This document shows positions 1 through 64,000 of a stretch of 64,000 bases of DNA, piece after piece. How positions within the stretch are numbered: position 1 is the stretch's first letter; each line of letters begins with the position of its first letter. Made by a program: the position numbers and the translations under genes. Origin of the DNA: a virus (Duplodnaviria > Caudoviricetes); the IMG/VR virus record IMGVR_UViG_3300033142_001600, positions 715 through 64,714 of that record; one strand, written 5' to 3'. Below the pieces are notes generated by a model. It ran no database searches. It was not told the origin of the DNA and saw only the letters and a program-made list of their open reading frames with translations.

Positions 1-15
1 GGCATAGGTATTGCA
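1..15 (+). promoter_or_regulatory. sigma54-type -24/-12 promoter motif (5' T outside window)
   Basis: GGCATAGGTATTGCA = GG-N10-GC, upstream of ORF 58. Confidence 0.7.
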
Positions 16-57
16 TATTATTAAATGTAAACGTGTATACACCAAGTAGGGGGTTTT

Positions 58-501
58 ATGATAATATATAAAGTAACAAATAAAATAGACAAAAAAAGTT
101 ATATAGGACGAACGAAGTCGTCTCTTGATGAACGAAAAAAACAACATATAAGAGCTTCTAAAAAAGAAACTAATAATGTTTTTCATAAAGTTTTAAAGGA
201 GCTTGGTGAAGAAGCTTTTACTTGGGAGGTTATACATACATGTGGTATAAAAGAATCTAAAAGTTTAGAAATTTATTATATTGGTTGCTTTGATTCATAT
301 AATAATGGTTATAATTCTATTATTATAAGTAATACTAACAAAAAAACAAATTTAGGTAAGCCTCGTTGTTGTAGATTGCTTTTAGAACAAGATGACACCC
401 TGGTTGCTCTTGCTGGTGCAGCTAGCATTAGTCCTGGTATGTTCATACATATAGAAATGACAAAGGTTTTAAAGAAAATGCAATCCTTAATCGTGGCATA
501 A
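58..501 (+). CDS. GIY-YIG family endonuclease-like protein
   Basis: N-terminal IIYKVTN..KSYIGRT..R..QH and E..YI..FDS..NGYN motifs. Confidence 0.8.
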   Translation: MIIYKVTNKIDKKSYIGRTKSSLDERKKQHIRASKKETNNVFHKVLKELGEEAFTWEVIHTCGIKESKSLEIYYIGCFDSYNNGYNSIIISNTNKKTNLGKPRCCRLLLEQDDTLVALAGAASISPGMFIHIEMTKVLKKMQSLIVA

Positions 502-509
502 TAGTTGCA
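494..509 (+). promoter_or_regulatory. sigma54-type promoter motif
   Basis: TGGCATAATAGTTGCA overlapping the stop of ORF 58, upstream of ORF 550 with AGGAG RBS. Confidence 0.75.
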
Positions 510-549
510 TATATTTTTATAGCGGGCAAAAAATTTAAGGAGATTAAAA

Positions 550-768
550 ATGAAAATAGAAGAAAAGAAAATAAAAGGTAGTACTGATGTTATGTTGGAT
601 ATTATATTTGAAGAGAAAGACGCTGATCTGTATAGTGATTTTTCTAAAATGGCAGAAATAAAAAATATAACAGCACAGGAGTTAATGGAGGAAATTCTTA
701 CTATGGATAATTTTTTAGAAGGTTGTTCTGATAAAGAAAAAAAATCAATAAAAAGTATAGTTATTTAG
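550..768 (+). CDS. hypothetical protein
   Basis: ORF with AAGGAG RBS. Confidence 0.7.
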   Translation: MKIEEKKIKGSTDVMLDIIFEEKDADLYSDFSKMAEIKNITAQELMEEILTMDNFLEGCSDKEKKSIKSIVI

Positions 769-890
769 TTTGTTAAATTTTTATTTTAGAAAGGAGCAAG
801 CTTAGGACAGGAATGGTATTCCCTAAGTGTACGCTTCATCATGCGGTTCTTGCTCATTAATATTGTTTTTGGCCGAAAAAAATTTCTTGA

Positions 891-1106
891 CTAGATCTCA
901 AGCCATACTTTATAAGCTTTGTCAAGATTTTGTCCAATGTAAATAATTTTGAATAGTTGGGTATTCTTTTCATCACGTAATGTAACTTTATACTGCTCGG
1001 ATAAATTACACCAAAACTTTTTTTGTTTTTCAGTTGCAAAAAGTATCCAACTTTTTCGTTTCCATACATCTAATGTCTTTAAAAAAGATTTATCTTCTTG
1101 TGTCAT
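891..1106 (-). CDS. hypothetical protein
   Basis: GAGGAG RBS upstream on minus strand. Confidence 0.6.
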   Translation of the reverse strand: MTQEDKSFLKTLDVWKRKSWILFATEKQKKFWCNLSEQYKVTLRDEKNTQLFKIIYIGQNLDKAYKVWLEI

Positions 1107-1120
1107 GTTATACTCCTCTA

Positions 1121-1333
1121 TTATGTGTTTATTAGTCTAACTAAATAACCCATACGATGATTATATTTTTGTCCAACAAGTGCTGTATCCATCCAGATGA
1201 TCATTTTTTTATCTCCTTTTTTATATTTACCATTCATCCAGCTGGAAATAAAAAATAAATTTTTAGAAGATGAAATATTTTCTGTTATATCCATACCGCC
1301 TTCAGTAGCTTCAAAAAATATAAAATTTTTCAT
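1121..1333 (-). CDS. hypothetical protein
   Basis: AAGGA RBS; co-oriented with neighbours. Confidence 0.6.
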   Translation of the reverse strand: MKNFIFFEATEGGMDITENISSSKNLFFISSWMNGKYKKGDKKMIIWMDTALVGQKYNHRMGYLVRLINT

Positions 1334-1356
1334 TTTTTTATTCCTTTTGCAAAAAA

Positions 1357-1574
1357 TAAATTAGTGTGGCTCATGTTTTAACTGAGACGGTATTAATAGT
1401 TAAATGGGACCATATAACAGCTTTGGCATAACGCCCCAGGCCAGGGTTTTGCATTTTAATTTTGCCGTGTTGTTAAAAGTTGCGCAGCTTTATTAGGCTG
1501 GGATAGGCTAATTATGTAACGCACTTGGTCATTGTAAACACATTATTCTCCCGCTGTGTTCCCACACTAATTTA
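1357..1574 (-). ncRNA. putative multi-stem small RNA
   Basis: 13-bp perfect terminal inverted repeat (TAAATTAGTGTGG/CCACACTAATTTA) enclosing four internal hairpins; no ORF in the track. Confidence 0.45.
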
Positions 1575-1581
1575 AATTATG

Positions 1582-2067
1582 TTATATTATTATAAAGGTA
1601 AATTTATATCCTGCATTTATGTAATCCTTTGGTTTCTTGAAAAGATGTTCTTCTGTATCATATATATAGACTGTATTTTTTTTTATTAATAAGGCAACTA
1701 CCTTTTTACTATCTAAGATAGTTATCCCAAGCATCGCTGCTCCACCATTAAAAATATTTTCGTGTGATAAAATGTAAACAGTGTTGGCTTTTATAAAAAA
1801 GGTAAGATCATTTTTATTGAAAACACTATTTTTAATAGGCTGAACATAGTCATCTGCTTCTATAAGTAGATTGACTAGCACATTTCCATAATCAGCATAC
1901 ATTTTTGCAAGGGTTATTACTTTATGCTGTCCGACTGTTTTTGTCTGTTGTTCTATCAAGTTTTTTACCTGGTTTTCTGTCAATAGTGGTGATGGTTTGG
2001 CGAAAGAAAAATTGACAAATAAAAAAAAGATTAACAAGATAATTATGTACATCAGACTTTGTTTCAT
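1582..2067 (-). CDS. secreted/periplasmic hypothetical protein
   Basis: N-terminal signal peptide ending SFA; AGGAG RBS. Confidence 0.7.
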   Translation of the reverse strand: MKQSLMYIIILLIFFLFVNFSFAKPSPLLTENQVKNLIEQQTKTVGQHKVITLAKMYADYGNVLVNLLIEADDYVQPIKNSVFNKNDLTFFIKANTVYILSHENIFNGGAAMLGITILDSKKVVALLIKKNTVYIYDTEEHLFKKPKDYINAGYKFTFIII

Positions 2068-2105
2068 GCCTATTACTCCTAAAATTTTTTGGGCAATTAA
2101 GAGGA

Positions 2106-2312
2106 AATATTATATAGTGAGTAGGTAATGAGCCTACATGGTCTCTAGTGATAACAAATAAGGTTATACTACATTAATGGAAGGAGGATGCAAATGAAAC
2201 AAGGCATGTAGTTGTACTCGTATTTGTTTTAACTAGATATAACTGGAAAGTAAAAATGAAGGGATTTGATAAGTATGTTCATTAGTCCCACCATACTTCA
2301 CTATATAATATT
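2106..2312 (-). ncRNA. putative structured small RNA with anti-RBS segments
   Basis: 15-bp perfect terminal inverted repeat; internal stems AAGTATG/CATACTT, TCTAGT/ACTAGA, AACAAATA/TATTTGTT, ACTACAT/ATGTAGT, GTAGG/CCTAC. Confidence 0.55.
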
Positions 2313-2313
2313 G

Positions 2314-2529
2314 TTAAATCATTTTAGTTGATAAGTACCGTAAAGTGTCAGAAAACAGGTTATTTAATTCTTTTGCGAATGTTCGCATATTACCTGACCA
2401 CTCATATGTTTGTGCTAAGGTTGTATAGCTTGCTCCATTTTGTAGTATGCTTTTGCATTGGTTGAATTTAGTCCCTAACTCTTCAAAACGACAGATTAAT
2501 TTATGTTGTTCTGTTTGTAATATGTTCAT
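2314..2529 (-). CDS. hypothetical protein
   Basis: ORF directly following upstream gene. Confidence 0.6.
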   Translation of the reverse strand: MNILQTEQHKLICRFEELGTKFNQCKSILQNGASYTTLAQTYEWSGNMRTFAKELNNLFSDTLRYLSTKMI

Positions 2530-2531
2530 TT

Positions 2532-2921
2532 TTATTTTACTGGTGCAGTAGGTAATAGACCTACAATATCTTTAAATGCAAAATATTCCGGGTTGAAAAT
2601 GTCAAAAAAGTCAGCACAAAATATAAAACCGGCAAGTAAAGTTAGAAACATTAGTATACCGTTTGCCCAAACCCAGCCAACTTCGTGGCCTCGATGATAA
2701 ATGGAATAAGCATATACTTTTTCTTTTTCTTGTTTTTCTCCATCTATTGACAAGAATATAATACTTACAGTGATAGCAGTTAGAAAAATGCCAAGAGATA
2801 CAAAAGCATCAACAAACTGTTGTTTTATAAACCAAGGTCAAATTTGCTGAACTCCAATGTTTAACTTGAGTGCTATCTTATCTAGGTAGTCCAATACCAT
2901 TTGTAGTTTTTCTTCATTCAT
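2532..2921 (-). pseudogene. membrane protein with in-frame TGA at codon 28
   Basis: GGAG RBS + ATG at 2921; MNEEKLQMVLDYLDKIALKLNIGVQQI*PWFIKQQ continues in frame into ORF 2532..2753; TGA at 2838-2840. Confidence 0.6.
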
Positions 2922-3013
2922 TTTAATTCTCCAATAATTAAAGAAATTTCCGTTCTAGTAAGTTTTGTTATACAAGTTTATGTTTTTTTTATTTGATTTT
3001 TATTTTTTTTTGG

Positions 3014-3061
3014 TTGTAAAAAAAAGAATAATATGATTTCATTATAGGACTGTACTATTCT
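3014..3061 (-). terminator. intrinsic terminator (paralog of 3523-3567)
   Basis: imperfect AGAATAG...TTATTCT hairpin followed by T-tract, immediately after ORF 3063. Confidence 0.55.
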
Positions 3062-3062
3062 G

Positions 3063-3452
3063 TCAATAGCAGTATTCTATTATTTGCTCTGTACGTTTTT
3101 GGCAGTTTTTACAAAATAGTATATTGTAAAATTCAAGATGCCATTCATCATTGTTATCCCAGGAATATTTTTCTAATAATTTACCACATTTTGGGCATAT
3201 ATTATGCTTTATGCAAAGTTTAAAATTGGTTGTGAGTTTTTCTATATGTTTGGCTTTTTTGTTAGGATCTGTAATGTTATTATCGATAGGTAATTTGAAT
3301 ACAGGAAGATTAGACACTTTATAAAGTTTTTCATTTTCTTTGCGGACACCTTTATTGTACTTTTCAATTTTTTTGTTTTTTCTGATATAAAATAAAAATA
3401 TAGATATTATAATACTTATTATGAATAAAATTGTTCCATTTGTTATTTCCAT
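3063..3452 (-). CDS. membrane-anchored protein with C-terminal Zn-ribbon
   Basis: N-terminal TM helix; CPKC...CKNC. Confidence 0.7.
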   Translation of the reverse strand: MEITNGTILFIISIIISIFLFYIRKNKKIEKYNKGVRKENEKLYKVSNLPVFKLPIDNNITDPNKKAKHIEKLTTNFKLCIKHNICPKCGKLLEKYSWDNNDEWHLEFYNILFCKNCQKRTEQIIEYCY

Positions 3453-3522
3453 TATTTTTATGTTCCTCTATATCTTTGTAGTTGAAAAACTGTATTAGTC
3501 TGATTTTTATTTTTTTGGCTGT

Positions 3523-3567
3523 AAAAAAAAGAATAACATGACCTCATTGCGAAGCCATGCTATTCTA
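3523..3567 (-). terminator. intrinsic terminator after ssb
   Basis: AGAATAGCATGGC-loop-GTCATGTTATTCT followed by T-tract. Confidence 0.75.
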
Positions 3568-3581
3568 TGAACCAGGGGTGA

Positions 3582-4208
3582 TTATATCAGAGTACCTAAC
3601 TCTTCTGCAATCCCTGCTGATGCTGGTATGTCAGCTGGTGTTTCTGTGGCAGGTTTTTGGTTAATTACACCCAATAAAGCTGCGGCAAGTGCTTCTGCAT
3701 TTGGTACAGCGGTTGCAGGCTGTGGCGTAGGTGTTGGTGCTGGAGCAGGTTGTGGGGTTGCAGCAGCTTGTCCGCTTACTAGTGCGGTTAGTGCTGCTAG
3801 GATTGCATCTGTTCCTGTGGGTACAGTGGTACCGGCTGCAGCTTTCTTGGTCTCATACTTATCACGGACGTTGTCTTCAAATCCAAGAAATTCCATTTGG
3901 GCCACTCTGACCTGAACCTTTGTAGGTTCATATTCTCCATTTTCGTCAGCCGGTTTCTGGAAAGTTTCAAGCGTTCCTTTTATCAGGATTTGACGGCCTT
4001 TCAGTCCCCATTCCTTTAGCAGGCTGGCATGTGGTTCCCATGCAATGCATGGTATGAAATCTGTGGTTTTGACCTTTTCATTATCGCGTTTATAGACGCT
4101 GTTGCATGCAACTGTAAAAAGAGCACGTTTTGCTGTACCGTCATCATTTGAAAAAATAGATGTTACATCCCTGGTAAGTCGTCCTACGATTGTACATGTT
4201 GCTTTCAT
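3582..4208 (-). CDS. ssb: single-stranded DNA-binding protein (paralog 1, long Pro/Ala/Thr tail)
   Basis: IVGRLTRD, FTVACN, TDFIPCIAW, KGRQILIKGTL OB-fold motifs. Confidence 0.9.
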   Translation of the reverse strand: MKATCTIVGRLTRDVTSIFSNDDGTAKRALFTVACNSVYKRDNEKVKTTDFIPCIAWEPHASLLKEWGLKGRQILIKGTLETFQKPADENGEYEPTKVQVRVAQMEFLGFEDNVRDKYETKKAAAGTTVPTGTDAILAALTALVSGQAAATPQPAPAPTPTPQPATAVPNAEALAAALLGVINQKPATETPADIPASAGIAEELGTLI

Positions 4209-4374
4209 AAATTTTCTCCTTGAGTTGAGTCTTTTGTTTGAGGTTATTATTTGCTGGTTTTTGATTACGCGTGATAAAACTGTCAGTGTTGTGATTAGTG
4301 TCTCATTTGTTATTTTCTCCTTTGTATATTGTTTTTTTTTGATTTTAAAAAGAAAAAGAGGTATGGTTTTCTTG

Positions 4375-5175
4375 TTAACGTCTTAATTCAATTGTAGGAT
4401 CGTGTCCTTCAATTTTTGTGAGATAAGTTTCGGTTGGTCTGTTTATTTCAGTTTCAGCCATTCTTTCACTATCTACGTCTACGAAGGTTTTCCAAACGTT
4501 GTCTTCGTGAACGTAAATCATGCCAGCATACTCAATACCTACACGGGTTATATGTCCAAGGGTTTTCTTTACTTCATCTAACATTTTTACATTGGTAGTA
4601 TGCCTTATTGTGGTAATGTGTTCGTTATTGATGATTTCCATGGAACCATACCTTGTAGGTATTATAGTGTTCATTTCCTTCTTTTCGCTTATTTCATTGA
4701 TAAAGTTAAACATTCCTCCACTAGCTAAGGGAATAACTACTTTTTCTTGCAAGTCTTCTGTTTTAGTAGGTGAGATCATATTCTTTTCTCCATATTTGGT
4801 TAGTATTGCTGTTGGCAGGTGTTCTGCTTGTTCTTTTCCATAAGCAGTTGCTAATTCTTCTGTATTAAGTTCTGTTCCGTGATGGGCAGCGTGGTAGCAT
4901 TCTTCGAATAGTACTGCTGCTCCTATTCTTATAGAGTGTTCTTGTGTTGTTTCTTCTTCTGTTTTTGATATATCATATCTTAACAGTATTTCTGGATTAT
5001 TTAATGCTCCGATGTTTAAGCAGATGTCTTTCTTTTCAGGATCATAATAACCTGCTGTTGATTCTTCTGAGGCATTAGCGATAATTACATTTTTCAGTGT
5101 TATTCCAAATTTTCTTGTTTGGTTGATAACTAAAAATTTGGCTAATGGAAATAGTTCTTCTCCAATAAATTTCAT
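4375..5175 (-). CDS. hypothetical protein, possible zincin-like metallopeptidase domain
   Basis: GYY..K..I.LN followed by LFEECYH and EELA, resembling the EExxH variant of IrrE/ImmA-like proteases. Confidence 0.45.
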   Translation of the reverse strand: MKFIGEELFPLAKFLVINQTRKFGITLKNVIIANASEESTAGYYDPEKKDICLNIGALNNPEILLRYDISKTEEETTQEHSIRIGAAVLFEECYHAAHHGTELNTEELATAYGKEQAEHLPTAILTKYGEKNMISPTKTEDLQEKVVIPLASGGMFNFINEISEKKEMNTIIPTRYGSMEIINNEHITTIRHTTNVKMLDEVKKTLGHITRVGIEYAGMIYVHEDNVWKTFVDVDSERMAETEINRPTETYLTKIEGHDPTIELRR

Positions 5176-5224
5176 GGCAACTCCTTTTTTTTAGAATTTA
5201 AAAAGAAAGATGTGGAATAATTAC

Positions 5225-5641
5225 TTAGGGATAAACTATTGCAGCTTCTGAAATTGTATCCTGTATGATTGAGTATACGATGTCCCAATTTCCACCAGCG
5301 TTACCACAACCCATTTTGTATGGAATATAAACAGATAAGTCCTGATGGCTTTTAAGTTTCCAAGTAGATATTTTTTTTAGACAAGATTCTACTGCATCAT
5401 AGTCGGTATGGCGCCTTTCTCTTCCGTATCTATCTTGTGCGAATAAATTAATAACGAATAAGTTATCTTTTATAGGAACTATTTGTATCATTCCTAGTTC
5501 TGCTTTCTGATAGTGTTTATGGTAATATTCGTATACCTTGGGCCATTTGTTTCGGATTGCGAGGGCAACCCCACATCCCATCACACCTTTACAGTTGACC
5601 TGGTGTAGGATTATGCCCTTGGTGATAGTTGTTATATTCAT
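5225..5641 (-). CDS. macrodomain (ADP-ribose hydrolase, TARG1/DarG-like)
   Basis: HQVNCKGVMGCGVALAIR and IPYKMGCGNAGGNW motifs. Confidence 0.9.
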   Translation of the reverse strand: MNITTITKGIILHQVNCKGVMGCGVALAIRNKWPKVYEYYHKHYQKAELGMIQIVPIKDNLFVINLFAQDRYGRERRHTDYDAVESCLKKISTWKLKSHQDLSVYIPYKMGCGNAGGNWDIVYSIIQDTISEAAIVYP

Positions 5642-6054
5642 TAAAGTGTTTCCTTTACTTTAATACCTGCTATTTTTATTACATCGGCAATGATATATCT
5701 ATGGCAGTGTTTAGTATTACAGAAGCATATGATAGCTACATCAGTTCCGTTATATAGTAGGCTGTACAGATATTTCATTGCGGAATATTTTGGTTCTTGT
5801 GATAGCTCTTTTATAAACTTGTCAGTGTACAATTGCCACCAGTTTTCAACTTTACCGTCTTTCCATTCAGACAGGTATTGTTTGAATAGTTGTACACTTG
5901 GAGCTAGTTGTGTATACCAAGTTACACCTGTTATTTTACGTTTAGACCTGGTTATTAATAATCTGGTTTTAACATGATCTGGTAGTAGGCGTAGTCTGCA
6001 TAAGGATATCAAGTATAGAGTCCCTTTCACTTTGTGATTTCTCCTGTAATTCAT
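5641..6054 (-). CDS. DUF488-like protein
   Basis: LAPS..L, W..Y...F..E, ICFC...HCHR motifs. Confidence 0.7.
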   Translation of the reverse strand: MNYRRNHKVKGTLYLISLCRLRLLPDHVKTRLLITRSKRKITGVTWYTQLAPSVQLFKQYLSEWKDGKVENWWQLYTDKFIKELSQEPKYSAMKYLYSLLYNGTDVAIICFCNTKHCHRYIIADVIKIAGIKVKETL

Positions 6055-6184
6055 ATATTAGGGTTAATAACCAAGCAATGGTAACCTCATCGTCAGTCGG
6101 TTCTAACGAACTGTGATAATAAGCCATTCTTTTGTTTAAGTCCTTGGTTATTTTCTCTAGTCGTGCTTTATCTCTTTCAGTCAT
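5969..6184 (-). CDS. hypothetical protein (tandem paralog of 6181..6420)
   Basis: MTERDK..L.KI...L....YH.S.EPT..EV.IAWLLT.I.ELQE shared. Confidence 0.7.
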   Translation of the reverse strand: MTERDKARLEKITKDLNKRMAYYHSSLEPTDDEVTIAWLLTLIYELQEKSQSERDSILDILMQTTPTTRSC

Positions 6185-6420
6185 GATATATTCTCTTTGG
6201 CAGGTTTATCAACTCGGTGAAGAACGTTGTTTTGATACCACGGTTTATGTTCGTCTATAAATTTAATGATGGGTATAGGTTCTTCTTGTAACTCGTTAAT
6301 AATTGTTAGCAACCAAGCAATAATAACTTCGTTATTGGTTGGTTCCGTTGAGTTGTGATAATCAGATCTTCTTAGGTTATCAGATATTTTTTTTAGTTTT
6401 ATTTTGTCTTTTTCAGTCAT
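6181..6420 (-). CDS. hypothetical protein (tandem paralog of 5969..6184)
   Basis: same N-terminal ~48 aa pattern; ATGA overlap. Confidence 0.7.
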   Translation of the reverse strand: MTEKDKIKLKKISDNLRRSDYHNSTEPTNNEVIIAWLLTIINELQEEPIPIIKFIDEHKPWYQNNVLHRVDKPAKENIS

Positions 6421-6842
6421 TTTTCTGCTCCTAATGTGCTTCTGATAAGCATTAATGTGTGTCCAAGAATGTTCTGTCCTCTGCCTTTATACATTCCCCA
6501 ATATCTATCTCCCCAAGTATTTCCTTCTATTAATTGGTGAGGTGCTGTTTTTAATAGTTTTTCTCGTAATTCAAGATGTGTTGTGAATTTTTCCAGTAAG
6601 CCTTCTACCATGAAATTAATTTTCACAAGTTCCCAATCCTTTCTTAAAAGTATTCTCCTGCCCAACCGTTTAGCACTTCCAGGGCTGTGTGCTTTAGCTA
6701 TTTCCTTTCTTTGTGTAATGCTAGTTGTTTTCATAGCTTGAAAATAGTGTTCAACGGTTGGGTAGATTATTCCTCCCATAGTTATTGCAGATGGGTAGAA
6801 ATTGCTTAAGAATCTATATTTACCTCTAAATGAGTCAATCAT
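6417..6842 (-). CDS. NADAR (YbiA-like) family protein
   Basis: FLSNFY, YPTVEHYFQAMK, AKRLGR, KF, EGNTWGDRYWG, GQNILG motifs. Confidence 0.93.
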   Translation of the reverse strand: MIDSFRGKYRFLSNFYPSAITMGGIIYPTVEHYFQAMKTTSITQRKEIAKAHSPGSAKRLGRRILLRKDWELVKINFMVEGLLEKFTTHLELREKLLKTAPHQLIEGNTWGDRYWGMYKGRGQNILGHTLMLIRSTLGAEK

Positions 6843-7087
6843 TATACACCTACTTTTATTATTTTACCTTCAGCGAGGTTTTCTCTGGCAAGGTTTATAA
6901 TATTGGCCATTGTTTTACTTTTTTCCATTCTTTGCATAGTTGCTCGTCTTCTCTTCTTTATTGCAGCTTTTTTTTGTTCGATACCGCTTCTCTGATCCTG
7001 TTGTTGGTAGTAAACCAGTACATTCTTTGGTGTGTTTACTTTCAGATTGAAGTTGGGGTCATAGACTTGGTTGATTGCAAATTTCAT
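6842..7087 (-). CDS. hypothetical basic protein
   Basis: GGAGG RBS, abuts NADAR gene. Confidence 0.65.
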   Translation of the reverse strand: MKFAINQVYDPNFNLKVNTPKNVLVYYQQQDQRSGIEQKKAAIKKRRRATMQRMEKSKTMANIINLARENLAEGKIIKVGV

Positions 7088-7273
7088 TGTTTGTTTCCTC
7101 CATTATAGGTTAGTAGTTAATTTTTTTTGAATTTTAAAAAGAAAAAAAGGAAAGTTTTGTCGATTAGTAAAATACTGTAATAATTAATGAATTACTTGCT
7201 TAGTGAAAGATGGTTAAGCTAGAATCAAAAGTTTATGGTTAAAACTTTACCGTCTTCCACTACTTCCCGGAAC

Positions 7274-7582
7274 TTATTTTTGATACCATACTCTATTTTC
7301 TACCCTACCTATCCATTTTTCTTTGTTAGTCTTTCGGTTATAACCAATAACCCACATTATACTTGCTCCATTAGAAGCACGTTTTCCGTATTCACTGGGT
7401 TTATGTGGGTTTTGTTCCAGAAAGGTTAAACGGAATGGGTCTATTGCGTTTGATGTAATCTTCTTTAGTACACCAACTTTTACATAAGTTAAGTCATCCC
7501 TTGCTTCTAATGGTTTGTTGCCAAACATTTTGTCATAATACCCAATAAATAGATTTGTTAATTGTTGACTGATTGCTTTCAT
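7274..7582 (-). CDS. hypothetical protein
   Basis: ORF with AAGGA RBS. Confidence 0.65.
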   Translation of the reverse strand: MKAISQQLTNLFIGYYDKMFGNKPLEARDDLTYVKVGVLKKITSNAIDPFRLTFLEQNPHKPSEYGKRASNGASIMWVIGYNRKTNKEKWIGRVENRVWYQK

Positions 7583-7603
7583 GTTGTTGTTTTTCCTTAT
7601 GTT

Positions 7604-7786
7604 TTATAATAGACTGTTTGGAACGCCAAGCGTCATAGTATCGCTCTTTAGAACCAACTGTTCATAAGTTTTAAGTTCTTTTTCTGCTTTCTTTAATTTT
7701 TCAGGATTATTTTCCATTTTTGCTTTTCCTACCGCATGTGCTTTTTTCATCAAGTAGTTGAAGTTGGTTATTACTTTGACTGACAT
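7604..7786 (-). CDS. hypothetical protein
   Basis: AGGAG RBS. Confidence 0.65.
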   Translation of the reverse strand: MSVKVITNFNYLMKKAHAVGKAKMENNPEKLKKAEKELKTYEQLVLKSDTMTLGVPNSLL

Positions 7787-8012
7787 GTTGTTATTCTCCT
7801 TTTTGTAATAATTAGTTTTTAGAATTTAAAAAGAAAGATTAAGATAATCTTCTGTTTTTTTTTCTAGTCTTATTAATAAAAGAATTACAATAGTTTTAAG
7901 CTTTGAGTTGAGGCTTAGCTATCTATAATAGATTGAGGTTTGGCGCGAATATTGCGGTGAGCGAAGCGAAGCGAGCGAGTGCGATATTCGTGACAAACCT
8001 CAACACCTTGTT

Positions 8013-8053
8013 AAAAAAAAACAATAGAACGCCATATAGACGCTCTATTGTTT
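8013..8053 (-). terminator. intrinsic terminator after ssb paralog 2
   Basis: AAACAATAGAGCG...CGTTCTATTGTTT followed by T-tract. Confidence 0.75.
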
Positions 8054-8061
8054 CTGTGTAC

Positions 8062-8586
8062 TTAGAAGGGTACATCTTCGTTGGCAGTCATTTCAGTTTG
8101 AGCTGGCTGAGCTGGTTGTGTTTGTCCAAGCAACTGTGTTATTACTTTCAATACATCTTGTTGTGTTGCACCACCTGGAAAGAGCTTTTCCAATTGTTGT
8201 GCTGGGGTTGCTGTGGCTGCTTTCTGAGCATTTAGTTTGGCCTTGACGTTGTCTTCTAATGCACAGAATTCAATCTTTTCTGCTCGAACTTGTACTTTGG
8301 TTGGAGGATATTCACCGTTCTCATTAGCCGGGGGCTGATAAGCCTCCAATGTACCAACAATGTGGACTTTTCTGCCTTTCAATCCCCACTTTTGGAGCAT
8401 GTCAACCAGGCTATTCCAAGCAATGCAAGGGATGAAGTCTACTGTCTTGATCTTTTCGTCATTTTTGACGTATGAGTTATTACATGCAACAGTAAATAGA
8501 CATCTCTTATGAGTTCCGTCATCATTTGCAAAAGTTGCAGTGACATCAGCCGTGAGGTTTCCTACCATAGTTACTTGAGGTTTCAT
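8062..8586 (-). CDS. ssb: single-stranded DNA-binding protein (paralog 2)
   Basis: VGNLTAD, FTVACN, DFIPCIAW; acidic EDVPF C-terminus. Confidence 0.92.
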   Translation of the reverse strand: MKPQVTMVGNLTADVTATFANDDGTHKRCLFTVACNNSYVKNDEKIKTVDFIPCIAWNSLVDMLQKWGLKGRKVHIVGTLEAYQPPANENGEYPPTKVQVRAEKIEFCALEDNVKAKLNAQKAATATPAQQLEKLFPGGATQQDVLKVITQLLGQTQPAQPAQTEMTANEDVPF

Positions 8587-8861
8587 AATAAATCTCCTAT
8601 CCTGCAGTTGATAACTCTTTGAGTTCTCAACAGGGTTATGGTAGAACGTATCTACCTGGTTAATAAAATTAAATATTCATTATAAATAAAAAGAAAGTCT
8701 TTTGATTTTAAAACTTAATGAGTGTAGCGAGTTTTAGCGAGCGGAGCGAGCGTTTCAAATGTTGTAATAATTACTTGTTTACTTGCTTAGTGAAAGTTGA
8801 CTAACCTAAGATTAAAGGTTTGCAAGGAGATAAGTTTTGTCATTCAGAGCCCCGAAGGGCT

Positions 8862-9044
8862 CTATTTTGTGATTTCTTTCAATTCTGCTATTCTTTTTCC
8901 AGAGCAGGTATCGCAGATGCCATGAGATGTTCCGTATATTCCTCCCCCATCTTTTGTTCCAATAAATTTTTTACAATACATGCAGATGGTGTAAATGACT
9001 GTGGAGTACTTGTCTGATGTTTCCATTTTTCCTATTTCCAGCAT
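8862..9044 (-). CDS. small Zn-finger protein
   Basis: CMYC...SHGICDTC; AGGAGG RBS. Confidence 0.65.
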   Translation of the reverse strand: MLEIGKMETSDKYSTVIYTICMYCKKFIGTKDGGGIYGTSHGICDTCSGKRIAELKEITK

Positions 9045-9207
9045 AATATCCTCCTTTTTATAGTTTTAGCAAGCATAAGCCCATTAGACATAGAATTAAT
9101 GCTAACCAAGCGAGGTTAACACTAGCTCCAACCATGAATAAGATTATTCCCAAAGATCCAGTATAAGTTGCCATAAACTATTCTCCTTTTTTTGAATTAA
9201 GTAAGAT

Positions 9208-9265
9208 AGATCCACCCCAAACCACAGTATATTGAGAATTTGCTGTGGCTCAGGATTGAGCTACT
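9208..9265 (-). repeat. 58-bp intergenic hairpin repeat, copy 1
   Basis: near-identical to 9460-9517. Confidence 0.85.
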
Positions 9266-9425
9266 CTTTTTCTAGTCTTGAGATATCGGCGAGCCTTTTT
9301 AGTTCAACTTTGTCGCCTTGTTCCCATGCAGATAACATAGCCTTTGTAAGATTGTCGAGTGGTGGACGTGCTGGTTTAATTTCTTGTTGAAAATTTTCTG
9401 CCAAACTTAAGTTTACATTATACAT
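9261..9425 (-). CDS. small hypothetical protein (54 aa, not in ORF track)
   Basis: AGGAG RBS; MYNVNLSLAENFQQEIK...LEKE*. Confidence 0.6.
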   Translation of the reverse strand: MYNVNLSLAENFQQEIKPARPPLDNLTKAMLSAWEQGDKVELKRLADISRLEKE

Positions 9426-9459
9426 TTTAATTCTCCTTTTTTAAGGTTTAGAAAGAAAC

Positions 9460-9517
9460 AGATCCACCCCAAACCACAGCATATTGAGAATTTGCTGTGA
9501 TCTGAGATTGAGCTACT
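9460..9517 (-). repeat. 58-bp intergenic hairpin repeat, copy 2
   Basis: near-identical to 9208-9265. Confidence 0.85.
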
Positions 9518-9785
9518 TGGTCAAGTGTTCTAACTCGACTTTGCGAGGTTTGAACCCAGCAAGATTACCCCACCTATTACCGAAAGTACTCCCAAACGTA
9601 GGAGCTTTCTTTTTGTCACATTGGTGGAGAAGTGCTAATGCTGCGTCAACAACACATAACTTATGTTTGCGACACCATGCCAAAGCATGATTAGCAACTG
9701 TTGAATGAGGGAAAACGACAAGAATACGGCAAAGTTTGCCAGACTTTACTTTAATTACTTTATCCTGGACAAATAAGTTATTCAT
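9513..9785 (-). CDS. hypothetical protein
   Basis: AAGGAG RBS. Confidence 0.65.
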   Translation of the reverse strand: MNNLFVQDKVIKVKSGKLCRILVVFPHSTVANHALAWCRKHKLCVVDAALALLHQCDKKKAPTFGSTFGNRWGNLAGFKPRKVELEHLTK

Positions 9786-10084
9786 GGTATATCTCCTTTA
9801 GTTGGTCATCCATTTTGCAACAATGACGACAGTTATTAACGCAACAACAATCATACCACCAAACATTAAGAAACCTTCGATACCAGTCATAATATTCTCC
9901 TTTTTTATCTTAGAAAGATAGACCAACTCCAGATTACAATGCTGAATGTTAAGGTTAGTAAAGTGAATAGGGATAGGGTACCCCCTATACAAAATATAAA
10001 TATACTTTTTAATATATAATAAGATAGAGGGAGGTCCCAACTATATTCTGGGAAGTTTTGAAAAATCCAACTTTTTCGTTTTTT

Positions 10085-10100
10085 TGGTATAGTTATTGCA
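10085..10100 (+). promoter_or_regulatory. sigma54-type promoter motif at start of rightward block
   Basis: TGGTATAGTTATTGCA, GG-N10-GC. Confidence 0.7.
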
Positions 10101-10135
10101 TATATTTTTGATAAAAATATAATAGGAGTAATACT

Positions 10136-10555
10136 ATGCTTGACCTAAAGACAAATTTAGATTTAAAATCAATCTTTGATTTAATTCAAAAAATAAAAAA
10201 AGGTATAAAACAAAAAAGTTGTATAACAATAACTGAATCTGATAACTATACAGTAGAACCCGGTTTACGTATTTTAATAGAAACTAAAAATTATAAAACA
10301 AAAGAATATATGTATTTTAAAAGAAATATATCGGAAAGTGAACTTATTCACACAGAAAGAGATTTACATTATACTATAATCGAAAAAACTATAGAAGAAG
10401 CTAATGATTATTTTAGAGAAGAACAGACAGTAGGTTTATGTGAAGAATGTGGAAAACAATTAACTAACAAAGAAATAAATGAAGGTATTACAGTTTGTGA
10501 AAAATGTGCTACTGGTCTATATGGGTATGAAGAAGAATATAATAAAGGAAAATAA
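10136..10555 (+). CDS. hypothetical protein with C-terminal Zn-finger
   Basis: AGGAG RBS; CEEC...CEKC. Confidence 0.7.
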   Translation: MLDLKTNLDLKSIFDLIQKIKKGIKQKSCITITESDNYTVEPGLRILIETKNYKTKEYMYFKRNISESELIHTERDLHYTIIEKTIEEANDYFREEQTVGLCEECGKQLTNKEINEGITVCEKCATGLYGYEEEYNKGK

Positions 10556-10560
10556 ATAAT

Positions 10561-10869
10561 ATGGAAACAAAAGAACGCTATTATCCTTGTGGAATTGATG
10601 GAAAATGTGACGAGAGATGTGAATATTATTACAAAGATCATGCATGTTTAAATGCCCAAAGACGTGCGTATAATGCAGTATCACGTGATAAAGCATATGA
10701 TTTTTTTATAAGCAAAGGTATAGATGTTACAATGCACGTACACGGTTATCTCTTAGATAATCGTTTTATATTTTCACCTACATCTAATAAATGGAGAAGT
10801 ACAAAAAGAAATAAGTGGTATAGAAGTTCTGGACCAGAAACTTTTTATAAAAAATATTTTGTTAAATAA
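10561..10869 (+). CDS. hypothetical protein
   Basis: RBS, operon context. Confidence 0.65.
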   Translation: METKERYYPCGIDGKCDERCEYYYKDHACLNAQRRAYNAVSRDKAYDFFISKGIDVTMHVHGYLLDNRFIFSPTSNKWRSTKRNKWYRSSGPETFYKKYFVK

Positions 10870-11255
10870 AAATAATTAATATTTTAAGATAACAACAGGA
10901 TTCAAACTATGAAATACAACCTACACTTCTACGAAAAAAATAAATTAAAAGAAATTATAACAAGTAACGCTTTTATGTATGGTGAAGGTAATAAGTTTTT
11001 ATCTTATGATATTCCTTCTACGTATGATAAATTAAAATTATTTGACAAAGATAACAGATATATAATAACTTATCGATATGTTGAAAGACAAGAGAATAAA
11101 TCCATATTTAGGAGATAAAACAAATAATGAAAATACTTATTAACATACTAATTAGGTTTTTAGTTATTTTTGATTTAATACTTTTTTGTTATTATTTTAA
11201 GTTAGATCACCACCTTTATATTTTATTTAATAAATTTTAAAAACGGAGATAAGTA

Positions 11256-11420
11256 ATGAAAATAACTAATAAAAGATACAGTGAGTTAATAGAAGCAGAG
11301 ATGACATTAAACTCTCTGTACGCTGCTGGGGTAGATAATTGGGAAGGCTGGGATATAGCTATGGAATCGTTAGAAGAAATAAAACAAACAAACAAAAAAT
11401 TAGATATAGAAGAAGGATAA
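11256..11420 (+). CDS. small phage protein (GVDNWEGW motif; not in ORF track)
   Basis: GGAG RBS; L.AAGVDNWEGW motif seen in small phage proteins. Confidence 0.65.
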   Translation: MKITNKRYSELIEAEMTLNSLYAAGVDNWEGWDIAMESLEEIKQTNKKLDIEEG

Positions 11421-11424
11421 CTAT

Positions 11425-11721
11425 ATGAACTTTTACAAAAAAAATAAAGGTAAAATAAAAGATATACCATTAACAATTAAAAGATCTGTTTATAATCTCC
11501 TAAAAGAAATCGACTTTGACGAGGTGGATGGGTTATTAAAGGATAAAAACAGTAGTATAACATCTAGAGAAATTGATGGGTTACAAATAACTGTATCCAA
11601 AAATTCAATTATGGTATTTATTAAAATGAAATATTATGATTTAGATACCAAAATGCTAAGTGACGATAAAATCTTAACATTTAAAGTTAAACGTACTGAA
11701 GTTGAGGATTTATGTAAATGA
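11425..11721 (+). CDS. hypothetical protein
   Basis: AAGGA RBS. Confidence 0.6.
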   Translation: MNFYKKNKGKIKDIPLTIKRSVYNLLKEIDFDEVDGLLKDKNSSITSREIDGLQITVSKNSIMVFIKMKYYDLDTKMLSDDKILTFKVKRTEVEDLCK

Positions 11722-12603
11722 CCTTTCTTAAAAAGCTAATACAAAATTATATAGACAAAGCAAAAGGTGAACGCGAAGCTATACTAAGAATGTTAAAAAT
11801 TTGCTCTGAAGGCTATTTTCGTTATAACATAATAAACCACAGTGGTGGTTTTTTAAATTTTAGAATATCCTTCTGGGAATACATAATAAAAGGACTTTAA
11901 CAAATAAAAAAAATTATCTGTTAGGGGAATGAAATGAAGAAAGAAACTTGTTGTGAATATGGAAAAAAATTAATGATTGATGAAATGGAAATCTATGCAA
12001 AATGTCAAAAAAAATGGGATGATGAAGATAAAAAATATGTTAACTGTAAGGAGTGTACCCCTTTAGGGTATTATCTAACTGATGGTTTTTATATCAGTCG
12101 TAAAAGTGCTCACAATCTTGGTTTAATTTAGGATACAAATATGCAAATAATTAAAAAAATAATATTATTTATTTTATTAATTTTATTTTTGTTAAATTTA
12201 AAATGTTCTCATACAGTAACAAAATTAGAACCCTCTACGCCTTCTAATATTGAAATAGGTGAAACATAAAAAGAAATAATTAAAAAACTTGGCTCAGACC
12301 CAAGAAAAGTAAGTTTATTACCTTGGAGTAAATAAATGAATAAATTACAATTTACTATGGCTATAGCTATAGCTAATTCGTATAACGGGCTTAATGGTGA
12401 CTTTGATATAAAAAAACTAGAAATATTTGATGGATTTGCTCTTGATACTTTTGAACCTGTTGAAGTTACAATATATGATGTAGCAAAACTAATTAAGTTT
12501 ATGTGTTGGAGATCTGACAGGTCATACATTAAAAGCGTACTACATATAATAAATATAAACAAAAAAAAATTTATTATAAAAAAAGATTAAACTTGTTAAG
12601 ATT

Positions 12604-12619
12604 TGGCACAAAGATTGCA
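12604..12619 (+). promoter_or_regulatory. sigma54-type promoter motif
   Basis: TGGCACAAAGATTGCA. Confidence 0.8.
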
Positions 12620-12878
12620 TGATTATACTGCATAAATGAAAAGCACCCTTACACTGTCGAATTTAAAATATAATTAATATAAAAGGAGATAGTATGCAAT
12701 TTTTTTATAAATGGTTCGTATCGGAAAAGGAAGTGGTGAATAACTTACCACTAATGTTACCAAGGAAATTAAAAGAAAATCAACTAGACAACCTTATTAA
12801 GAAGGTAAGAAAACTATTATTTTTTAAAAAATTAAGAAAAAATTTAGGCGTAACATAAAAAGGTAAGTAAACAATGCT

Positions 12879-13115
12879 ATGAAAACAAGCTTTTTTTGGG
12901 ATAAGGTTAGTAAATGTAACCATAAAAACTTATCTGATCATTACGTATCTCTTAAATGTAATACTCCATACTGCCCTGGGTATGAGGTACGTTGTTTAGA
13001 TTGTGGTGTTTACCTTTCTAAATGTGGCTGTGGTCAATGTAACGGAATGTCTGGTTGGTCAGACGCTCAATGGAAAACTTATTATAAAAACAAAAGGACG
13101 GTAAAGAATGGCTGA
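12879..13115 (+). CDS. Cys-rich hypothetical protein
   Basis: multiple Cys pairs. Confidence 0.65.
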   Translation: MKTSFFWDKVSKCNHKNLSDHYVSLKCNTPYCPGYEVRCLDCGVYLSKCGCGQCNGMSGWSDAQWKTYYKNKRTVKNG

Positions 13116-13910
13116 TACAGCAGAATTAAAAAAACATATTACTCTTATAGAAGATAAACTAAAAATTAGTATAAGTAAAATTCTTGGAGAACTTGAAATA
13201 CCTGTAGATTTTGATTTAAACGATATATCTATTGACTTTAGACCAGTCCAAGAACTTGGGCGAATTACAAAAAACTATGTATTGAGAAATGTTAGATTAA
13301 ATGTCAATTGGATATCACACGAATACTAGTCATAAGATGAGCTTGAAAAAAGTAATCTATTTAACAATTAAATAACCGTATGACACTATAAAAGGAAAAA
13401 TAAATAATGAAAATAACTAAAATAGAAAATGTTAATACTTACTTAATTACAACGGATAAAACTAAGTATACAAGGTATGGTCCAAACAACTGGTTTATAG
13501 CAATAGATATAAGTGAAAAATCTGTTACTAATAATAAAAAACTAGAATCATGTTTTCAAGAATATATGAATAAAAATAACATGCTTGGAAAAGGATAACA
13601 ATTTATTAAAGGTAAAGCCGCCAAAATTTTTAAAGAAAGTGGTTAATTATAGGATAAGCTTGAAAAAAGTAAGCTGTTTAAAGATTAAATAATAACATAT
13701 GATAAGAAAGGAGGATAAAATGAAGAAATGGATAGATAACGCAGATTATGAATCTCTTTTGAGAAAATGGAGATTCGCTAAAACTGGTGATGCTCTCTTT
13801 CAAGGAGATCTCGGAAAATATTACAGTAAGATAATATCTAAAAAGAAAAATGAATTAGATTCAGCAGAACAAGTTAGGATTAGTAAATCTGTTGGTTGGG
13901 GGCTTTAGTT

Positions 13911-13926
13911 TGGCACGGATATTGCA
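13911..13926 (+). promoter_or_regulatory. sigma54-type promoter motif upstream of the ORF preceding dnaK
   Basis: TGGCACGGATATTGCA, exact RpoN consensus. Confidence 0.85.
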
Positions 13927-14240
13927 ATGTATATAGATCGTAATACAAAACAAGGAGACATGCTTGGTAAGTACTATATTCTCAAGGAGAAGTTAAAAAC
14001 TTTATGTTGTTCTAAAATTTTTAAAGCTGGTGATATTGTTTTAGTACGTTTATATTCTAGTAAAAATAGGTTATTGATTATAGATATGAATACAACACAC
14101 AGAAGTATCCATAAAGTAAAAAGATCTAATTTAAATAGAGTATCTGAAGAATATAAGGATTATCAAGACTATTATGGGTAAACTTATATAAATTAAATAA
14201 ATAAATTAAATAAATAAATTAATTAAGGAGATTTTATAAC

Positions 14241-16121
14241 ATGAGTAAAATAATAGGTATAGATTTAGGAACTACTAATTCTTGTATAGCTGTTGTAGAA
14301 AACAATGAGCCTAAGATTTTAAATAACAACGAAGGCGGTAGAACTATACCATCTATTATAGCTATGACAGATAAAGATGAACGGCTAGTAGGCACATTAG
14401 CAAAAAGACAGGCTGTTACTAATGCAAAAAACACAGTCTTTGCAATCAAAAGACTTATTGGAAGAAAATTTGATGATATAGAAGTTCAAAAAACTAAAAA
14501 GATGGTACCGTTTGAAATAATAGAAACACAAGGAAAAAATATATCTATAAAAATAAAAAATAAAAAATATAATCCTATAGAAATTTCTTCTATGCTTCTC
14601 AGCGAAATAAAACAAATAGCTAATACTTATTTTAATGAAGAAATCACAGATACTGTAATTACTGTTCCAGCATACTTTAATGATAATCAACGACAAGCAA
14701 CAAAAGACGCTGGAGAAATAGCTGGATTAAATGTCTTACGTATTATTAATGAACCTACTGCTGCTGCATTAGCTTATGGTTTAGCTAAAAAATTAAATGA
14801 AAAAATAGCAGTATTTGATTTGGGTGGTGGTACTTTTGATGTTTCTATATTAGAAATTGGAGATGGTGTGTTTGAAGTTAAATCTACAAACGGTAACACT
14901 TTTCTTGGTGGCGAAGACTTTGATGCCCGTATTGTTGAATGGTTAGCAGATGAATTTAAAAAGGAACAAGGCCTAGATCTTAAAACAGATCAAATAGCTC
15001 TTCAACGCCTTAAAGAGGCTGCTGAAAAAGCCAAGTGTGAACTTTCAAGTACTTTAGAAACTGATATCAATTTACCTTTTATTACTGCTGATACAAATGG
15101 CCCAAAGCATTTAGTTACTAAACTTACTAGGGCTAAACTTGAAAATTTAGTTGAAAGTTTGATTGATAGTCTTGATGAACCTTGTATTACAGCTTTGAGA
15201 GATGCGGGCCTTAACAAACCAGATATAGATGAAGTTTTACTAGTTGGTGGTATGACACGTATGCCAAAAATACAAGAAAAAATAGAAAAAATATTTTCAA
15301 AGAAACCTAATAAGAATGTCAATCCCGATGAAGTAGTAGCAATTGGAGCAGCTATTCAAGGAGCTATTTTAAGTGGTGATATTCAAGATGTCGTTCTTTT
15401 AGATGTAACTCCTTTATCTCTTGGTATTGAAACACTTGGTCAAGTTATGACTAAGTTGATTGAAAAAAATACTACTATCCCTATTAAAGAAAATAAAGTA
15501 TTTACAACTGCAACAGATAATCAAAACTCTGTAAGTATTCATGTGCTTCAAGGAGAACGTGAAATGGCTTATGGTAATAAAACAATTGGAAGATTTGAAT
15601 TAGTTGGAATTCCTCCAGCTATTCGAGGGATACCACAAATAGATGTTTCTTTTGATATAGATGCTAACGGTATTTTAAACGTTACAGCCAAAGACTTAGC
15701 TACAAACAAAGAACAGTCTATTAAGATTCAAGCCTCTAGTGGGCTCAGTGATGAGGAAATTGAAAAAATGAAGAAAGACGCAGAACTTCATGCAGAAGAA
15801 GATAAAAAACAAAAAGAATTAGTAGAAATTAAAAATCAAACCAGTGCTTTAATATACAGTGTTGAAAAAAGTTTAGAAGAATTTAAAGATGATGTTGATG
15901 AAGAAACCAAAAAAACAATAAAAGAAAAAATAGAAGAGATTAATAAACTCATAGAAGGTGATGACATAGAAGCTATTAAAAAGACACAGGGTGAGCTTAT
16001 GCAATTTTCACAAAAACTATCAGAAATGATGTATAAGAAAAACAACCCTGACGCACAAAAAGCTGAAGGACAATCAAGTGAAGATACTACAGAAAAAACA
16101 CAAACAACTACCCAGGTTTAA
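14241..16121 (+). CDS. dnaK: molecular chaperone DnaK (Hsp70)
   Basis: [47 protein letters not shown]. Confidence 0.99.
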
Positions 16122-16555
16122 CGCGTGTTATGATAAAAAAATTTAAACCACATGAATTATTTTGTTCTACGTGTTTAATACATGAATCTTTTTTTAATAA
16201 TATAGGTGAACACATGGATGAAGAGTGTCCACGATGCGGTAATGCAAGATGTACAAGATATGAAGATTTAACATTAAAGCAAAAAGAAATAGCCGAAAAA
16301 AATTATATAACAAAGAAAAAATTTAAAAGCATAAGAAGTAATTGTTATTTATAAATAGAGGGTAATATGACAAAAAAAGAATTAGTTGAGGCATTAGAAC
16401 GTATCGAGGATGACGCTGTAGTTGTTTGTGCAGATGAAAATGGTGGTTGGGATAATATTATTAAAGTTGGGAAAATTGGAAAAACCCCAGCTATTATTTC
16501 TGGTGGTGGATCTCCATTTAGCGATGGTGGTTAGCTAACCAAAAGGAAAAAGAAT

Positions 16556-17077
16556 ATGTACGTTAAAACATTAGATGATTTAAAAGATAAAAAGTTCACT
16601 ACATTGTATATTGATCCTCCTTGGAGTTATAATAATAGTGGAACTCGTGGTGCTGCTAAAAAACATTATGAGTGTATGACTCTTAAAAAAATAAGAAATC
16701 TACCAGTAAATGGACTATCTAATGATAATTCTCATTTGCATTTATGGACAACTAAAGATTTTGTTTTTGATGCTAAAGACATATTAGAATCTTGGGGTTT
16801 TAAATATAAATCTATGTTCATATGGGTTAAACCACAAATGGGTATGGGAAACTACTGGAGAGTTAGTCACGAAATATTATTGTTTGGCATGAAAGGAAAA
16901 CTTCCGTTTCAAGCTAGAAATAAAAAATCGTGGGTAGAACACCCAAGAATGAAGCATAGTCAAAAACCAGAGGTTGTTCGAAAACTTATCGAAGAAGTCA
17001 GTCCTGGACCGTATTTAGAAATGTTTGGTAGAAAAGATATAGAAGGGTGGACAGTATTTGGAAATGGTATTTTATAA
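16556..17077 (+). CDS. MT-A70 family N6-adenine methyltransferase
   Basis: DPPW, HY..M, HSQKP, LEMFGR...GW..FGN. Confidence 0.93.
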   Translation: MYVKTLDDLKDKKFTTLYIDPPWSYNNSGTRGAAKKHYECMTLKKIRNLPVNGLSNDNSHLHLWTTKDFVFDAKDILESWGFKYKSMFIWVKPQMGMGNYWRVSHEILLFGMKGKLPFQARNKKSWVEHPRMKHSQKPEVVRKLIEEVSPGPYLEMFGRKDIEGWTVFGNGIL

Positions 17078-17591
17078 AATTTAAATTTGAGGAAATAACA
17101 ATGATAAAAAAAGTTAATGGAATAAAAATAGGAGATACGTTTGAATTTGAGGGCGACGAGTTTGAGGTTACAGGATTTAAGTCAAGGTATACTATCTTTG
17201 GTAAAATCAAGGACTATAAGCCAGGTAGTCCTAATACTTGTAAAGTTTCAATAAAAAATATTGTTATGAAAAATAAAGAAATTTCAACCGAATACAAATT
17301 GTTGGTGGCAGATCCATTTTTTTTAATTTAAATTTTAAGAAAGATATCGTTGTTGATATAGCGTTTTTAAATAAGAAATAAGGAGTATGTTATGGACTTC
17401 AAAGAGTGGAAGGGAAGCAAAAAAACTTCTGCAAAAAACTATCGTTGGTATATTACTTCTTGTAGCATATTAAACAGAAATAACGCAGAAAAAGCGGCAG
17501 AAAATGCTTTTGAAGCAGGTAAAACAGAAGGACTAAAAAGAGCAATAAGACTATTAGCAGGCGTTATTATGCCAAATGAAGAATAAACTAA

Positions 17592-17822
17592 ATGGGAATT
17601 TTTGGTTGGATACTTGCCTTAATTAGTATTATAGGTGTTGTACTAAACATAAGAAAGAGAGCGTCTGGTTTTATTTTTTATACTATTGCTAATGTTGGCT
17701 GGGTGTATGTTAATCTAAGACATGAGATATATGCTCAAGCTTTTTTGTTTTTAGTTTTTACTGGTTTATCAATATTTGGTTGGTATGATTGGAAATTTCA
17801 AAAAAGGAAAAATAATGAATAA
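17592..17822 (+). CDS. small 3-TM PnuC-like membrane protein
   Basis: three hydrophobic helices; GV.LN, N..W, G.Y.W pattern. Confidence 0.6.
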   Translation: MGIFGWILALISIIGVVLNIRKRASGFIFYTIANVGWVYVNLRHEIYAQAFLFLVFTGLSIFGWYDWKFQKRKNNE

Positions 17823-18184
17823 AAAATCATTTTCTAAACTTAGTCGTGGTGATATTGTTAAACATATAGGCGATACTAAAACATTTATTGTAACTTCTAA
17901 TTATGGTAAAAGAGTAACTGCGACAACAACTGTAGATATGACTAACCCAAACGAGTGGGAATTAGTATTAAAAGCTAAGTATGATAAATCATTTATTACA
18001 TCAAACATATTAGATAATATTAAAGACCTCGAACCTATATTTTCTAAAACGGTAGATAAAAACTTTTGGGATTTAATATGATTTTTAAAATATAACTATT
18101 TGGGCCGCAAAAAAAATTAACAAAAGAAGAAATAACATTGAAAAAGTTGAACCAAACAAAAAAATAAGGTAAAGGAAACAAAAT

Positions 18185-18922
18185 ATGATTTATTATGTTT
18201 TTGATGTAGACGGTGTTATTACACTTAGTAAATCTGACATAGATAAAGAAATGGTTGAATGTTTACACCTCTTGTTATATAAATATAAAATAGCTTTTAT
18301 AACAGGTGGAAAAATTAAACAAATAAACAACCAAATTATAACATACCTAAATAAATGTAGTTTAAGTAATTTAATTATAATACCTTTATCTGGTGCAGAA
18401 ATGTGGATATACGAAAATAATAAATGGAATCTTTTATATCAAAACTCTTTTACTATAAAAGAAAAAAATAAAATGATAAATATGTTAGGTAGAATAACAG
18501 CCCCATATAATCCAACAATAGTATATGGAAAACGTATTGAAGATAGGGGTTGTCAAATTACCTGGAGTGCTCACGGACAAGACGCCCCGTATGCAGTAAA
18601 AGAATACTTTGATGTTGATCGTAAGAAAAGAACAGAAATAAAAAATAAACTAGATAAACTATTACCTAAATTTGAAATAAGGATAGGTGGTTGTAGTTCT
18701 ATAGACATCACTAAAAAAGATATTGATAAATCCTACGGTATGAATAAGTTTATTACCATATTTAATTTAAAAAAAGAAAATATTATTTTTATAGGAGATT
18801 CTTTGTTTAAAGGGGGGAATGACCATCCTATTAAAAAAATGGGGATTAAATGTGTAAAAGTAGGTAGTCCACAAGAAACAAAGGTGTTTATAAAAAATAT
18901 AACTAAAGGGGTATTTACATAA
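18185..18922 (+). CDS. HAD-IIB phosphomannomutase-like protein
   Basis: FDVDG, ITGG, IEDRG.QIT.S, IGG..SIDIT..DK, FIGD...GGND. Confidence 0.88.
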   Translation: MIYYVFDVDGVITLSKSDIDKEMVECLHLLLYKYKIAFITGGKIKQINNQIITYLNKCSLSNLIIIPLSGAEMWIYENNKWNLLYQNSFTIKEKNKMINMLGRITAPYNPTIVYGKRIEDRGCQITWSAHGQDAPYAVKEYFDVDRKKRTEIKNKLDKLLPKFEIRIGGCSSIDITKKDIDKSYGMNKFITIFNLKKENIIFIGDSLFKGGNDHPIKKMGIKCVKVGSPQETKVFIKNITKGVFT

Positions 18923-19674
18923 TGATTACAATAGCCGCATCAGGATATTTTGACCCAATACACTCTGGGCATGTAGAGTATTTAAAACTATCAAGAGAAC
19001 TAGGAGATATGCTTGTAGTAATTCTTAATAACCAGGAACAGTGTATTTTAAAGAAGGGCAAACCTTTTATGCCGCTCAAAGATAAGATAACTATTTTAGA
19101 AGAACTAAAATGTGTTGATAAAGTATTTATTTCTGTAGATAAAGATTCAACTGTCACAAAATCTTTGGAGTGTGTTATACCAGACATTTTTGCAAAAGGC
19201 GGAGATAGGTTTTCGTATGAAATACCTGAAGCTAATATATGTAAAAAACTAAACATTGAAATAGTTGATGGGGTTGGAGAAAAAACACAATCATCTTCAG
19301 GCTTGATAGCAGAAGCAACTCAACAAAAAACGGAAAGATGTTGGGGTTATTACTCTATACTGGCGGAAGGTAAAGGCTATAAAGTTAAATTATTAGAAAT
19401 AAGACAAGGAATGAGTATATCATTACAAAAACATAACCATAGATCTGAACATTGGGTGATAGTTAATGGCACAGCTACAGTAATAAATGTGGATAAACAA
19501 AGGATTATAGATCCTCCGTTATTGTTATATGCTAATCAATCTACATATATCCCAAAAAATACAATACATAAATTATCTAACCTCGGTAAAACACCTTTAA
19601 AAGTGATCGAGGTTCAATGTGGTGAATACTTGGAGGAAAACGATATTGAAAGATTTGAACCAAACAAAAAGTAA
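18922..19674 (+). CDS. cytidylyltransferase-like domain fused to mannose-6-P isomerase type II cupin
   Basis: SGYFDPIHSGH, FAKGGDR; C-terminal R.WG, SLQKH.HRSEHW, IEVQ.GEYLEE.DIER. Confidence 0.88.
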   Translation: MITIAASGYFDPIHSGHVEYLKLSRELGDMLVVILNNQEQCILKKGKPFMPLKDKITILEELKCVDKVFISVDKDSTVTKSLECVIPDIFAKGGDRFSYEIPEANICKKLNIEIVDGVGEKTQSSSGLIAEATQQKTERCWGYYSILAEGKGYKVKLLEIRQGMSISLQKHNHRSEHWVIVNGTATVINVDKQRIIDPPLLLYANQSTYIPKNTIHKLSNLGKTPLKVIEVQCGEYLEENDIERFEPNKK

Positions 19675-20275
19675 ATGGCCGAGTTTAAAATTAGAAAAAC
19701 AATTAAAAACTCAAGGCTTTAAAAAAATAATAGGAGTAGACGAGAACGGACGAGGAAGTTTGGCAGGCCCTGTAGTTTCCGCTGCTGTTTGTATTCCTGA
19801 AGGGTTCGACACCAGAGGAATAAGAGATTCAAAAAAGATGACAGCCTCTGCTAGAAAAAGACTATATGATAGAATAACTTCTAATTGTGAATATAGTATA
19901 GGTATGGCATCAGAGAAAATCGTAGATCAAATAAACATACAACAGGCAACACTGGTTGCTATGAAAAAAGCTATATTTGGAATAGAAGACGTTGACTTTG
20001 TTTTGGTAGACGGAAAATATATACCAAGTAAATTAGGTATAAATGCTAAAGCTGTTATAAAAGGTGACAACATTTCTGTCTCGGTTGCTGCAGCTTCTAT
20101 TGCGGGTAAGATTTTTCGAGATAATTTAATGAAGGTTTTACATGATTATTACCCAATGTATGGGTGGGATAAGAACTTTGGATATGGAACAGTTATTCAC
20201 AGAGAAGCTATAGAAAAATATGGACCTTGTGAATATCACAGAAAAACATTTAGAAAAGTAAAAGAATTTATATAA
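19619..20275 (+). CDS. rnhB: ribonuclease HII
   Basis: GVDE.GRGSLAGPV, DSKK, VDG, KGD, AAASI.GK..RD, GYGT, HR.TF. Confidence 0.95.
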   Translation: MVNTWRKTILKDLNQTKSKWPSLKLEKQLKTQGFKKIIGVDENGRGSLAGPVVSAAVCIPEGFDTRGIRDSKKMTASARKRLYDRITSNCEYSIGMASEKIVDQINIQQATLVAMKKAIFGIEDVDFVLVDGKYIPSKLGINAKAVIKGDNISVSVAAASIAGKIFRDNLMKVLHDYYPMYGWDKNFGYGTVIHREAIEKYGPCEYHRKTFRKVKEFI

Positions 20276-20290
20276 AGGAGATAAAATAAC

Positions 20291-20782
20291 ATGTATGATA
20301 AACCATCAGAACACGGATTATACTGGGCAAGAACTGCATATGCTAAAAAATGGAAATATATAATAAAAATCAAAGGAGAATCCCCTTTTTTAAATTATGT
20401 TGGATGGGATTTAAATTACCCATTACATGAACCTACAGTAGATAATAGTCTTGTTGGAGTTAATCCTACTAAATTTATATTTGGAAACAAAATAAACTGT
20501 GATTATGATTATTCAGATAATTGGAAAAATAAACAATCTCTTTCAAAAATGTTAATTGGTTTACAAAAAACAACTAACAAGATTATTATACAAAACGAGT
20601 GTCTCTACTGGGCAATTTCTAAATCTGAAGGTGATCCTCTATTAGTGTATATAAAAGGAACAGAACCCTATATGTCTTGTTTTATATGGAATATTTTATT
20701 TAATACAAGAAAACAGAAACTTGAGGGTAATGATTTAATATATTTAACTCAAATAGAGAAACCAAGAGATGAAGAAGAATAA
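20291..20782 (+). CDS. hypothetical protein with internal duplication
   Basis: two LYWA...IKG..P.....W units. Confidence 0.65.
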   Translation: MYDKPSEHGLYWARTAYAKKWKYIIKIKGESPFLNYVGWDLNYPLHEPTVDNSLVGVNPTKFIFGNKINCDYDYSDNWKNKQSLSKMLIGLQKTTNKIIIQNECLYWAISKSEGDPLLVYIKGTEPYMSCFIWNILFNTRKQKLEGNDLIYLTQIEKPRDEEE

Positions 20783-21108
20783 CGAAATAATATGTGCTGT
20801 ATGTGGTAAACATACAACAGAACATGGAGATGGTCTTAAAATTCCAAAAACAACATGTTTACGTTGTTATACTTATAGAATGAAACAAAACAAAATAGAC
20901 AAGGAATTAGAAAAACAAAAGGACAAAAAACGATGTGGCTAGATCCTGATGCAGATGGTTGTGTGTTTGATACTGTAGATTGCTATCACAACTGTGATGG
21001 ATGTAAATATGGTATTGTAACCTGTAGTGGATGTGGTAACAAAATTGACTGGGACGAAGATTACTGTTTAGATTGTGGTTTAAAAAAACCAGAAGGATAT
21101 TAATTTAT

Positions 21109-21124
21109 TGGCACAGTTATTGCA
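21109..21124 (+). promoter_or_regulatory. sigma54-type promoter motif preceding long non-coding region
   Basis: TGGCACAGTTATTGCA. Confidence 0.8.
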
Positions 21125-21139
21125 TGTATAACTAGTTCA

Positions 21140-21600
21140 TAGAAATGAAATATAACAATCGACCTCAGCAAACCAGAGGATGATTAGTTGTTGCTTTAAT
21201 TAATTTTATACGCCGAATTAAAATTTAAACAACTAATTATGATTGGTCAGGCCCCACAGCCAGCCTGCCGAGAATAGGTTAGTTTCTAAGAATTCTCCAG
21301 TATAAACCTGGGGAGTTAGTTTACTCTTTGATGGATTGTTTTTTAATCCTGTTGCTCCACAACTGTAGATTTTAATAAAGTTTGATTTTAGTGAAGTCTA
21401 GGGGGTTATTTAGGAATTACTTAATTGTAATGGCGTATCAAGGCAGACGAAGAGGCGCATTTCTTAAATAGTCGAATATGTCCGAAAGTGTAATAAAACA
21501 CTTTACACTGACCCTTTCCCAGCCCAGTACAAGTTTATTGTGCTGGACTGGGAGGGGTCTATCAATTGAACCGAAGTGTAATGCTTAAGAACATATGTTA
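21140..21600 (+). ncRNA. putative large structured ncRNA
   Basis: ~450 nt without an ORF in the track; multiple long stems, e.g. GACCCTTTCCCAGCCCAGTACAA/TTGTGCTGGACTGGGAGGGGTC. Confidence 0.55.
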
Positions 21601-21656
21601 AATCTAATACTAAAAAATGTTAAATCTAATATTAAAAAGTGTTAAATCTTAAAAAG
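21596..21656. repeat. 22-bp-period tandem repeat (~2.7 copies)
   Basis: TGTTAAATCTAATAYTAAAAAR at 21596 and 21618, partial at 21640. Confidence 0.8.
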
Positions 21657-21824
21657 AGCGAATTTGATAAAATTTAATAAACACATATCAAATTTGATCA
21701 AGTAAAGAACATTGAAGAGTTGAATAATTAACCAACTTATCGTTAATATAGTAGAGATTATAGTTCAATAGACTTTAAAACAAAATACAGGGTAATAGTC
21801 TAAGACCCTTAAAAGGAGAGTACA

Positions 21825-22598
21825 ATGTATTCAAACAAGTTAATCGTAGCACTAAAACACAAAGGTAAAATTTTAAGAGAACGTTCAGGTTTTGTATCCC
21901 TTCCATTTAATTCTGAGTATTCATTACTTGTAAAAAATCTCAATACCAGAAAAGTATCAGTTAATATTTCTATAGATAGTGAGGATGTTCTTAACAGCAA
22001 CTCTTTATTAGTTTATCCTGATTCTGAAACAGAACTGAAAGGTTTTATGGATGGTATGACAGCTAAGAATAAGTTTAAGTTTATCCAAAAAACAAAAAAA
22101 ATAAGTGATTATAGAGGAGACAAAATAGACGATGGATTAATCAGAGTAGAGTTTGCATTTGAAAAAGAAAAACCTGAGATAGTTCATAACCATCACGTAT
22201 GCCATAATAAAGATGCTTGGTATTGGTCTCAAATTCCTCGGAGATTATATCGTCATAGAGAGCCTCTTTGGTCAAACAGTAGTGTAAAATGTAGTTTTAA
22301 TTCTGGTAATAACGCTGCGGATGTTATGGAATCAAATACTTTATATAGTAATAATTCTTTTAATGATGATGGAATAACAGTAAAAGGTTCCGAAATAAAC
22401 CAAGATTTTAATTATGGTAATATTGATGAATTAGAACAAAGCAATGTAATGATTATTAAATTGCGTGGTGAAGAAAATAGTGGAACACTTGTTAGAAAAC
22501 CTGTGACAGTCAGAACTAAGCTAGTTTGTTCAACATGTGGAAAGAAATCAAGATCTGATTTAAAATATTGTTCTAGATGCGGAACGTTTTTAAATTAA
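21825..22598 (+). CDS. hypothetical protein with C-terminal Zn-ribbon
   Basis: AGGAG RBS; CSTCG...CSRCG. Confidence 0.75.
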   Translation: MYSNKLIVALKHKGKILRERSGFVSLPFNSEYSLLVKNLNTRKVSVNISIDSEDVLNSNSLLVYPDSETELKGFMDGMTAKNKFKFIQKTKKISDYRGDKIDDGLIRVEFAFEKEKPEIVHNHHVCHNKDAWYWSQIPRRLYRHREPLWSNSSVKCSFNSGNNAADVMESNTLYSNNSFNDDGITVKGSEINQDFNYGNIDELEQSNVMIIKLRGEENSGTLVRKPVTVRTKLVCSTCGKKSRSDLKYCSRCGTFLN

Positions 22599-22619
22599 AA
22601 ACGATAGGAGATGATAAAT

Positions 22620-22754
22620 ATGCCTAAAAGAGATGGAACAGGTCCTTCTAGTAAAAGTAGAGGACCACGAAACGGTCAGGGTGGGAGTAAAGGTCGAAAT
22701 AATAGAGGAGGTCTTGGCTCTAGATCCGGGGGTAGAAAAGGTAACTGTAAGTAA
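22620..22754 (+). CDS. Gly/Arg-rich small protein, DUF5320-like (not in ORF track)
   Basis: AGGAG RBS; MPKRDGTGP N-terminus. Confidence 0.65.
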   Translation: MPKRDGTGPSSKSRGPRNGQGGSKGRNNRGGLGSRSGGRKGNCK

Positions 22755-22763
22755 AATAAGATT

Positions 22764-22779
22764 TGGCATAGAAATTGCA
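22764..22779 (+). promoter_or_regulatory. sigma54-type promoter motif
   Basis: TGGCATAGAAATTGCA. Confidence 0.78.
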
Positions 22780-22781
22780 AT

Positions 22782-22813
22782 ACCTCTTAGCATATATTGT
22801 TAAGAGGTTTTTT
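22782..22813 (+). terminator. intrinsic terminator overlapping the predicted start of the next transcript
   Basis: ACCTCTTAGCA-TATAT-TGTTAAGAGGT followed by T-tract. Confidence 0.7.
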
Positions 22814-23090
22814 CATTTTAAGGAGTGTATATAATGATATTAATTTTTGAACAAGATACAAGAACGTTTATTAGTGGAAACACACATTTTTATTGTTTCT
22901 TAAAAAGTTATGACTTTGTTTGGAAACCTTTATTTTCTAAAAAGGAATGGGAAAAAGGTAAGCACACACGGAAAATAAGCTGGGGTATTTGGAGTTTATC
23001 ATATTACCCTGAAAAAAATTTAGATAGTTTTTTTGAAAGTGTAACTAAAAAAAATACAAGGCGATACTACGGACGGGCATACTAAAATCT

Positions 23091-23106
23091 TGGCATAAAA
23101 CATGCA
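23091..23106 (+). promoter_or_regulatory. sigma54-type promoter motif
   Basis: TGGCATAAAACATGCA. Confidence 0.7.
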
Positions 23107-23130
23107 AGTACTTATTAGAAGAGGTGAAAC

Positions 23131-23889
23131 ATGGAAAAAGAAACCATTATAGAAAATAAAGATGAAGAAAAAGAAGAACTATTATGTTTACTTGATTCCT
23201 CATATCCGTTACTTCAAAGGTTTAGAGATGCTTGTTCAGGTACTTATAAACATTCTCAGGCTGTGTCAGCTATGATTGAAAGCGTAAGTGTTGCCCTTAA
23301 GTTAGATGTTACGTTTATGAAGGTTGTAGCGATGTATCACGATATAGGTAAAATTAATAACCCTAAATTTTTTACAGAAAATCAATTAGAGAAAGATATT
23401 GATCCACACGAGCATTTAGATCCTTGGATAAGTTCTCAAATTATTTCTCGTCACGTTTCTGATTCTGTAAATATTTTACTAAACGATAAACATTTTTCTA
23501 GAAGAATGATAGAAATAATTAGTCAGCATCATGGAACTTCTGTAATTAAATATTTTTTTGATAGAGCAGAAAATAAAGAAGAAAAAGATTATAGATATAA
23601 ATGTACAAAACCTGATTCTATAGAGGCGGCTGTTTTAATGGTTTGTGATCGTTTAGAAGCCATGACAAGGTCACTAGTTCAAAATAATAAATATAGTAAT
23701 GATCCAATAGAAGTAGTAAATGATGTTATTAATGAATTATTAGAAGATGAACAGTTAGACGAGGTAACAATTAAACTTGGAGATTTAAAAAAGTTTAAAA
23801 CAGTATTAAACAAAGAATTAGAAGGAATGTATAGCAAAAGAATAGATTATGATAAATCTGATGGTGTAAAAAATGGTAAAGAAAACTAA
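23131..23889 (+). CDS. stand-alone HDIG domain of PgpH/7TM-HD family (cyclic-dinucleotide phosphodiesterase-like)
   Basis: PLL......GTY.HS, YHDIGK...P.FF.ENQ, PH, HV, QHHGT, YRY...KP...EAA.LM..D..EA..RS. Confidence 0.85.
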   Translation: MEKETIIENKDEEKEELLCLLDSSYPLLQRFRDACSGTYKHSQAVSAMIESVSVALKLDVTFMKVVAMYHDIGKINNPKFFTENQLEKDIDPHEHLDPWISSQIISRHVSDSVNILLNDKHFSRRMIEIISQHHGTSVIKYFFDRAENKEEKDYRYKCTKPDSIEAAVLMVCDRLEAMTRSLVQNNKYSNDPIEVVNDVINELLEDEQLDEVTIKLGDLKKFKTVLNKELEGMYSKRIDYDKSDGVKNGKEN

Positions 23890-24478
23890 TATAGCTTTTG
23901 ATATAGATAACGTTGTGTTGGACTTTGCTGAATGTTTTTTAAAAACAGCAAAGGAAAAATTTAAATTATTAAAAAATGTAGAATTATTTAATATAACTCG
24001 TTATCAGTTTTATGAATGCTTAGATATTTCTTATAAGGAATGTTTTGAAGTTGTTGACTATGTTTTAGACAACCCTTTTGAGTGTAAAATAAAAGCAGTG
24101 CCTGGAGCAGTAGAAAGTTTAACTCGTTTATCGAGATCTATGGGCTTAATTTTTGTAACTGCAAGAAAAGAAAAATTTAAAAAAACAACAAAAGAATCAT
24201 TATACTCTATATTACCAAATGTTAGCAAAGATAAAATCATAATTAAACACTGTAAAGGTAGTGAGAAATATATAATATTAAATAAATTAGGAATTGATTT
24301 TTTTATAGATGATCGTTCAAGAAATGTTCGTATTTTAAATAAAAAAGGAATTAAAACTTTTTTAATTAATAAGCCCTGGAACGCTAAAACGAGACCAGGT
24401 GATTCTTTTACAAGAATTGATACATGGAAAGAAATATCTAATTTAACAAAGGAGATACACAGTGGTAAAGCTATCTGA
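23873..24478 (+). CDS. HAD-family 5'(3')-nucleotidase-like phosphatase
   Basis: DIDNV, VTAR, K, FIDD, PWN motifs. Confidence 0.85.
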   Translation: MVKKTNIAFDIDNVVLDFAECFLKTAKEKFKLLKNVELFNITRYQFYECLDISYKECFEVVDYVLDNPFECKIKAVPGAVESLTRLSRSMGLIFVTARKEKFKKTTKESLYSILPNVSKDKIIIKHCKGSEKYIILNKLGIDFFIDDRSRNVRILNKKGIKTFLINKPWNAKTRPGDSFTRIDTWKEISNLTKEIHSGKAI

Positions 24479-25151
24479 TTTTCCTAAAATACAATGTCCA
24501 TTCCGCCGAAAAAATTTTAAGGTAAATGTGGAGGATTGGAGAAAGTATGGAAGAGAACTACAGTTGCGAACTCCAGAAGTGTATTTGGTAGTTAATGAAA
24601 TTAATCCTGGATATGAGTGGGTATTTGAGAGTGCCAATACCATCTGTACTGAAAAGCTGGATGGAACAAATGTCAAATTGTTAACTAAAAACGGTAGGTT
24701 AGAGGCAGTCCAGAATAGGAAAACTCCTATTGATCTTTTACAAATCATTAAAGGAAAAAATTTTATAATGGAAGGGGTTTTCCAGGCGATAGGTAAAGGG
24801 TATGTAAAGTTTGATGGAGAACAAGCGGGCGAGTTAATCGGGAAAAAATTACAAGGAAATCCTTATAAATTAGATACACACTTATGGTATCCGTTTGAAA
24901 AATGTATAAATCATTTAAGATATAAATCATTTCATGAGCATAAAAGAACATTTGACAACTGGAGTATGTGGTTTGAAAATTACTTAGTATCGCTTTTCGC
25001 TTCTAAGCGGGGCAATAAAGATGTATTTGCAGAAGGTGTTGTATTCTATAACTTAAAAAGAAGAGCAGAAGGAAAATCCTATACGGCAAAGATTCGTCGA
25101 GATATGTGGGAGTGGTTTTATTCAGATAAAATAGAAATATATAGGAGCTAA
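24462..25151 (+). CDS. RNA ligase-like nucleotidyltransferase
   Basis: TEKLDGTN motif I, GELIG.K.QGNPY, EGVV, AKIRR. Confidence 0.8.
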   Translation: MVKLSDFPKIQCPFRRKNFKVNVEDWRKYGRELQLRTPEVYLVVNEINPGYEWVFESANTICTEKLDGTNVKLLTKNGRLEAVQNRKTPIDLLQIIKGKNFIMEGVFQAIGKGYVKFDGEQAGELIGKKLQGNPYKLDTHLWYPFEKCINHLRYKSFHEHKRTFDNWSMWFENYLVSLFASKRGNKDVFAEGVVFYNLKRRAEGKSYTAKIRRDMWEWFYSDKIEIYRS

Positions 25152-25154
25152 TTA

Positions 25155-25727
25155 ATGTCTGATACAGGAATTTATTGGAAGGATGGTTGTGTGATAGCTG
25201 AAAGTGGCGATGTTAAAGTATACCAAACAAATTATGATTCATTTTTAGAAATTGGGCCAGCTCATACGTTGTGGGCGATGGGATCTGAAATTAAAGATTA
25301 TGAAAACCAACTTGGTAATCGCCCATTTGGAAATGTTTTGGAGATTGGGCTTGGCTTAGGTGTTGCAAGTAAGTATTTGTTATCGCTTGATAGAGTTAAA
25401 TCATTAACGACGATAGAGGCCAATGCGGGTGTTATAAAAGCATTTAATTATCTTAACATTCAATTAGATGAAAAACACGTAATATTTAATCTAGAAGGGT
25501 TAGACTACGTGAAGAGTATGGGTAACTATTTATACGATTTTATTTTTCTTGATTATTATACCTTGTTGGATGAAGAGACTCTACCAGATATAGAAGTAAT
25601 GGTACATTGGTGTAAAAAAATACTTAAGCCTGGTGGAAAGATCGTAGGATGGTATGATCGATTTACTCCTGATAATTTTACTGATTGGTTTAATGAAATA
25701 TTTGATTGTAATATGGTGTCAGAATGA
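25155..25727 (+). CDS. class I SAM-dependent methyltransferase-like protein
   Basis: VLEIGLGLG, TTIE, YDFIFLD, LKPGG. Confidence 0.8.
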   Translation: MSDTGIYWKDGCVIAESGDVKVYQTNYDSFLEIGPAHTLWAMGSEIKDYENQLGNRPFGNVLEIGLGLGVASKYLLSLDRVKSLTTIEANAGVIKAFNYLNIQLDEKHVIFNLEGLDYVKSMGNYLYDFIFLDYYTLLDEETLPDIEVMVHWCKKILKPGGKIVGWYDRFTPDNFTDWFNEIFDCNMVSE

Positions 25728-25937
25728 AAAAATTTAAGAAAGCAGTAGAAACTCATATAAAAAGTTTAGAGCTTGAACGAACTCTTTATGAAGTTAGATT
25801 AAAAGATTATCCTAAATCTTCATTTATGTATAAAGGTCTGTTTTTTGTAATAAAATGGTTAGAATTTAAAATAACTATTTGGGAAGTTTTCAATGGCATT
25901 TTGTTTAGCAGATAATTTTTATTTGGCTTAAATTTTT

Positions 25938-26234
25938 TTAAGTAAAAGTATAGTATCTATCTATTTTTTTTATTATGGTATGAAATGGTAAGTTTTCTTT
26001 ATATTTCTCAAGTTGATCAATCAGCACACTTGATCCTGTAAAAACTATATAATTAATATCATTTATCTTAAACTGAATAGTAGCATACAAAGAGTCCTGT
26101 TTCTTTTTGCTTTCCTTTACTTTGAAATCCAAAATAAGAATTTCCTGATTCAAGATATTTTCAATTTTTTTCTTATCGCCATCAAAAGCTTTTGTTTTTT
26201 CTGCAAAGTCTGAGAATTTTGGATATTCAGTCAT
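25938..26234 (-). CDS. small protein coupled to DGR RT (candidate accessory factor)
   Basis: overlaps RT stop; KFSDF...G.K..I..ILN.EI...FTGS.VL..QL....PF.T.I pattern recalled from genes next to phage DGR RTs. Confidence 0.75.
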   Translation of the reverse strand: MTEYPKFSDFAEKTKAFDGDKKKIENILNQEILILDFKVKESKKKQDSLYATIQFKINDINYIVFTGSSVLIDQLEKYKENLPFHTIIKKIDRYYTFT

Positions 26235-27285
26235 TAGTGTACCCCAAAGGATTATGAAGCTTATTTACTATACAAACATTGCCCACAATTTTTTTAATAT
26301 CATAATCAATATATAGTTTTTTCAATTTATAGCAATTTGCATATTTCATCCATCCCCAATAACTCATAATTCCGCTTAAGATGTTTATCGGAGTTAATGA
26401 ATAATATCTTTTTTTAATATAATTTATTCTTTGTTTAAATCTAACAGCTGTCCTCTTTCTTAAAAGAGTATAATCATGAAAAAACCGATAACCAAGAAAG
26501 TCTATTCCTCTTTTATCAATTGGAAATATTTGCCAATTAGTCTTTAACACAAGATTCAGATTAATATGTAGATAGTTAGATATTTCTTTTCTCAGCTCAC
26601 TTAAGTATTTTTTATCAGAATGCAATACACAAACGTCGTCGCAGTAGCGAAATGTGTATTTGCATCTTTTTTGTTCTTTTAGCCAATGATCTAATCCCGA
26701 CAAGTACAAATTACCAAAGTATTGGCTCAAGTAATTTCCGATAGGTACACCGCTTGCCGAATCAATAATAAGATCCAGTAGCCAAAGAACATTCTTATCC
26801 TTGATTTTTTTTCCGATGACTCTTTTTAAAATACCATGATCAACAGATGGGTAAAACTTGCGTATATCCATTTTAAGACAATATTTTGTATTTTCTCTGT
26901 CTTTAAGGGCTTTCTTAATTCGCTTAACGCCTTTATGAATTCCTCTGTTTTTTAATGATGAATAAGTATCTGTAATCAGTGTTTTTATCAATATAGGTTC
27001 TAATATGTTCATAATACAATGATGAATAATCCGATCAGGAAAGTAAGGGAGTTTGAAGATTTCTCTTTCTTTACCTTTATCTTTTTTTGTAAATACTTGA
27101 TACTCGGAGTTATGAAAGGTCTTATTTTTCAACATATTGTGAATTTTCATAAAATATTTTTCTGGATCAGCTTCTACCATTTTAACTTCCGAATAATGAG
27201 ATTTGCCTTTCTTGGCATTTTTATGCGCTAACCTGATGTTTTCGATGTCATACATTTTATGATATAAGTTTCCGTATCTTTTCAT
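26227..27285 (-). CDS. DGR reverse transcriptase
   Basis: MKRYGNL start, K.REI..LP..PDRI.HH, LKMDIRKFYPS, GVPIGNYLSQ (DGR SQ motif), RYCDD, GIDFLGY. Confidence 0.95.
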   Translation of the reverse strand: MKRYGNLYHKMYDIENIRLAHKNAKKGKSHYSEVKMVEADPEKYFMKIHNMLKNKTFHNSEYQVFTKKDKGKEREIFKLPYFPDRIIHHCIMNILEPILIKTLITDTYSSLKNRGIHKGVKRIKKALKDRENTKYCLKMDIRKFYPSVDHGILKRVIGKKIKDKNVLWLLDLIIDSASGVPIGNYLSQYFGNLYLSGLDHWLKEQKRCKYTFRYCDDVCVLHSDKKYLSELRKEISNYLHINLNLVLKTNWQIFPIDKRGIDFLGYRFFHDYTLLRKRTAVRFKQRINYIKKRYYSLTPINILSGIMSYWGWMKYANCYKLKKLYIDYDIKKIVGNVCIVNKLHNPLGYTND

Positions 27286-27451
27286 TTGTCTTGTTTTATC
27301 TCAGAGTCTTCAATTTCTTTACCAACACTTATGAGATTTATTTTATATTTTAGCAAGAGCTAAGGTTATCATAATTTAATACTTTAAAACAAGATAACTG
27401 GCCTGCGATATTCTGATTAGTGTTACCTGACGAATTATTCAGATTCCAATA
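27286..27451 (-). ncRNA. 3' part of DGR template repeat plus spacer
   Basis: six AAY codons in 57 nt (27395-27451), then ACCTTAGCTCTTGCTAAAA...GTGTTGGTA...GAAGACTC before the RT ATG. Confidence 0.7.
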
Positions 27452-29083
27452 AGCGACCCCCGCACACGCGCCACCACTACTCGCGCGACCGCCCAGCATA
27501 GCCACCCGCCAACCCCCAGATTGGTAATAATAATCAGTTATATACGTATTTGGATCACCGCCAACTGAAGCGGGCAGAAATCCTCTGGCAATCTGTTCAA
27601 GGGTTTTTTGATATCCGTTTGAACCAGGTAATACTATCCCAAGGTTGGTGTAATTAGTCCAAGTATTATCTGCAAAATTAGTATCATTATTGCAGACATG
27701 AACTTTGTGGTCATCTGCCCCCGTTGCCCCACCAATATTTATTCCATCTACCCATTTCCATACATGACCAAAAAGGTTTTCTATTCCTCTATAACTCATA
27801 TAAGAACCAAGAGCATTAGCCCCGTTATCAATAGCGCCAGAAGCATTACCCAAGCCATTTGACAGTCCTGTTTTTTCAATAGGATTATAACTAGATCGAT
27901 TTAACCAATTCGTACTTCCAAAGCTGGTTAAACCAGCACCTATCATACTTTGAGAATTCCAAGAAGCATATTCAACCAAATAAAATAATTGAATAGTTGA
28001 GATCAAATCATAATCTTGTTGTCTCCAGCCGGTTTCTCGATTACTCGCTACTGCCCTGAAATTAGCTCTTGTTCCTTGGTTTATAGGAGTTTTACTAGCA
28101 ACCGAACTTAATTTATCTCCAGTTGAGGCCACCCAATTTCTTTGAGTTTGAAGATATGCCCTGGGCGCATAATCTTCATCTGTGATTGCCTCATCAACTG
28201 TAAAAGATTGGTCTCCTGTAGAGGCTACTGTAAAGGTAGAGTTATTATGAGCTGAGCTTGATATAGTAATTTTATCCCCCACCTCTAATCTTGTATAGGG
28301 GTTTGTCATAGCAACTTCAAGCGAAGCTATGTGAACTGTACAACTTGACCCAGTTCCACCAGAGGTCGCAACTACTCCTGCCGTGTGACCATAGCCTTTT
28401 GTTGTCAATGTAATCGTGAGGACTTCCCCACTACCACCAATACTTGCGACAGTTACTGTGGCTCCGGTAGTCCCACCTGCTAAGGTCAAAACATCATCAA
28501 CAGAATATCCAGTCCCAGCCGCCGCTCCGACCATATCAACTGTTTTTACTGTGCCGGTTCTATGGATTATGGTTTTTGATGCAGAAATAAAGCCTACATT
28601 ATGGGCTAATTGATATACCCCGTTAGTATATCTTGAAGCGGATACGTCATAAAGAACGCCTTCATAAGCAGACATGTATCTATTCTTAACCCACTCGTCA
28701 TTTTTGTAGAAGGCGTCAAGACGAGTAGCCCCATTAAATTGTTCTTTCGATATTAGATAATGGTGTTTTGAATTCGCATACCAATACTTTAGCCAACCTT
28801 GCGGAACTTCCACCATTACTTGGCCGTCAGCCCCAGTAAGAACGGAAGGGGTGACCATGTCTTCTTTCTTTGTGCGGTCAGTGGCCCCGGTATAATACTG
28901 GACTGCCCCAGCATCATTCAGAAGACAACCCCTCATCCTGGATTGTAAAGCCATAAGATTATCAGGTAATTTTGCCGCGGCAGGACAGCTTTGACCTTGG
29001 CCTATTCGTTCTAAAGTAGGGGAGCTTTGGCTTTCATCCCATACCACCCCCGTCGCCTGGAAATGTTTTCTGCGGTGTGCCAT
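27350..29083 (-). CDS. DGR target: putative receptor-binding protein with C-terminal CLec (Mtd-like) domain
   Basis: GQVMVEVP, MSAYEG, YRGIENLFGHVWKWVDG, WRVAMLGG...AG..YWNLNN C-terminus. Confidence 0.88.
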   Translation of the reverse strand: MAHRRKHFQATGVVWDESQSSPTLERIGQGQSCPAAAKLPDNLMALQSRMRGCLLNDAGAVQYYTGATDRTKKEDMVTPSVLTGADGQVMVEVPQGWLKYWYANSKHHYLISKEQFNGATRLDAFYKNDEWVKNRYMSAYEGVLYDVSASRYTNGVYQLAHNVGFISASKTIIHRTGTVKTVDMVGAAAGTGYSVDDVLTLAGGTTGATVTVASIGGSGEVLTITLTTKGYGHTAGVVATSGGTGSSCTVHIASLEVAMTNPYTRLEVGDKITISSSAHNNSTFTVASTGDQSFTVDEAITDEDYAPRAYLQTQRNWVASTGDKLSSVASKTPINQGTRANFRAVASNRETGWRQQDYDLISTIQLFYLVEYASWNSQSMIGAGLTSFGSTNWLNRSSYNPIEKTGLSNGLGNASGAIDNGANALGSYMSYRGIENLFGHVWKWVDGINIGGATGADDHKVHVCNNDTNFADNTWTNYTNLGIVLPGSNGYQKTLEQIARGFLPASVGGDPNTYITDYYYQSGGWRVAMLGGRASSGGACAGVAYWNLNNSSGNTNQNIAGQLSCFKVLNYDNLSSC

Positions 29084-29496
29084 TATTTCATCTCCGTTTT
29101 AGTTTTTCTTAAATCTTCATTTGTTTTTGCTGCTTCTATTTCAGCGATTTTTATATCTTTAGCCGATAATAAAACACTTATCTGTGAATTTTGATCTACT
29201 TCACCAAAAACGGTCTTGATATCGCCTATTGTTTTGCTCTCAATATTTTCTATTTTTATTTGTTTAGATTCTTCAAATGATCTTTCTTTAATAGCCCATA
29301 CTCGAAGAACTTTGTCTTTTTGAATCTCATAAGAATCTGACAAGGTTTGAGTAGTATAATCATGAATTGGAACTGCCTGTTCCTCTACAGGTAAATACCC
29401 ATGAGCAAGAAGTTTAGAAACGATTAGACTATCTGTATCAGAAATATTTTTAAATTTTATTATTTTATTTTTTTGTATTAATGCATATTTTTTCAC
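29083..29496 (-). CDS. putative tail fibre assembly/accessory protein
   Basis: position between fibre genes; GYLPV...P..D..TQ pattern. Confidence 0.55.
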   Translation of the reverse strand: MKKYALIQKNKIIKFKNISDTDSLIVSKLLAHGYLPVEEQAVPIHDYTTQTLSDSYEIQKDKVLRVWAIKERSFEESKQIKIENIESKTIGDIKTVFGEVDQNSQISVLLSAKDIKIAEIEAAKTNEDLRKTKTEMK

Positions 29497-29556
29497 TACA
29501 CGTCTCCTAAAGGTTTCAGCAAAATTTTTTGCGCGCTAAGAAATTTCCACAATTTT

Positions 29557-31911
29557 CTACCAAGCTGCTACGGCACCAGATAGTTTATATTGTATTGTAC
29601 AGCCAAATAAAAACCCATCTTCCGCGCAGGAATCTACACCATCTGTATTTCGATAAACTTCAAAGAGAATCAAATCGCCGAGTGAAGGAGTTCCACCAAC
29701 GGTAAGTGCTGGAGTTGCCGCAGTAGTTTGTAAATCAGCCCCATCGTCTGCTAAAAGAGTATCGCTTATAATTTGAGCAGTACCTAAAGCAATATCTATC
29801 ACATCACTATCAGATAAAGCACGTGCTTTTATACCAAATTCTACAGTGTCACCTGCTGTGCTACCTGTTGCTGAAGACCAATCAAATTTTACTTTTAAAG
29901 TTCCTAAATCCCAATTTTCAGGCATTTTAAGTTTAAATTGCACTCTTTCTTTTGTTGCACCAGCATCAAAAGCAAAGTGATCCATATCTATATCATTCGT
30001 GCTATATTCTTTTGTTCCTTGAAGAGGGCTAGATGTTGTACAAGGAACCATAGCAGCGGCATCTATATAAGTTGTTTCATAAGTATCTGATCCGCTAATT
30101 GTAATTTCGTCCTCTGCAGAACGTGTAATGTCAATATTATCGCCGCCAACAAAATTCAATATATCGTTCGAAGTTATAGCGTCTTTTGTAACACCACCAA
30201 CTGCAAAACTCCAACTTGAATAATTATCTTTACTATCAATGTTGGTTTGAAGAGAACCTGAGATTGTATCAACCTCACTTTCAGTGTAATATCTATTATC
30301 GTGGGTATGTATACTACAATCATTACTATCTGTTAAATCTGTACGTTGAGCAGAGGTTAAATGATAATACTGCTCTTCTATTCCACCCTGTAATCCTGAT
30401 AAATCATTATGAATTACTGCTGTAGTAATATTAAACGTGGTTGTTTGTATCATTTGAATCTCGTTAAAAGCTTCTACACCGCAATCTATAATTATTCTAC
30501 CAATTAACGCCCCAAATACATCAATAAAATCTTCTACATTTGGAACAGTAGAATTTTCTATAGCTGTTAATGTGCCGTTATCTTGCCCATATACAACATA
30601 AACATGACCGTCGTCTGGGTGAACAAATACCCAATCGCATTTATACTTATTACAGGTGCTTAATCCAGAGGTTATATTATTGTAATTATTTACGTCTATT
30701 TCTGTTTGGTCATCATTGTATATCCAATTAGAACCGTCATAATAAACATAAGTAAATCTACCAGAATCGCTTGTATCAAATTTTGAGAAATCGATCTCAT
30801 TAATGCCTTTGTAAAAATGTCCAGCAGCTATAGAAAAGTGTTTACTACCCTCATCCGTTATTTGGATTTCAGAACACATTTCCCAAAGTCTAATGTGCTC
30901 TATTCTTCTATGTAATTTAGCAATACCATTATTTAGCCGATAGCCCCCAGAAGTCCAATGTATTAAATTATTATAAGAACTTTTAATAAATTTACCTAAT
31001 GGTATGTCTGTAGTTCTATTTGGTTTTGATTCTTGTAAAACTATTTGTGGGTTATTGCTATTATACTGTAAAACTACTCTATAAATAGTTCCAGAAGCTG
31101 TTATAGTAATGTTATCTTGCTCGTCTACATTAAAATATTTTAACTCGCCACTTTCACTATCTGTTGTTCTTAATAAAGCGGTGCCTGCACCAACTTTAAC
31201 AGTGCCACTATTTGTGCCAGAAGATAAAGTAAAACCTGTTAATCTTTGTGGGGATAGTGGGCCATCAATATAATTATTTTTATTGGTTGTTATGGTAGAG
31301 TTTATACTCCCAGATATTGTGTCAACTTCAGATTCTGTATAATACCGGTTATCATGCGCATGTCCAATATCAGATTTTCCGTCTATGTCGGTTTGAAGAT
31401 TACCTGAAAGTGTGGTTTGTGAAGCCGAAGACGCAAATCCAGTATGGCCTGCAGATGCATAATCAAGATTATTTAAGGCTGAGTGGTCTGTTGTTCCCTC
31501 GACGCCTGTGGAACCACTGATTGTAATTTCATCATCAGCGGAACGTGTGATAGTGATGTTGTTGCCGCTAACAAAGTTTAATTCATCTCCAGAAGCAATA
31601 CTATCTTTTGTAACACCATCAACAGCAAAATTCCAATTAGAGTAGTTATCTTTGCCATCAATATCAGTTTTAAGAGAACCGGAGATAACATTAACCTCAG
31701 CCCCTGTATAATAACGAGTATCTAGTTGTCCAGTATTAAGGTCTGTTTTAGTATAATATCTGGCATCTCCTCTTGTGTTTGTATGATATTGAGTATGATC
31801 GTCATCTGATAATCCTGTTAAATCCCCATGATCACTAATTGTACCAGAAAGAACAGTAGAGACTGTATAATAATCTAAATTTTGACTAATTGGATTATAT
31901 GTGTATGGCAT
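29557..31911 (-). CDS. tail fibre-like virion protein with internal repeats
   Basis: repeated H.HDNRYYTESEVDTISGS and KDNYS.W.FAV.GVTKD units; H..L.GL..DDH.QY. Confidence 0.75.
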   Translation of the reverse strand: MPYTYNPISQNLDYYTVSTVLSGTISDHGDLTGLSDDDHTQYHTNTRGDARYYTKTDLNTGQLDTRYYTGAEVNVISGSLKTDIDGKDNYSNWNFAVDGVTKDSIASGDELNFVSGNNITITRSADDEITISGSTGVEGTTDHSALNNLDYASAGHTGFASSASQTTLSGNLQTDIDGKSDIGHAHDNRYYTESEVDTISGSINSTITTNKNNYIDGPLSPQRLTGFTLSSGTNSGTVKVGAGTALLRTTDSESGELKYFNVDEQDNITITASGTIYRVVLQYNSNNPQIVLQESKPNRTTDIPLGKFIKSSYNNLIHWTSGGYRLNNGIAKLHRRIEHIRLWEMCSEIQITDEGSKHFSIAAGHFYKGINEIDFSKFDTSDSGRFTYVYYDGSNWIYNDDQTEIDVNNYNNITSGLSTCNKYKCDWVFVHPDDGHVYVVYGQDNGTLTAIENSTVPNVEDFIDVFGALIGRIIIDCGVEAFNEIQMIQTTTFNITTAVIHNDLSGLQGGIEEQYYHLTSAQRTDLTDSNDCSIHTHDNRYYTESEVDTISGSLQTNIDSKDNYSSWSFAVGGVTKDAITSNDILNFVGGDNIDITRSAEDEITISGSDTYETTYIDAAAMVPCTTSSPLQGTKEYSTNDIDMDHFAFDAGATKERVQFKLKMPENWDLGTLKVKFDWSSATGSTAGDTVEFGIKARALSDSDVIDIALGTAQIISDTLLADDGADLQTTAATPALTVGGTPSLGDLILFEVYRNTDGVDSCAEDGFLFGCTIQYKLSGAVAAW

Positions 31912-31967
31912 TTTTAATTCCTTGTTTTTATGTTTTCTATAATTAGTTAGGTAAGTTTATGGTATGT

Positions 31968-31983
31968 TGGCATAGTTATTGCA
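31968..31983 (+). promoter_or_regulatory. sigma54-type promoter motif
   Basis: TGGCATAGTTATTGCA. Confidence 0.8.
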
Positions 31984-32013
31984 TTGTTTTACAACTAAGC
32001 AGGAGCGTTAAAA

Positions 32014-32388
32014 ATGAGTAGAGAATTATTATTTTCAGTGACTAAAAAGGATCTCGAAGTTCAAGTTTTTAGGGCGGGTGGAAAAGGAGGACAAAGACAA
32101 AATAAAGTTAGTACAGGTGTCCGTATAATTCATAAAGATTCTGGCGCTGTAGGTGAAAGTAGAAATGAACGAAGCCAATATCAAAACAAAAAAATAGCAT
32201 TTAAAAGACTTAACAAGAATCCTAAATTTAAAATTTGGTTAAATCAAAAAGCATACGAAATAACGAATAAAATAAACATAGAAAAAGAATTAAAGAAAGC
32301 AATGTCTCCAGAAAACCTTCTTGTCGAAATTAAAAACGAAAAAGGCGAATGGCTAGATATAAAGGAGAAAACAGATGTCAAAAAATAA
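32014..32388 (+). CDS. RF-1 domain (GGQ) peptidyl-tRNA hydrolase, ribosome-rescue type
   Basis: RAGGKGGQ..NK..TGVR..H, RSQ.QNK..A; no stop-codon recognition domain. Confidence 0.88.
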   Translation: MSRELLFSVTKKDLEVQVFRAGGKGGQRQNKVSTGVRIIHKDSGAVGESRNERSQYQNKKIAFKRLNKNPKFKIWLNQKAYEITNKINIEKELKKAMSPENLLVEIKNEKGEWLDIKEKTDVKK

Positions 32389-32749
32389 AACACCAACACA
32401 AGCGGTAAAGTTTTTTTGTAAGAATTTTTGTTGTTGTGGAAACTCATCTATGCTTAAATCTTGTAATGGTAAAGTACTTTTTTCTAAAAAACTTTGCCCA
32501 CTTTTTTCTTATAGACTAGGAAAAGGACGAGTTTCTGTTAAAAAAATTCGTCAGCACTGTTTAAACTTTTGTATGAATGGTTCAAAATCAGCCGTTAGAG
32601 AATGTCAATCTGAAAATTGTAGTTTGCATCCGTTTAGGCTTGGGACAAATCCTAATTATGGCAAGAAAGACCGTAAAGTAAAAAGTAAGGCAGCAAAGAA
32701 GTTAGGGCTTGCTAAATTGGGTTTGAAAAGTAAAATAAATAAAAAATAA
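32375..32749 (+). CDS. Cys-rich protein with duplicated domain
   Basis: two C..FC.....C...C.L...RLG units. Confidence 0.65.
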   Translation: MSKNKTPTQAVKFFCKNFCCCGNSSMLKSCNGKVLFSKKLCPLFSYRLGKGRVSVKKIRQHCLNFCMNGSKSAVRECQSENCSLHPFRLGTNPNYGKKDRKVKSKAAKKLGLAKLGLKSKINKK

Positions 32750-32750
32750 G

Positions 32751-32972
32751 GTGTATATTTTTATGAGTGACTCTGTTAAACACCCAAAACATTATACATC
32801 TCATCCAAGTGGGGTCGAATGTATTGAAATAACAAAACATATGAACTTCTGTCTCGGTAATGCTTTTAAATATATTTGGCGAGCAGATTTAAAAAATAGT
32901 GCCATTGAAGATTTACGTAAAGCTGTGTGGTATATTGAATGTGAAATTGAAAAGAGAGAACAGGATAGATAA
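32751..32972 (+). CDS. DUF3310 family protein
   Basis: V.HP.HY, ECIE, F.LGNA.KY.WRA..K...EDL.KA.WY. Confidence 0.88.
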   Translation: MYIFMSDSVKHPKHYTSHPSGVECIEITKHMNFCLGNAFKYIWRADLKNSAIEDLRKAVWYIECEIEKREQDR

Positions 32973-32974
32973 TT

Positions 32975-34103
32975 ATGGATAAGATCAAGTGCCCTAATTG
33001 CGGATTCGAATTCGAATTATCGCAAACATTGTTTTCTGAGTTAGAAAATGAATTAAAAGATAAACTTAAAGAAAAAACTAAAGCCTTAGAAATTTCTTCG
33101 GCGGCCGAAAAAAAGAAACTTAAAGAAGAACTTTTAAATGAGAAACAAGAATTCATTAATGGTGTGGAGAAAGATACAACCAAAAGACTACAAGAAGAGT
33201 TTGATTTAAAAGCTAAACTTTCTCAAGATCAGTTAACAACAATAAATGATAAATATCTGCAGTCGCAGCAAAAGATTCAGAAACTTTTAGTAGAAACAGC
33301 CAACAGTCGCCAAATTATAGAGGAAGAGCGAGTACGTTTGTTGGAAGAAAACAATAAAGTTAAAAAAGAATTAGAAATAAAAATACAAACTAAAGTAGAT
33401 GAAGAGCACAGGTTAAAAACTTTAGAACGTGATAAAGTTATAGAAGATCAAAAAAAGAAATTATTAGAAATGCAAAGAAAATTGGAAACCGGATCTTCAC
33501 AATTAGTTGGTGAGGTGCTTGAACTCGATATAGAAACTCGCTTACAAAGTATATACCCATTAGACAAAGTAAAAGAGGTTTTAAAGGGGATAGCCGGTGC
33601 TGATGTAAAGCAAACTGTAATGAATAATTTCTCGCAAGAATGTGGTTTAATACTTATTGAAACAAAGAATACAAAAGAGTTTGCTAAAAAATGGATAAAT
33701 AAATTAAGAGATGATAACTACTGTTTTACCAACGGGTGTAAAGTATTTTACAATACAAGAAGGTATAATTATTTGTAATTATGATTTGTTTTTTGGTTTA
33801 TTAGATGTCTTTAGACATAAATTGATAGATATGCACGGGTTAAGATTATCCAATCAGAATAAATCTAGCAGACTCAGTATATTGTATGATCATGTTACGG
33901 ATCAAAAATTTATAGATAAGATTCAACTTCTTTATAATTTGTATTCTGATATGAAAAACTCATTAGAAGCTGAAAAAAACTCTATTAAACGGGCATGGAA
34001 TAAGCGGGAAGTAGAATTAAAAATATTTTCAGATAATGTTGATTCTATTTGGTCGGAATTAAACGCTATAACAAATGTATTTCCAGAGGGGTTTGGTCAA
34101 TAG
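32975..34103 (+). pseudogene. DUF2130 coiled-coil protein split by frameshift
   Basis: IKCPNCG, GSSQL.GEVLE, GAD, IETK.TK in ORF 32975; continuation TTVLP.G...G..IC in ORF 33711. Confidence 0.7.
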
Positions 34104-34105
34104 TG

Positions 34106-34121
34106 TGGCACAGTTATTGCA
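34106..34121 (+). promoter_or_regulatory. sigma54-type promoter motif
   Basis: TGGCACAGTTATTGCA, identical to 21109. Confidence 0.8.
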
Positions 34122-34325
34122 TATTAATCTATTATGAAAAACAAAGATATTTATAAAAAAATAAGAAATGTTTTTAGAAAACATCATCTTAGATTATTGT
34201 TGGGAAGGAGGGCTATAAGTTTGTCGTGCTTTGTGTAATGGTGTGATTAAATCACAGACGGGGGTGTTGTTTGTATCAGCGAGGGGTGGGGCTGATATTA
34301 TATTAAATTTAAAGGAGAAATTTTT

Positions 34326-34775
34326 ATGGAAACAAAAATTAGTTTGAAAGAAAAATGTTTGATGTTTTTAATCGCAATGTGTTTAGTTTTGACTGCTTCA
34401 TGTTCATTAATAACTAAACAAAATCCAAATGTCAAGACATCATTAGACACTGCTAAAGTAATATATGATGCTTCTTGTGGTTGGTATCTTGGAGTGTATA
34501 GTGATATTGTTATGTTAAATAAAGATCCTTATCTCAATAAAGATGCACAAAAGATACTAAGAAATGAAATAAATCCAGCAATGGATAATTATAAACACGG
34601 ATTGATCGAATATGGTAATTTAATTGATCGAATTGAGACTGATGGGGTAATATCAGCTATAGGTGAGTCTAGTTTGTTATTAAAAGCTGAAGAGTTGGGT
34701 ATGATGAAGCAAAGTATTATAGGTTTAATGTTAGCTATAAACCAATTACAAAGTATAGAGGGGGGATTGATATGA
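34326..34775 (+). CDS. putative lipoprotein
   Basis: hydrophobic signal with LTASC lipobox. Confidence 0.7.
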   Translation: METKISLKEKCLMFLIAMCLVLTASCSLITKQNPNVKTSLDTAKVIYDASCGWYLGVYSDIVMLNKDPYLNKDAQKILRNEINPAMDNYKHGLIEYGNLIDRIETDGVISAIGESSLLLKAEELGMMKQSIIGLMLAINQLQSIEGGLI

Positions 34776-35005
34776 TTCCTGTAATGACAATAGTTACTTT
34801 AATTGAAGCGATTACGGCCCTTGTATCTATAACAGGCAAGACAATAGTGGCTGTTGATAAATTGAAAAATGGAAAACCAGAAGATGTAGATATTGATGCT
34901 TTAAAGAGGTCTTTACTTGAACTACCTGATTTAACTATCTTATTTCCGCCAATAGAAGATAAAGATCAGAATCCGGAAACAGAAAAAGAAGATATAAAAA
35001 AGTAG
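34772..35005 (+). CDS. small hypothetical protein
   Basis: ATGA overlap with lipoprotein gene. Confidence 0.65.
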   Translation: MIPVMTIVTLIEAITALVSITGKTIVAVDKLKNGKPEDVDIDALKRSLLELPDLTILFPPIEDKDQNPETEKEDIKK

Positions 35006-35274
35006 TACTTATTCTTGGAATAGCTTAGTATAATATTTAACAAAAAAGGAGGAAATAAGTGCTTACATATATATTTATTTTTGTTATTGGTATTACTGTT
35101 GGACTTATAATCGGAAAAAAATCTAAAAAAGTTTCTAGCGTTAACTTTTGGGATAGAGCTTTGAGTGCTGAAGAAATAGCATTGTTGTATAAAGCTGATA
35201 AAATAATAAGTGAAAGTTATTCTCAAAAAGTATAACTAAAGTTCAAATCTTTTCACTAAGACCGATAATTTAAA

Positions 35275-35351
35275 TCCAGAGTAGCTCAGTTGGTAGTAGC
35301 GTACGGCTGTTAACCGTGTTGTCGGGGGTTCGAATCCCTCCTCTGGAGCCA
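35275..35351 (+). tRNA. tRNA-Asn(GTT)
   Basis: TCCAGAG/CTCTGGA acceptor, CT-GTT-AA loop, GTTCGAATC, encoded CCA. Confidence 0.93.
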
Positions 35352-35353
35352 AA

Positions 35354-35429
35354 GCCGGCATAGTTTAGTTTGGTAAAATATCTGATTTGTACTCAGATGT
35401 CAGGGGTTCGAGGCCTCTTGCTGGCTCCA
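35354..35429 (+). tRNA. tRNA-Thr(TGT)
   Basis: GCCGGCA/TGCTGGC acceptor, TCTGA-TTTGTAC-TCAGA arm, GTTCGA, encoded CCA. Confidence 0.85.
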
Positions 35430-35656
35430 AAATAATTTTTATAAGGAAAAAGCAATGAAATTATTTAAAAATGAAAGTGAAGCACGGCAGTCGTTAAACG
35501 AAAAAGAAAAAGTATATACAAATGGGTTATGTCCTTACAGTAATAATGGTAAATTATGTGGATCTTGGTGTTCTTTGTTCTATTTTGATAAAGGTGATGG
35601 TAAAAGGGCTCCTTACATTATATTAGGTTGTAAAGCAGGGACGGATAAAAAACTGT

Positions 35657-36193
35657 ATGTATAATAAAATAACAAATAAAAATATAATTTTTCCTAACAT
35701 AGAAAAGCAATTAATAGATTCTATAATTTCAAATTATAAAATAAATAAACAAGTAATTCTTTCTTCTGGAAACATAAGTACCTATTATTACGATATAAAA
35801 TCTCTTTTGCTAAACAATCTTGATTGGAATCAATTAAAAAATTTAGTAATTAAAGATTTAAAAAAGAAATTTCCTGAAATGTCGTGTGTTGCTGGTTATG
35901 GTGTAGGTGGGATGATACTTGCAACAAGAATAGCAAGTTGTTCTGAGTTTCGTATAAATCCACTTATTATTAGAAAAGATGTAAAAAAGTATGGTTTATT
36001 AAAACAAGTTGAAGGACATTGCCCTAATGGTACTCCTCGTGTTGTTATTGTGGATGATGTGTGTACCACAGGTGGAAGTTTCCTGGCCGCCGCAAAAATT
36101 TTGCGCAGCGAAGGAATAAAAATTTTAGGAAATTATGTGCTGTTAAAAAGAAAAGAAAGTAAATTCAAATGTGAATCGTTTATCTCCGTCTAG
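35657..36193 (+). CDS. pyrE: orotate phosphoribosyltransferase-like protein
   Basis: LSSG..S.YY.D, IRK..K.YG....EG, VIVDDVCTTGGS. Confidence 0.85.
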   Translation: MYNKITNKNIIFPNIEKQLIDSIISNYKINKQVILSSGNISTYYYDIKSLLLNNLDWNQLKNLVIKDLKKKFPEMSCVAGYGVGGMILATRIASCSEFRINPLIIRKDVKKYGLLKQVEGHCPNGTPRVVIVDDVCTTGGSFLAAAKILRSEGIKILGNYVLLKRKESKFKCESFISV

Positions 36194-36660
36194 TAGTCTT
36201 TGTCCTTTTTGTAGATTTTTTGATTCGAAGTAGCAAGAGTAATTCCAAATTGAACATTGTTTTCTGTTTTTAAATTTTTTATATATCTCCCACACTTTAT
36301 GTAATCACACAATCTTCTAACACGATAAGGTACTTCACCAAGATCATATCGTGTGAATAAAAATATTTTTTTATTAAGTATTTTTAGTTTTTCTAAAAAA
36401 TCTATCAGTTCTAGATGATCTTGATCCATTGGTTCTCCGCCAAATAACATTATATTTTCTATGAGAATATCGAAGTCTTTTACTTTCTTTTTTATTTCTT
36501 TGAATTTTTCTAAATAGTTGTTATCATCCACAAATTCCCACAACTCTGAGTTATGACATTCCTTGCAGTGTGGTGGATTACATCCCGAGAAGTAAATATC
36601 TAGGGATTCCATAGAAAGTGTGTATTGGGTGCTTGCTACATTCATGATCTTATTAGACAT
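36190..36660 (-). CDS. nrdG: anaerobic ribonucleotide reductase activase
   Basis: FSGC...CKECHN, FGGEP, DYIKCGRY, ATSNQ. Confidence 0.9.
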   Translation of the reverse strand: MSNKIMNVASTQYTLSMESLDIYFSGCNPPHCKECHNSELWEFVDDNNYLEKFKEIKKKVKDFDILIENIMLFGGEPMDQDHLELIDFLEKLKILNKKIFLFTRYDLGEVPYRVRRLCDYIKCGRYIKNLKTENNVQFGITLATSNQKIYKKDKDY

Positions 36661-38560
36661 CTCCTTTTAGTGTGAATTTATAATTACCGCAATCCCAAAT
36701 TCTATCATAGTTATTATTAAGCATATTTTGGTATTCTGTTAAATTTGGATTAAAGTTAGGTAACAGTTTTGATAATTCAGATTTTCTATATTTGAATCTA
36801 TGTTCTAAATATGTTTTGCCTCTTCTGAAATACCAATAATTAGGCGTAGATGGTTTTAATTGTTTGAAGCCAAGTTTACCATAGAAAGAGCCATTGCTGT
36901 ATCTGATATCTGCGAAAGTGTACAAATTATTAAATAAATAGTTGTTTTTAAAATAAGATAGAAATCTTGATGCCATCCCAGGAATGTAATAATTTAATAA
37001 ACAGCAAAATCTTGATAATTCATAATTATTAGATTTTTGGTCTTTTCTTCCTTTTGCTATGGACGGTTTAGCAAAGGTTATTACAGAAATTAAGTTGTTG
37101 TTATAAAATGCACCTAGTTTTATGGAGCTATTACAGTAGCCTTGTATGTGATTTTTATTTAAAAATTTGCGGGCTAAAGATGCTGTAATGGTTTCTATTG
37201 TAGTTTGTCTTGCTCCACATAGTTTATCGAGTTTACCTAGTTTTGCACATAGTATAGATTTAACTATCTCCTGTTTTTCTAACCACTCATTTTCAAAAAC
37301 ATGTATTAGTTGAATGTTTTTTTCTTTACACATAATAGTTTTGTTAAGGTGATAGTTTTTATCTTTTTTTAGTCTTTCACTGTGCCAATGTATACCGTCA
37401 TATTCTATTGCCATATTAAAATCCGGTAAGTATATATCTAGTTCAACAGGAGGTATTATGGTTCTTGTGTTTGTTACTATGTTTGTTATGTTTAAATTCC
37501 TTATAAAGTTTAAAATATCAAGTTCACCGTGTGATTTTTTGATAGGGTAACATCCATAACACCGTAGTATCTCAGGGTTTGTTCTGTGAAATATAGGATC
37601 AGCAACTAATGTTTCTCCTATCCATCCACATTTTTTACATTTTATTTTTACTAATCTATTTTTTGGTTCTGATAATATTTCGAAGTTTTCTTTTTGTGTA
37701 TTTAAAAAAGCGTTTTGTTTTTCTAATACCCTTTCTTTTTTTTGTGTTATTATCTCATTAGATTCTAAGTATGAGGGTACGCCGTGTCTGTTTATCATTG
37801 AGTTCTTTATTTTATTTTTAACGTCTGTTGCTTGATTCGCGTATTCAGTGCCATATTTAGTTAGACATGTTTTTTTACTTTTTTCTTTTATTTTAGCTGA
37901 CTGAAAAGGGTTTTTAACCCCATTGTTTTTTAAACATGTTTGTTCGGCCTTATTTTTTAGTGTTTTATTTTTAAATGCGTGTTCAGTACCATATTTTTTT
38001 AACATTGTTTGCTTACGTTTTTCTTTAGTGTTTTTTTCCTGTAAAGTACAAACTACCCCATATTTTTTTAGATTTGATTGTTTAAGTTTTTCTTTGACAA
38101 TATCAGACTGCATCGGGTTTTCGGTGCCATATTTTTTTAAACATGTTTGTTTAATCTTATTTTTTATTTCATTACATTTTAAGTTGGTCGTTTCCCCATA
38201 CCTATTTAACATTGTTTGTTTAATTTTATTTTTTATTTTCGGTGTTTGCATAGGGTATTCTACGCCGTATTTTTTTAAGTTTGATTTTTTTATTATATTT
38301 ACGTTGTAAATATTGGAACATTTTTTACTACAAAATTTTTGATAGCCTTTTGTTATACCTTTAAACCTTGTAGGTTTTCCACAATTGGCACATATTCCTT
38401 CTTTATCTTGTTTTAAGTATTTATCATAGTAATCTTTACATGACACATTTTTATGTTTGTGACGTAGGTGTGTTCCTATACATTTATGTGTTGTATTACA
38501 TATTTTACATGTAACCATTTTATTAAATTCCTTTATATTGTTGTCTGTTTGGAAAATCAT
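36653..38560 (-). CDS. putative homing endonuclease (KYG repeats + PD-(D/E)xK + GNAT-like C-domain); likely start 38518
   Basis: K.T.LKKYG repeats; ELDIYLP...AIEYDG.HWH; YDRIWDCG; lies between nrdD and nrdG. Confidence 0.8.
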   Translation of the reverse strand: MIFQTDNNIKEFNKMVTCKICNTTHKCIGTHLRHKHKNVSCKDYYDKYLKQDKEGICANCGKPTRFKGITKGYQKFCSKKCSNIYNVNIIKKSNLKKYGVEYPMQTPKIKNKIKQTMLNRYGETTNLKCNEIKNKIKQTCLKKYGTENPMQSDIVKEKLKQSNLKKYGVVCTLQEKNTKEKRKQTMLKKYGTEHAFKNKTLKNKAEQTCLKNNGVKNPFQSAKIKEKSKKTCLTKYGTEYANQATDVKNKIKNSMINRHGVPSYLESNEIITQKKERVLEKQNAFLNTQKENFEILSEPKNRLVKIKCKKCGWIGETLVADPIFHRTNPEILRCYGCYPIKKSHGELDILNFIRNLNITNIVTNTRTIIPPVELDIYLPDFNMAIEYDGIHWHSERLKKDKNYHLNKTIMCKEKNIQLIHVFENEWLEKQEIVKSILCAKLGKLDKLCGARQTTIETITASLARKFLNKNHIQGYCNSSIKLGAFYNNNLISVITFAKPSIAKGRKDQKSNNYELSRFCCLLNYYIPGMASRFLSYFKNNYLFNNLYTFADIRYSNGSFYGKLGFKQLKPSTPNYWYFRRGKTYLEHRFKYRKSELSKLLPNFNPNLTEYQNMLNNNYDRIWDCGNYKFTLKGDV

Positions 38561-40433
38561 GTTCCCTTCTTTCTTGTGCGGAGTTAGATAGGTCTACCAA
38601 AAAGCCAACTACACGACTATACGTATTTGTTATAGGTGCTCCGCAAGTAGGGCATATTGTGTTATTACCGACACTCATATGTTTATTTTCACATAAATTC
38701 AAGACGTAATTTAAAGCAAAATAAATTACTTTTTGTTTAGCACATGCTTTTATGATATTTATTATTTTTTGGGTGTCTTCTATCTTAGAATCTAAATTTA
38801 CATGGAGAATACTTCCTCCTGACATTTTACTGTCCAAAGCTCCACTTATTCTAATCCTGTCTAGTACATCTGCTTTAGTTGTTAAGGGCACCCACTGATT
38901 CGCGTAAAAAGGAACGCCAATATCATATCCTAGGAGTTTGTCCTTTTTAGCCAATTTTATAGAGGCGTTTTCACTAGGAACTTGCTCACAGTTGAAAGCT
39001 GTTTGGTATTGTTTTTGTAGTTTGTCATTTGTTAAATTTATTGTATCAATTGTTTCTTTTGCTAATTCGAGTCCGTTATCTTTTGTTATGTCTTCTCCAA
39101 GAATTTGTATTGCTTCGTATAAACCATTTATACCTACAGTGTTATACTGGTTGTCTAAATTCATATATCCTAAAGTATATAAAGGTTGTGTTCCAAGTTT
39201 AATGCGTTTTTTGATAATGCTTCTTTTACTGTGGTTTATTTTACCTGCTATTTTTGTGTATTCTTTTATGTTTTCTAAAAATACTTCTTTTGTTTTAGAT
39301 GTTAAAGCGAGCCGGGGCAAATTTATTGTTACAACACCGATACTTCCTATTTGAACTTTCGAGCCGACTCCAAAATTGTTCATATAAGGACTTTCTGTAT
39401 CACTGCGTAGTCTACAACAGCTTGAGATCATTGTACTTTTTCCGCAAAAGAAGTTAATGAATCCAAATTCTTTGTTTTGTTCAGCCACCATTTTTACAAA
39501 AGCTTCATCATTTACGTTGTTATCTTTATCTAACGAGATACAGGCTGTTGTGACGGGAAAGGTTATTTTTCCTCTGCTCATCTCAATATTCATAACTTCT
39601 AAGAATATTTTTTGAACTTTTTTAATCGTTTCTCTTTTTGGTATTACTTGTCCTAATTCCTCGTCTGGAAATTTATAATCTTCGATTAAATTATCTAAAA
39701 AAACATCATCATAAACAGATACATTTGTGAAAGGAGATTGGTTGCTTCTGAAGTTTTGATTGATAGTATAAATAAAAGATGCAATGTTTTCAGATACATA
39801 AATCCATATGTCTTTTTCTGATTTAAATTTAAAATGGCAGTCTTCCCCAGTTTTTAAAATTTTATCTACATAATAAGACATAGCTAAAAATAGATCACTG
39901 ATGCCGCAAGCTCCCAAAATTGAATTGGAAACAATTACAATACATTGTTCCATTTGACTTTTGAAAGAATACAAGCTTTTTGGTGGAATGCAATTTATAT
40001 TTTTTAACATTTTTAATCCCATTAGGGCTACATTCATCGCGCTCATGTTCCAACAATAACTCATTTGGCAATTCCATGCATCATGAATATAAATATCTCC
40101 TTTAATTTGCATGGTTAGTAGTTTACTTGCTTCTTCTGTGTTATATAATTGCCTAAGTTTTTTCCACAATATAAAATAACTATTAAGTTTAAAAAAAGAC
40201 TTCGGCATTTCATGCATGTATGTGATAGCATCCATCTGTGAAATGTTAGCATTTGAGTCAATACTTACATCAGCGGTGGTAGTTCTATTATTATAAAATT
40301 GTTTTGAAAATGTGTTAATATCTAATTGCTTTTTACCAATACCATCCAATTCAAAAAGTTCTTCACCATATTGATCTTTGAGTGAATCCATTAAATCAGA
40401 AAATTCTTTATCATATGAAAATGAAATATCCAT
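38523..40433 (-). CDS. nrdD: anaerobic ribonucleoside-triphosphate reductase
   Basis: SCCRL, GSIGVVTINLPR, EQVPSE, CPTCG...YSRVVGFL glycyl-radical loop. Confidence 0.93.
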   Translation of the reverse strand: MDISFSYDKEFSDLMDSLKDQYGEELFELDGIGKKQLDINTFSKQFYNNRTTTADVSIDSNANISQMDAITYMHEMPKSFFKLNSYFILWKKLRQLYNTEEASKLLTMQIKGDIYIHDAWNCQMSYCWNMSAMNVALMGLKMLKNINCIPPKSLYSFKSQMEQCIVIVSNSILGACGISDLFLAMSYYVDKILKTGEDCHFKFKSEKDIWIYVSENIASFIYTINQNFRSNQSPFTNVSVYDDVFLDNLIEDYKFPDEELGQVIPKRETIKKVQKIFLEVMNIEMSRGKITFPVTTACISLDKDNNVNDEAFVKMVAEQNKEFGFINFFCGKSTMISSCCRLRSDTESPYMNNFGVGSKVQIGSIGVVTINLPRLALTSKTKEVFLENIKEYTKIAGKINHSKRSIIKKRIKLGTQPLYTLGYMNLDNQYNTVGINGLYEAIQILGEDITKDNGLELAKETIDTINLTNDKLQKQYQTAFNCEQVPSENASIKLAKKDKLLGYDIGVPFYANQWVPLTTKADVLDRIRISGALDSKMSGGSILHVNLDSKIEDTQKIINIIKACAKQKVIYFALNYVLNLCENKHMSVGNNTICPTCGAPITNTYSRVVGFLVDLSNSAQERREHDFPNRQQYKGI

Positions 40434-40496
40434 TAAAAGGTGCTCCTATTTTATTGTGTAGTTGTGTTCGATTTGCGTGTCGATACCATTAATGTA

Positions 40497-40512
40497 TGCA
40501 CATTCTGTGCCA
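40497..40512 (-). promoter_or_regulatory. sigma54-type promoter motif for nrdD operon
   Basis: minus-strand TGGCACAGAATGTGCA, 64 bp upstream of nrdD. Confidence 0.7.
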
Positions 40513-40742
40513 TAATTGTAATAATCTCAATACTCTATAGTTGGCTACTGTGGCAGGTTTGAGTAAATAAACCCCTGCTGCTAGTATAGTAAAAGTGGGT
40601 TAATTCTTAGCTAACAAATACGTCAAATCTCAATTTTATTTTTAAAAAATAAATAAATTTTTTACTATATAAATTGGTAATATCAATAATCTTATTGACA
40701 TGTTAGTATAGTGCTATGTGCTTTAATAGGGGGATTTAGGTC

Positions 40743-41309
40743 ATGATGCTTTCTGTAAATGAAATGGTTAAAGTAGATGAATCTGTAATAAAAAAATATC
40801 ATAAAAAAATGATAAATAACTTAAGTAAAAGAGGTTGGGCTCTTTATCAAGCATCTTCTGCTACTGTTACAAACATAGATGAGCTTGAAATAATAGTCTC
40901 TAACGGGTCTGAAAAAGAAAGCTTGACTAATGACACGCTTTATCAAATATTGCCTTTTGTAGAAGAAGACAATAATTGGGACAAAGTAAGAAAAACAATG
41001 GAAGAATGTATCATTACAAGAAGATACCCTTTTTTTGTAGATATATCTCCAGACGAAATAGACGAGAAAGGGAATGAATCATTAAAGGTAAAGAATGTAT
41101 ACCTTATCGACAGTATTTATTTTGATGAAAAAGAAAATATGTTCGTATTAGTTCCTGACTACGATTTAATGTTTTTTTTAGGTATTAAATCAGAAAAACA
41201 AGGAGATATTCTTTTAAGTATTCCTTCTGCTGCCGAAAAAGTATTACGACAAATGACCAAAGCAAAAAGAGAAGATAAAAGTAAGTATGTAGAGGATTTA
41301 ATTATTTAA
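40743..41309 (+). CDS. hypothetical protein
   Basis: 188-aa ORF. Confidence 0.7.
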   Translation: MMLSVNEMVKVDESVIKKYHKKMINNLSKRGWALYQASSATVTNIDELEIIVSNGSEKESLTNDTLYQILPFVEEDNNWDKVRKTMEECIITRRYPFFVDISPDEIDEKGNESLKVKNVYLIDSIYFDEKENMFVLVPDYDLMFFLGIKSEKQGDILLSIPSAAEKVLRQMTKAKREDKSKYVEDLII

Positions 41310-41341
41310 GGCGAAAATCCACGGGCACTGTTCGTTTATGT

Positions 41342-42319
41342 TTATTGTGTAATCCATAAAGGCCTGCTCTGATTTCTTATCAACGTTAGTTTTAAATTTG
41401 GCGCTGTAGAAAGATTATATATTATAGTTTCTATTCTGCTTTTGGTTATTGGTGTGTTTTTAATAAACTGAAGAAATCTAGTTTCAAAAAAAGGAGTCCC
41501 TTCAGAAGTAATAGGATCATATTGTATTCGTCTCATAGGGTCTCTATGTATTGCTGTAGTATTGAAATAAAAACCTAATTTAATAAGTAATTCATGTATG
41601 TTATCTACTAATTTTTCACTTGGTGTTGTTATTACTACTTGGGCCTTTGATTTAAGTTTGTAGTCTTTTGTTATTTTAGCATCGCTTGACATGGAGGAGT
41701 TTAATATAGTCGATAATAAATAACGAATAAAATATTTATCCAACTTAAGAAACTTTTCTGGGATATGTTTATTTCTTCCCAAACCAAACTGTAATAAAAA
41801 ATCATATAAAACTTTATCATAACTAATAAGAGATAAACCCCTGTTATTTATACTTAAAAAGTTTTTTATATTTAACAAATCTAATGTTTTACTTATATCA
41901 TTTAGTTTAGGTTTTTTATTTCTAAATATAATTGTGTTTTTTTGTTTAAGGATTCCACAGTCTACAAAGTATCCAATCACTTTAAGAATTAAACAAGTAT
42001 CAAACATTACCCCTTCTTGTGTTATAGGGTTTAAGGTGTATCCAGAGTAGTCGTATTGGGGTGTTGTTAAATTTTTTATATTTTTAATATTTTTTATTTT
42101 TTGTAATCTATGTGCTTTTGTTAAAAGTAAAGTATCAGGAAGTAAGAAAGATTTATTTAGTGTATAAGTGTCCCCATAATATCGTTGTTTTTTTATGTTA
42201 GTAATCGTGGATAGTTTTAGATTACTTTTTTCCAGCCCGAAAATTTTTTGTCCAACGGTTAGTTTTTGGACAGTATTCCACCCAGTGTTTGTTAGTAAGT
42301 ATGTGTGTTTTGGAAGCAT
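41342..42319 (-). CDS. free-standing degenerate intein-like protein (Hint + LAGLIDADG-like)
   Basis: MLPKHT.LLT..GW....L.VG block A-like; IYNLST.PN....RN....W C-terminal block; IGYFVDCG central motif. Confidence 0.65.
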   Translation of the reverse strand: MLPKHTYLLTNTGWNTVQKLTVGQKIFGLEKSNLKLSTITNIKKQRYYGDTYTLNKSFLLPDTLLLTKAHRLQKIKNIKNIKNLTTPQYDYSGYTLNPITQEGVMFDTCLILKVIGYFVDCGILKQKNTIIFRNKKPKLNDISKTLDLLNIKNFLSINNRGLSLISYDKVLYDFLLQFGLGRNKHIPEKFLKLDKYFIRYLLSTILNSSMSSDAKITKDYKLKSKAQVVITTPSEKLVDNIHELLIKLGFYFNTTAIHRDPMRRIQYDPITSEGTPFFETRFLQFIKNTPITKSRIETIIYNLSTAPNLKLTLIRNQSRPLWITQ

Positions 42320-42376
42320 TTTTGTCTCTGTTTCTAATATAGAAAGTTTAAACTTATTTACGGACGGAAAAATTTT

Positions 42377-42898
42377 ATGCCAACATCTTCTGGAGTAATA
42401 GATATACCATTAAACGTAGAAACAAATGTTTTAGATATATATTATGATAGTTGTTATATTTTAGTTTGTACAAACTCTGGTGTTGAGTGTTTAAACAGTA
42501 GAACGCTTGAATCTATATGGTATTTTGATTCTACAATTGTTCAATCGACTTGTTCTAATCAGGAAATAGTGTGTTTTGGTACGATGTGTAGTGGCGTTTA
42601 TTATGATGATTTTCCAAGAGCTATAGAAAATCTTGGAAATTTTTTGGCGGGCTGTAAAAAAGTAGACAGTTTAACATCCAGCGGTATTGTAGATATATGT
42701 ACAACATCTAATGGGTTTTTTGTTGGTGGTGAAAACGGTGTAGATATTCTAACAACAAGTAGTGGATTAGACTTAGAAGTAACCTGTCAATTAACTTGCT
42801 CAGGTGTTAGTAGTGTAGCGTATTCTGTAGATACTGGAATTTATTATTGGTCTACGGCAAATACGGCGTATTGTGCAGATACGTGTGTACAAATATAA
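42377..42898 (+). CDS. putative virion beta-rich protein
   Basis: beta-strand repeats, SG motifs, co-oriented with DUF2341 gene. Confidence 0.55.
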   Translation: MPTSSGVIDIPLNVETNVLDIYYDSCYILVCTNSGVECLNSRTLESIWYFDSTIVQSTCSNQEIVCFGTMCSGVYYDDFPRAIENLGNFLAGCKKVDSLTSSGIVDICTTSNGFFVGGENGVDILTTSSGLDLEVTCQLTCSGVSSVAYSVDTGIYYWSTANTAYCADTCVQI

Positions 42899-42910
42899 AG
42901 GATAGAAAAT

Positions 42911-44218
42911 ATGACTTGGTTATCTGGTTGGAAAAAAAGAATAAAAATAACAGTAGATCATACTAAAATAGATGGTGACTTGTCTAATTTCCCTGTGTTA
43001 TTAAAGGTAACTTCTTCTGGTGTATTTACAGAACTTGGTGCTAATAGTAAAAAAATCGCTGTTACAGCTTCTAGTGGAGTTACACAAAATTATGTAGAGA
43101 TTGAAAACTGGGATAATGGAAATACTGTTGCTTGGTTATGGACAAAAGTACCAACAGTTGTTTCTGGCATTGATACAGATATTTATTTATATTATGATAA
43201 TAGTAAAGCCGATAACACAGATTACGTTGGTGACATAGGAAGTGCTTCCGCTAAAAATGTTTGGGATTCTAATTTTGTTGGCGTGTGGCATATGTGCCAA
43301 GATCCGTCAGGTGGTGCTAGTTGTATAAAAGACTCAACGTCTAACGTTCATCACGGAACTCCTAATGGCTCAATGACATCCGGGGATTTAGTTGATGGAA
43401 AAATTGGAAAAGCTTTAAATTTTGATGGTAATGATGATCGAATAGAGATTACAGATCATAATGATTTTGATTTTACCACCTCTTTTACTGGTGAAGTAAT
43501 TGCTAAAATATTAACGGATTATAATTCTGGTTGGCACGTTTTATTTGCAAAAGGTGCAGATTCTGGAAATTTACGGTTATGGCAAATAGAGATTGTTATT
43601 GATGGAACAAAAGTTGCTAAAGGCGCCATACGTAAAAGTTCTTCAGATGATGTAGCTTTAGTAGGTGATAATTTTGCTTGGTCTGTAGATACTCAATATA
43701 ATTTTATAATAACTTATGATAAATCTGCTACGGAACTAAAATTATATAAAGATGGGGTTCAGTTTGGTTCCACTCTTTCTCATGATGAAGATATGGTTAT
43801 TTCTGCATTGCCGATCAATATTGGTTGCGGTTGGTATGCAGGCTCAAATGTGGATTTTATAAATGCTGTAATAGACGGTGTTCGATTTTCAAACACGGCC
43901 CGTTCTGCCCCATGGATCAAAGCAACTTATTATTCAAATTGGGATACTCTATTGACGTATGGTAATGAAGAGATTCGTACATATTATTTCTCAGGATATG
44001 TTCTTGAACAAAATAATCCAATAAGTAGAAAATTATATTTACATGACAGAGCTACTGGTGATTTAATTGGTACAACAACATCTAGTGGTGACGGTTATTA
44101 TTACATGGAGACCGCTTCTTCTGGTTCTCATTATATAGTATGTTTAGATGATGTGGCTGGTATAGAGTATAATGATATGATTATAGGTCCTGCTCTTCCT
44201 ACTACAATGTCTGGATAG
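42911..44218 (+). CDS. DUF2341 + LamG/ConA-like virion protein
   Basis: WL.GW.KR..IT.D, FPVL, EIE.W, W.KVP, GKIG.AL.FDG, LYKDG, IDGVR.SN.ARS.WI. Confidence 0.82.
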   Translation: MTWLSGWKKRIKITVDHTKIDGDLSNFPVLLKVTSSGVFTELGANSKKIAVTASSGVTQNYVEIENWDNGNTVAWLWTKVPTVVSGIDTDIYLYYDNSKADNTDYVGDIGSASAKNVWDSNFVGVWHMCQDPSGGASCIKDSTSNVHHGTPNGSMTSGDLVDGKIGKALNFDGNDDRIEITDHNDFDFTTSFTGEVIAKILTDYNSGWHVLFAKGADSGNLRLWQIEIVIDGTKVAKGAIRKSSSDDVALVGDNFAWSVDTQYNFIITYDKSATELKLYKDGVQFGSTLSHDEDMVISALPINIGCGWYAGSNVDFINAVIDGVRFSNTARSAPWIKATYYSNWDTLLTYGNEEIRTYYFSGYVLEQNNPISRKLYLHDRATGDLIGTTTSSGDGYYYMETASSGSHYIVCLDDVAGIEYNDMIIGPALPTTMSG

Positions 44219-44230
44219 TGGCGTATACTT

Positions 44231-44614
44231 ATGTATAATTTTAATTTTGGAACAAGTAGACATACTAATTTTAATTTTAATTTCGGCGCTACTGGAATAA
44301 AACAATTAGTTATAAAATCTACAGCTACACCAGGTTATGTTATAAACAGTATAAATGTAGAAAATTTAGAAGGAGAAGATGTTTTATATGTTAATACTGT
44401 TAGCGGTATACTAAGAATATTTTCGTCTTCTTGTAGCGGTATAATAGACGATAGAAATATAGTAAGTTCAGCATATGAATCTGGAAGTTGTGGTGAAGAA
44501 AAAATTTTTGCGGGCTATGATACTAGTTTAATTGAAATAAATGTAGCAAGCGGAACAGAAGAGTCTTTTGAAGTTGTTAACAATATATCTAAAGTTTTAT
44601 ATTACATTTGGTAA
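44231..44614 (+). CDS. putative virion protein
   Basis: NFNFG repeats, SG motifs. Confidence 0.55.
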   Translation: MYNFNFGTSRHTNFNFNFGATGIKQLVIKSTATPGYVINSINVENLEGEDVLYVNTVSGILRIFSSSCSGIIDDRNIVSSAYESGSCGEEKIFAGYDTSLIEINVASGTEESFEVVNNISKVLYYIW

Positions 44615-44654
44615 AAATAATCTTGGTGATTTATTATAGAAAGGAAATATTATT

Positions 44655-44903
44655 ATGAATAGTACAGAACATATATTATTAACAAAGATAAGTGAAGATT
44701 TACAAGATCTTAATGTAAGATATGAACACCGTATTACATTATTGGAATCAATGAAAGAAAAACAACAAGAACAAGTAGATGACTGTATGAGTAAAAAAGA
44801 ATGTGATACTTTTACAAGTAACATAAAAAAGGCAATTGGTTTTCTTTATGCATGTTTGTTGAGTTTTGGAGGTGCTATTATATATAGTATATTTAGAAAC
44901 TAG
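44655..44903 (+). CDS. coiled-coil protein with C-terminal TM helix (holin/XhlA-like)
   Basis: RIT.LE coil plus C-terminal hydrophobic helix. Confidence 0.5.
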   Translation: MNSTEHILLTKISEDLQDLNVRYEHRITLLESMKEKQQEQVDDCMSKKECDTFTSNIKKAIGFLYACLLSFGGAIIYSIFRN

Positions 44904-44935
44904 CATGGTTTTTGCATAATATAAAAATACATTAT

Positions 44936-44970
44936 AGGTAAACCATAGCTGCAGGGTTTACCTTTTTGTT
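44936..44970 (+). terminator. intrinsic terminator
   Basis: AGGTAAACC...GGTTTACCT followed by T-rich tract. Confidence 0.75.
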
Positions 44971-44971
44971 T

Positions 44972-44987
44972 TGGCATGGAAATTGCA
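44972..44987 (+). promoter_or_regulatory. sigma54-type promoter motif for thyX
   Basis: TGGCATGGAAATTGCA. Confidence 0.8.
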
Positions 44988-45028
44988 TATAGTTATTGTA
45001 GTATTTAAATAGTTTTTGGAGGACGATT

Positions 45029-45790
45029 ATGATAAATATAGTTAAGCCTAAAGTTCTTATTGAAGAGTTTGATGCAGAGTATATTATAAGAAAAATAGAA
45101 AGAGCAGCAAGGACTTGTTATAAAACGGAAAAAAGTAAGGCACCTGTTGGGCAGTTATTAGATAAGCGTCTTTTGAAAACCCCTGATAGGGCGGAATTTT
45201 GGAATACATATCGTGATGGTATTATAGATCCAAAACTTTTAAAAACGATATTAGCGAATGTTCATTCAAGTGTTTTAGAACATTGTACGATTAGTATAAA
45301 GGTTATAACGAATCGTGCTTGTAGCCTCGAATGGGTAAGACATAGAATTGGTGTAGCTTATTCGCAAGAGAGCAGCCGTTTCTGTAACTATAGTAAAAAT
45401 AAATTTGATAATAAAGTAACAATGTTAAAACCATATTTTTATAAGAACGAAGAACAATATAAGATATGGAAAGAAAATGTAAAGTTATCAGCGAAAGGTT
45501 ATTTTGATTTGTTAAAAGTTGCTACTACAGAAGAGGCGCGAGAGTTATTACCTAATTCTACAAAGACTGAAATTACTATTACATACAATATGGGAGCATG
45601 GCGCCATTTTCTGGATTTGCGCACATCACAAAAAGCACACCCGGAAATAAGAAGAATGGCTATGACGCTGTTATGTGAATTTTCTACAAGGTTGCCTGTT
45701 TTATTTGATGATATTATGAGTAGATACACAAAAGATCCAGAATTTTTTCCCGGTATCGAGGACGTGATAGTGGAGTATATAACAATATAA
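45029..45790 (+). CDS. thyX: FAD-dependent thymidylate synthase
   Basis: AARTCY, H.SVLEH, RHR...SQESSRF, ARELLP, LR....AHPEIR. Confidence 0.95.
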   Translation: MINIVKPKVLIEEFDAEYIIRKIERAARTCYKTEKSKAPVGQLLDKRLLKTPDRAEFWNTYRDGIIDPKLLKTILANVHSSVLEHCTISIKVITNRACSLEWVRHRIGVAYSQESSRFCNYSKNKFDNKVTMLKPYFYKNEEQYKIWKENVKLSAKGYFDLLKVATTEEARELLPNSTKTEITITYNMGAWRHFLDLRTSQKAHPEIRRMAMTLLCEFSTRLPVLFDDIMSRYTKDPEFFPGIEDVIVEYITI

Positions 45791-46385
45791 TATGATAAGA
45801 AGATGTAAATTTTGTAATAGTTTGGTTTCCGTAAAAAGGCTATGAAGTGGGCGAATACGTTACCTCTGTAAGAGGTGTAAAAAAATATTAAAGGTTTCAG
45901 AAGTTGTTGAAAAATAAAAAAAGTAGGTGAACAAAATGTATAAGGAGAATGGTCGTTTAAACATAAGTGTGGCTGGCACTGTGTCTGATTTTACTGATGA
46001 AGGCACAGAAGCTTGTATAATTATAGATGGAGAAAAGGTTAGAATTAAACCTTCTTCTTCTAAGTTGTTGGCTAAAATTAAAAAAGGTTCGTATGTGAAA
46101 CTTGAGTGTTATTTAGAGAACGGAAAACTATTTGCGTCCAGTAGGTCTGATTAAATGAATAAAATAGATAAAGATATTATTTCTGTTAGCTTATCAGAAA
46201 GAGATGAAAATTTATATGATGTAGTTATATATTTTAATTTGGTTAAGCACATGGCTGTTTATAGTCCGATTGTAGGTATTATGTATAGTTCTTTGCCACA
46301 GAACACAAAAGAAGATCAAGAGGTATTATTTAGAGTATCTAATGAAATAAAAAAAGTTTTAAATAAGGGTATATAATATAAGATA

Positions 46386-47648
46386 ATGTCAAAAAGAAAA
46401 ACGGAAGAAGACTATTACGAGTTAGCAGAAGGTCGTGGGTTTAAATGGCTTGGTGATGTGTTGCCTAAAAATACAGATATACCAACCGAATGGGTGTGTA
46501 GTAATACGCATAAATGGCTAGCGTCATATCATAATATACGCAATGGCAGTGGGTGTCCATATTGTGCCGGTCTTGTTAAAAAAGTAGAAAAAGATTATTA
46601 TAATTTAGCAAATAAATTTGGTTTTATTTGGATTGGTGAAAAACTGCCTAAAAATGTTATGACTAAAACTTGGTGGGAATGTAAGAAGGGGCATGAGTGG
46701 AAAGCTACATATAGTGGAATACAGCGAGGGGGCGGGTGTCCTTATTGTTCTAAAAAAATAAGGAAAACAAGAAATGATTATCACATCTTAGCTAATAAAA
46801 ACAATTTTAGGTGGTTAGGTAAAAGTTTGCCTAAAAATGTTAAAACTAAAACACTATGGGAAGATTTGTCAGATGGGAGATTATTCAGATTATCTTATAG
46901 TAGTATCTTGGGAAGTAGTGGAAAACCATATTGTTCTAAAAGGCTTATAAAAAATACCAGTGATTATCATAAGTTAGCCGAGTTTCGTAAATTTAAATGG
47001 GTTGGTAAAGATTTACCGAAAAATGCTATGACTAAGACTTTGTGGGAATGCGAAAGGGGACATAAATGGTTGGCAAAATATAATGATATATTTTGTAACG
47101 GTAGTGGTTGTCCTTATTGTGCTAAATGCGCAAAAAAAGTTGAGATAGATTATTATAGTTTGGCAAACAAATATAACTTTGTATGGATAGGTGAAAAGTT
47201 ACCAAAAAATACGAATATAAAAACAAAATGGCTGTGTTTAAAGTGTGGGCATATTCGTGAAGTAACATATAGTAGTATTCAACAAGGTAAGGGTTGCCCA
47301 TACTGTAAGAATATGATTAATGGCGTGTTAGTATCAAAGCCGCAAATAAAACTAAATGATTTACTTTGTGGAAGTTTGAACTACCCAGAAGGGAGATACC
47401 ATATTGATGTTGCTATAATGCGAGAAAGTCAAAAAATAGCAGTGGAGTATGATTGCTGGTATTGGCATAATGGAAATGAAGAACGTGATGTTAAGAGAGA
47501 TAGACTTTTGATATTTCATGGATGGAAAGTATTACGCGTAAAGTCAGGAAGATTGTTGCCAACACGAAAACAACTAAAGACAGCTATTAATTATTTGTTG
47601 AAAACTAATAACAAGATTTATAATCTATATTTGGAAGATTGGAAGTAA
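46386..47648 (+). CDS. Zn-ribbon repeat protein with C-terminal DUF559/Vsr-like nuclease
   Basis: five ~61-aa repeats W.C..GH.W.A.Y..I..G.GCPYC; IDVA...AVEYD..YWH...D..RD..L...GW.VLR. Confidence 0.8.
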   Translation: MSKRKTEEDYYELAEGRGFKWLGDVLPKNTDIPTEWVCSNTHKWLASYHNIRNGSGCPYCAGLVKKVEKDYYNLANKFGFIWIGEKLPKNVMTKTWWECKKGHEWKATYSGIQRGGGCPYCSKKIRKTRNDYHILANKNNFRWLGKSLPKNVKTKTLWEDLSDGRLFRLSYSSILGSSGKPYCSKRLIKNTSDYHKLAEFRKFKWVGKDLPKNAMTKTLWECERGHKWLAKYNDIFCNGSGCPYCAKCAKKVEIDYYSLANKYNFVWIGEKLPKNTNIKTKWLCLKCGHIREVTYSSIQQGKGCPYCKNMINGVLVSKPQIKLNDLLCGSLNYPEGRYHIDVAIMRESQKIAVEYDCWYWHNGNEERDVKRDRLLIFHGWKVLRVKSGRLLPTRKQLKTAINYLLKTNNKIYNLYLEDWK

Positions 47649-47650
47649 AT

Positions 47651-47666
47651 TGGCATATTTTTTGCG
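47651..47666 (+). promoter_or_regulatory. sigma54-type promoter motif for clpP
   Basis: TGGCATATTTTTTGCG. Confidence 0.72.
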
Positions 47667-47707
47667 TAAATATAAAAATAAAAAAAAAGTTTTAAAAATG
47701 AGGAGAT

Positions 47708-48304
47708 TTGATTATGCCTGTACCGTACGTGATAGAAAAGGATAAAAACCACAACGAACGCATTTATGATATCTACAGTCGGCTTCTAAAGGATCGCGTG
47801 ATTCTTGTTGGAGAAGTTATAGAATCAAACATGGCTAATTCTATTGTTGCTCAACTTTTGTTTTTGGAAGCTAATGATTCAGAATCTACAATTAGATTAT
47901 ATATAAACAGCCCTGGGGGTGAGATCGTCTCGGGTTTGGCGATATACGATACAATAAAGTACATTAAAAATGATGTTTCCACTTTGTGTTATGGGCGTGC
48001 CGCAAGCATGGCCTCACTATTGCTTGCGGCCGGTACACCTAAAAAAAGATTCATACTTTCCAATGCTGAAGTTTTAATTCATCAGCCTGTCGGTGGATTT
48101 CGCGGTCAAGTTTCGGATATTCGAATTACTCATGACCACATTATATCCACACAAAAAAGATTATATGATATTTATTGTGAAATAACTGGAAAGTCATATG
48201 AACAAATAAAGAAAGATTGTGACAGAGATTTTTTTATGACTGCCGAACAGGCGGTTGAATATGGTTTAGTTGATGAAGTATTAAAAACTTCAAAAAAAGA
48301 TTGA
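47708..48304 (+). CDS. clpP: ATP-dependent Clp protease proteolytic subunit
   Basis: DIYSRLLKDR, AQLLFL, YINSPGG, AASMAS, IHQP, DRD.FM.AE.A.EYGL.D. Confidence 0.97.
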   Translation: MIMPVPYVIEKDKNHNERIYDIYSRLLKDRVILVGEVIESNMANSIVAQLLFLEANDSESTIRLYINSPGGEIVSGLAIYDTIKYIKNDVSTLCYGRAASMASLLLAAGTPKKRFILSNAEVLIHQPVGGFRGQVSDIRITHDHIISTQKRLYDIYCEITGKSYEQIKKDCDRDFFMTAEQAVEYGLVDEVLKTSKKD

Positions 48305-48572
48305 ACATTTTAGCCACGCAATCCCCGAACGCTGTTCAGGGTTAGTGGCGTAGGAGAATAAACACGATGTTACAACCACTAGATTACACTACAAGAATAA
48401 CACTTGTTTTGCCTAGTAAAAGTAAACACGTGGGTTGCTTGGGCAACCCGGCATTAGAGCAAAGAGGCTCTGGTGTGGGGCTTAATGGTAATCCCCTAAA
48501 CTTGGAGGTGGAAGCAAATGCAACATGCTGATATTAAACAAGAAACTCCGACCGCTGGTCGCGGGCGTATCA
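48305..48572 (+). mobile_element. non-autonomous IS200/IS605-like element (no ORF)
   Basis: related terminal hairpins CCGAACGCTGTTCAGGG and CCGACCGCTGGTCGCGGG, TCA end, internal omegaRNA-like stems. Confidence 0.55.
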
Positions 48573-48584
48573 TAAAAAATAACA

Positions 48585-48812
48585 TTGGAGATAGAAATGA
48601 GTCAAGAAATTCGTTTAAATAGAGAGAAGGCTTTTAGTGAAATATGTGAATTAATTGATTTTGATCGTAGTAGGTGGCCAGAAGATATGGAAGTGTGGTT
48701 AGACCGTCGATACCGTGTTATGCCTCTACCAGGTTATGATACTCGTTATCCATCTACTCGTGCTTTTAGAGACAACATAAACGTTAAAGATCCGGTTTTC
48801 CAAAGAAGATAA
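48585..48812 (+). CDS. hypothetical protein (likely start 48597)
   Basis: GGAG RBS before MSQE. Confidence 0.65.
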   Translation: MEIEMSQEIRLNREKAFSEICELIDFDRSRWPEDMEVWLDRRYRVMPLPGYDTRYPSTRAFRDNINVKDPVFQRR

Positions 48813-48828
48813 TAAGGAGAGATTTAAT

Positions 48829-49614
48829 ATGCTTTTAAAAGAAAAAATAAAAATATTTAGTAAAGAATTAGCTTTAATTAAGTCGTTTCAAGTAAAAAAA
48901 TTCGTTATAGAATGCTTAGATGAGGCTCCAAGTTACATTTTTAAAAATTGCCCGTCAAGTTCTACTGGAAAATACCATAATATAGACGAGTTCACGAAAA
49001 AAGGGAATATCTTACATACGAAGCGTGTAGTTGCCAATTGTGATGTTATGGCCAGGGCTTTTGATCTAGAAGGAAAGGATAGAGATTTAGTTCTTGGTGC
49101 TGCTATACTACATGATATGGTTAAACAGGGTTTTAAACAAACAGGGCATACTGTTAAAGACCATGCTGCTTTGGCAGCCCAGTTAGTAGAAAAAGTTTTT
49201 AAGACAACAGAATCTAAAATAGAAAAAAAGGATTATGAAATTATTAGAGGTTGTGTTTTTTATCATAATGGTGTTTGGACACCTAAGCCAGATAATATAC
49301 CAATTAGTAGTTTTACACCACATCAATTATGTGTCCATATGTCTGACTATAGTGCTACAAAATTTCATGCCGGTAGTGCAGTAAATGGTGTGGAAGATAT
49401 TTTTGTAGAGTTTAAAGCTTTTGTTGAAGATTTTAAATTAAAGTTTAGGATAGATGATGTAAGAGATATTCCTATTATATCTGGCAAACTTTTTGGTGCT
49501 ATGTGTTCTAGTATTAAAAATTTTTCGGCAATGGAAGAAAAGTTAATGATGTTAGCAGCATGGTGTATAAAGGCTATACTATATTTGAGAATTCATAAAG
49601 GAGGGCAAATGTAA
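48829..49614 (+). CDS. HD-domain phosphohydrolase
   Basis: SSTGKYH...G...HT, ILHD..K, H, HNG.W, H..D. Confidence 0.85.
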   Translation: MLLKEKIKIFSKELALIKSFQVKKFVIECLDEAPSYIFKNCPSSSTGKYHNIDEFTKKGNILHTKRVVANCDVMARAFDLEGKDRDLVLGAAILHDMVKQGFKQTGHTVKDHAALAAQLVEKVFKTTESKIEKKDYEIIRGCVFYHNGVWTPKPDNIPISSFTPHQLCVHMSDYSATKFHAGSAVNGVEDIFVEFKAFVEDFKLKFRIDDVRDIPIISGKLFGAMCSSIKNFSAMEEKLMMLAAWCIKAILYLRIHKGGQM

Positions 49615-49616
49615 TC

Positions 49617-50057
49617 GTGTCAGAAAATAATGTAAGAAAACGTGGAAGACCATCTGGGTATATTATGAGCGAAGTATCAAAAAAGAAAATATCTTTAAAA
49701 TTAAGAGGTAGGATATTATCTGAAGAGCATCGACTTAAAATTTCAATAGCTATGATGGGTAATACAAACAGATCAAAAAGAAATAGTTCTGTATTTATAG
49801 ATGATTTATATAATGATTATATTAAAAATTATAGTGATGAAAATATAGGACAATGGATATCAAGTGTTAGAGAGGAGATATTAATGTGTTCTGGTATTTT
49901 TTCTAATAGACAATTATCTAGTTATTCTTTTATGGAATTAAGTGTTAACGATATAGATCAATTTCGTGGAGATAGTATAGACCCTGAAGCATTGTTATTA
50001 GTGTCTGAAACTATTAAGGAACTTGGTTTAGACATATGGGCGCTTGGCGATGACTAA
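49617..50057 (+). CDS. NUMOD3-motif DNA-binding protein
   Basis: SE..K.KIS...G...SEEHR.KIS..M.G repeats. Confidence 0.65.
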   Translation: MSENNVRKRGRPSGYIMSEVSKKKISLKLRGRILSEEHRLKISIAMMGNTNRSKRNSSVFIDDLYNDYIKNYSDENIGQWISSVREEILMCSGIFSNRQLSSYSFMELSVNDIDQFRGDSIDPEALLLVSETIKELGLDIWALGDD

Positions 50058-50886
50058 AAAAAAGAAAAGTAAAGTAGAATATAAAGATAGTGTGGTTGTT
50101 ACTTCTTTAGAAGAGCGTATTGGTGAAGAAAAGTTCGATGAGTTAGCATCAAAAGAACATAGAACACAAGAATTGCCAGAAAGAATAAAAAGCAAACGCA
50201 ATGTGTCCCCAAACTCGTTAAAGAATTTAGCTCAATATAACAAAAATATATCTAAAGAATCTAAAAAAACAATGTTAAAAAATCTTAGATGTGTTGTTGA
50301 TGAAAGTAAATTACAAGACGAAAAAGGACTAAAAGCTGAACAAGAAGACTTAGAAGATGATAAAAATCTTCGTGTATTTGAAAAGCTTGAAGTTAAGATA
50401 GGTGGAGATTTAGTATTGTTGTTTGATCTTATAGGTATGGTTTTTCCAACTTATCAAACTTTAACCAAAAAAGAACAAATTACATTTAATAATATATCAG
50501 CTGCTTATCTCAAGGATTTTGAAAATGAAGAATTGTCATATTCAGATATGGATGATGTATTTTCATTAGCTTTAAATAAAATACTTGAATTAAGGTTACT
50601 TAAAATAGCAAAGAAAAAACCAAACCTGCTTAGTGATACTTTCATTTCTTTAGAAAAACTTAAAAAACAAAATGATAAATTAAAAGAATCCTTGGCTACT
50701 ACAAGAAAGGAAAGAAAGAAACATGTATTAAAATCTGGTGTTTCTATTCTTGATTTAGCAGCTAGTTTTGATGAAGAACGAAAAGAAAAATTAGAGAAAA
50801 AAGAAAAGGAACTTCTTAAAAAAGAAAAAGAGTTTATAAAAAATAGGGTTTTTAAAGGTAATGAGGATGACGTTGATGCCAAATAG
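50044..50886 (+). CDS. hypothetical protein, possible terminase small subunit
   Basis: PNSLKNL motif, coiled coil, position upstream of terL. Confidence 0.45.
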   Translation: MAMTKKKKSKVEYKDSVVVTSLEERIGEEKFDELASKEHRTQELPERIKSKRNVSPNSLKNLAQYNKNISKESKKTMLKNLRCVVDESKLQDEKGLKAEQEDLEDDKNLRVFEKLEVKIGGDLVLLFDLIGMVFPTYQTLTKKEQITFNNISAAYLKDFENEELSYSDMDDVFSLALNKILELRLLKIAKKKPNLLSDTFISLEKLKKQNDKLKESLATTRKERKKHVLKSGVSILDLAASFDEERKEKLEKKEKELLKKEKEFIKNRVFKGNEDDVDAK

Positions 50887-52603
50887 AAAAGAAATAAAGT
50901 GTGCCATATGCGGAAGAAAGTGTAAAGGCACAAGAGGGTTGGCTTTTCATTTAAGATCACACAGTGTATCCAATGAAGAGTATTATCTTACATATATTTG
51001 TCCCGATTCAAATAGATGTGTTATTTGTGGACAGCCTACTAAGTTTAACAAGTTGTCTAAGGGTTTTTATAAAACATGTTGTAAAGAATGCAGAATAAAA
51101 TCATTCAAAATGGAATATAATAAAACATGTATGGAAAGATACGGGGTTAATAGCCCAATGAAGTTGGATATTTTCAAAGAAAAAGTCAAAAACACTATGA
51201 TTAAAAATTACGGTGTAGATAATATAGCAAAAAGTAAAAAAATACAAAATATTAAAAAAGAAAATCATTTAAAAAAATATGGTGTAGAAGCCCCTGCTCA
51301 ACGAGATAGTATTAAAGCTAAAATGGCAGCAACTAATATAGAGAGGTATGGTGTAGCTTTTGCGTCAAAAACAGATAAAGTTAAAGAGAAAGTGAAACAA
51401 ACAAATTTAGATCGTTATGGGGTTTGTGCTCCCCTTCAGAGTAGCAGTGTTCTTGATAAAATGAAAAAGACATGTTTAAAAAGGTATGGTGTAGAAAATC
51501 CAGGACAATTACGCAAAACAATAGATGTAAATAAAGAGTTAATGCTGGATAAGATTATAAGTGGTGTGAGATTACAGTATTGTAGTATGTTAGATATTTC
51601 TAGTTACATTTCTACTAATAAAGATAATAAATATAAATTTAAATGTAATTATTGTGATAACATTTTTTTTTCACATTTAGAAAATGGGCATCAGCCAAAA
51701 TGTCCGATATGTTTTAACGGAAGTTTGATAGAACAATATATTTCTGAAATTTTGTCAATGTTTAATATAAAATATATAACAAACGATAGAAGCATTATTA
51801 GCCCATATGAATTAGATTTTTATCTTCCTGATTATAATATAGCAATAGAATGTAATGGTATCTACTGGCATGCAGAAAACCAGCTGGCAAATAGAAAATT
51901 ATTACCATGTAGTATAAGAAATTATCATTTATTTAAATATAATATGTGTAAAAAAAATGGAATAAAATTATTACAGTTTTTTGAAGATGAGATACTAGAT
52001 AAAAAAGTTATAGTAGAATCGATGATTTTAAATAGACTTGGGTTATCAGAAAAACTATGCGGAGCAAGACAATGTAATATAGTAGATATTAGTGCTAAAA
52101 TAGCAAATAAATTTTTGAACGATAATCATATTCATGGTAGAAATTATGGAAGTACAGATTCAATGGGTGCCATATATAAAGGTAATTTGGTTTCGGTAAT
52201 GTCATTTAAAAAAGGAAACATATCGAGAAAATCTACACAAATGGAGTTAGATAGATTTTGTACTAAAACACATTATTATATTCCAGGCATTTCTTCAAAA
52301 ATGTTTAGTCGTTTTTTAAAAACCAGACAGGTGTTTGGTAATATCCTCACGTATTCTGATTTACGTTTTGGTGTCGGTAGTGTGTATAAATATTTAGGTT
52401 TTAATTTTATTAGTCAATCTCTACCAAATTACTTTTATGTAATAGGTACGAAACGTAAACATAGGTTTTCATATAGAAAATCTGTTTTAAAAAATAAATT
52501 AAGAACATTTGACCCAACTTTAACGGAATATCAAAATATGTTAAGTAACGGGTATGATAGGGTGTGGGATTGTGGTCATTTTAAATTTTTATATGGTAAA
52601 TAA
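50861..52603 (+). CDS. putative homing endonuclease (paralog of 36653 and 61230); likely start 50876
   Basis: RYGV repeats; ELDFYLP...AIECNG.YWH; GYDRVWDCG. Confidence 0.8.
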   Translation: MRMTLMPNRKEIKCAICGRKCKGTRGLAFHLRSHSVSNEEYYLTYICPDSNRCVICGQPTKFNKLSKGFYKTCCKECRIKSFKMEYNKTCMERYGVNSPMKLDIFKEKVKNTMIKNYGVDNIAKSKKIQNIKKENHLKKYGVEAPAQRDSIKAKMAATNIERYGVAFASKTDKVKEKVKQTNLDRYGVCAPLQSSSVLDKMKKTCLKRYGVENPGQLRKTIDVNKELMLDKIISGVRLQYCSMLDISSYISTNKDNKYKFKCNYCDNIFFSHLENGHQPKCPICFNGSLIEQYISEILSMFNIKYITNDRSIISPYELDFYLPDYNIAIECNGIYWHAENQLANRKLLPCSIRNYHLFKYNMCKKNGIKLLQFFEDEILDKKVIVESMILNRLGLSEKLCGARQCNIVDISAKIANKFLNDNHIHGRNYGSTDSMGAIYKGNLVSVMSFKKGNISRKSTQMELDRFCTKTHYYIPGISSKMFSRFLKTRQVFGNILTYSDLRFGVGSVYKYLGFNFISQSLPNYFYVIGTKRKHRFSYRKSVLKNKLRTFDPTLTEYQNMLSNGYDRVWDCGHFKFLYGK

Positions 52604-53006
52604 TGAAAAAAAAGTATTTCTTGGCGGAACTTGTAATGAAAGTACTTGGCGCAACAGGATGGTGATTTATTTACACGAAGAAGGGGTCGAATGGTTTAAT
52701 CCCGTTGTTCCTGATTGGACAGAAGCATGTATGACACAAGAAATTAAGGAACGTGAGACTTGTGATTTTGTTCTTTATACAATTACGCCAAAAATGACAG
52801 GAGTTTATTCCATTGCTGAAGTTGTCGATGATAGCAATAAAAGACCAAGCAAGACTATTTTGGTGCTATTACGTGATGATAGAGATTTGCGTTTTTCAAA
52901 GGGGCAGTGGAAATCACTTGGTGCTGTAGCCAAAATGGTTACTCGTAATGGTGGCAACGTTTTTGATAGTTTAAAATCTGCTGCTATATACATTGGTGGC
53001 AAGTAA
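52554..53006 (+). CDS. nucleoside 2-deoxyribosyltransferase-like protein; likely start 52593
   Basis: VFLGGTCN.S.WR, FNPVV.DW, YSIAE. Confidence 0.75.
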   Translation: MIGCGIVVILNFYMVNNEKKVFLGGTCNESTWRNRMVIYLHEEGVEWFNPVVPDWTEACMTQEIKERETCDFVLYTITPKMTGVYSIAEVVDDSNKRPSKTILVLLRDDRDLRFSKGQWKSLGAVAKMVTRNGGNVFDSLKSAAIYIGGK

Positions 53007-54708
53007 AATGAAGTCATATGAAATAGTTAAAGCACAAGCTAACAGTTTAGTATCTTTTTATCGCCAACATCCAGTAATTGCTGCTTATGATTTATTAGGT
53101 GTTACACTTGATGAAATCCAACGTATTATTTTTAGAGACATGTGGTTTAAGGATTATGTTATTATTGTAGCTCGTCGTGGTTTAGGTAAAAGTTTTTTAC
53201 AAGCATTGTTGGCAACTTTAAAAGCATTACTATATCCTGGTCATAGAGTCGGTTTAATTGGAAGTTCGTATAGACAAAGTAAAGTAATGTTTCGAGAAGT
53301 AGAAGCCTTATATCAACAATCGGAAATATTTAGAGAAGCCACAATGCGGGCTCCAGTAAAGAGTACAGATATGTGTGAGGTAAAATTCAGGCCGGCAGGG
53401 AAGTATTCAGGTTCGTCTATTTTAGCTATCCCTTTAGGTAATGATGGTTCTAAAATTAGAGGCCAAAGATTTTTCACAATCTGCGTGGATGAATTCGCGG
53501 TTGTGCCTGAGCAAGTATTTAATCTTGTAATTAGACCTATGGCAGCTACTACTCATGACCCCATGTCAAACGTAGCAAGAATGAAAAGACAGAAAAAATT
53601 AATAGCATTAGGTTTAGAGGTGGAAGAAGAGTCTAATGTTAATAAAATAGTTATGACCTCGTCTGGGTTTTTTAAAGTTAATCATATGTGGAATCGAATG
53701 AGGCATTATTGGAAAAAAATAGAATCAGGCGATAATACTTACGCTGTTCATCAAGCTTCTTATACTGATTTGTCAGAAGGGTTTTTAAATAAAGGTAACA
53801 TTGAAGAAGCAAGAGAAACAATGCCACGAGCGTTGTTTGAGATGGAGTATTGTGGAAAAATGATTTCCGATTCCGAAGGATTCTTTAAAGCGTCAATGAT
53901 AGAAGCGTGTATTGCTAATAAGTTAGATAATTACTTTAGTGTAAAACTAAAAGGAAATAAAGATTCAAAATATGTTATGGCAATAGACCCAGCTAGAACA
54001 AGCGATTCTTTTGCTATTCTTATTTTTAAAGTTAGTGAAATTATTACAAAACTTGTTTATGCTGTTACATATACAGGTATAAGCTCAATAGAAACTGTTC
54101 ACGAAGTATTTAGATTAAGGGATAATTTTGATTTAGTTAGAATCGTAATGGATTCACAGGGTGGTGGACTTAATATAAAAGATTTACTTGAAGCTGGTAT
54201 AGATAATAATAAACCTATTTTAGATTTATTAGATAAGGATAACTATGGAAAAGATGGGGATTTAATATTACAGCTGTTTAATCCGAGTCCATCAACAAAC
54301 ACTGATGCTAATTTTACAGCATTAGCTATGTTGGAAAAGAATAATTTTTTGTTTCCTGGTCCTCCGCAGTTTGGGTATGAGGAAGAGGATGATTTATATG
54401 AATATATAGAGTTATTAAAAAGACAGATATTAAGTATAGTAGTAACCCAAAACCCTAATGGGAGTTTGAATTTTAATACTCAATCAGCAAAAGCTAAAAA
54501 GGATTTATATTCATGTTTTATAATGGGTTGTTGGGTGATAAAACAAATAGCAAAAGAGAGAGAGATGTCTACTGAACAGGAACAGATACTGTCTTATACA
54601 GGTGTTATAAATAATAGAACAGGTGGTTCTATGAATAATCAGTACATAGATAGAGTAAATAATTTCGGCGGTGGAATAAGGCCGTTGATAGTTCCTACTG
54701 TAATATAA
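52993..54708 (+). CDS. terL: terminase large subunit
   Basis: RRGLGKS Walker A, KIRG.R...VDE Walker B, MEY, MAIDPA nuclease, KKDLYS. Confidence 0.92.
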   Translation: MVASKMKSYEIVKAQANSLVSFYRQHPVIAAYDLLGVTLDEIQRIIFRDMWFKDYVIIVARRGLGKSFLQALLATLKALLYPGHRVGLIGSSYRQSKVMFREVEALYQQSEIFREATMRAPVKSTDMCEVKFRPAGKYSGSSILAIPLGNDGSKIRGQRFFTICVDEFAVVPEQVFNLVIRPMAATTHDPMSNVARMKRQKKLIALGLEVEEESNVNKIVMTSSGFFKVNHMWNRMRHYWKKIESGDNTYAVHQASYTDLSEGFLNKGNIEEARETMPRALFEMEYCGKMISDSEGFFKASMIEACIANKLDNYFSVKLKGNKDSKYVMAIDPARTSDSFAILIFKVSEIITKLVYAVTYTGISSIETVHEVFRLRDNFDLVRIVMDSQGGGLNIKDLLEAGIDNNKPILDLLDKDNYGKDGDLILQLFNPSPSTNTDANFTALAMLEKNNFLFPGPPQFGYEEEDDLYEYIELLKRQILSIVVTQNPNGSLNFNTQSAKAKKDLYSCFIMGCWVIKQIAKEREMSTEQEQILSYTGVINNRTGGSMNNQYIDRVNNFGGGIRPLIVPTVI

Positions 54709-54723
54709 TAGGAGAATGCGGTT

Positions 54724-56529
54724 ATGGTCAAAAAAGATTTAAATATTTTAAAAGGCGAACTTAATACTAAGTATGATACTAATATATTAGATATCCAAGA
54801 AAATAAAGACGGCTCTGTATCATTTATGGTTGATAAATCTTCTGTTTCTCCGGGTTTTCTTAAAGATAGAAAAATAAATGATAGTAAAGTAGTTGGTTCT
54901 GTTGTTAGCAGACCAAGAATGGATAGAACATATTTAGATCTTCAAAATAAAACAACTGTAGCACAGAGGAAACCACATGTTTTATATAAAAGATCTGCTG
55001 ATGAGTATCTTAATGATCCTATATATGGTGCCAGTATAAATGTTTTAAGTAACTTTGCGTGTAAAGGTTTTGAAAATGATTCTGAGGATTTGGATATTAA
55101 ATACTTTTTTGATTGTTGGTGTTTTGATACTAATTTTGAAGAAGTATTAGAGTGGGTATTTTTAGATTTTTTTAGAATGGGCATGGTTAGAACTTATAAA
55201 ATTCTTGGTAAATATGTTCCTAGTATAAATAATATATCAGATCCTTCTGAAATTGTTAAAGATAAAAGCTCAAGTGCTGCCGGGGCTGTAGAAGATAAAG
55301 TTTCAGGTGCTGCCAAAGTAAGATGGTCTAAAAAAGATATACCTTTAAAATATACAGTTCTTAATCCAAATTTTGTTGAAATAGAAGGAAGTTTACTGTT
55401 TGGTGATGCTAAGACAACTTTAAAACCAAATACTGAACTTAAAGATTTATTTAAGAAAAAAACAAAGGATTTAACTACAGAAGAGAAAAACTTAATTCAA
55501 AAATTACCGTCTAAATTTAAAAAAGCATTAAAAGATGGAAAAAATATACCATTAGATCCACAATTAGTAGGCGAGATTGATTATAGGAAGATGCCGTATG
55601 AAAGGTATGGTTTACCTCGTGGTGCTAGAGTATTTGAATCTTTAAATTATAAAAAGTCTTTACGTGATGCCGATCTGTCAACGTTAGATGGTATTACTAA
55701 TTATATTTTAAAAATTACGGTAGGTAGTGATAAGTTTCCTGTTACTTCACAAGAGCAGTTAGAACAGGTAGCACAGTTGTTTAACACGCCTAGTAAATCT
55801 TTTGATGTAGTTTATAATCATACCTTGAAAATAGAAAAAATAACATCTCCAGAAATAGAAGCAGTGTTAGGTAAAGAAAAGTATGCACAAGTTAATGAAG
55901 ATATTTCTGGTGGTTTATCTTTACCAAGAGTGTTACTTGACGGTGTTGGTGATTTGAATACAGCGGAAGTGAATACTGTTGTAAAGTCTGTTGTTGAAGA
56001 AATACATTATGCAAGAAAATGTGTAACTAGGTGGATATATAAAGAATATATATTTATTGCTGAGGCTCTTGGTTTTACTAAGATACCTAGAGTTAGATGG
56101 GATGATACTATACTTAAGGATATATTAATGTATATGTCTATAATAGGACAATTAGTAGATAGGCGTATGTTAAGTTATAAAACAGCTCTCGAACGTTTAG
56201 GTTTCAACTTTATGTCAGAGCTTACAAATATGCGTAAGGAACTTCCTATAGTACTTAATGAAGGTGCATTTGGTATTATAGGTAGTCCGTGGCAACAAGC
56301 GGCTGGATTAGCGTATACCCAAGATACTCAAATGGCCCCACAAGGAAGCCCATCGCAAGGAAAGCCTGTTGGTGAAGAACCTACTGAAAATCAAGATACT
56401 ACACCCGACAAACAGAGTAAAGAAAACGATGGAGAAAGTAGTGCTAATATAGACGAAGAGTTGCTTAAAAAAGTTGGTGGATTAGATCATGCTTTAAAAA
56501 TTAAGTTGTTGAAGTTAATCAATGAGTAG
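54724..56529 (+). CDS. portal protein
   Basis: 601 aa directly after terL; head-module synteny. Confidence 0.75.
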   Translation: MVKKDLNILKGELNTKYDTNILDIQENKDGSVSFMVDKSSVSPGFLKDRKINDSKVVGSVVSRPRMDRTYLDLQNKTTVAQRKPHVLYKRSADEYLNDPIYGASINVLSNFACKGFENDSEDLDIKYFFDCWCFDTNFEEVLEWVFLDFFRMGMVRTYKILGKYVPSINNISDPSEIVKDKSSSAAGAVEDKVSGAAKVRWSKKDIPLKYTVLNPNFVEIEGSLLFGDAKTTLKPNTELKDLFKKKTKDLTTEEKNLIQKLPSKFKKALKDGKNIPLDPQLVGEIDYRKMPYERYGLPRGARVFESLNYKKSLRDADLSTLDGITNYILKITVGSDKFPVTSQEQLEQVAQLFNTPSKSFDVVYNHTLKIEKITSPEIEAVLGKEKYAQVNEDISGGLSLPRVLLDGVGDLNTAEVNTVVKSVVEEIHYARKCVTRWIYKEYIFIAEALGFTKIPRVRWDDTILKDILMYMSIIGQLVDRRMLSYKTALERLGFNFMSELTNMRKELPIVLNEGAFGIIGSPWQQAAGLAYTQDTQMAPQGSPSQGKPVGEEPTENQDTTPDKQSKENDGESSANIDEELLKKVGGLDHALKIKLLKLINE

Positions 56530-56549
56530 TGAAGAGTTGGAGGTAATCA

Positions 56550-57734
56550 ATGTTTAAATTTAAGACATATGCTAAAGCCGAGTTAGTAACAGACGCGGAT
56601 GGTGCATTAAAGAAGACTTTAGCTGGACGAGTTGATATTCCTGATGATGCCCCGTTTGATCTTTTGTTTTTTAAAGCCATTTATTTAACTAGTGGTTCAA
56701 ACCTTAATCATGTGTATTTTGATAAAGCCGAGCTTACAAAGTCTATAGATACTGTAGCTAATAAAGCTATGGATATTGAACATGAGGAACAAGGTATAGT
56801 TGGTCATATATATGCTGCTTCGTTTTTTGGCGCAAAAAATAATGAGCCTATAGAAGCTGATAAGTTATCTAGTTATGAAGGTGAGGCTGATGTTGTTATA
56901 GCTGGAGTAGTTTATAGAGATAGATTTCCAAAATTAGCTTCTGAAATAGCAAAGGGAAGCTGGTATATTTCTATGGAAACTTATTATGCTTCTTTTGATA
57001 TAAAGGTTGGTGATGTTTTGTTAGATTATGATACGGCTGTTTCTTTAGGTATGGCAGATCTTATAGGGCAAGATGTAACATTAAAGAAATCGGGAGAAGT
57101 AATTACGTCTGGAATAGCAAAAAAAGTAATTAGAGATTTACATTTTTCTGGAGGTGGTTTCGTAAAAGAGCCAGCTAATCCTACATCAGTAGTTTTAGAT
57201 ACATCTTGTAATAAAACAATTGATATAGCTGTTGTTACGTCAAAAAATGATAATAAAAATGATATTAACAACAATAAGAGAGATAATGTTGATATGGGTT
57301 CTAATAAGATGAATTTAGAAGAAGTATGTGCTTTTATTGAATGTTTGATAGAAGACTATGAAAAAGAGTTTTCGCGTCCCAATTATGATACTCTAATTAA
57401 AGAAGTTGATGATGCGCTGACTGCTGTTTCGGGACTTATTTGTAAAGAGTGTGCGAAGAAGTGGACAACTAAATATATAAATTCTTTGCCTAACAGTGCT
57501 TTTATTATTATTGAACCTGCTTATACTAGTGGTAAAACTGATAATAAAAACGCTAGACACTTACCTTATAAAGATGACGCAGGTAAAGTTGATTTGCCAC
57601 ACTTACGTAATGCTTTAGCAAGGTGTGGTCAAATTAAACCTGTTACAGATTCTATTTCTCAGGATTCATTAAGAAGTAAAGCCTGTAAGAAGGCACAAAG
57701 CCTTGGTAAGAAACATTTAAAGAAAAAGAAGTAA
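56550..57734 (+). CDS. putative prohead protease with extra C-terminal domain
   Basis: N.N...F, D.EH, VGHI, ISME, F.G.G.V..PA; C-terminal INSLP.SAF...RHLP...HLRNALAR. Confidence 0.75.
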   Translation: MFKFKTYAKAELVTDADGALKKTLAGRVDIPDDAPFDLLFFKAIYLTSGSNLNHVYFDKAELTKSIDTVANKAMDIEHEEQGIVGHIYAASFFGAKNNEPIEADKLSSYEGEADVVIAGVVYRDRFPKLASEIAKGSWYISMETYYASFDIKVGDVLLDYDTAVSLGMADLIGQDVTLKKSGEVITSGIAKKVIRDLHFSGGGFVKEPANPTSVVLDTSCNKTIDIAVVTSKNDNKNDINNNKRDNVDMGSNKMNLEEVCAFIECLIEDYEKEFSRPNYDTLIKEVDDALTAVSGLICKECAKKWTTKYINSLPNSAFIIIEPAYTSGKTDNKNARHLPYKDDAGKVDLPHLRNALARCGQIKPVTDSISQDSLRSKACKKAQSLGKKHLKKKK

Positions 57735-57870
57735 GTAATTAACTTTCTATTGTTTTATAGAAAGTATTTTTTTTAAAGTATTGTAGGGAGTTAACTAAAT
57801 GTTTGTTAACCTATGATATGGTTGGGAGAAGTATCAATGGTTTTAACATATAAAATTATATATGTAATAG

Positions 57871-57984
57871 TTGTGGGGTCAAACTTGATAGAGATGTCAA
57901 TGCCGCAATAAGTTTTAAAATGGCCGCAAGTTCTGCGGTGACAGCCTGTGGACACGGGGGCGCTGATCATGTTTTACATGATGA
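57871..57984 (+). repeat. 114-bp direct repeat copy 1, tnpB 3'-end relic
   Basis: identical to 58472-58585; translates CGVKLDRDVNAAI...TACG. Confidence 0.88.
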
Positions 57985-58036
57985 AACAGATGTTAATTAT
58001 TAATGTTTGTTAACGAGTTTAGGACGGTTATAACTG

Positions 58037-58429
58037 ATGGCGCTAAAAGATAAGAAACCTGTTCCAAATATGGTAGGTATGCGTGCTAATGCTGAAAAAG
58101 CTCTAATTATGAAAGATATGGGTAACGGTCATATGAGGCCTTTTATGTGGGGGTCTACTATTACTGTTGCTAGTGGGGATAATAATGCATTAGTAGCTAG
58201 TGGAACAATGGCGGATGTGTATGTAGACGAGGCTGTGTATGCTCTAAGTGATGGAGATTATCGTATCGCTAAAGATGCTGCAACACATACGGTAAAAATT
58301 GAGACGTTGACTACGAGTGGTGTTAATGCCGATTTTGATGTTGATGTTGTAGTATTTATGTCTACAGCTGCTACGATAGATATTAATGACTATACCGGAA
58401 AAAGAGGGTATTCGGTAGGTAATTATTAA
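58037..58429 (+). CDS. putative head-associated protein
   Basis: located in head module; SG motifs. Confidence 0.65.
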   Translation: MALKDKKPVPNMVGMRANAEKALIMKDMGNGHMRPFMWGSTITVASGDNNALVASGTMADVYVDEAVYALSDGDYRIAKDAATHTVKIETLTTSGVNADFDVDVVVFMSTAATIDINDYTGKRGYSVGNY

Positions 58430-58471
58430 AAAAAGAACAAATATTGGCACACAAAAGTGTGTATGTAATGA

Positions 58472-58585
58472 TTGTGGGGTCAAACTTGATAGAGATGTCA
58501 ATGCCGCAATAAGTTTTAAAATGGCCGCAAGTTCTGCGGTGACAGCCTGTGGACACGGGGGCGCTGATCATGTTTTACATGATGA
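58472..58585 (+). repeat. 114-bp direct repeat copy 2, tnpB 3'-end relic
   Basis: identical to 57871-57984. Confidence 0.88.
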
Positions 58586-58608
58586 GAATTTGGGACGGTT
58601 ATATTATA

Positions 58609-59322
58609 ATGATTGATCTTACGACCAAGACTGAACTTGAAAAATTAGTTAAGAATATTTTTTCTAAGAAAGAAGACTCTGATAAGAAAGAGATGCTTGT
58701 TGAGGCTTTAGAAAATGCAAAGTCTAAATTGGTAGAAACTTCTAATCTTATTGCTGAAAGGGATTCTGAAATTGCAGAGATGGCTACAAAGATAGAAGAG
58801 TTGGATGCTTCTGTTGAGACTCTTACTGCTTCTGCGACTGAAACTGATGAGACTCTTAAAGCTAAAAAAGAAGAATTAACTAAAGTTTCAGAAGAGTTAG
58901 AAACAGAAAAGGCAAAAACAGCAGAACATGAGTCTGCTATGGAAAAGAAAGATGTTGAAGTTACATCTATGAAAGAAGAATTTAAAAAAGTATCTTCTGA
59001 ATTAGATACAATTAAGAAAGACGCTATTGTTGAAAAGCGTATGTCAGCTTTGGAGGAAGCAGGTTTGCTTCGTTCTGATGAAGAAGGCGTTACTGCTCAA
59101 AAAGAAAAAGTATCAGCATTTTCTGATGAGGAATATGAGATTTATAAAAAAGAACTAGAAGAAATTAAAGCTTCTATTGTTGCTTCTTTAAAGGATAAAA
59201 CTATTGATCCTAAAAATAAAGATAAAGGTAATACAACTCTTAATTTAGAAGGTGATAACGAGCCTACTATAAAAGACATTGGAGAAGCTTTAGGTGAATT
59301 ATTTTATGGAAAAAAAGAATAA
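58609..59322 (+). CDS. capsid scaffold protein (start reassigned from 58549)
   Basis: long Glu/Lys coiled coil upstream of capsid genes; the extra 20 codons of the ORF-track call mostly overlap the repeat. Confidence 0.7.
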   Translation: MIDLTTKTELEKLVKNIFSKKEDSDKKEMLVEALENAKSKLVETSNLIAERDSEIAEMATKIEELDASVETLTASATETDETLKAKKEELTKVSEELETEKAKTAEHESAMEKKDVEVTSMKEEFKKVSSELDTIKKDAIVEKRMSALEEAGLLRSDEEGVTAQKEKVSAFSDEEYEIYKKELEEIKASIVASLKDKTIDPKNKDKGNTTLNLEGDNEPTIKDIGEALGELFYGKKE

Positions 59323-59363
59323 AAGTAAATACGATTTAAGAATATAATGGAGGTAAGATAAAC

Positions 59364-59945
59364 ATGTTTATTCCTAGAGATCCTGTTAATGAAAATATGT
59401 TTTGTCAATATATAGCCACTACTTCAAGTGGTGGAACTGGAGAGTTTCTTGCTTATGCGGGTGCTGTTGTATACATTTGTGATGCTACTTGTGATAGTAC
59501 ACATGGTTCTAATACAGAAACCTATGTTAAAGTAAGTACTAGTGTGAGTGGTAATCACTTTGGTTTTTTAGAGCAGTCAATTAAGACTGGGTATCATTCT
59601 ATTCACCCTGCAGGCTATATAATGGATAAAGATTTTGGGATGTCCCATGTAGTTGCACAGCCTACGTTTGCTGCGGGGACTCGTACTGTAAATGGTACTA
59701 AAGCTACTCCTGTTGGTATAGCCCATCTTGGTATTTGGGAAACCACACATTATAATAATGGTGGAGTTGCCATTAAATCCGGTGCTGCGATGTATGTCAG
59801 TGCAAATGATGGCGGTAAGATATGTACTTCTTCAAGCGGTGCTACTCAAGTTGCTTGGTGTATGAAGGGTGTTACTGCAGCTAAAGAAGCTAAGAATGTT
59901 TTGGGTACTACATTGTATCCAATTAGAATTAAACTTTTGATATAA
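59364..59945 (+). CDS. putative head decoration/cement protein
   Basis: GGAGG RBS; small beta-rich protein directly before the major capsid gene. Confidence 0.65.
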   Translation: MFIPRDPVNENMFCQYIATTSSGGTGEFLAYAGAVVYICDATCDSTHGSNTETYVKVSTSVSGNHFGFLEQSIKTGYHSIHPAGYIMDKDFGMSHVVAQPTFAAGTRTVNGTKATPVGIAHLGIWETTHYNNGGVAIKSGAAMYVSANDGGKICTSSSGATQVAWCMKGVTAAKEAKNVLGTTLYPIRIKLLI

Positions 59946-60004
59946 AAGTAATAATGTTTAAAATATAGGCCGACGAAAAATTAGGCTATGGAGGATTATA
60001 TATT

Positions 60005-61087
60005 ATGGATAGAAGTGAATTAGTAAAGCTATTTAAAGCTGCTGCTTCTGTTGATGGGTCTGGTAGTATTGCTGCTCTTAAAGATTTTGCAGCTGCATTA
60101 ACTATTCCTATTCTTCAGAAGATAGAGCTCGATTCTATTATGCGCGGTTTGTTTGCGGTTGAAAGATTAGAGCCGGGCGCACAAGCATCATATCCTATTG
60201 CAGACGATATGTATGACATCCCAGTGTGGCTTTTACCTGGGCTGGGTTATGTTGCACAGAACTTTATTGAAGGTATGGGAGAAGAAGTGTATATTCCTAC
60301 TTTTGATATGGCTGCATCTGCAGATTGGAAAGTTAAATATGCTCTTGAAGGAAGAGTAGACGTTTTGGCAAAAGCAATTGCTAAGGTAGCAAAAACAATT
60401 GGAGAGTATGAAGATGACTGTGGTTGGAATGTGATTGTTCCTGCTGTAACTTCTGCTTGGGTAGCCCAAGGATTACTTACTGGTCGTCCTGCTCCTATAT
60501 ATGAGGTAGCTCCCGCTAGTCCTGGTGCTGGTTATCTTTCTAAAGAGCTAATCAATAAAATGATAGTTGGTATGGAACGTATTGGACGAAGACTTACTGA
60601 TTTGTATATTAGTCCAGAGGATGCTGCTGATATACGTGAGTGGACTGATACTGATATTGATCCTGTAACTAGGCGTGAGATTTTCCAAGCTGCAGGTATG
60701 ACAGGTATTTGGGGTGTAGCAATGCATCCAGTTAGACACCTCGGCGTTACTGGTAAGTATAACATTAATGGTTATGATGCAGAAGAGTATGAGTATAGTA
60801 AGTTTACTTGTGCTGATGGTGATGTTTTTCATGATTATACAATTACTAATGCAAATATTGTTAATGATGAGGGTGTTGTAACTCAATTAGGTGAAACTCA
60901 AATTTATGGATTTGATCTTTCGGTTAATGATTCATTAGTTATGCCTATCAAGAAAGAATATGAAGCAATAGATGATCCAACACTCTTAAGACGCCAGAAA
61001 ATCGGCTTTTTCGGATGGCAAGAAATCGGATTTAGTTGTTTAGACCCGAGAATGATGTGTATGGGAATTATAGATAGATCACTATAA
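60005..61087 (+). CDS. major capsid protein
   Basis: 360 aa, strong RBS, biased codon use, G.FGW.E.G C-terminal motif, followed by terminator. Confidence 0.85.
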   Translation: MDRSELVKLFKAAASVDGSGSIAALKDFAAALTIPILQKIELDSIMRGLFAVERLEPGAQASYPIADDMYDIPVWLLPGLGYVAQNFIEGMGEEVYIPTFDMAASADWKVKYALEGRVDVLAKAIAKVAKTIGEYEDDCGWNVIVPAVTSAWVAQGLLTGRPAPIYEVAPASPGAGYLSKELINKMIVGMERIGRRLTDLYISPEDAADIREWTDTDIDPVTRREIFQAAGMTGIWGVAMHPVRHLGVTGKYNINGYDAEEYEYSKFTCADGDVFHDYTITNANIVNDEGVVTQLGETQIYGFDLSVNDSLVMPIKKEYEAIDDPTLLRRQKIGFFGWQEIGFSCLDPRMMCMGIIDRSL

Positions 61088-61111
61088 GTTGTTATAATGT
61101 TTATATATTTG

Positions 61112-61141
61112 AAGCCCTAGCAGCAATGTTAGGGCTTTTTA
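61112..61141 (+). terminator. intrinsic terminator after major capsid gene
   Basis: AAGCCCTAGCA-GCAA-TGTTAGGGCTT followed by T-tract. Confidence 0.85.
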
Positions 61142-61182
61142 TTGGTATAAAGCAAAAGATAGATGTTTATGGTGTTATATTT

Positions 61183-61198
61183 TGGCACAAGTATTGCA
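61183..61198 (+). promoter_or_regulatory. sigma54-type promoter motif
   Basis: TGGCACAAGTATTGCA before endonuclease gene. Confidence 0.8.
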
Positions 61199-61229
61199 TT
61201 AAATATGTTTAAACTAGTGAGGGGTTTTT

Positions 61230-62717
61230 ATGCCGAAGTATAAACCGAAAAAATGTAAGTTATGTAATGAGTTGTTTATACCGACTTCTGGTAACCAGCT
61301 TGTTTGTCTTGATTGTATTCCAGAACGTAAGAAAATCTATATATCAAAATATGGTAAAGAAAAACATATAAAAAAACAATTAGCTAAAGGGTTGGGTAAG
61401 CCACAAAAATGCCCTTTGTGCGGCGAAATATTTATTACTTTAGATAGCAAGAGAAAGTATTGTGGTTCTGAAGAATGTGAAAAAATAAGATGTGAGATAA
61501 AAAGTAAAAAAATACAAAAAAGAAGAACAGAAATACGAAAAAAGAAAAAAGTAGACAAATTAAAACATTTTTTGTTTAAAGTGTATAATACTGAAGAATT
61601 TAAGGGTGAGATAAAAATAAAGAACACATCTGGTCAAATAACATATTCTGATGAGTATGTTAAATATTATTTTTCAAAATATGGTTATAAAGTATTAGAT
61701 AAATATAAAAATTTTGGAACAAAAATGAGTGTTATTTGTCCAAACAACCACCCACAAAAGATATCTTTTCAAAACTTTTTTAGAAAAAATCAAAGATGTA
61801 AGCAATGTGCTATTGAATCAAAAACATGTGGAACAAAGTGGGAAAATGATATTTTTATGCTACTTACAGAGAATAATATAAATTTTGATTATAGGGTACG
61901 AACAATATTAGAAAATAAATTGGAATTAGATTTCTATATTCCGAAATATAAAGTTGCTATAGAGTTGTGTGGTCTATACTGGCATTCCGAGATTGGTGGA
62001 AAAAAAGAAAGAAAATACCATAGAAATAAATATTTGGAATGTGTCAAGAAAGGTATAAGGTTAATAACAGTATTTGAAGATGAATATGTTAATTTTCCTG
62101 ATGTTGTTAAATCTAGGATTTTACATGCTCTTGGCGTATCAACACAAAAACTGTATGCTAGAAAAACAGAAGTAAAAATAGTTAATAATAAACAGGCTTC
62201 TAACTTTTTGAATAAAAGTCATTTACAAAAAAGTTCGCCGTGTAAATTTAGTATTGGAATGTTTGAAGGAGAAAAACTTATTGGTGTTATGACTTGGGGC
62301 GCTATGTCTAGGGCACATGCTAAAGTAGACGGATTACCAACACTTGAATTAAAAAGATTTGCGTTTAGTTCTTATTTACATGTTGTTGGGGGCGCGTCCA
62401 AAATGTTTAAATTTTCTATCAACTATATAAAAAACAATTTAAGAGAAATAGAATTTATTAAGTCATATTGCGATCTGAGGTATGCTAATTATAAAAATAC
62501 TATTTATTCTGTTCTAGGTTTTGATTTATATGATGAAACAACAGGTTCTCCTCATTATATAGGTAACAATTATAATTCTCGTATTAGAAACCAGTCTCTG
62601 AGAAAAACTAAAGAAGAAAGGCTTTTAGGAAAAACAGAATGGGAGTTAAGAAAGGAACAAGGTTATGATAGGATTTGGGATTGCGGTCATAGGTCATATA
62701 TTTTTTATATAAGATAG
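61230..62717 (+). CDS. putative homing endonuclease (Zn-fingers + PD-(D/E)xK + GNAT-like C-domain)
   Basis: ELDFYIP...AIELCGLYWH; ELKRFA; GYDRIWDCG. Confidence 0.8.
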   Translation: MPKYKPKKCKLCNELFIPTSGNQLVCLDCIPERKKIYISKYGKEKHIKKQLAKGLGKPQKCPLCGEIFITLDSKRKYCGSEECEKIRCEIKSKKIQKRRTEIRKKKKVDKLKHFLFKVYNTEEFKGEIKIKNTSGQITYSDEYVKYYFSKYGYKVLDKYKNFGTKMSVICPNNHPQKISFQNFFRKNQRCKQCAIESKTCGTKWENDIFMLLTENNINFDYRVRTILENKLELDFYIPKYKVAIELCGLYWHSEIGGKKERKYHRNKYLECVKKGIRLITVFEDEYVNFPDVVKSRILHALGVSTQKLYARKTEVKIVNNKQASNFLNKSHLQKSSPCKFSIGMFEGEKLIGVMTWGAMSRAHAKVDGLPTLELKRFAFSSYLHVVGGASKMFKFSINYIKNNLREIEFIKSYCDLRYANYKNTIYSVLGFDLYDETTGSPHYIGNNYNSRIRNQSLRKTKEERLLGKTEWELRKEQGYDRIWDCGHRSYIFYIR

Positions 62718-62812
62718 TGTTTGTGTGTTAAAATTCTTCTGCCCGCCAAAAAGAAATAACCCCACTAAACCAATTATAGTAAGGGATTTAATTCACAAAT
62801 AGGAGATTTATT

Positions 62813-63385
62813 ATGGAAGGTTATGTCAAGAACATAGGAAAGGCGCCGATTTATATTTTTAAAGGAGTTGTGAACGTTAATGAAATTATTACTTTTGATA
62901 CGTTGTTAAAAAGGTTTGGAGACGTGGCCGATACAAGTAGCGAAAGAGTGTTTGCCGATTGGTTATCGAAGAATAAATTCATAAATAAAAGTAGATGGCA
63001 AATAGTTACAAAAAAGGCAGCTAAAGTAAAAAAAATTCCGGCCACAGAAGTATCGTCTGATGAAACAAAAGTTAAATTAGAGAAATTGGAAAAACCAGAG
63101 AAAGTAGAACCAGAAGAAATAGAAAAAATAAAAGAAATAGAACCCGTTTCTAAAGTTACTGCTACTAATAGAGAGATTATAAAACAATCAGTTGCTGGTG
63201 TAAAGAAAGAAATGACCATCGATTATATTGTGAATATAAAAACTCTAAATATGAAAAAAGAAATTAATAGAATTGATGATTTAAAACTTTTAAAAGTAGC
63301 TTTAAAGAAAGCCGAGGGTATGACAAAAAAAGCAACATTATGTAATGCACTTAGAGATAGAATAACGGAATTAAGTGTTAGATAA
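62813..63385 (+). CDS. hypothetical protein
   Basis: AGGAG RBS. Confidence 0.7.
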   Translation: MEGYVKNIGKAPIYIFKGVVNVNEIITFDTLLKRFGDVADTSSERVFADWLSKNKFINKSRWQIVTKKAAKVKKIPATEVSSDETKVKLEKLEKPEKVEPEEIEKIKEIEPVSKVTATNREIIKQSVAGVKKEMTIDYIVNIKTLNMKKEINRIDDLKLLKVALKKAEGMTKKATLCNALRDRITELSVR

Positions 63386-63406
63386 TAATACTTGGAGATA
63401 TAAATT

Positions 63407-63652
63407 ATGTCTGATGAATATAGAAAACTTAGATATGTAAAATTTTATAAAGACAGAGTCAATGTTGGTGCTGAAGGTTATAACCCACAAATAATATTAT
63501 ATTATAATAGTTCTGATGAGCTTATAAAGGTTAGAGAAGCGTGGCGTGGGGATATTTGGGAACAAACTATTTCTGGAACTACTACAGGTAGCGGAATAAT
63601 GGGTCAAACAGTTGATTATGAAACCTATTTTGACCCGTGGGTAAAAGTGTAA
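63407..63652 (+). CDS. putative virion protein
   Basis: GGAG RBS; TISG motif. Confidence 0.6.
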   Translation: MSDEYRKLRYVKFYKDRVNVGAEGYNPQIILYYNSSDELIKVREAWRGDIWEQTISGTTTGSGIMGQTVDYETYFDPWVKV

Positions 63653-63664
63653 TTGAGTTAATTT

Positions 63665-64000
63665 ATGATAGTATTGAATAAATTTAACGCTGAGACTATA
63701 ACGCATACTTTAAGTGGAACAAGACATACTGGGCAATTATCTGATGACCAAGTTCCTGATTATATTACAAGAGATTCAGAACTAACAACCCTTTCTGGTA
63801 GTCTTCAAATTGATATAGATAGTAAATCTGATACTGGACATACCCACGCTGAATCTGATATCACCGACTTCGATAAATACACAACAGCTGAGGTGGATAC
63901 AATCTCAGGCAGTTTGAGCACCGAGATTGATTCAGATATTACAACACATTCAGCTAGCGGTGATCACGATGGGCGTTATTACACAGAAAGTGAGGTTGAC
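63665..64000 (+). CDS. 5' part of fibre-like virion protein (runs off window)
   Basis: open frame MIVLNKF...TLSGSLQIDIDSKSDTGHTH...HDGRYYTESEVD, same repeats as 29557..31911. Confidence 0.75.
   Translation, partial: MIVLNKFNAETITHTLSGTRHTGQLSDDQVPDYITRDSELTTLSGSLQIDIDSKSDTGHTHAESDITDFDKYTTAEVDTISGSLSTEIDSDITTHSASGDHDGRYYTESEVD

Follow-up and report, generated by a model that had tools for sequence, protein, structure and literature searches.

Fifteen intergenic sites of the sigma-54 type occur in a genome fragment of an uncultured jumbo phage, which confirms the observation made in a preliminary description of this DNA. As judged from their sequence and placement, these sites are probably -24/-12 promoters read by the RNA polymerase containing the host sigma-54. 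The window, i.e. the whole stretch of DNA analysed, comprises 64,000 nucleotides and belongs to a 64.7-kb contig that covers ~18% of the genome.

Results

Sigma-54-type sites are enriched in intergenic DNA

The pattern TGGYAY-N7-GC matches the window 17 times, compared with 2.76 matches (sd 1.69, largest 9) in 100 dinucleotide-preserving shuffles of the window. Of the 14 positions listed for this pattern in the preliminary description, 13 are among the 17 matches; at the remaining one, position 1, the first T alone lies outside the window and the motif is complete in the contig. The other four matches (3702+, 8342-, 37839-, 37977-) fall within coding sequence, and their number is about that expected by chance. 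The strict form TGGCAY-N5-TTGCA occurs nine times in the window, exclusively on the plus strand, against 0.02 expected, and none of the 100 shuffles reached nine. Including the copy at the window edge, the contig contains ten perfect sites. The TAGCAT variant reported at 44901 was found as well. The density of strict sites amounts to 155 per Mb, whereas five bacterial genomes with rpoN have 2.8-6.5 per Mb.

When one mismatch is allowed, the contig contains 18 sites, of which 15 are within intergenic DNA or at its border (binomial P = 2.7e-10, with an intergenic share of 15.2% of the contig according to our own gene calls). Before this count we discarded ten questionable ORFs, either small or antisense, and two of these had overlapped sites. 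The 15 intergenic sites consist of ten perfect and five one-mismatch copies, in keeping with the sigma-54 hallmark of GG and GC doublets exactly 10 nt apart within TGGCAC-N5-TTGCW. Positions outside the selected letters are also informative, with T at -27 in 11/15, a purine at -20 in 15/15, a purine at -19 in 14/15 and T at -10 in 12/15 sites. The consensus of the 15 sites agrees with TGGca-N4-5-ttGCaa, the E. coli sigma-54 consensus given in PMC2831329.

Sites are located at gene boundaries and face the downstream gene

All 15 sites are co-oriented with the next gene, in accordance with the earlier claim that they sit at gene boundaries and are aimed at the downstream unit. Fourteen are on the plus strand in plus-strand blocks, and one is on the minus strand before nrdD (Table 1). 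In 12 of the 15 sites the C of the -12 box lies 26-76 nt 5' of a start codon with a Shine-Dalgarno core, a distance sufficient to accommodate a start site ~12 nt 3' of the GC. The 26 nt at the HD-domain gene leave too little space for the motif to act as a -35 box. The downstream genes named earlier (DnaK, NrdD, ThyX, RF-1 domain, HD, GIY-YIG and ClpP) were all recovered.

Table 1 Sigma-54-type sites and adjoining elements, in window coordinates
Feature	Position	Strand	Context
Edge site	1..15	+	Full 16-mer begins one base before the window; -12 C 44 nt before GIY-YIG endonuclease gene 58-501
Perfect site	494..509	+	Overlaps stop of gene 58-501; 42 nt before 72-aa ORF 550-768
One-mismatch site (TGGTAT)	10085..10100	+	Divergent gap 10041-10135; heads rightward block from 10136
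Perfect site	12604..12619	+	76 nt before small ORF at 12694; small-gene run toward dnaK
Perfect site	13911..13926	+	3 nt past preceding stop; 35 nt before small ORF, then dnaK (14241-16121)
Perfect site	21109..21124	+	Followed by ~700 nt without ORF (21125-21824)
Perfect site	22764..22779	+	56 nt before ORF of ~85 aa ending at 23085
One-mismatch site (CATGCA)	23091..23106	+	26 nt before HD-domain gene 23131-23889; shortest site-to-start distance
Perfect site	31968..31983	+	Divergent gap 31912-32013; 32 nt before RF-1-domain gene 32014-32388
Perfect site	34106..34121	+	206-nt gap to gene 34326-34775; two tRNA genes further on, 35275-35429
One-mismatch site (TGTGCA)	40497..40512	-	65 nt before nrdD (38523-40433, minus strand)
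TAGCAT variant (AG for GG)	44901..44916	+	In tandem, 71 nt upstream of thyX site
Terminator-like hairpin, 9-bp stem and T run	44936..44963	+	Directly 5' of thyX site
Perfect site	44972..44987	+	43 nt before thyX (45029-45790); boxes kept in both syntenic relatives, 5-nt spacers differ
One-mismatch site (TTGCG)	47651..47666	+	43 nt before clpP (47708-48304); preceded by 420-aa endonuclease gene
Strong terminator-like hairpin	61111..61138	+	3' of major head gene; kept in L002 via compensatory changes
Perfect site	61183..61198	+	33 nt before Mom-like gene 61230-62717; kept in L002 with one mismatch

Apart from the tandem pair at 44901/44972, the sites in the window are single, with neither arrays of several sites within ~300 nt nor back-to-back pairs. 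The TAGCAT variant of the tandem pair is probably weak or inactive. Sites are present in three of the four divergent gaps; two of them head rightward blocks that read-through could not supply with transcription, and the third serves the leftward nrdD. Directly upstream of two sites (44972 and 61183) we observed terminator-like hairpins. The ORF-free stretch behind the site at 21109 has no Rfam match.

With up to one mismatch, no co-oriented site is present in the leftward block 769-10040, and none in the terminase-to-capsid block from 47666 to 61183. This agrees with the preliminary description, which had seen none in the leftward block or before the head genes.

The motif is kept in syntenic relatives and recurs in unrelated viruses

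Both boxes of the thyX site are conserved between the window and the two syntenic relatives G001 and L002, 40-43 nt from the start codon, and the 5-nt spacer and the flanks have diverged. The endonuclease gene 5' of the clpP site is missing from both relatives. Terminase relatives at 42-45% identity are essentially devoid of the motif, and a complete 268-kb genome among them has a single site, which indicates a lineage-specific trait. Similarly, among 11 further large phage records that encode DnaK, ten, together ~1.2 Mb, have no strict site; the G+C content of these 11 records (0.30-0.48) refers solely to the loci around dnaK.

The motif is nevertheless found in further viruses. A search with one 17-nt version of the site gave 38 viral stretches, compared with six for the reversed control, a spread that is easier to reconcile with a shared host factor than with one private to the phage. 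Motif-bearing viral contigs span a G+C content of 0.30-0.52, and four of them (G007, G008, L024 and L035) have no proteins in common with the contig at E <= 1e-5. G007, an unrelated AT-rich phage fragment of 52 kb, contains six perfect and six one-mismatch sites, and 11 of these 12 share a strand. The sites precede the genes for DNA ligase, SSB, DnaJ, clamp loader and UDG as well as a tmRNA gene (Rfam 86.1 bits), which has its site directly 5'. Phages of this type may share the sigma-54 strategy. Other phages (L016, L038 and L019) display dense site arrays or back-to-back pairs, often on both strands, and in some phages such arrays adjoin DnaA boxes.

No RpoN, activator or shared enhancer was detected in the contig

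The profiles Sigma54_DBD, Sigma54_CBD and Sigma54_activat gave no match in the contig, consistent with the earlier statement that no GAFTGA activator is visible in the window, and none in the relative G001. A weak sigma-54 activator match in G007 was rejected, as the protein is a ClpB-like ATPase. None of the 38 viral records with the 17-nt site, eight of them at least 90% complete, encodes an activator at E <= 1e-10, so a phage-borne activator is not the rule. No RpoN-like gene was found in the complete motif-bearing genomes G006 and G009, nor did an RpoN alignment, used with only two peptide patterns to scan viral contigs, reveal any RpoN. The best matches of the phage DnaK are merely 61-71% identical and of mixed taxonomy.

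Within 250 nt upstream of 14 sites, no shared k-mer exceeded random controls and no common palindrome was found. An enhancer ~70-200 nt upstream of the sites was therefore not recognized; several sites directly adjoin the stop codon of the preceding gene.

In three near-complete phages of 44-48 kb (G016, G017 and G019) we found a 235-aa sigma-54 activator that consists of the AAA+ core only (Pfam 182.8 bits), and a strict site lies directly 3' of its gene. DctD250, likewise an AAA+ core only, is described in PMC3844500 as activating sigma-54 promoters without an enhancer in Salmonella. By analogy, an enhancer-independent activator is plausible for the jumbo-phage sites.

Discussion

Enrichment, position, orientation, start distance, the footprint in two relatives and the match to the E. 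coli consensus uphold the earlier reading of these sites as sigma-54-type promoters at the level of sequence. An upstream enhancer, which belongs to the classical mechanism, is not shared within 250 nt, and the earlier inferences that the sites run a middle-gene programme and use sigma-54 itself stand as proposals. As read here, the sites would head transcription units for non-structural genes, serving those for DnaK, ClpP, NrdD, ThyX, the HD-domain, RF-1-domain and Mom-like proteins and the GIY-YIG endonuclease, and the ORF-free stretch 3' of the 21109 site could encode an RNA. The sequence match suggests that the host sigma-54 RNA polymerase would wait on each site as a closed complex, which an AAA+ activator would then open, with transcription predicted to start ~12 nt past the GC. 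Because no upstream enhancer is shared and several sites abut the previous gene, such an activator would have to act from solution. Candidates are a minimal activator encoded by the phage in the remaining 82% of its genome or an activator of the host. Only tentatively do we propose that the whole non-structural programme, comprising genes associated with replication, genes for nucleotide metabolism and proteostasis, and one or more non-coding RNAs, might run through host sigma-54 on enhancer-less promoters fired by a factor in solution, be it a phage-encoded minimal AAA+ activator or a new protein that bypasses the usual activator.

Jumbo phages frequently encode transcription proteins of their own, and the motif could be the promoter of such a factor, either a sigma-like protein that has diverged or an RNA polymerase of the phage, and only resemble a sigma-54 site. 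Its gene could sit in the 82% of the genome beyond the contig, and the restriction of the motif to one lineage among the terminase relatives, its absence from ten of the 11 DnaK-bearing records and the failure to find an activator or enhancer in the contig would all be in accordance with this. However, the match extends over both boxes, the exact GG-N10-GC spacing and the flanking positions of the bacterial consensus, and no RpoN-like gene was seen in the complete motif-bearing genomes G006 and G009. A private factor is further disfavored by the recurrence of the motif in viral contigs of G+C content 0.30-0.52, the four compared having no proteins in common with the jumbo-phage contig at E <= 1e-5, and we consider this explanation unlikely.

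Closed complexes of sigma-54 polymerase are stable even when no activator is present, so the sites might bind the host polymerase mainly as roadblocks or insulators between units, or act as a sponge for the host factor. Such a role would agree with the lack of a detected activator or enhancer, and the dense arrays and back-to-back pairs of other phages cannot all be promoters. The window sites, by contrast, are single, co-oriented with the next gene and at promoter-like distances from it; they occupy three of the four divergent gaps, where two rightward blocks are beyond the reach of read-through. Moreover, terminator-like hairpins are already in place 5' of two sites, and G007 has a site directly 5' of its tmRNA gene, all of which makes this role quite improbable. 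We give still less credence to a site for another DNA-binding protein such as a repressor or recombinase, or to a dispersed repeat or mobile cassette, with no function in transcription start. The clpP site does follow an endonuclease gene insertion that the relatives are without, and the arrays beside DnaA boxes in other phages are iteron-like. But positions beyond -27 to -10 carry little information, which shows that the sites are not copied from a longer repeat. Moreover, the motif is asymmetric with an orientation that strictly follows the genes, and the boxes are kept while the spacer varies.

The interpretation as host sigma-54 promoters can be compared with known systems. Judging by the E. 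coli promoters of glnH, pspA and zraP as presented in PMC2831329, the phage sites resemble bacterial ones in their boxes, GG-N10-GC spacing, flanking preferences and upstream position. They differ in being carried by a virus, in a density 24-55 times that of the five bacterial genomes, in the lack of a shared upstream enhancer, for which there is often no space, and in having no activator gene nearby. Pseudomonas phage YuA possesses one sigma-54-like promoter, P015 (Ceyssens et al. 2008, cited in PMC10914365). According to the latter source, YuA is a lytic phage that uses host sigma-54 for part of its transcription, as is predicted here from sequence, but with one promoter compared with 15 sites in 65 kb across many functional classes. 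Opening without an enhancer, a sensor or a DNA-binding domain, as reported for DctD250 in PMC3844500, is the mode that enhancer-less phage sites would need; DctD250, however, is an engineered protein, and none such was found in the 65-kb jumbo-phage contig. The 44-48 kb phages likewise combine canonical sigma-54 sites with an activator reduced to its sigma-54 interaction domain. Unlike the jumbo phage, whose 65-kb contig has no activator gene, they are small, with two to three strict sites each, and may be unrelated to it.

T4 has middle and late promoter classes, each dedicated and repeated across its genome, for which it redirects the sigma-70 holoenzyme or supplies its own sigma-like gp55. 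The jumbo phage is similar in that one dedicated promoter class would drive a block of the viral programme genome-wide, but its motif corresponds to sigma-54, the alternative sigma factor of the host.

Sigma-54 transcription by phages is barely documented. The full-text literature hits that we inspected gave only the YuA promoter, in keeping with the earlier remark that no well-characterised phage uses sigma-54 promoters at scale, and a 2026 preprint speculates on an activator-like phage protein (Htm).

Because transcription by sigma-54 stays off unless an ATPase opens the promoter, it lends itself naturally to a tight viral switch. A regulon of 15 promoters without enhancers poses a testable question, namely which factor opens them, and the sites are short, defined DNA on which binding and transcription can be assayed with the sigma-54 reagents already available. 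If the interpretation is true, they would provide compact, tightly off promoters for synthetic biology. Sigma-54 would then be a channel for viral take-over that is insulated from the sigma-70 transcription of the host, and thus a third route of phage take-over beside the re-targeting of the sigma-70 polymerase and the import of a polymerase.

Gene content of the phage fragment

The window spans bases 715-64714 of an IMG/VR viral contig of 64,714 bp. CheckV places this contig at 18% of a genome, which makes it a fragment of a phage of approximately 350 kb. The G+C content of the window ranges from 0.29 to 0.37, and no close relative was found in the GenBank phage collection. Gene identities were assigned with Pfam and PHROGs and are listed with the other features in the table. 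The radical-SAM protein beside the nrdD block is read as an NrdG-like activase. The reverse transcriptase locus, with its RNA motif and large neighboring genes, looks like a diversity-generating retroelement.

Features of the window and of related or motif-bearing viral contigs. L-numbers denote loci or contigs in the viral collection; positions are those of the record named.
Feature	Record	Position	Remark
DnaK, NrdD, T4-type large terminase, two DUF7487 endonuclease-like proteins	window		Pfam/PHROGs
ThyX, reverse transcriptase, HD protein, Mom-like protein	window		Pfam/PHROGs
GIY-YIG endonuclease, second HD protein, RF-1-domain protein	window		Pfam/PHROGs
ClpP, MT-A70, sugar-nucleotide enzymes, RNase HII, NT5C, RNA ligase	window		Pfam/PHROGs
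Phosphoribosyltransferase; radical-SAM protein	window		Pfam/PHROGs; radical-SAM protein adjoins nrdD block
Portal, major head protein	window		Pfam/PHROGs
Two tRNA genes	window		
Two SSB paralogues	window	3582-4208, 8062-8586	leftward block, without sigma-54-type site
Macro/DUF488/NADAR cluster	window	5225-6842	leftward block, without sigma-54-type site
Stretch without ORF	window	21125-21824	about 700 nt, directly downstream of perfect site 21109
Reverse transcriptase gene (RVT_1)	window	26227-27367, minus strand	RT-17 RNA motif (Rfam RF03020, 43.5 bits) just upstream
Large unannotated genes	window	27350-29083, 29557-31911	adjoin reverse transcriptase gene
Endonuclease-like genes	window	36653-38560, 46386-47648, 50861-52603	insertion pattern differs among relatives
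Terminator after major head gene	window; L002	61111-61138; ~12200-12230	
tmRNA gene	G007 (L055)	5560-5925	Rfam RF00023, 86.1 bits (gathering score 47)
Minimal activator gene	G016 (L320)	5962-6710	235 aa
Dense arrays or back-to-back pairs of the motif	L016; L038; L019	10200-10460; 1120-1310; 2560-2790	

Placement and architecture of the sites

The preliminary description had proposed that sigma-54 (RpoN)-type promoters are distributed across the window. The motif is enriched over background, with 17 copies of TGGYAY-N7-GC against 2.76 expected and nine copies of the strict form TGGCAY-N5-TTGCA, all on the plus strand, against 0.02 expected; these counts rule out a chance origin. One more perfect copy, the tenth, crosses the window's left boundary. 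With up to one mismatch allowed there are 18 sites, and 15 of them fall within intergenic DNA or on its border. Intergenic DNA makes up 15.2% of the contig (P = 2.7e-10) according to our gene list, which leaves out ten small or antisense ORFs of doubtful status, two of them overlapping sites. The three intragenic sites (3702, 25352 and 35908) are probably chance occurrences.

All 15 intergenic sites point toward the next gene, and three of the four divergent intergenic regions hold a site. The coordinates and gene assignments first given for the sites were correct. The initial observation that sites are missing from the leftward early block and from directly before the head genes holds for co-oriented sites, with none in the leftward block (769-10040) and none between terminase and capsid (47666-61183).

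A logo of the 15 sites confines the information to positions -27 to -10. As little information is found further out, these 15 do not derive from a longer dispersed repeat. Among positions outside the selection, -27 is T in 11/15 sites, -20 a purine in 15/15, -19 a purine in 14/15 and -10 T in 12/15. The logo agrees with the E. coli sigma-54 consensus quoted in PMC2831329, TGGca-N4-5-ttGCaa. At 12 of the 15 sites, a start codon with a Shine-Dalgarno core follows the -12 C at a distance of 26-76 nt. Three sites depart from this: the distance is 206 nt at 34106 and 114 nt at the 44901 variant, which stands in tandem with 44972, and site 21109 has ~700 nt of ORF-free DNA behind it. The distances at the low end, 26-33 nt, are compatible with a transcription start about 12 nt past the GC plus a short leader. 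If TTGCAT were instead the -35 box of a sigma-70 promoter, a spacer, a -10 box and a leader would have to fit into the same 26-33 nt, which is too short; generic sigma-70-like matches in 44001-64000 (111 against 96.9 expected) are not enriched either. To our knowledge, the sigma-54 site is the only promoter class with such a two-box form and spacing. The thyX site and that of the Mom-like gene each have a terminator-like hairpin immediately upstream. Overall, the sequence supports the promoter reading well, and that part of the original proposal stands; use of sigma-54 by the sites is probable only.

The ORF-free stretch downstream of site 21109 has no Rfam match at E <= 0.01 and may be a promoter-driven non-coding RNA. 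Around the window-edge site, in the contig bases immediately left of the window and in window 1-40, a palindrome with 7-bp arms, CGTATAC..GTATACG, occurs twice upstream of the site and a sequence resembling it is found a little downstream, all of them near the GIY-YIG endonuclease gene.

Conservation and distribution among viral contigs

Synteny with window 36-64 kb, at 38-88% protein identity, was found in two viral contigs, G001 (29 kb) and L002 (15 kb). Alignment of the major head protein yielded no further relatives and a search with the HD-domain protein yielded none, so conservation can be assessed for this part of the window only. Both boxes of the thyX site lie 40-43 nt from the start codon in the window, G001 and L002, but their 5-nt spacers are not the same and the DNA upstream is unalignable. 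The site of the Mom-like gene is retained with one mismatch in L002, downstream of the terminator that follows the major head gene; the hairpin of this terminator is kept through compensatory base changes in its stem. G001 lacks the Mom-like gene, and its nearest site reads TTGTA instead of TTGCA. The clpP site comes after a 420-aa endonuclease gene that is missing from both relatives.

The endonuclease-like genes are inserted differently among the relatives. In G001 (loci L054 and L001) an interruption of ~1 kb divides the match to thyX and likewise that to terminase, and nrdD is matched in three separate segments. Together these differences suggest introns, inteins or homing-endonuclease insertions.

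Among more distant terminase relatives (42-45% identity) the motif is absent from 9 of 11 loci, and a complete 268-kb genome holds one site. A DnaK search of viral contigs returned 11 loci (47-60% identity) in large phage records with a G+C of 0.30-0.48, a value for the loci around dnaK only. The strict site is absent from ten of these 11 records (~1.2 Mb in total for the ten). Kept in G001 and L002 and mostly absent from the terminase relatives and DnaK-encoding phages, the motif is thus lineage-specific and under selection, and does not simply follow from base composition. The complete 518-kb record G055, which has direct terminal repeats and was reached via locus L326, encodes a DnaK 59% identical to that of the window and carries five strict sites (~10 per Mb), far below the density in the window.

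When viral contigs were scanned for a single 17-nt version of the site, 38 stretches matched, compared with six for the reversed control, an imperfect control in that it contains a CpG that the real pattern lacks. One of the 38 is G007, a 52-kb phage fragment (21% complete, G+C 0.30) that has no protein in common with the window at E <= 1e-5. It carries six perfect and six one-mismatch sites, all but one of the 12 on the same strand, and they stand 33-72 nt ahead of the genes for DNA ligase, SSB, DnaJ, a clamp-loader subunit, UDG and a weakly Rad52-like protein. One perfect site has its -12 C 25 nt upstream of a tmRNA gene, detected by Rfam though missed by ARAGORN, and a second lies directly downstream of the gene. 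A site serving a tmRNA gene supports a transcription signal. Since the DnaJ and ClpB-like ATPase of G007 complement the DnaK and ClpP of the window, the two fragments may come from kindred phages.

Overall, the motif occurs in viral contigs with a G+C of 0.30-0.52, sometimes in arrays or back-to-back pairs. In L016, five repeats of the DnaA-box-like TTATCCACA are followed by four tandem sites.

Polymerase and activator

The contig holds 155 strict sites per Mb, compared with 2.8-6.5 per Mb in five rpoN-bearing bacterial genomes. The sites could be read by a private phage factor or by a factor of the host. The spread of the motif across viral contigs of varied G+C favors a shared host factor, which explains it better, and we therefore consider it fairly likely, judging from sequence, that host sigma-54 polymerase reads the sites. 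An alignment scan of viral contigs, based on only two peptide patterns, found no RpoN. Profiles for Sigma54_DBD, Sigma54_CBD and Sigma54_activat had no match in the contig, in G001 or in the motif-bearing contigs G006 and G009, and G008, another such contig, had none to Sigma54_DBD or Sigma54_activat. The preliminary description had likewise seen no GAFTGA activator in the window. The single weak activator-domain match in G007 is its ClpB-like protein. DnaK matches identified no host: those listed in genome_contigs, a biased set, were 61-67% identical to Desulfuromonadales, Desulfobacterales and Alphaproteobacteria, and metagenome_contigs gave only bacterial-looking loci (61-71% identity, G+C at least 0.39). 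A Shine-Dalgarno core in 60 of 97 called genes, compared with 8% of random 17-mers, is a weak hint as to the host.

No k-mer (against random controls) or palindrome is common to the 250 nt upstream of 14 sites and several sites abut the preceding stop codon; the classical enhancer is thus missing. The AAA+ core of DctD, DctD250, is described in PMC3844500 as activating sigma-54 promoters in E. coli and Salmonella without an enhancer. Relatives of the activator domain, searched with an alignment of 12 bacterial domains, are encoded in 160 viral stretches, and at ~20 of 80 such loci a strict site follows a short way downstream of the matching domain, whose loop reads GSFTGA in several of them. 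In G016 and G019, near-complete uncultured phages of 44-48 kb, a strict site lies downstream of the match at the same locus; in the similar phage G017 strict sites are found elsewhere in the genome. The protein encoded by G016 (97% complete, 43.6 kb) is made up of the sigma-54 interaction AAA+ domain alone (Pfam 182.8 bits, GSFTGA loop), with neither a sensor nor a DNA-binding domain, and a strict site starts 23 nt past its stop codon. As DctD250 works without an enhancer and some phages encode a minimal activator, enhancer-free activation is credible. None of the 38 records with the 17-nt site, among them eight that are at least 90% complete, carries an activator gene, which counts against a phage-borne activator as a rule.

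Relation to described phages

No phage-wide set of sigma-54 promoters turned up in a full-text literature search; supplementary promoter lists could bear on the rarity of such sets. Two apparent phage cases were dismissed: 'sigma54' in the slurp01 genome note belongs to a modulation-protein annotation, and the fMGyn-Pae01 paper has the term in its reference list. A 2026 preprint proposes that sigma-54 polymerase may be acted on by Htm, a T4-like phage's AAA+ protein that resembles activators and is described there as having neither GAFTGA nor a DNA-binding domain. Phage YuA is reported to depend on sigma-70 as well as sigma-54, with one sigma-54-like promoter confirmed by ONT-cappable-seq in the account of PMC10914365, whereas 15 intergenic sites are predicted in the window phage. 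Sigma-54 promoters themselves are known; what would be new relative to the published record is their high-density use by a virus without enhancers.

Follow-up and report, generated by a model that had tools for sequence, protein, structure and literature searches.

Genes and features of the locus

The record examined here is a linear fragment of 64,714 nt from a metagenome-derived virus collection, with a completeness estimated by CheckV at 18%, and nearly all of it falls within the 64-kb stretch that was analysed as a whole (64,000 nt, referred to below as the window). No terminal direct repeat of at least 15 nt was found in the record, so that its ends give no hint of the word length used by the assembler. 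The minus strand carries a canonical phage DGR, made up of a target gene for a tail protein with a C-terminal variable region (VR), a template repeat (TR), an RT-17 RNA, a reverse transcriptase (RT) and a small ORF, VR and TR being represented by a single repeat whose nature is the subject of this report. The locus belongs to a large and well-populated environmental family of phage DGRs that have an RT-17 RNA and are without avd. Coordinates of all features are collected in Table 1.

Table 1. Features of the DGR locus and of the genes upstream of it, in order along the minus strand (coordinates of the window).
Feature	Coordinates	Strand	Basis or remark
ORF, 784 aa	31911..29557	minus	
ORF, 137 aa	29496..29083	minus	
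Target gene as assembled, phage tail protein with C-terminal variable region, 577 aa	29083..27350	minus	phrog_5302
VR-type 5' part of the single hybrid repeat	27514..27454	minus	A-poor; mismatches to the L001 TR mostly on TR adenines
Crossover interval, TR-like, A-rich, six AAY codons	27453..27400	minus	A counts and identity to the L001 TR
TR-type end (CAG = Gln versus CGG = Arg of VRs), then TR 3' flank	27399..27368	minus	alignments to relatives
RT-17 RNA motif (Rfam RF03020), structured RNA between TR and RT	27367..27286	minus	covariance-model match
DGR-type reverse transcriptase, 352 aa, intact	27285..26227	minus	RVT_1, phrog_1423
Small conserved ORF directly downstream of the RT, 98 aa	26234..25938	minus	homologues in relatives

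The target protein matches phrog_5302 ('tail protein') with an E value of 4.2e-89, and a Pfam search with the same protein returned zero family matches. When its C-terminal 280 aa were combined with those of 27 relatives the resulting profile matched PDB 5vf4_A, a DGR variable protein, with an E value of 5.4e-5; an AF2 model of the same last 280 aa was poor, with a mean pLDDT of 41.7.

An [I/L/V]GxxxSQ motif is a hallmark of DGR RTs, and the translation of the RT gene contains both IGNYLSQ and YCDD. The protein matches RVT_1 (E 1.3e-14) and phrog_1423 (E 1.2e-119), and the nearest database RTs are annotated as phage RTs in a DGR context. The RT-17 RNA was recognised over model positions 1-95 of 95 with a score of 43.5 bits (gathering score 40.4), immediately before the RT start at 27285, and a motif of this kind is present between TR and RT in 7 of the 8 relatives that were scanned. 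The record holds one RT and one RT-17 RNA only.

A search of the record for avd (PF05635) gave no match at E <=1, and in the relatives there is no room for such a gene between VR, TR and RT; DGRs that are without avd have been described (PMC5758913). The 98-aa ORF has homologues in 58 of the 146 related loci that extend at least 400 nt downstream of the RT, and these mostly begin 2-18 nt after the RT match. The AF2 model of this ORF has a pLDDT of 81.9 and its matches, all weak, are to OB-fold-like domains only (best E 0.029). The ORF may encode a non-Avd accessory protein. Signs of decay are absent from the RT, the RT-17 RNA and the downstream ORF alike.

The single repeat and its two parts

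With the RT as query, 160 related loci (L001-L160) were collected, half of them from viral and half from metagenome contigs (80 each), at RT identities of 45-82%. The statement of an earlier note on this DNA that DGRs normally keep TR and VR separate holds for all 110 loci whose contigs reach 550 nt or more upstream of the RT (85 distinct loci as judged from the target C-terminus); in 109 of these the repeats were found by a pair script that relies on adenine-specific mismatches and in the other, L090, where the VR is heavily mutated, by alignment. The offset between VR and TR is 152-271 nt, except in L159 where the sole pair found lies 597 nt apart, and loci with two VRs have an additional pair at 564-666 nt. 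Of the 109 tabulated loci, 102 have a TR that ends 93-155 nt before the RT and 7 have one that ends 209-234 nt before it. The remaining 50 loci are those whose contig ends less than 550 nt upstream of the RT, and 17 of them still contain a partial pair.

The repeat in the window has a very uneven base composition. On the coding (minus) strand positions 27452-27511 read WRVAMLGGRASSGGACAGVA, with 3 A, 32 G, 12 C and 13 T in 60 nt, while positions 27395-27451 read YWNLNNSSGNTNQNIAGQL, in which 20 of 57 nt are A and six codons are AAY. For comparison, the target gene is 29.6% A overall, with a mean of 17.7 A per 60-nt segment, and the only 60-nt segments of the 64-kb window with three or fewer A are 11 overlapping ones on the minus strand, starting at 27510-27520 (none on the plus strand). 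The earlier note had likened the first of the two parts to a mutagenised VR and the second to a TR; its counts are exact, no other segment as poor in A as the first exists in the 64 kb, and the second lies within the TR range of the relatives. Among 31 non-redundant close relatives, the 60-nt 5' segment homologous to that of the window (3 A) has 2-10 A in VRs and 6-21 in TRs, and the 54-nt 3' segment homologous to 27398-27451 (19 A in the window) has 16-21 A in TRs and 2-14 in VRs.

The same division emerges from alignment with the TR of the nearest relative, L001. Over 27514-27454 there are 17 mismatches, 13 of which fall on TR adenines, whereas over 27453-27393 there are 10, with 3 on TR adenines, and 27453-27426 is identical to the L001 TR. 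Beyond the repeat the TR flank and the RT-17 RNA (27392-27286) are 98% identical to the TR side of L001, with 2 mismatches in 107 nt, and the distance from repeat end to RT start in the window, ∼107 nt, equals the TR-to-RT spacing of the relatives. The comparison with relatives upholds the proposal that one repeat, VR-like in its 5' part and TR-like in its 3' part, leads directly into the spacer before the RT, and it shows this repeat, as it stands in the record, to be a VR-5'/TR-3' hybrid, the product of a single in-register VR × TR crossover. Since all 110 relatives carry separate VR and TR copies 152-666 nt apart, the record is without exactly one repeat period, namely the VR 3' end (Gly-x-Arg), the stop codon, the VR-TR spacer and the 5' half of the TR.

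The last base of VR type is at 27454 and the first that occurs only in TRs at 27399, and the switch falls between them; the run shared by the two repeats is no longer than ∼54 nt. Because the VRs of the relatives retain only 36% of template adenines in the homologous 3' segment, the switch probably lies near the 5' end of this interval, at ∼27440-27454. The longest exact run shared by VR and TR in L001 is 36 nt and is located where the window switches; over the 31 close relatives the longest exact runs are 6-36 nt, with a median of 12 nt.

The consequences for the protein are clear from an alignment with 27 relatives. The target frame was said to read on into the spacer preceding the RT, and indeed its stop lies at 27350, 18 nt inside the RT-17 match (27286-27367), with the last ∼15 codons coming from TR-type and TR-flank DNA. 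The ORF extends 12 residues beyond the C-terminus that is common to the family: 24 of the 27 relatives have a stop where the window has none and the other 3 run 3-4 residues further. In addition, the 5' part in the window carries one extra codon relative to all 27. The observation that CAG occupies the place of the arginine in the G.R of CLec domains is likewise correct, as the residue in the window is Gln (the only such row in the alignment) and Arg in 27/27 aligned relatives, and the VRs of all 31 non-redundant close relatives have Arg in the terminal Gly-x-Arg. In the TRs of these 31 the codon at this position specifies Gln 23 times, Arg four times, Asn twice, and His and Leu once each, where some of the odd residues may be register slips of the script. 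That Arg is found in every VR although 23 of the 31 TRs encode Gln suggests that the Gln form of the target is probably selected against.

Searches for a second copy of the repeat all gave the same answer. A scan of both strands of the whole 64,714-nt record, in which mismatches at template adenines were tolerated, recovered the repeat itself and no second one; its other 8 matches, with 25-26 of 50 bases identical, are chance matches to A-rich DNA. No pair was detected by a VR/TR pair finder run over 22001-33000 of the window, and no repeat family or pair covers 27395-27520 among the 20 largest direct families and the 25 longest inverted pairs listed. The earlier claim that the window contains no second copy is thus confirmed by the adenine-tolerant scan of the entire record and the pair finder together. 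A second DGR within the record that might supply a TR in trans was also considered and is ruled out, given the one RT and one RT-17 RNA.

Two features common to DGRs are absent here. The first is a TR/VR pair with adenine-specific differences, present in 110/110 relatives and absent in the record; the second is a VR-specific, IMH-like 3' end, in place of which the window has CAG (Gln) followed by TR flank, while the VRs of the relatives have Arg, with a stop at most a few codons after it. In BPP-1 the recipient requires the IMH, whose mismatches with the TR set the direction of transfer, and also a structure within 24 bp downstream of the VR (PMC3240598). A hairpin after the VR, a feature of BPP-1, was sought in 6 relatives and none was consistently present, with z-scores of +0.99 to -2.0. 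As written, the element could not diversify its target, since there is no complete template and the only repeat ends in TR-type sequence, without a homing end of the VR type or the sequence that would follow a VR.

Origin of the hybrid

The central question is whether the hybrid was carried by the phage population or is peculiar to the record. Most likely, in our view, although we would put the chances at only about even, it does not represent a working phage genome and goes back either to the building of the contig or to chimeric or rare recombinant molecules. The actual phage would then have separate VR and TR copies, as all relatives do. An assembly path would have entered from the VR, passed into the stretch that is exact in both VR and TR and left on the TR side, and the loop skipped in this way would be the one whose VR 3' part varies within the population. 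Two routes to such a path can be envisaged from general knowledge of de Bruijn assemblers. In the first, the 3' part of the VR would be so variable in the population that the path through it is pruned or skipped, and in the second chimeric or rare recombinant molecules would provide the sole unbroken path.

Several observations point to a record that is not representative. The hybrid protein has Gln at a position where Arg is kept in 31/31 VRs, even though 23/31 TRs encode Gln, and it gains a 12-residue tail. The RT, the RT-17 RNA and the small ORF are undecayed, so that, for a genotype of this form to dominate in nature, the deletion would have to be very recent and would probably be harmful. 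The fragment, linear and metagenome-derived, has a CheckV completeness of 18%, and the place in question is one at which assemblers have trouble, as can be seen from the relatives: in 29 of 100 distinct loci the contig breaks off 150-500 nt upstream of the RT, in the region of TR and VR, and in only 14 of 100 within the same span downstream. Finally, the 36-nt exact identity of VR and TR in L001 lies at the very switch seen in the window.

There is, on the other hand, evidence that does not sit easily with an artefact. None of the 110 relatives shows a hybrid, and assemblers at this spot usually break rather than collapse. Exact VR/TR runs in the 31 close relatives are short and the run shared in the window is at most ∼54 nt, whereas a 114-nt exact direct repeat in the same record, with copies spaced by 601 nt, was traversed without collapse. 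A collapse by k-mer ambiguity alone, over a run of ∼54 nt at most, is accordingly not expected of this assembler, and an artefact would need extra conditions.

Further copies of the locus were looked for in public data. Exact-pattern scans of viral and genome contigs recovered only L001, among the viral contigs, and no other copy of the same phage. A search of public sequencing runs listed 4 runs, with 5-6% of the sampled words, whose Logan contigs are those of relatives; 28 of the 40 aligned contig records from the 4 runs are less than 90% alike, and no listed piece spans the stretch. One contig of the X4 run (record 21), which is again from a relative, contains the stretch at 27440-27465 twice, 155 letters apart, corresponding to two separate copies.

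The alternative is a genuine deletion, in which VR × TR recombination or replication slippage removed one period and the resulting genotype came to dominate, leaving the DGR frozen; this we regard as possible, but would advance it only tentatively. VR and TR are direct repeats of ∼125 nt each, 152-270 nt apart in most relatives, and the frozen element would retain an intact RT and RNA while having neither a full template nor a target end of the VR type. A join, in register, of the 5' part of one repeat to the 3' part of the next is the exact product of an intramolecular recombination between direct repeats, and the switch coincides with the 36-nt stretch over which the VR of L001, the nearest relative, matches its TR exactly. 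That the 114-nt exact repeat elsewhere in the record was resolved argues against simple collapse, and the hybrid is free of N or any other sign of a forced join. However, a deletion of this kind is seen in 0/110 related loci. The hybrid protein is likely unfit, having lost the Arg of 31/31 relatives and gained 12 residues, and a deletion compatible with an undecayed RT, RNA and small ORF must have happened very recently and nevertheless already be dominant.

Much less credible is a single repeat that functions as such, either templating itself or, as a hybrid, serving as the TR for remote VRs in the part of the genome that was not sequenced; we consider this very improbable. Admittedly, RT, RT-17 RNA and TR-type 3' part are all intact and in their normal order, and the record by estimate comprises only 18% of the genome, leaving space for remote targets. 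Nevertheless, the 64.7 kb hold no other copy, and 110/110 relatives use two separate repeats. The distribution of adenines is also unfavourable, as the adenine-poor half of the repeat is far from the RT-17 RNA and the half proximal to the RT still has 19 A in its 54 nt; if cDNA synthesis begins at the 3' end of the TR, this pattern is the reverse of what self-templating would be expected to leave. In a synthetic system in which the template is also rewritten the mutated TR loses adenines (bioRxiv 10.64898/2026.07.21.739853). Moreover, the repeat has a TR-type end, whereas the BPP-1 recipient needs a VR-specific IMH and sequence downstream of it (PMC3240598). The earlier suggestion that one locus acts as both template and target, or as a template for remote targets, is not borne out, in view of the TR-type end, the full set of adenines kept on the RT side, the lack of another copy in the record and the separate repeats of all 110 relatives, and nothing points to a new mode of diversification based on a single repeat.

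That positions 27393-27514 might be an ordinary VR with retained 3' adenines, its TR residing in DNA that was not sequenced, is hardly conceivable: in the L001 VR 14 of the 19 template adenines of the corresponding segment are indeed retained, so that A-richness alone is no proof of a TR, but the reading is ruled out by the TR flank next to the repeat, which together with the RT-17 RNA differs from the TR side of L001 at 2 positions in 107 nt, and it is further contradicted by the missing stop, present in 24 of the 27 aligned relatives, by Gln in place of the Arg of all 27, and by a spacing to the RT that is the TR-to-RT spacing of the relatives.

With regard to annotation, the last ∼15 codons of the target and its stop, as they stand in the record, are most likely not encoded by the phage. 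DGR finders that require a TR/VR pair will miss the element. The finding is mainly a caution regarding DGR loci in contigs assembled from short-read metagenomes, and general remarks to the effect that misassembled or incomplete data limit the detection of DGRs are made in two surveys (PMC11661182 and PMC3521204). Should the deletion be real, the record would document the self-inactivation of a DGR by VR × TR recombination, caught while the RT, the RT-17 RNA and the ORF are still intact, and would provide a natural example of DGR death that illustrates what it can cost to have template and target as direct repeats so near each other. The main texts of the DGR literature that was searched contain no description of a VR/TR hybrid or of DGR self-inactivation by VR × TR recombination that we could find; survey supplements might list such cassettes.

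Comparison with known systems

PDB 5VF4 is the Thermus aquaticus DGR variable protein TaqVP, described as having a C-type-lectin fold of the FGE type. The profile match between TaqVP and the target domain takes in the terminal VR segment, itself ending in G-x-R-x-x-F; it is a distant likeness, by sequence only, the model of the target domain having a pLDDT of 41.7. The RT-17 RNA of Rfam is matched over its full length directly upstream of the RT, a position that it also has in 7 of the 8 scanned relatives, with the difference that the target ORF of the window enters it by 18 nt.

The locus is of the same working type as the DGR of the Bordetella phage BPP-1 (mtd VR, TR, avd, brt). Like the window, BPP-1 has a C-terminal VR in a tail or receptor-binding protein and a TR upstream of the RT. 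Its TR/VR differences are adenine-specific, as in all relatives of the present locus, and at fixed places the VR end is unlike the TR end. BPP-1 has avd, whereas the window is without it and has an RT-17 RNA between TR and RT and a 98-aa ORF after the RT. The repeats of BPP-1 are not fused, in contrast to the record, where VR and TR are present in one hybrid.

The closest likeness is to the family L001-L160 itself, which is characterised by a phrog_1423 RT and a phrog_5302 tail protein. Gene order and RT-17 RNA are as in the window, the target domain is the same, with 37-75% identity over the last 280 aa, and the TR peptide pattern YWNLNNSSGN..NQNI..Q is common to both. The relatives differ in having two copies of the repeat, in 110/110 loci with enough DNA upstream, where the window has a single hybrid copy, and the window has the extra codon in the 5' part noted above.

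The RNA segment and the small ORF behind the reverse transcriptase

Comparison of nucleotides 27286-27392 (-), which comprise the TR flank and the RT-17 RNA, with the corresponding segment of the nearest related DGR locus (L001, positions 2310-2414) establishes that only 2 differences occur in 107 nt, in contrast to the RT proteins of the two loci, which are only 82% identical. The alignment suggests either a strong constraint on the RNA or a recent exchange of that piece.

The ORF that follows the RT has a homologue at the same position in 58 of the 146 related loci for which at least 400 nt of downstream DNA are available. An AlphaFold2 (AF2) model of the product (pLDDT 81.9) contains five strands and one helix, and the only matches, to OB-fold-like domains, were weak (best E 0.029). 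The product possibly binds nucleic acid as an accessory protein of these DGRs, which lack avd.

Repeats and tRNA genes

Further features are collected in the table below. The 114-nt direct repeat, which served as our internal assembly control, is embedded in a 138-nt pair of 95% identity. In the units of the five-copy coding repeat Trp, Gly, Leu-Pro-Lys-Asn and Trp-Glu-Cys recur in a conserved pattern; among the copies listed, identity to their references is 60-73%. The segment 51369-51501 holds the complement of portions of the 69-nt repeat run (inverted pairs I4, I7 and I10). Upstream of the window, several copies of a AAGCTTTAACAAG-like word are found at the very start of the record (bases 1-80); together with the 33-nt repeat these words may be iteron-like or connected with an end.

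Features of the window and of the record upstream of it (window coordinates unless marked)
Feature	Position	Strand	Remarks
33-nt exact direct repeat	record 638 and 682 (stretch 638-714)		copies 44 nt apart
98-aa ORF	25938-26234	-	immediately downstream of RT
Two neighbouring tRNA genes	35275-35426	+	Rfam tRNA, 58.6 and 57.8 bits
Series of 69-nt repeat units	37778-38320	+	units 60-78% alike
Five-copy coding repeat	46410-47234	+	copies every 183-186 nt
114-nt exact direct repeat	57871-57984 and 58472-58585	+	copies 601 nt apart

The target protein and its relatives

Within the VR-type part of the target gene, at 27470-27480 (-), there is one additional codon (…SSGGACAG…) relative to 27 of the 27 aligned relatives. 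Among named phages, the best match to the target protein (gene at 27350-29083, -) involves its residues 10-529 and is to a hypothetical protein from Methanosarcina virus MetMV (43% identity, 75% of the query covered), a hint that the tail-protein scaffold is one held in common with an archaeal virus.
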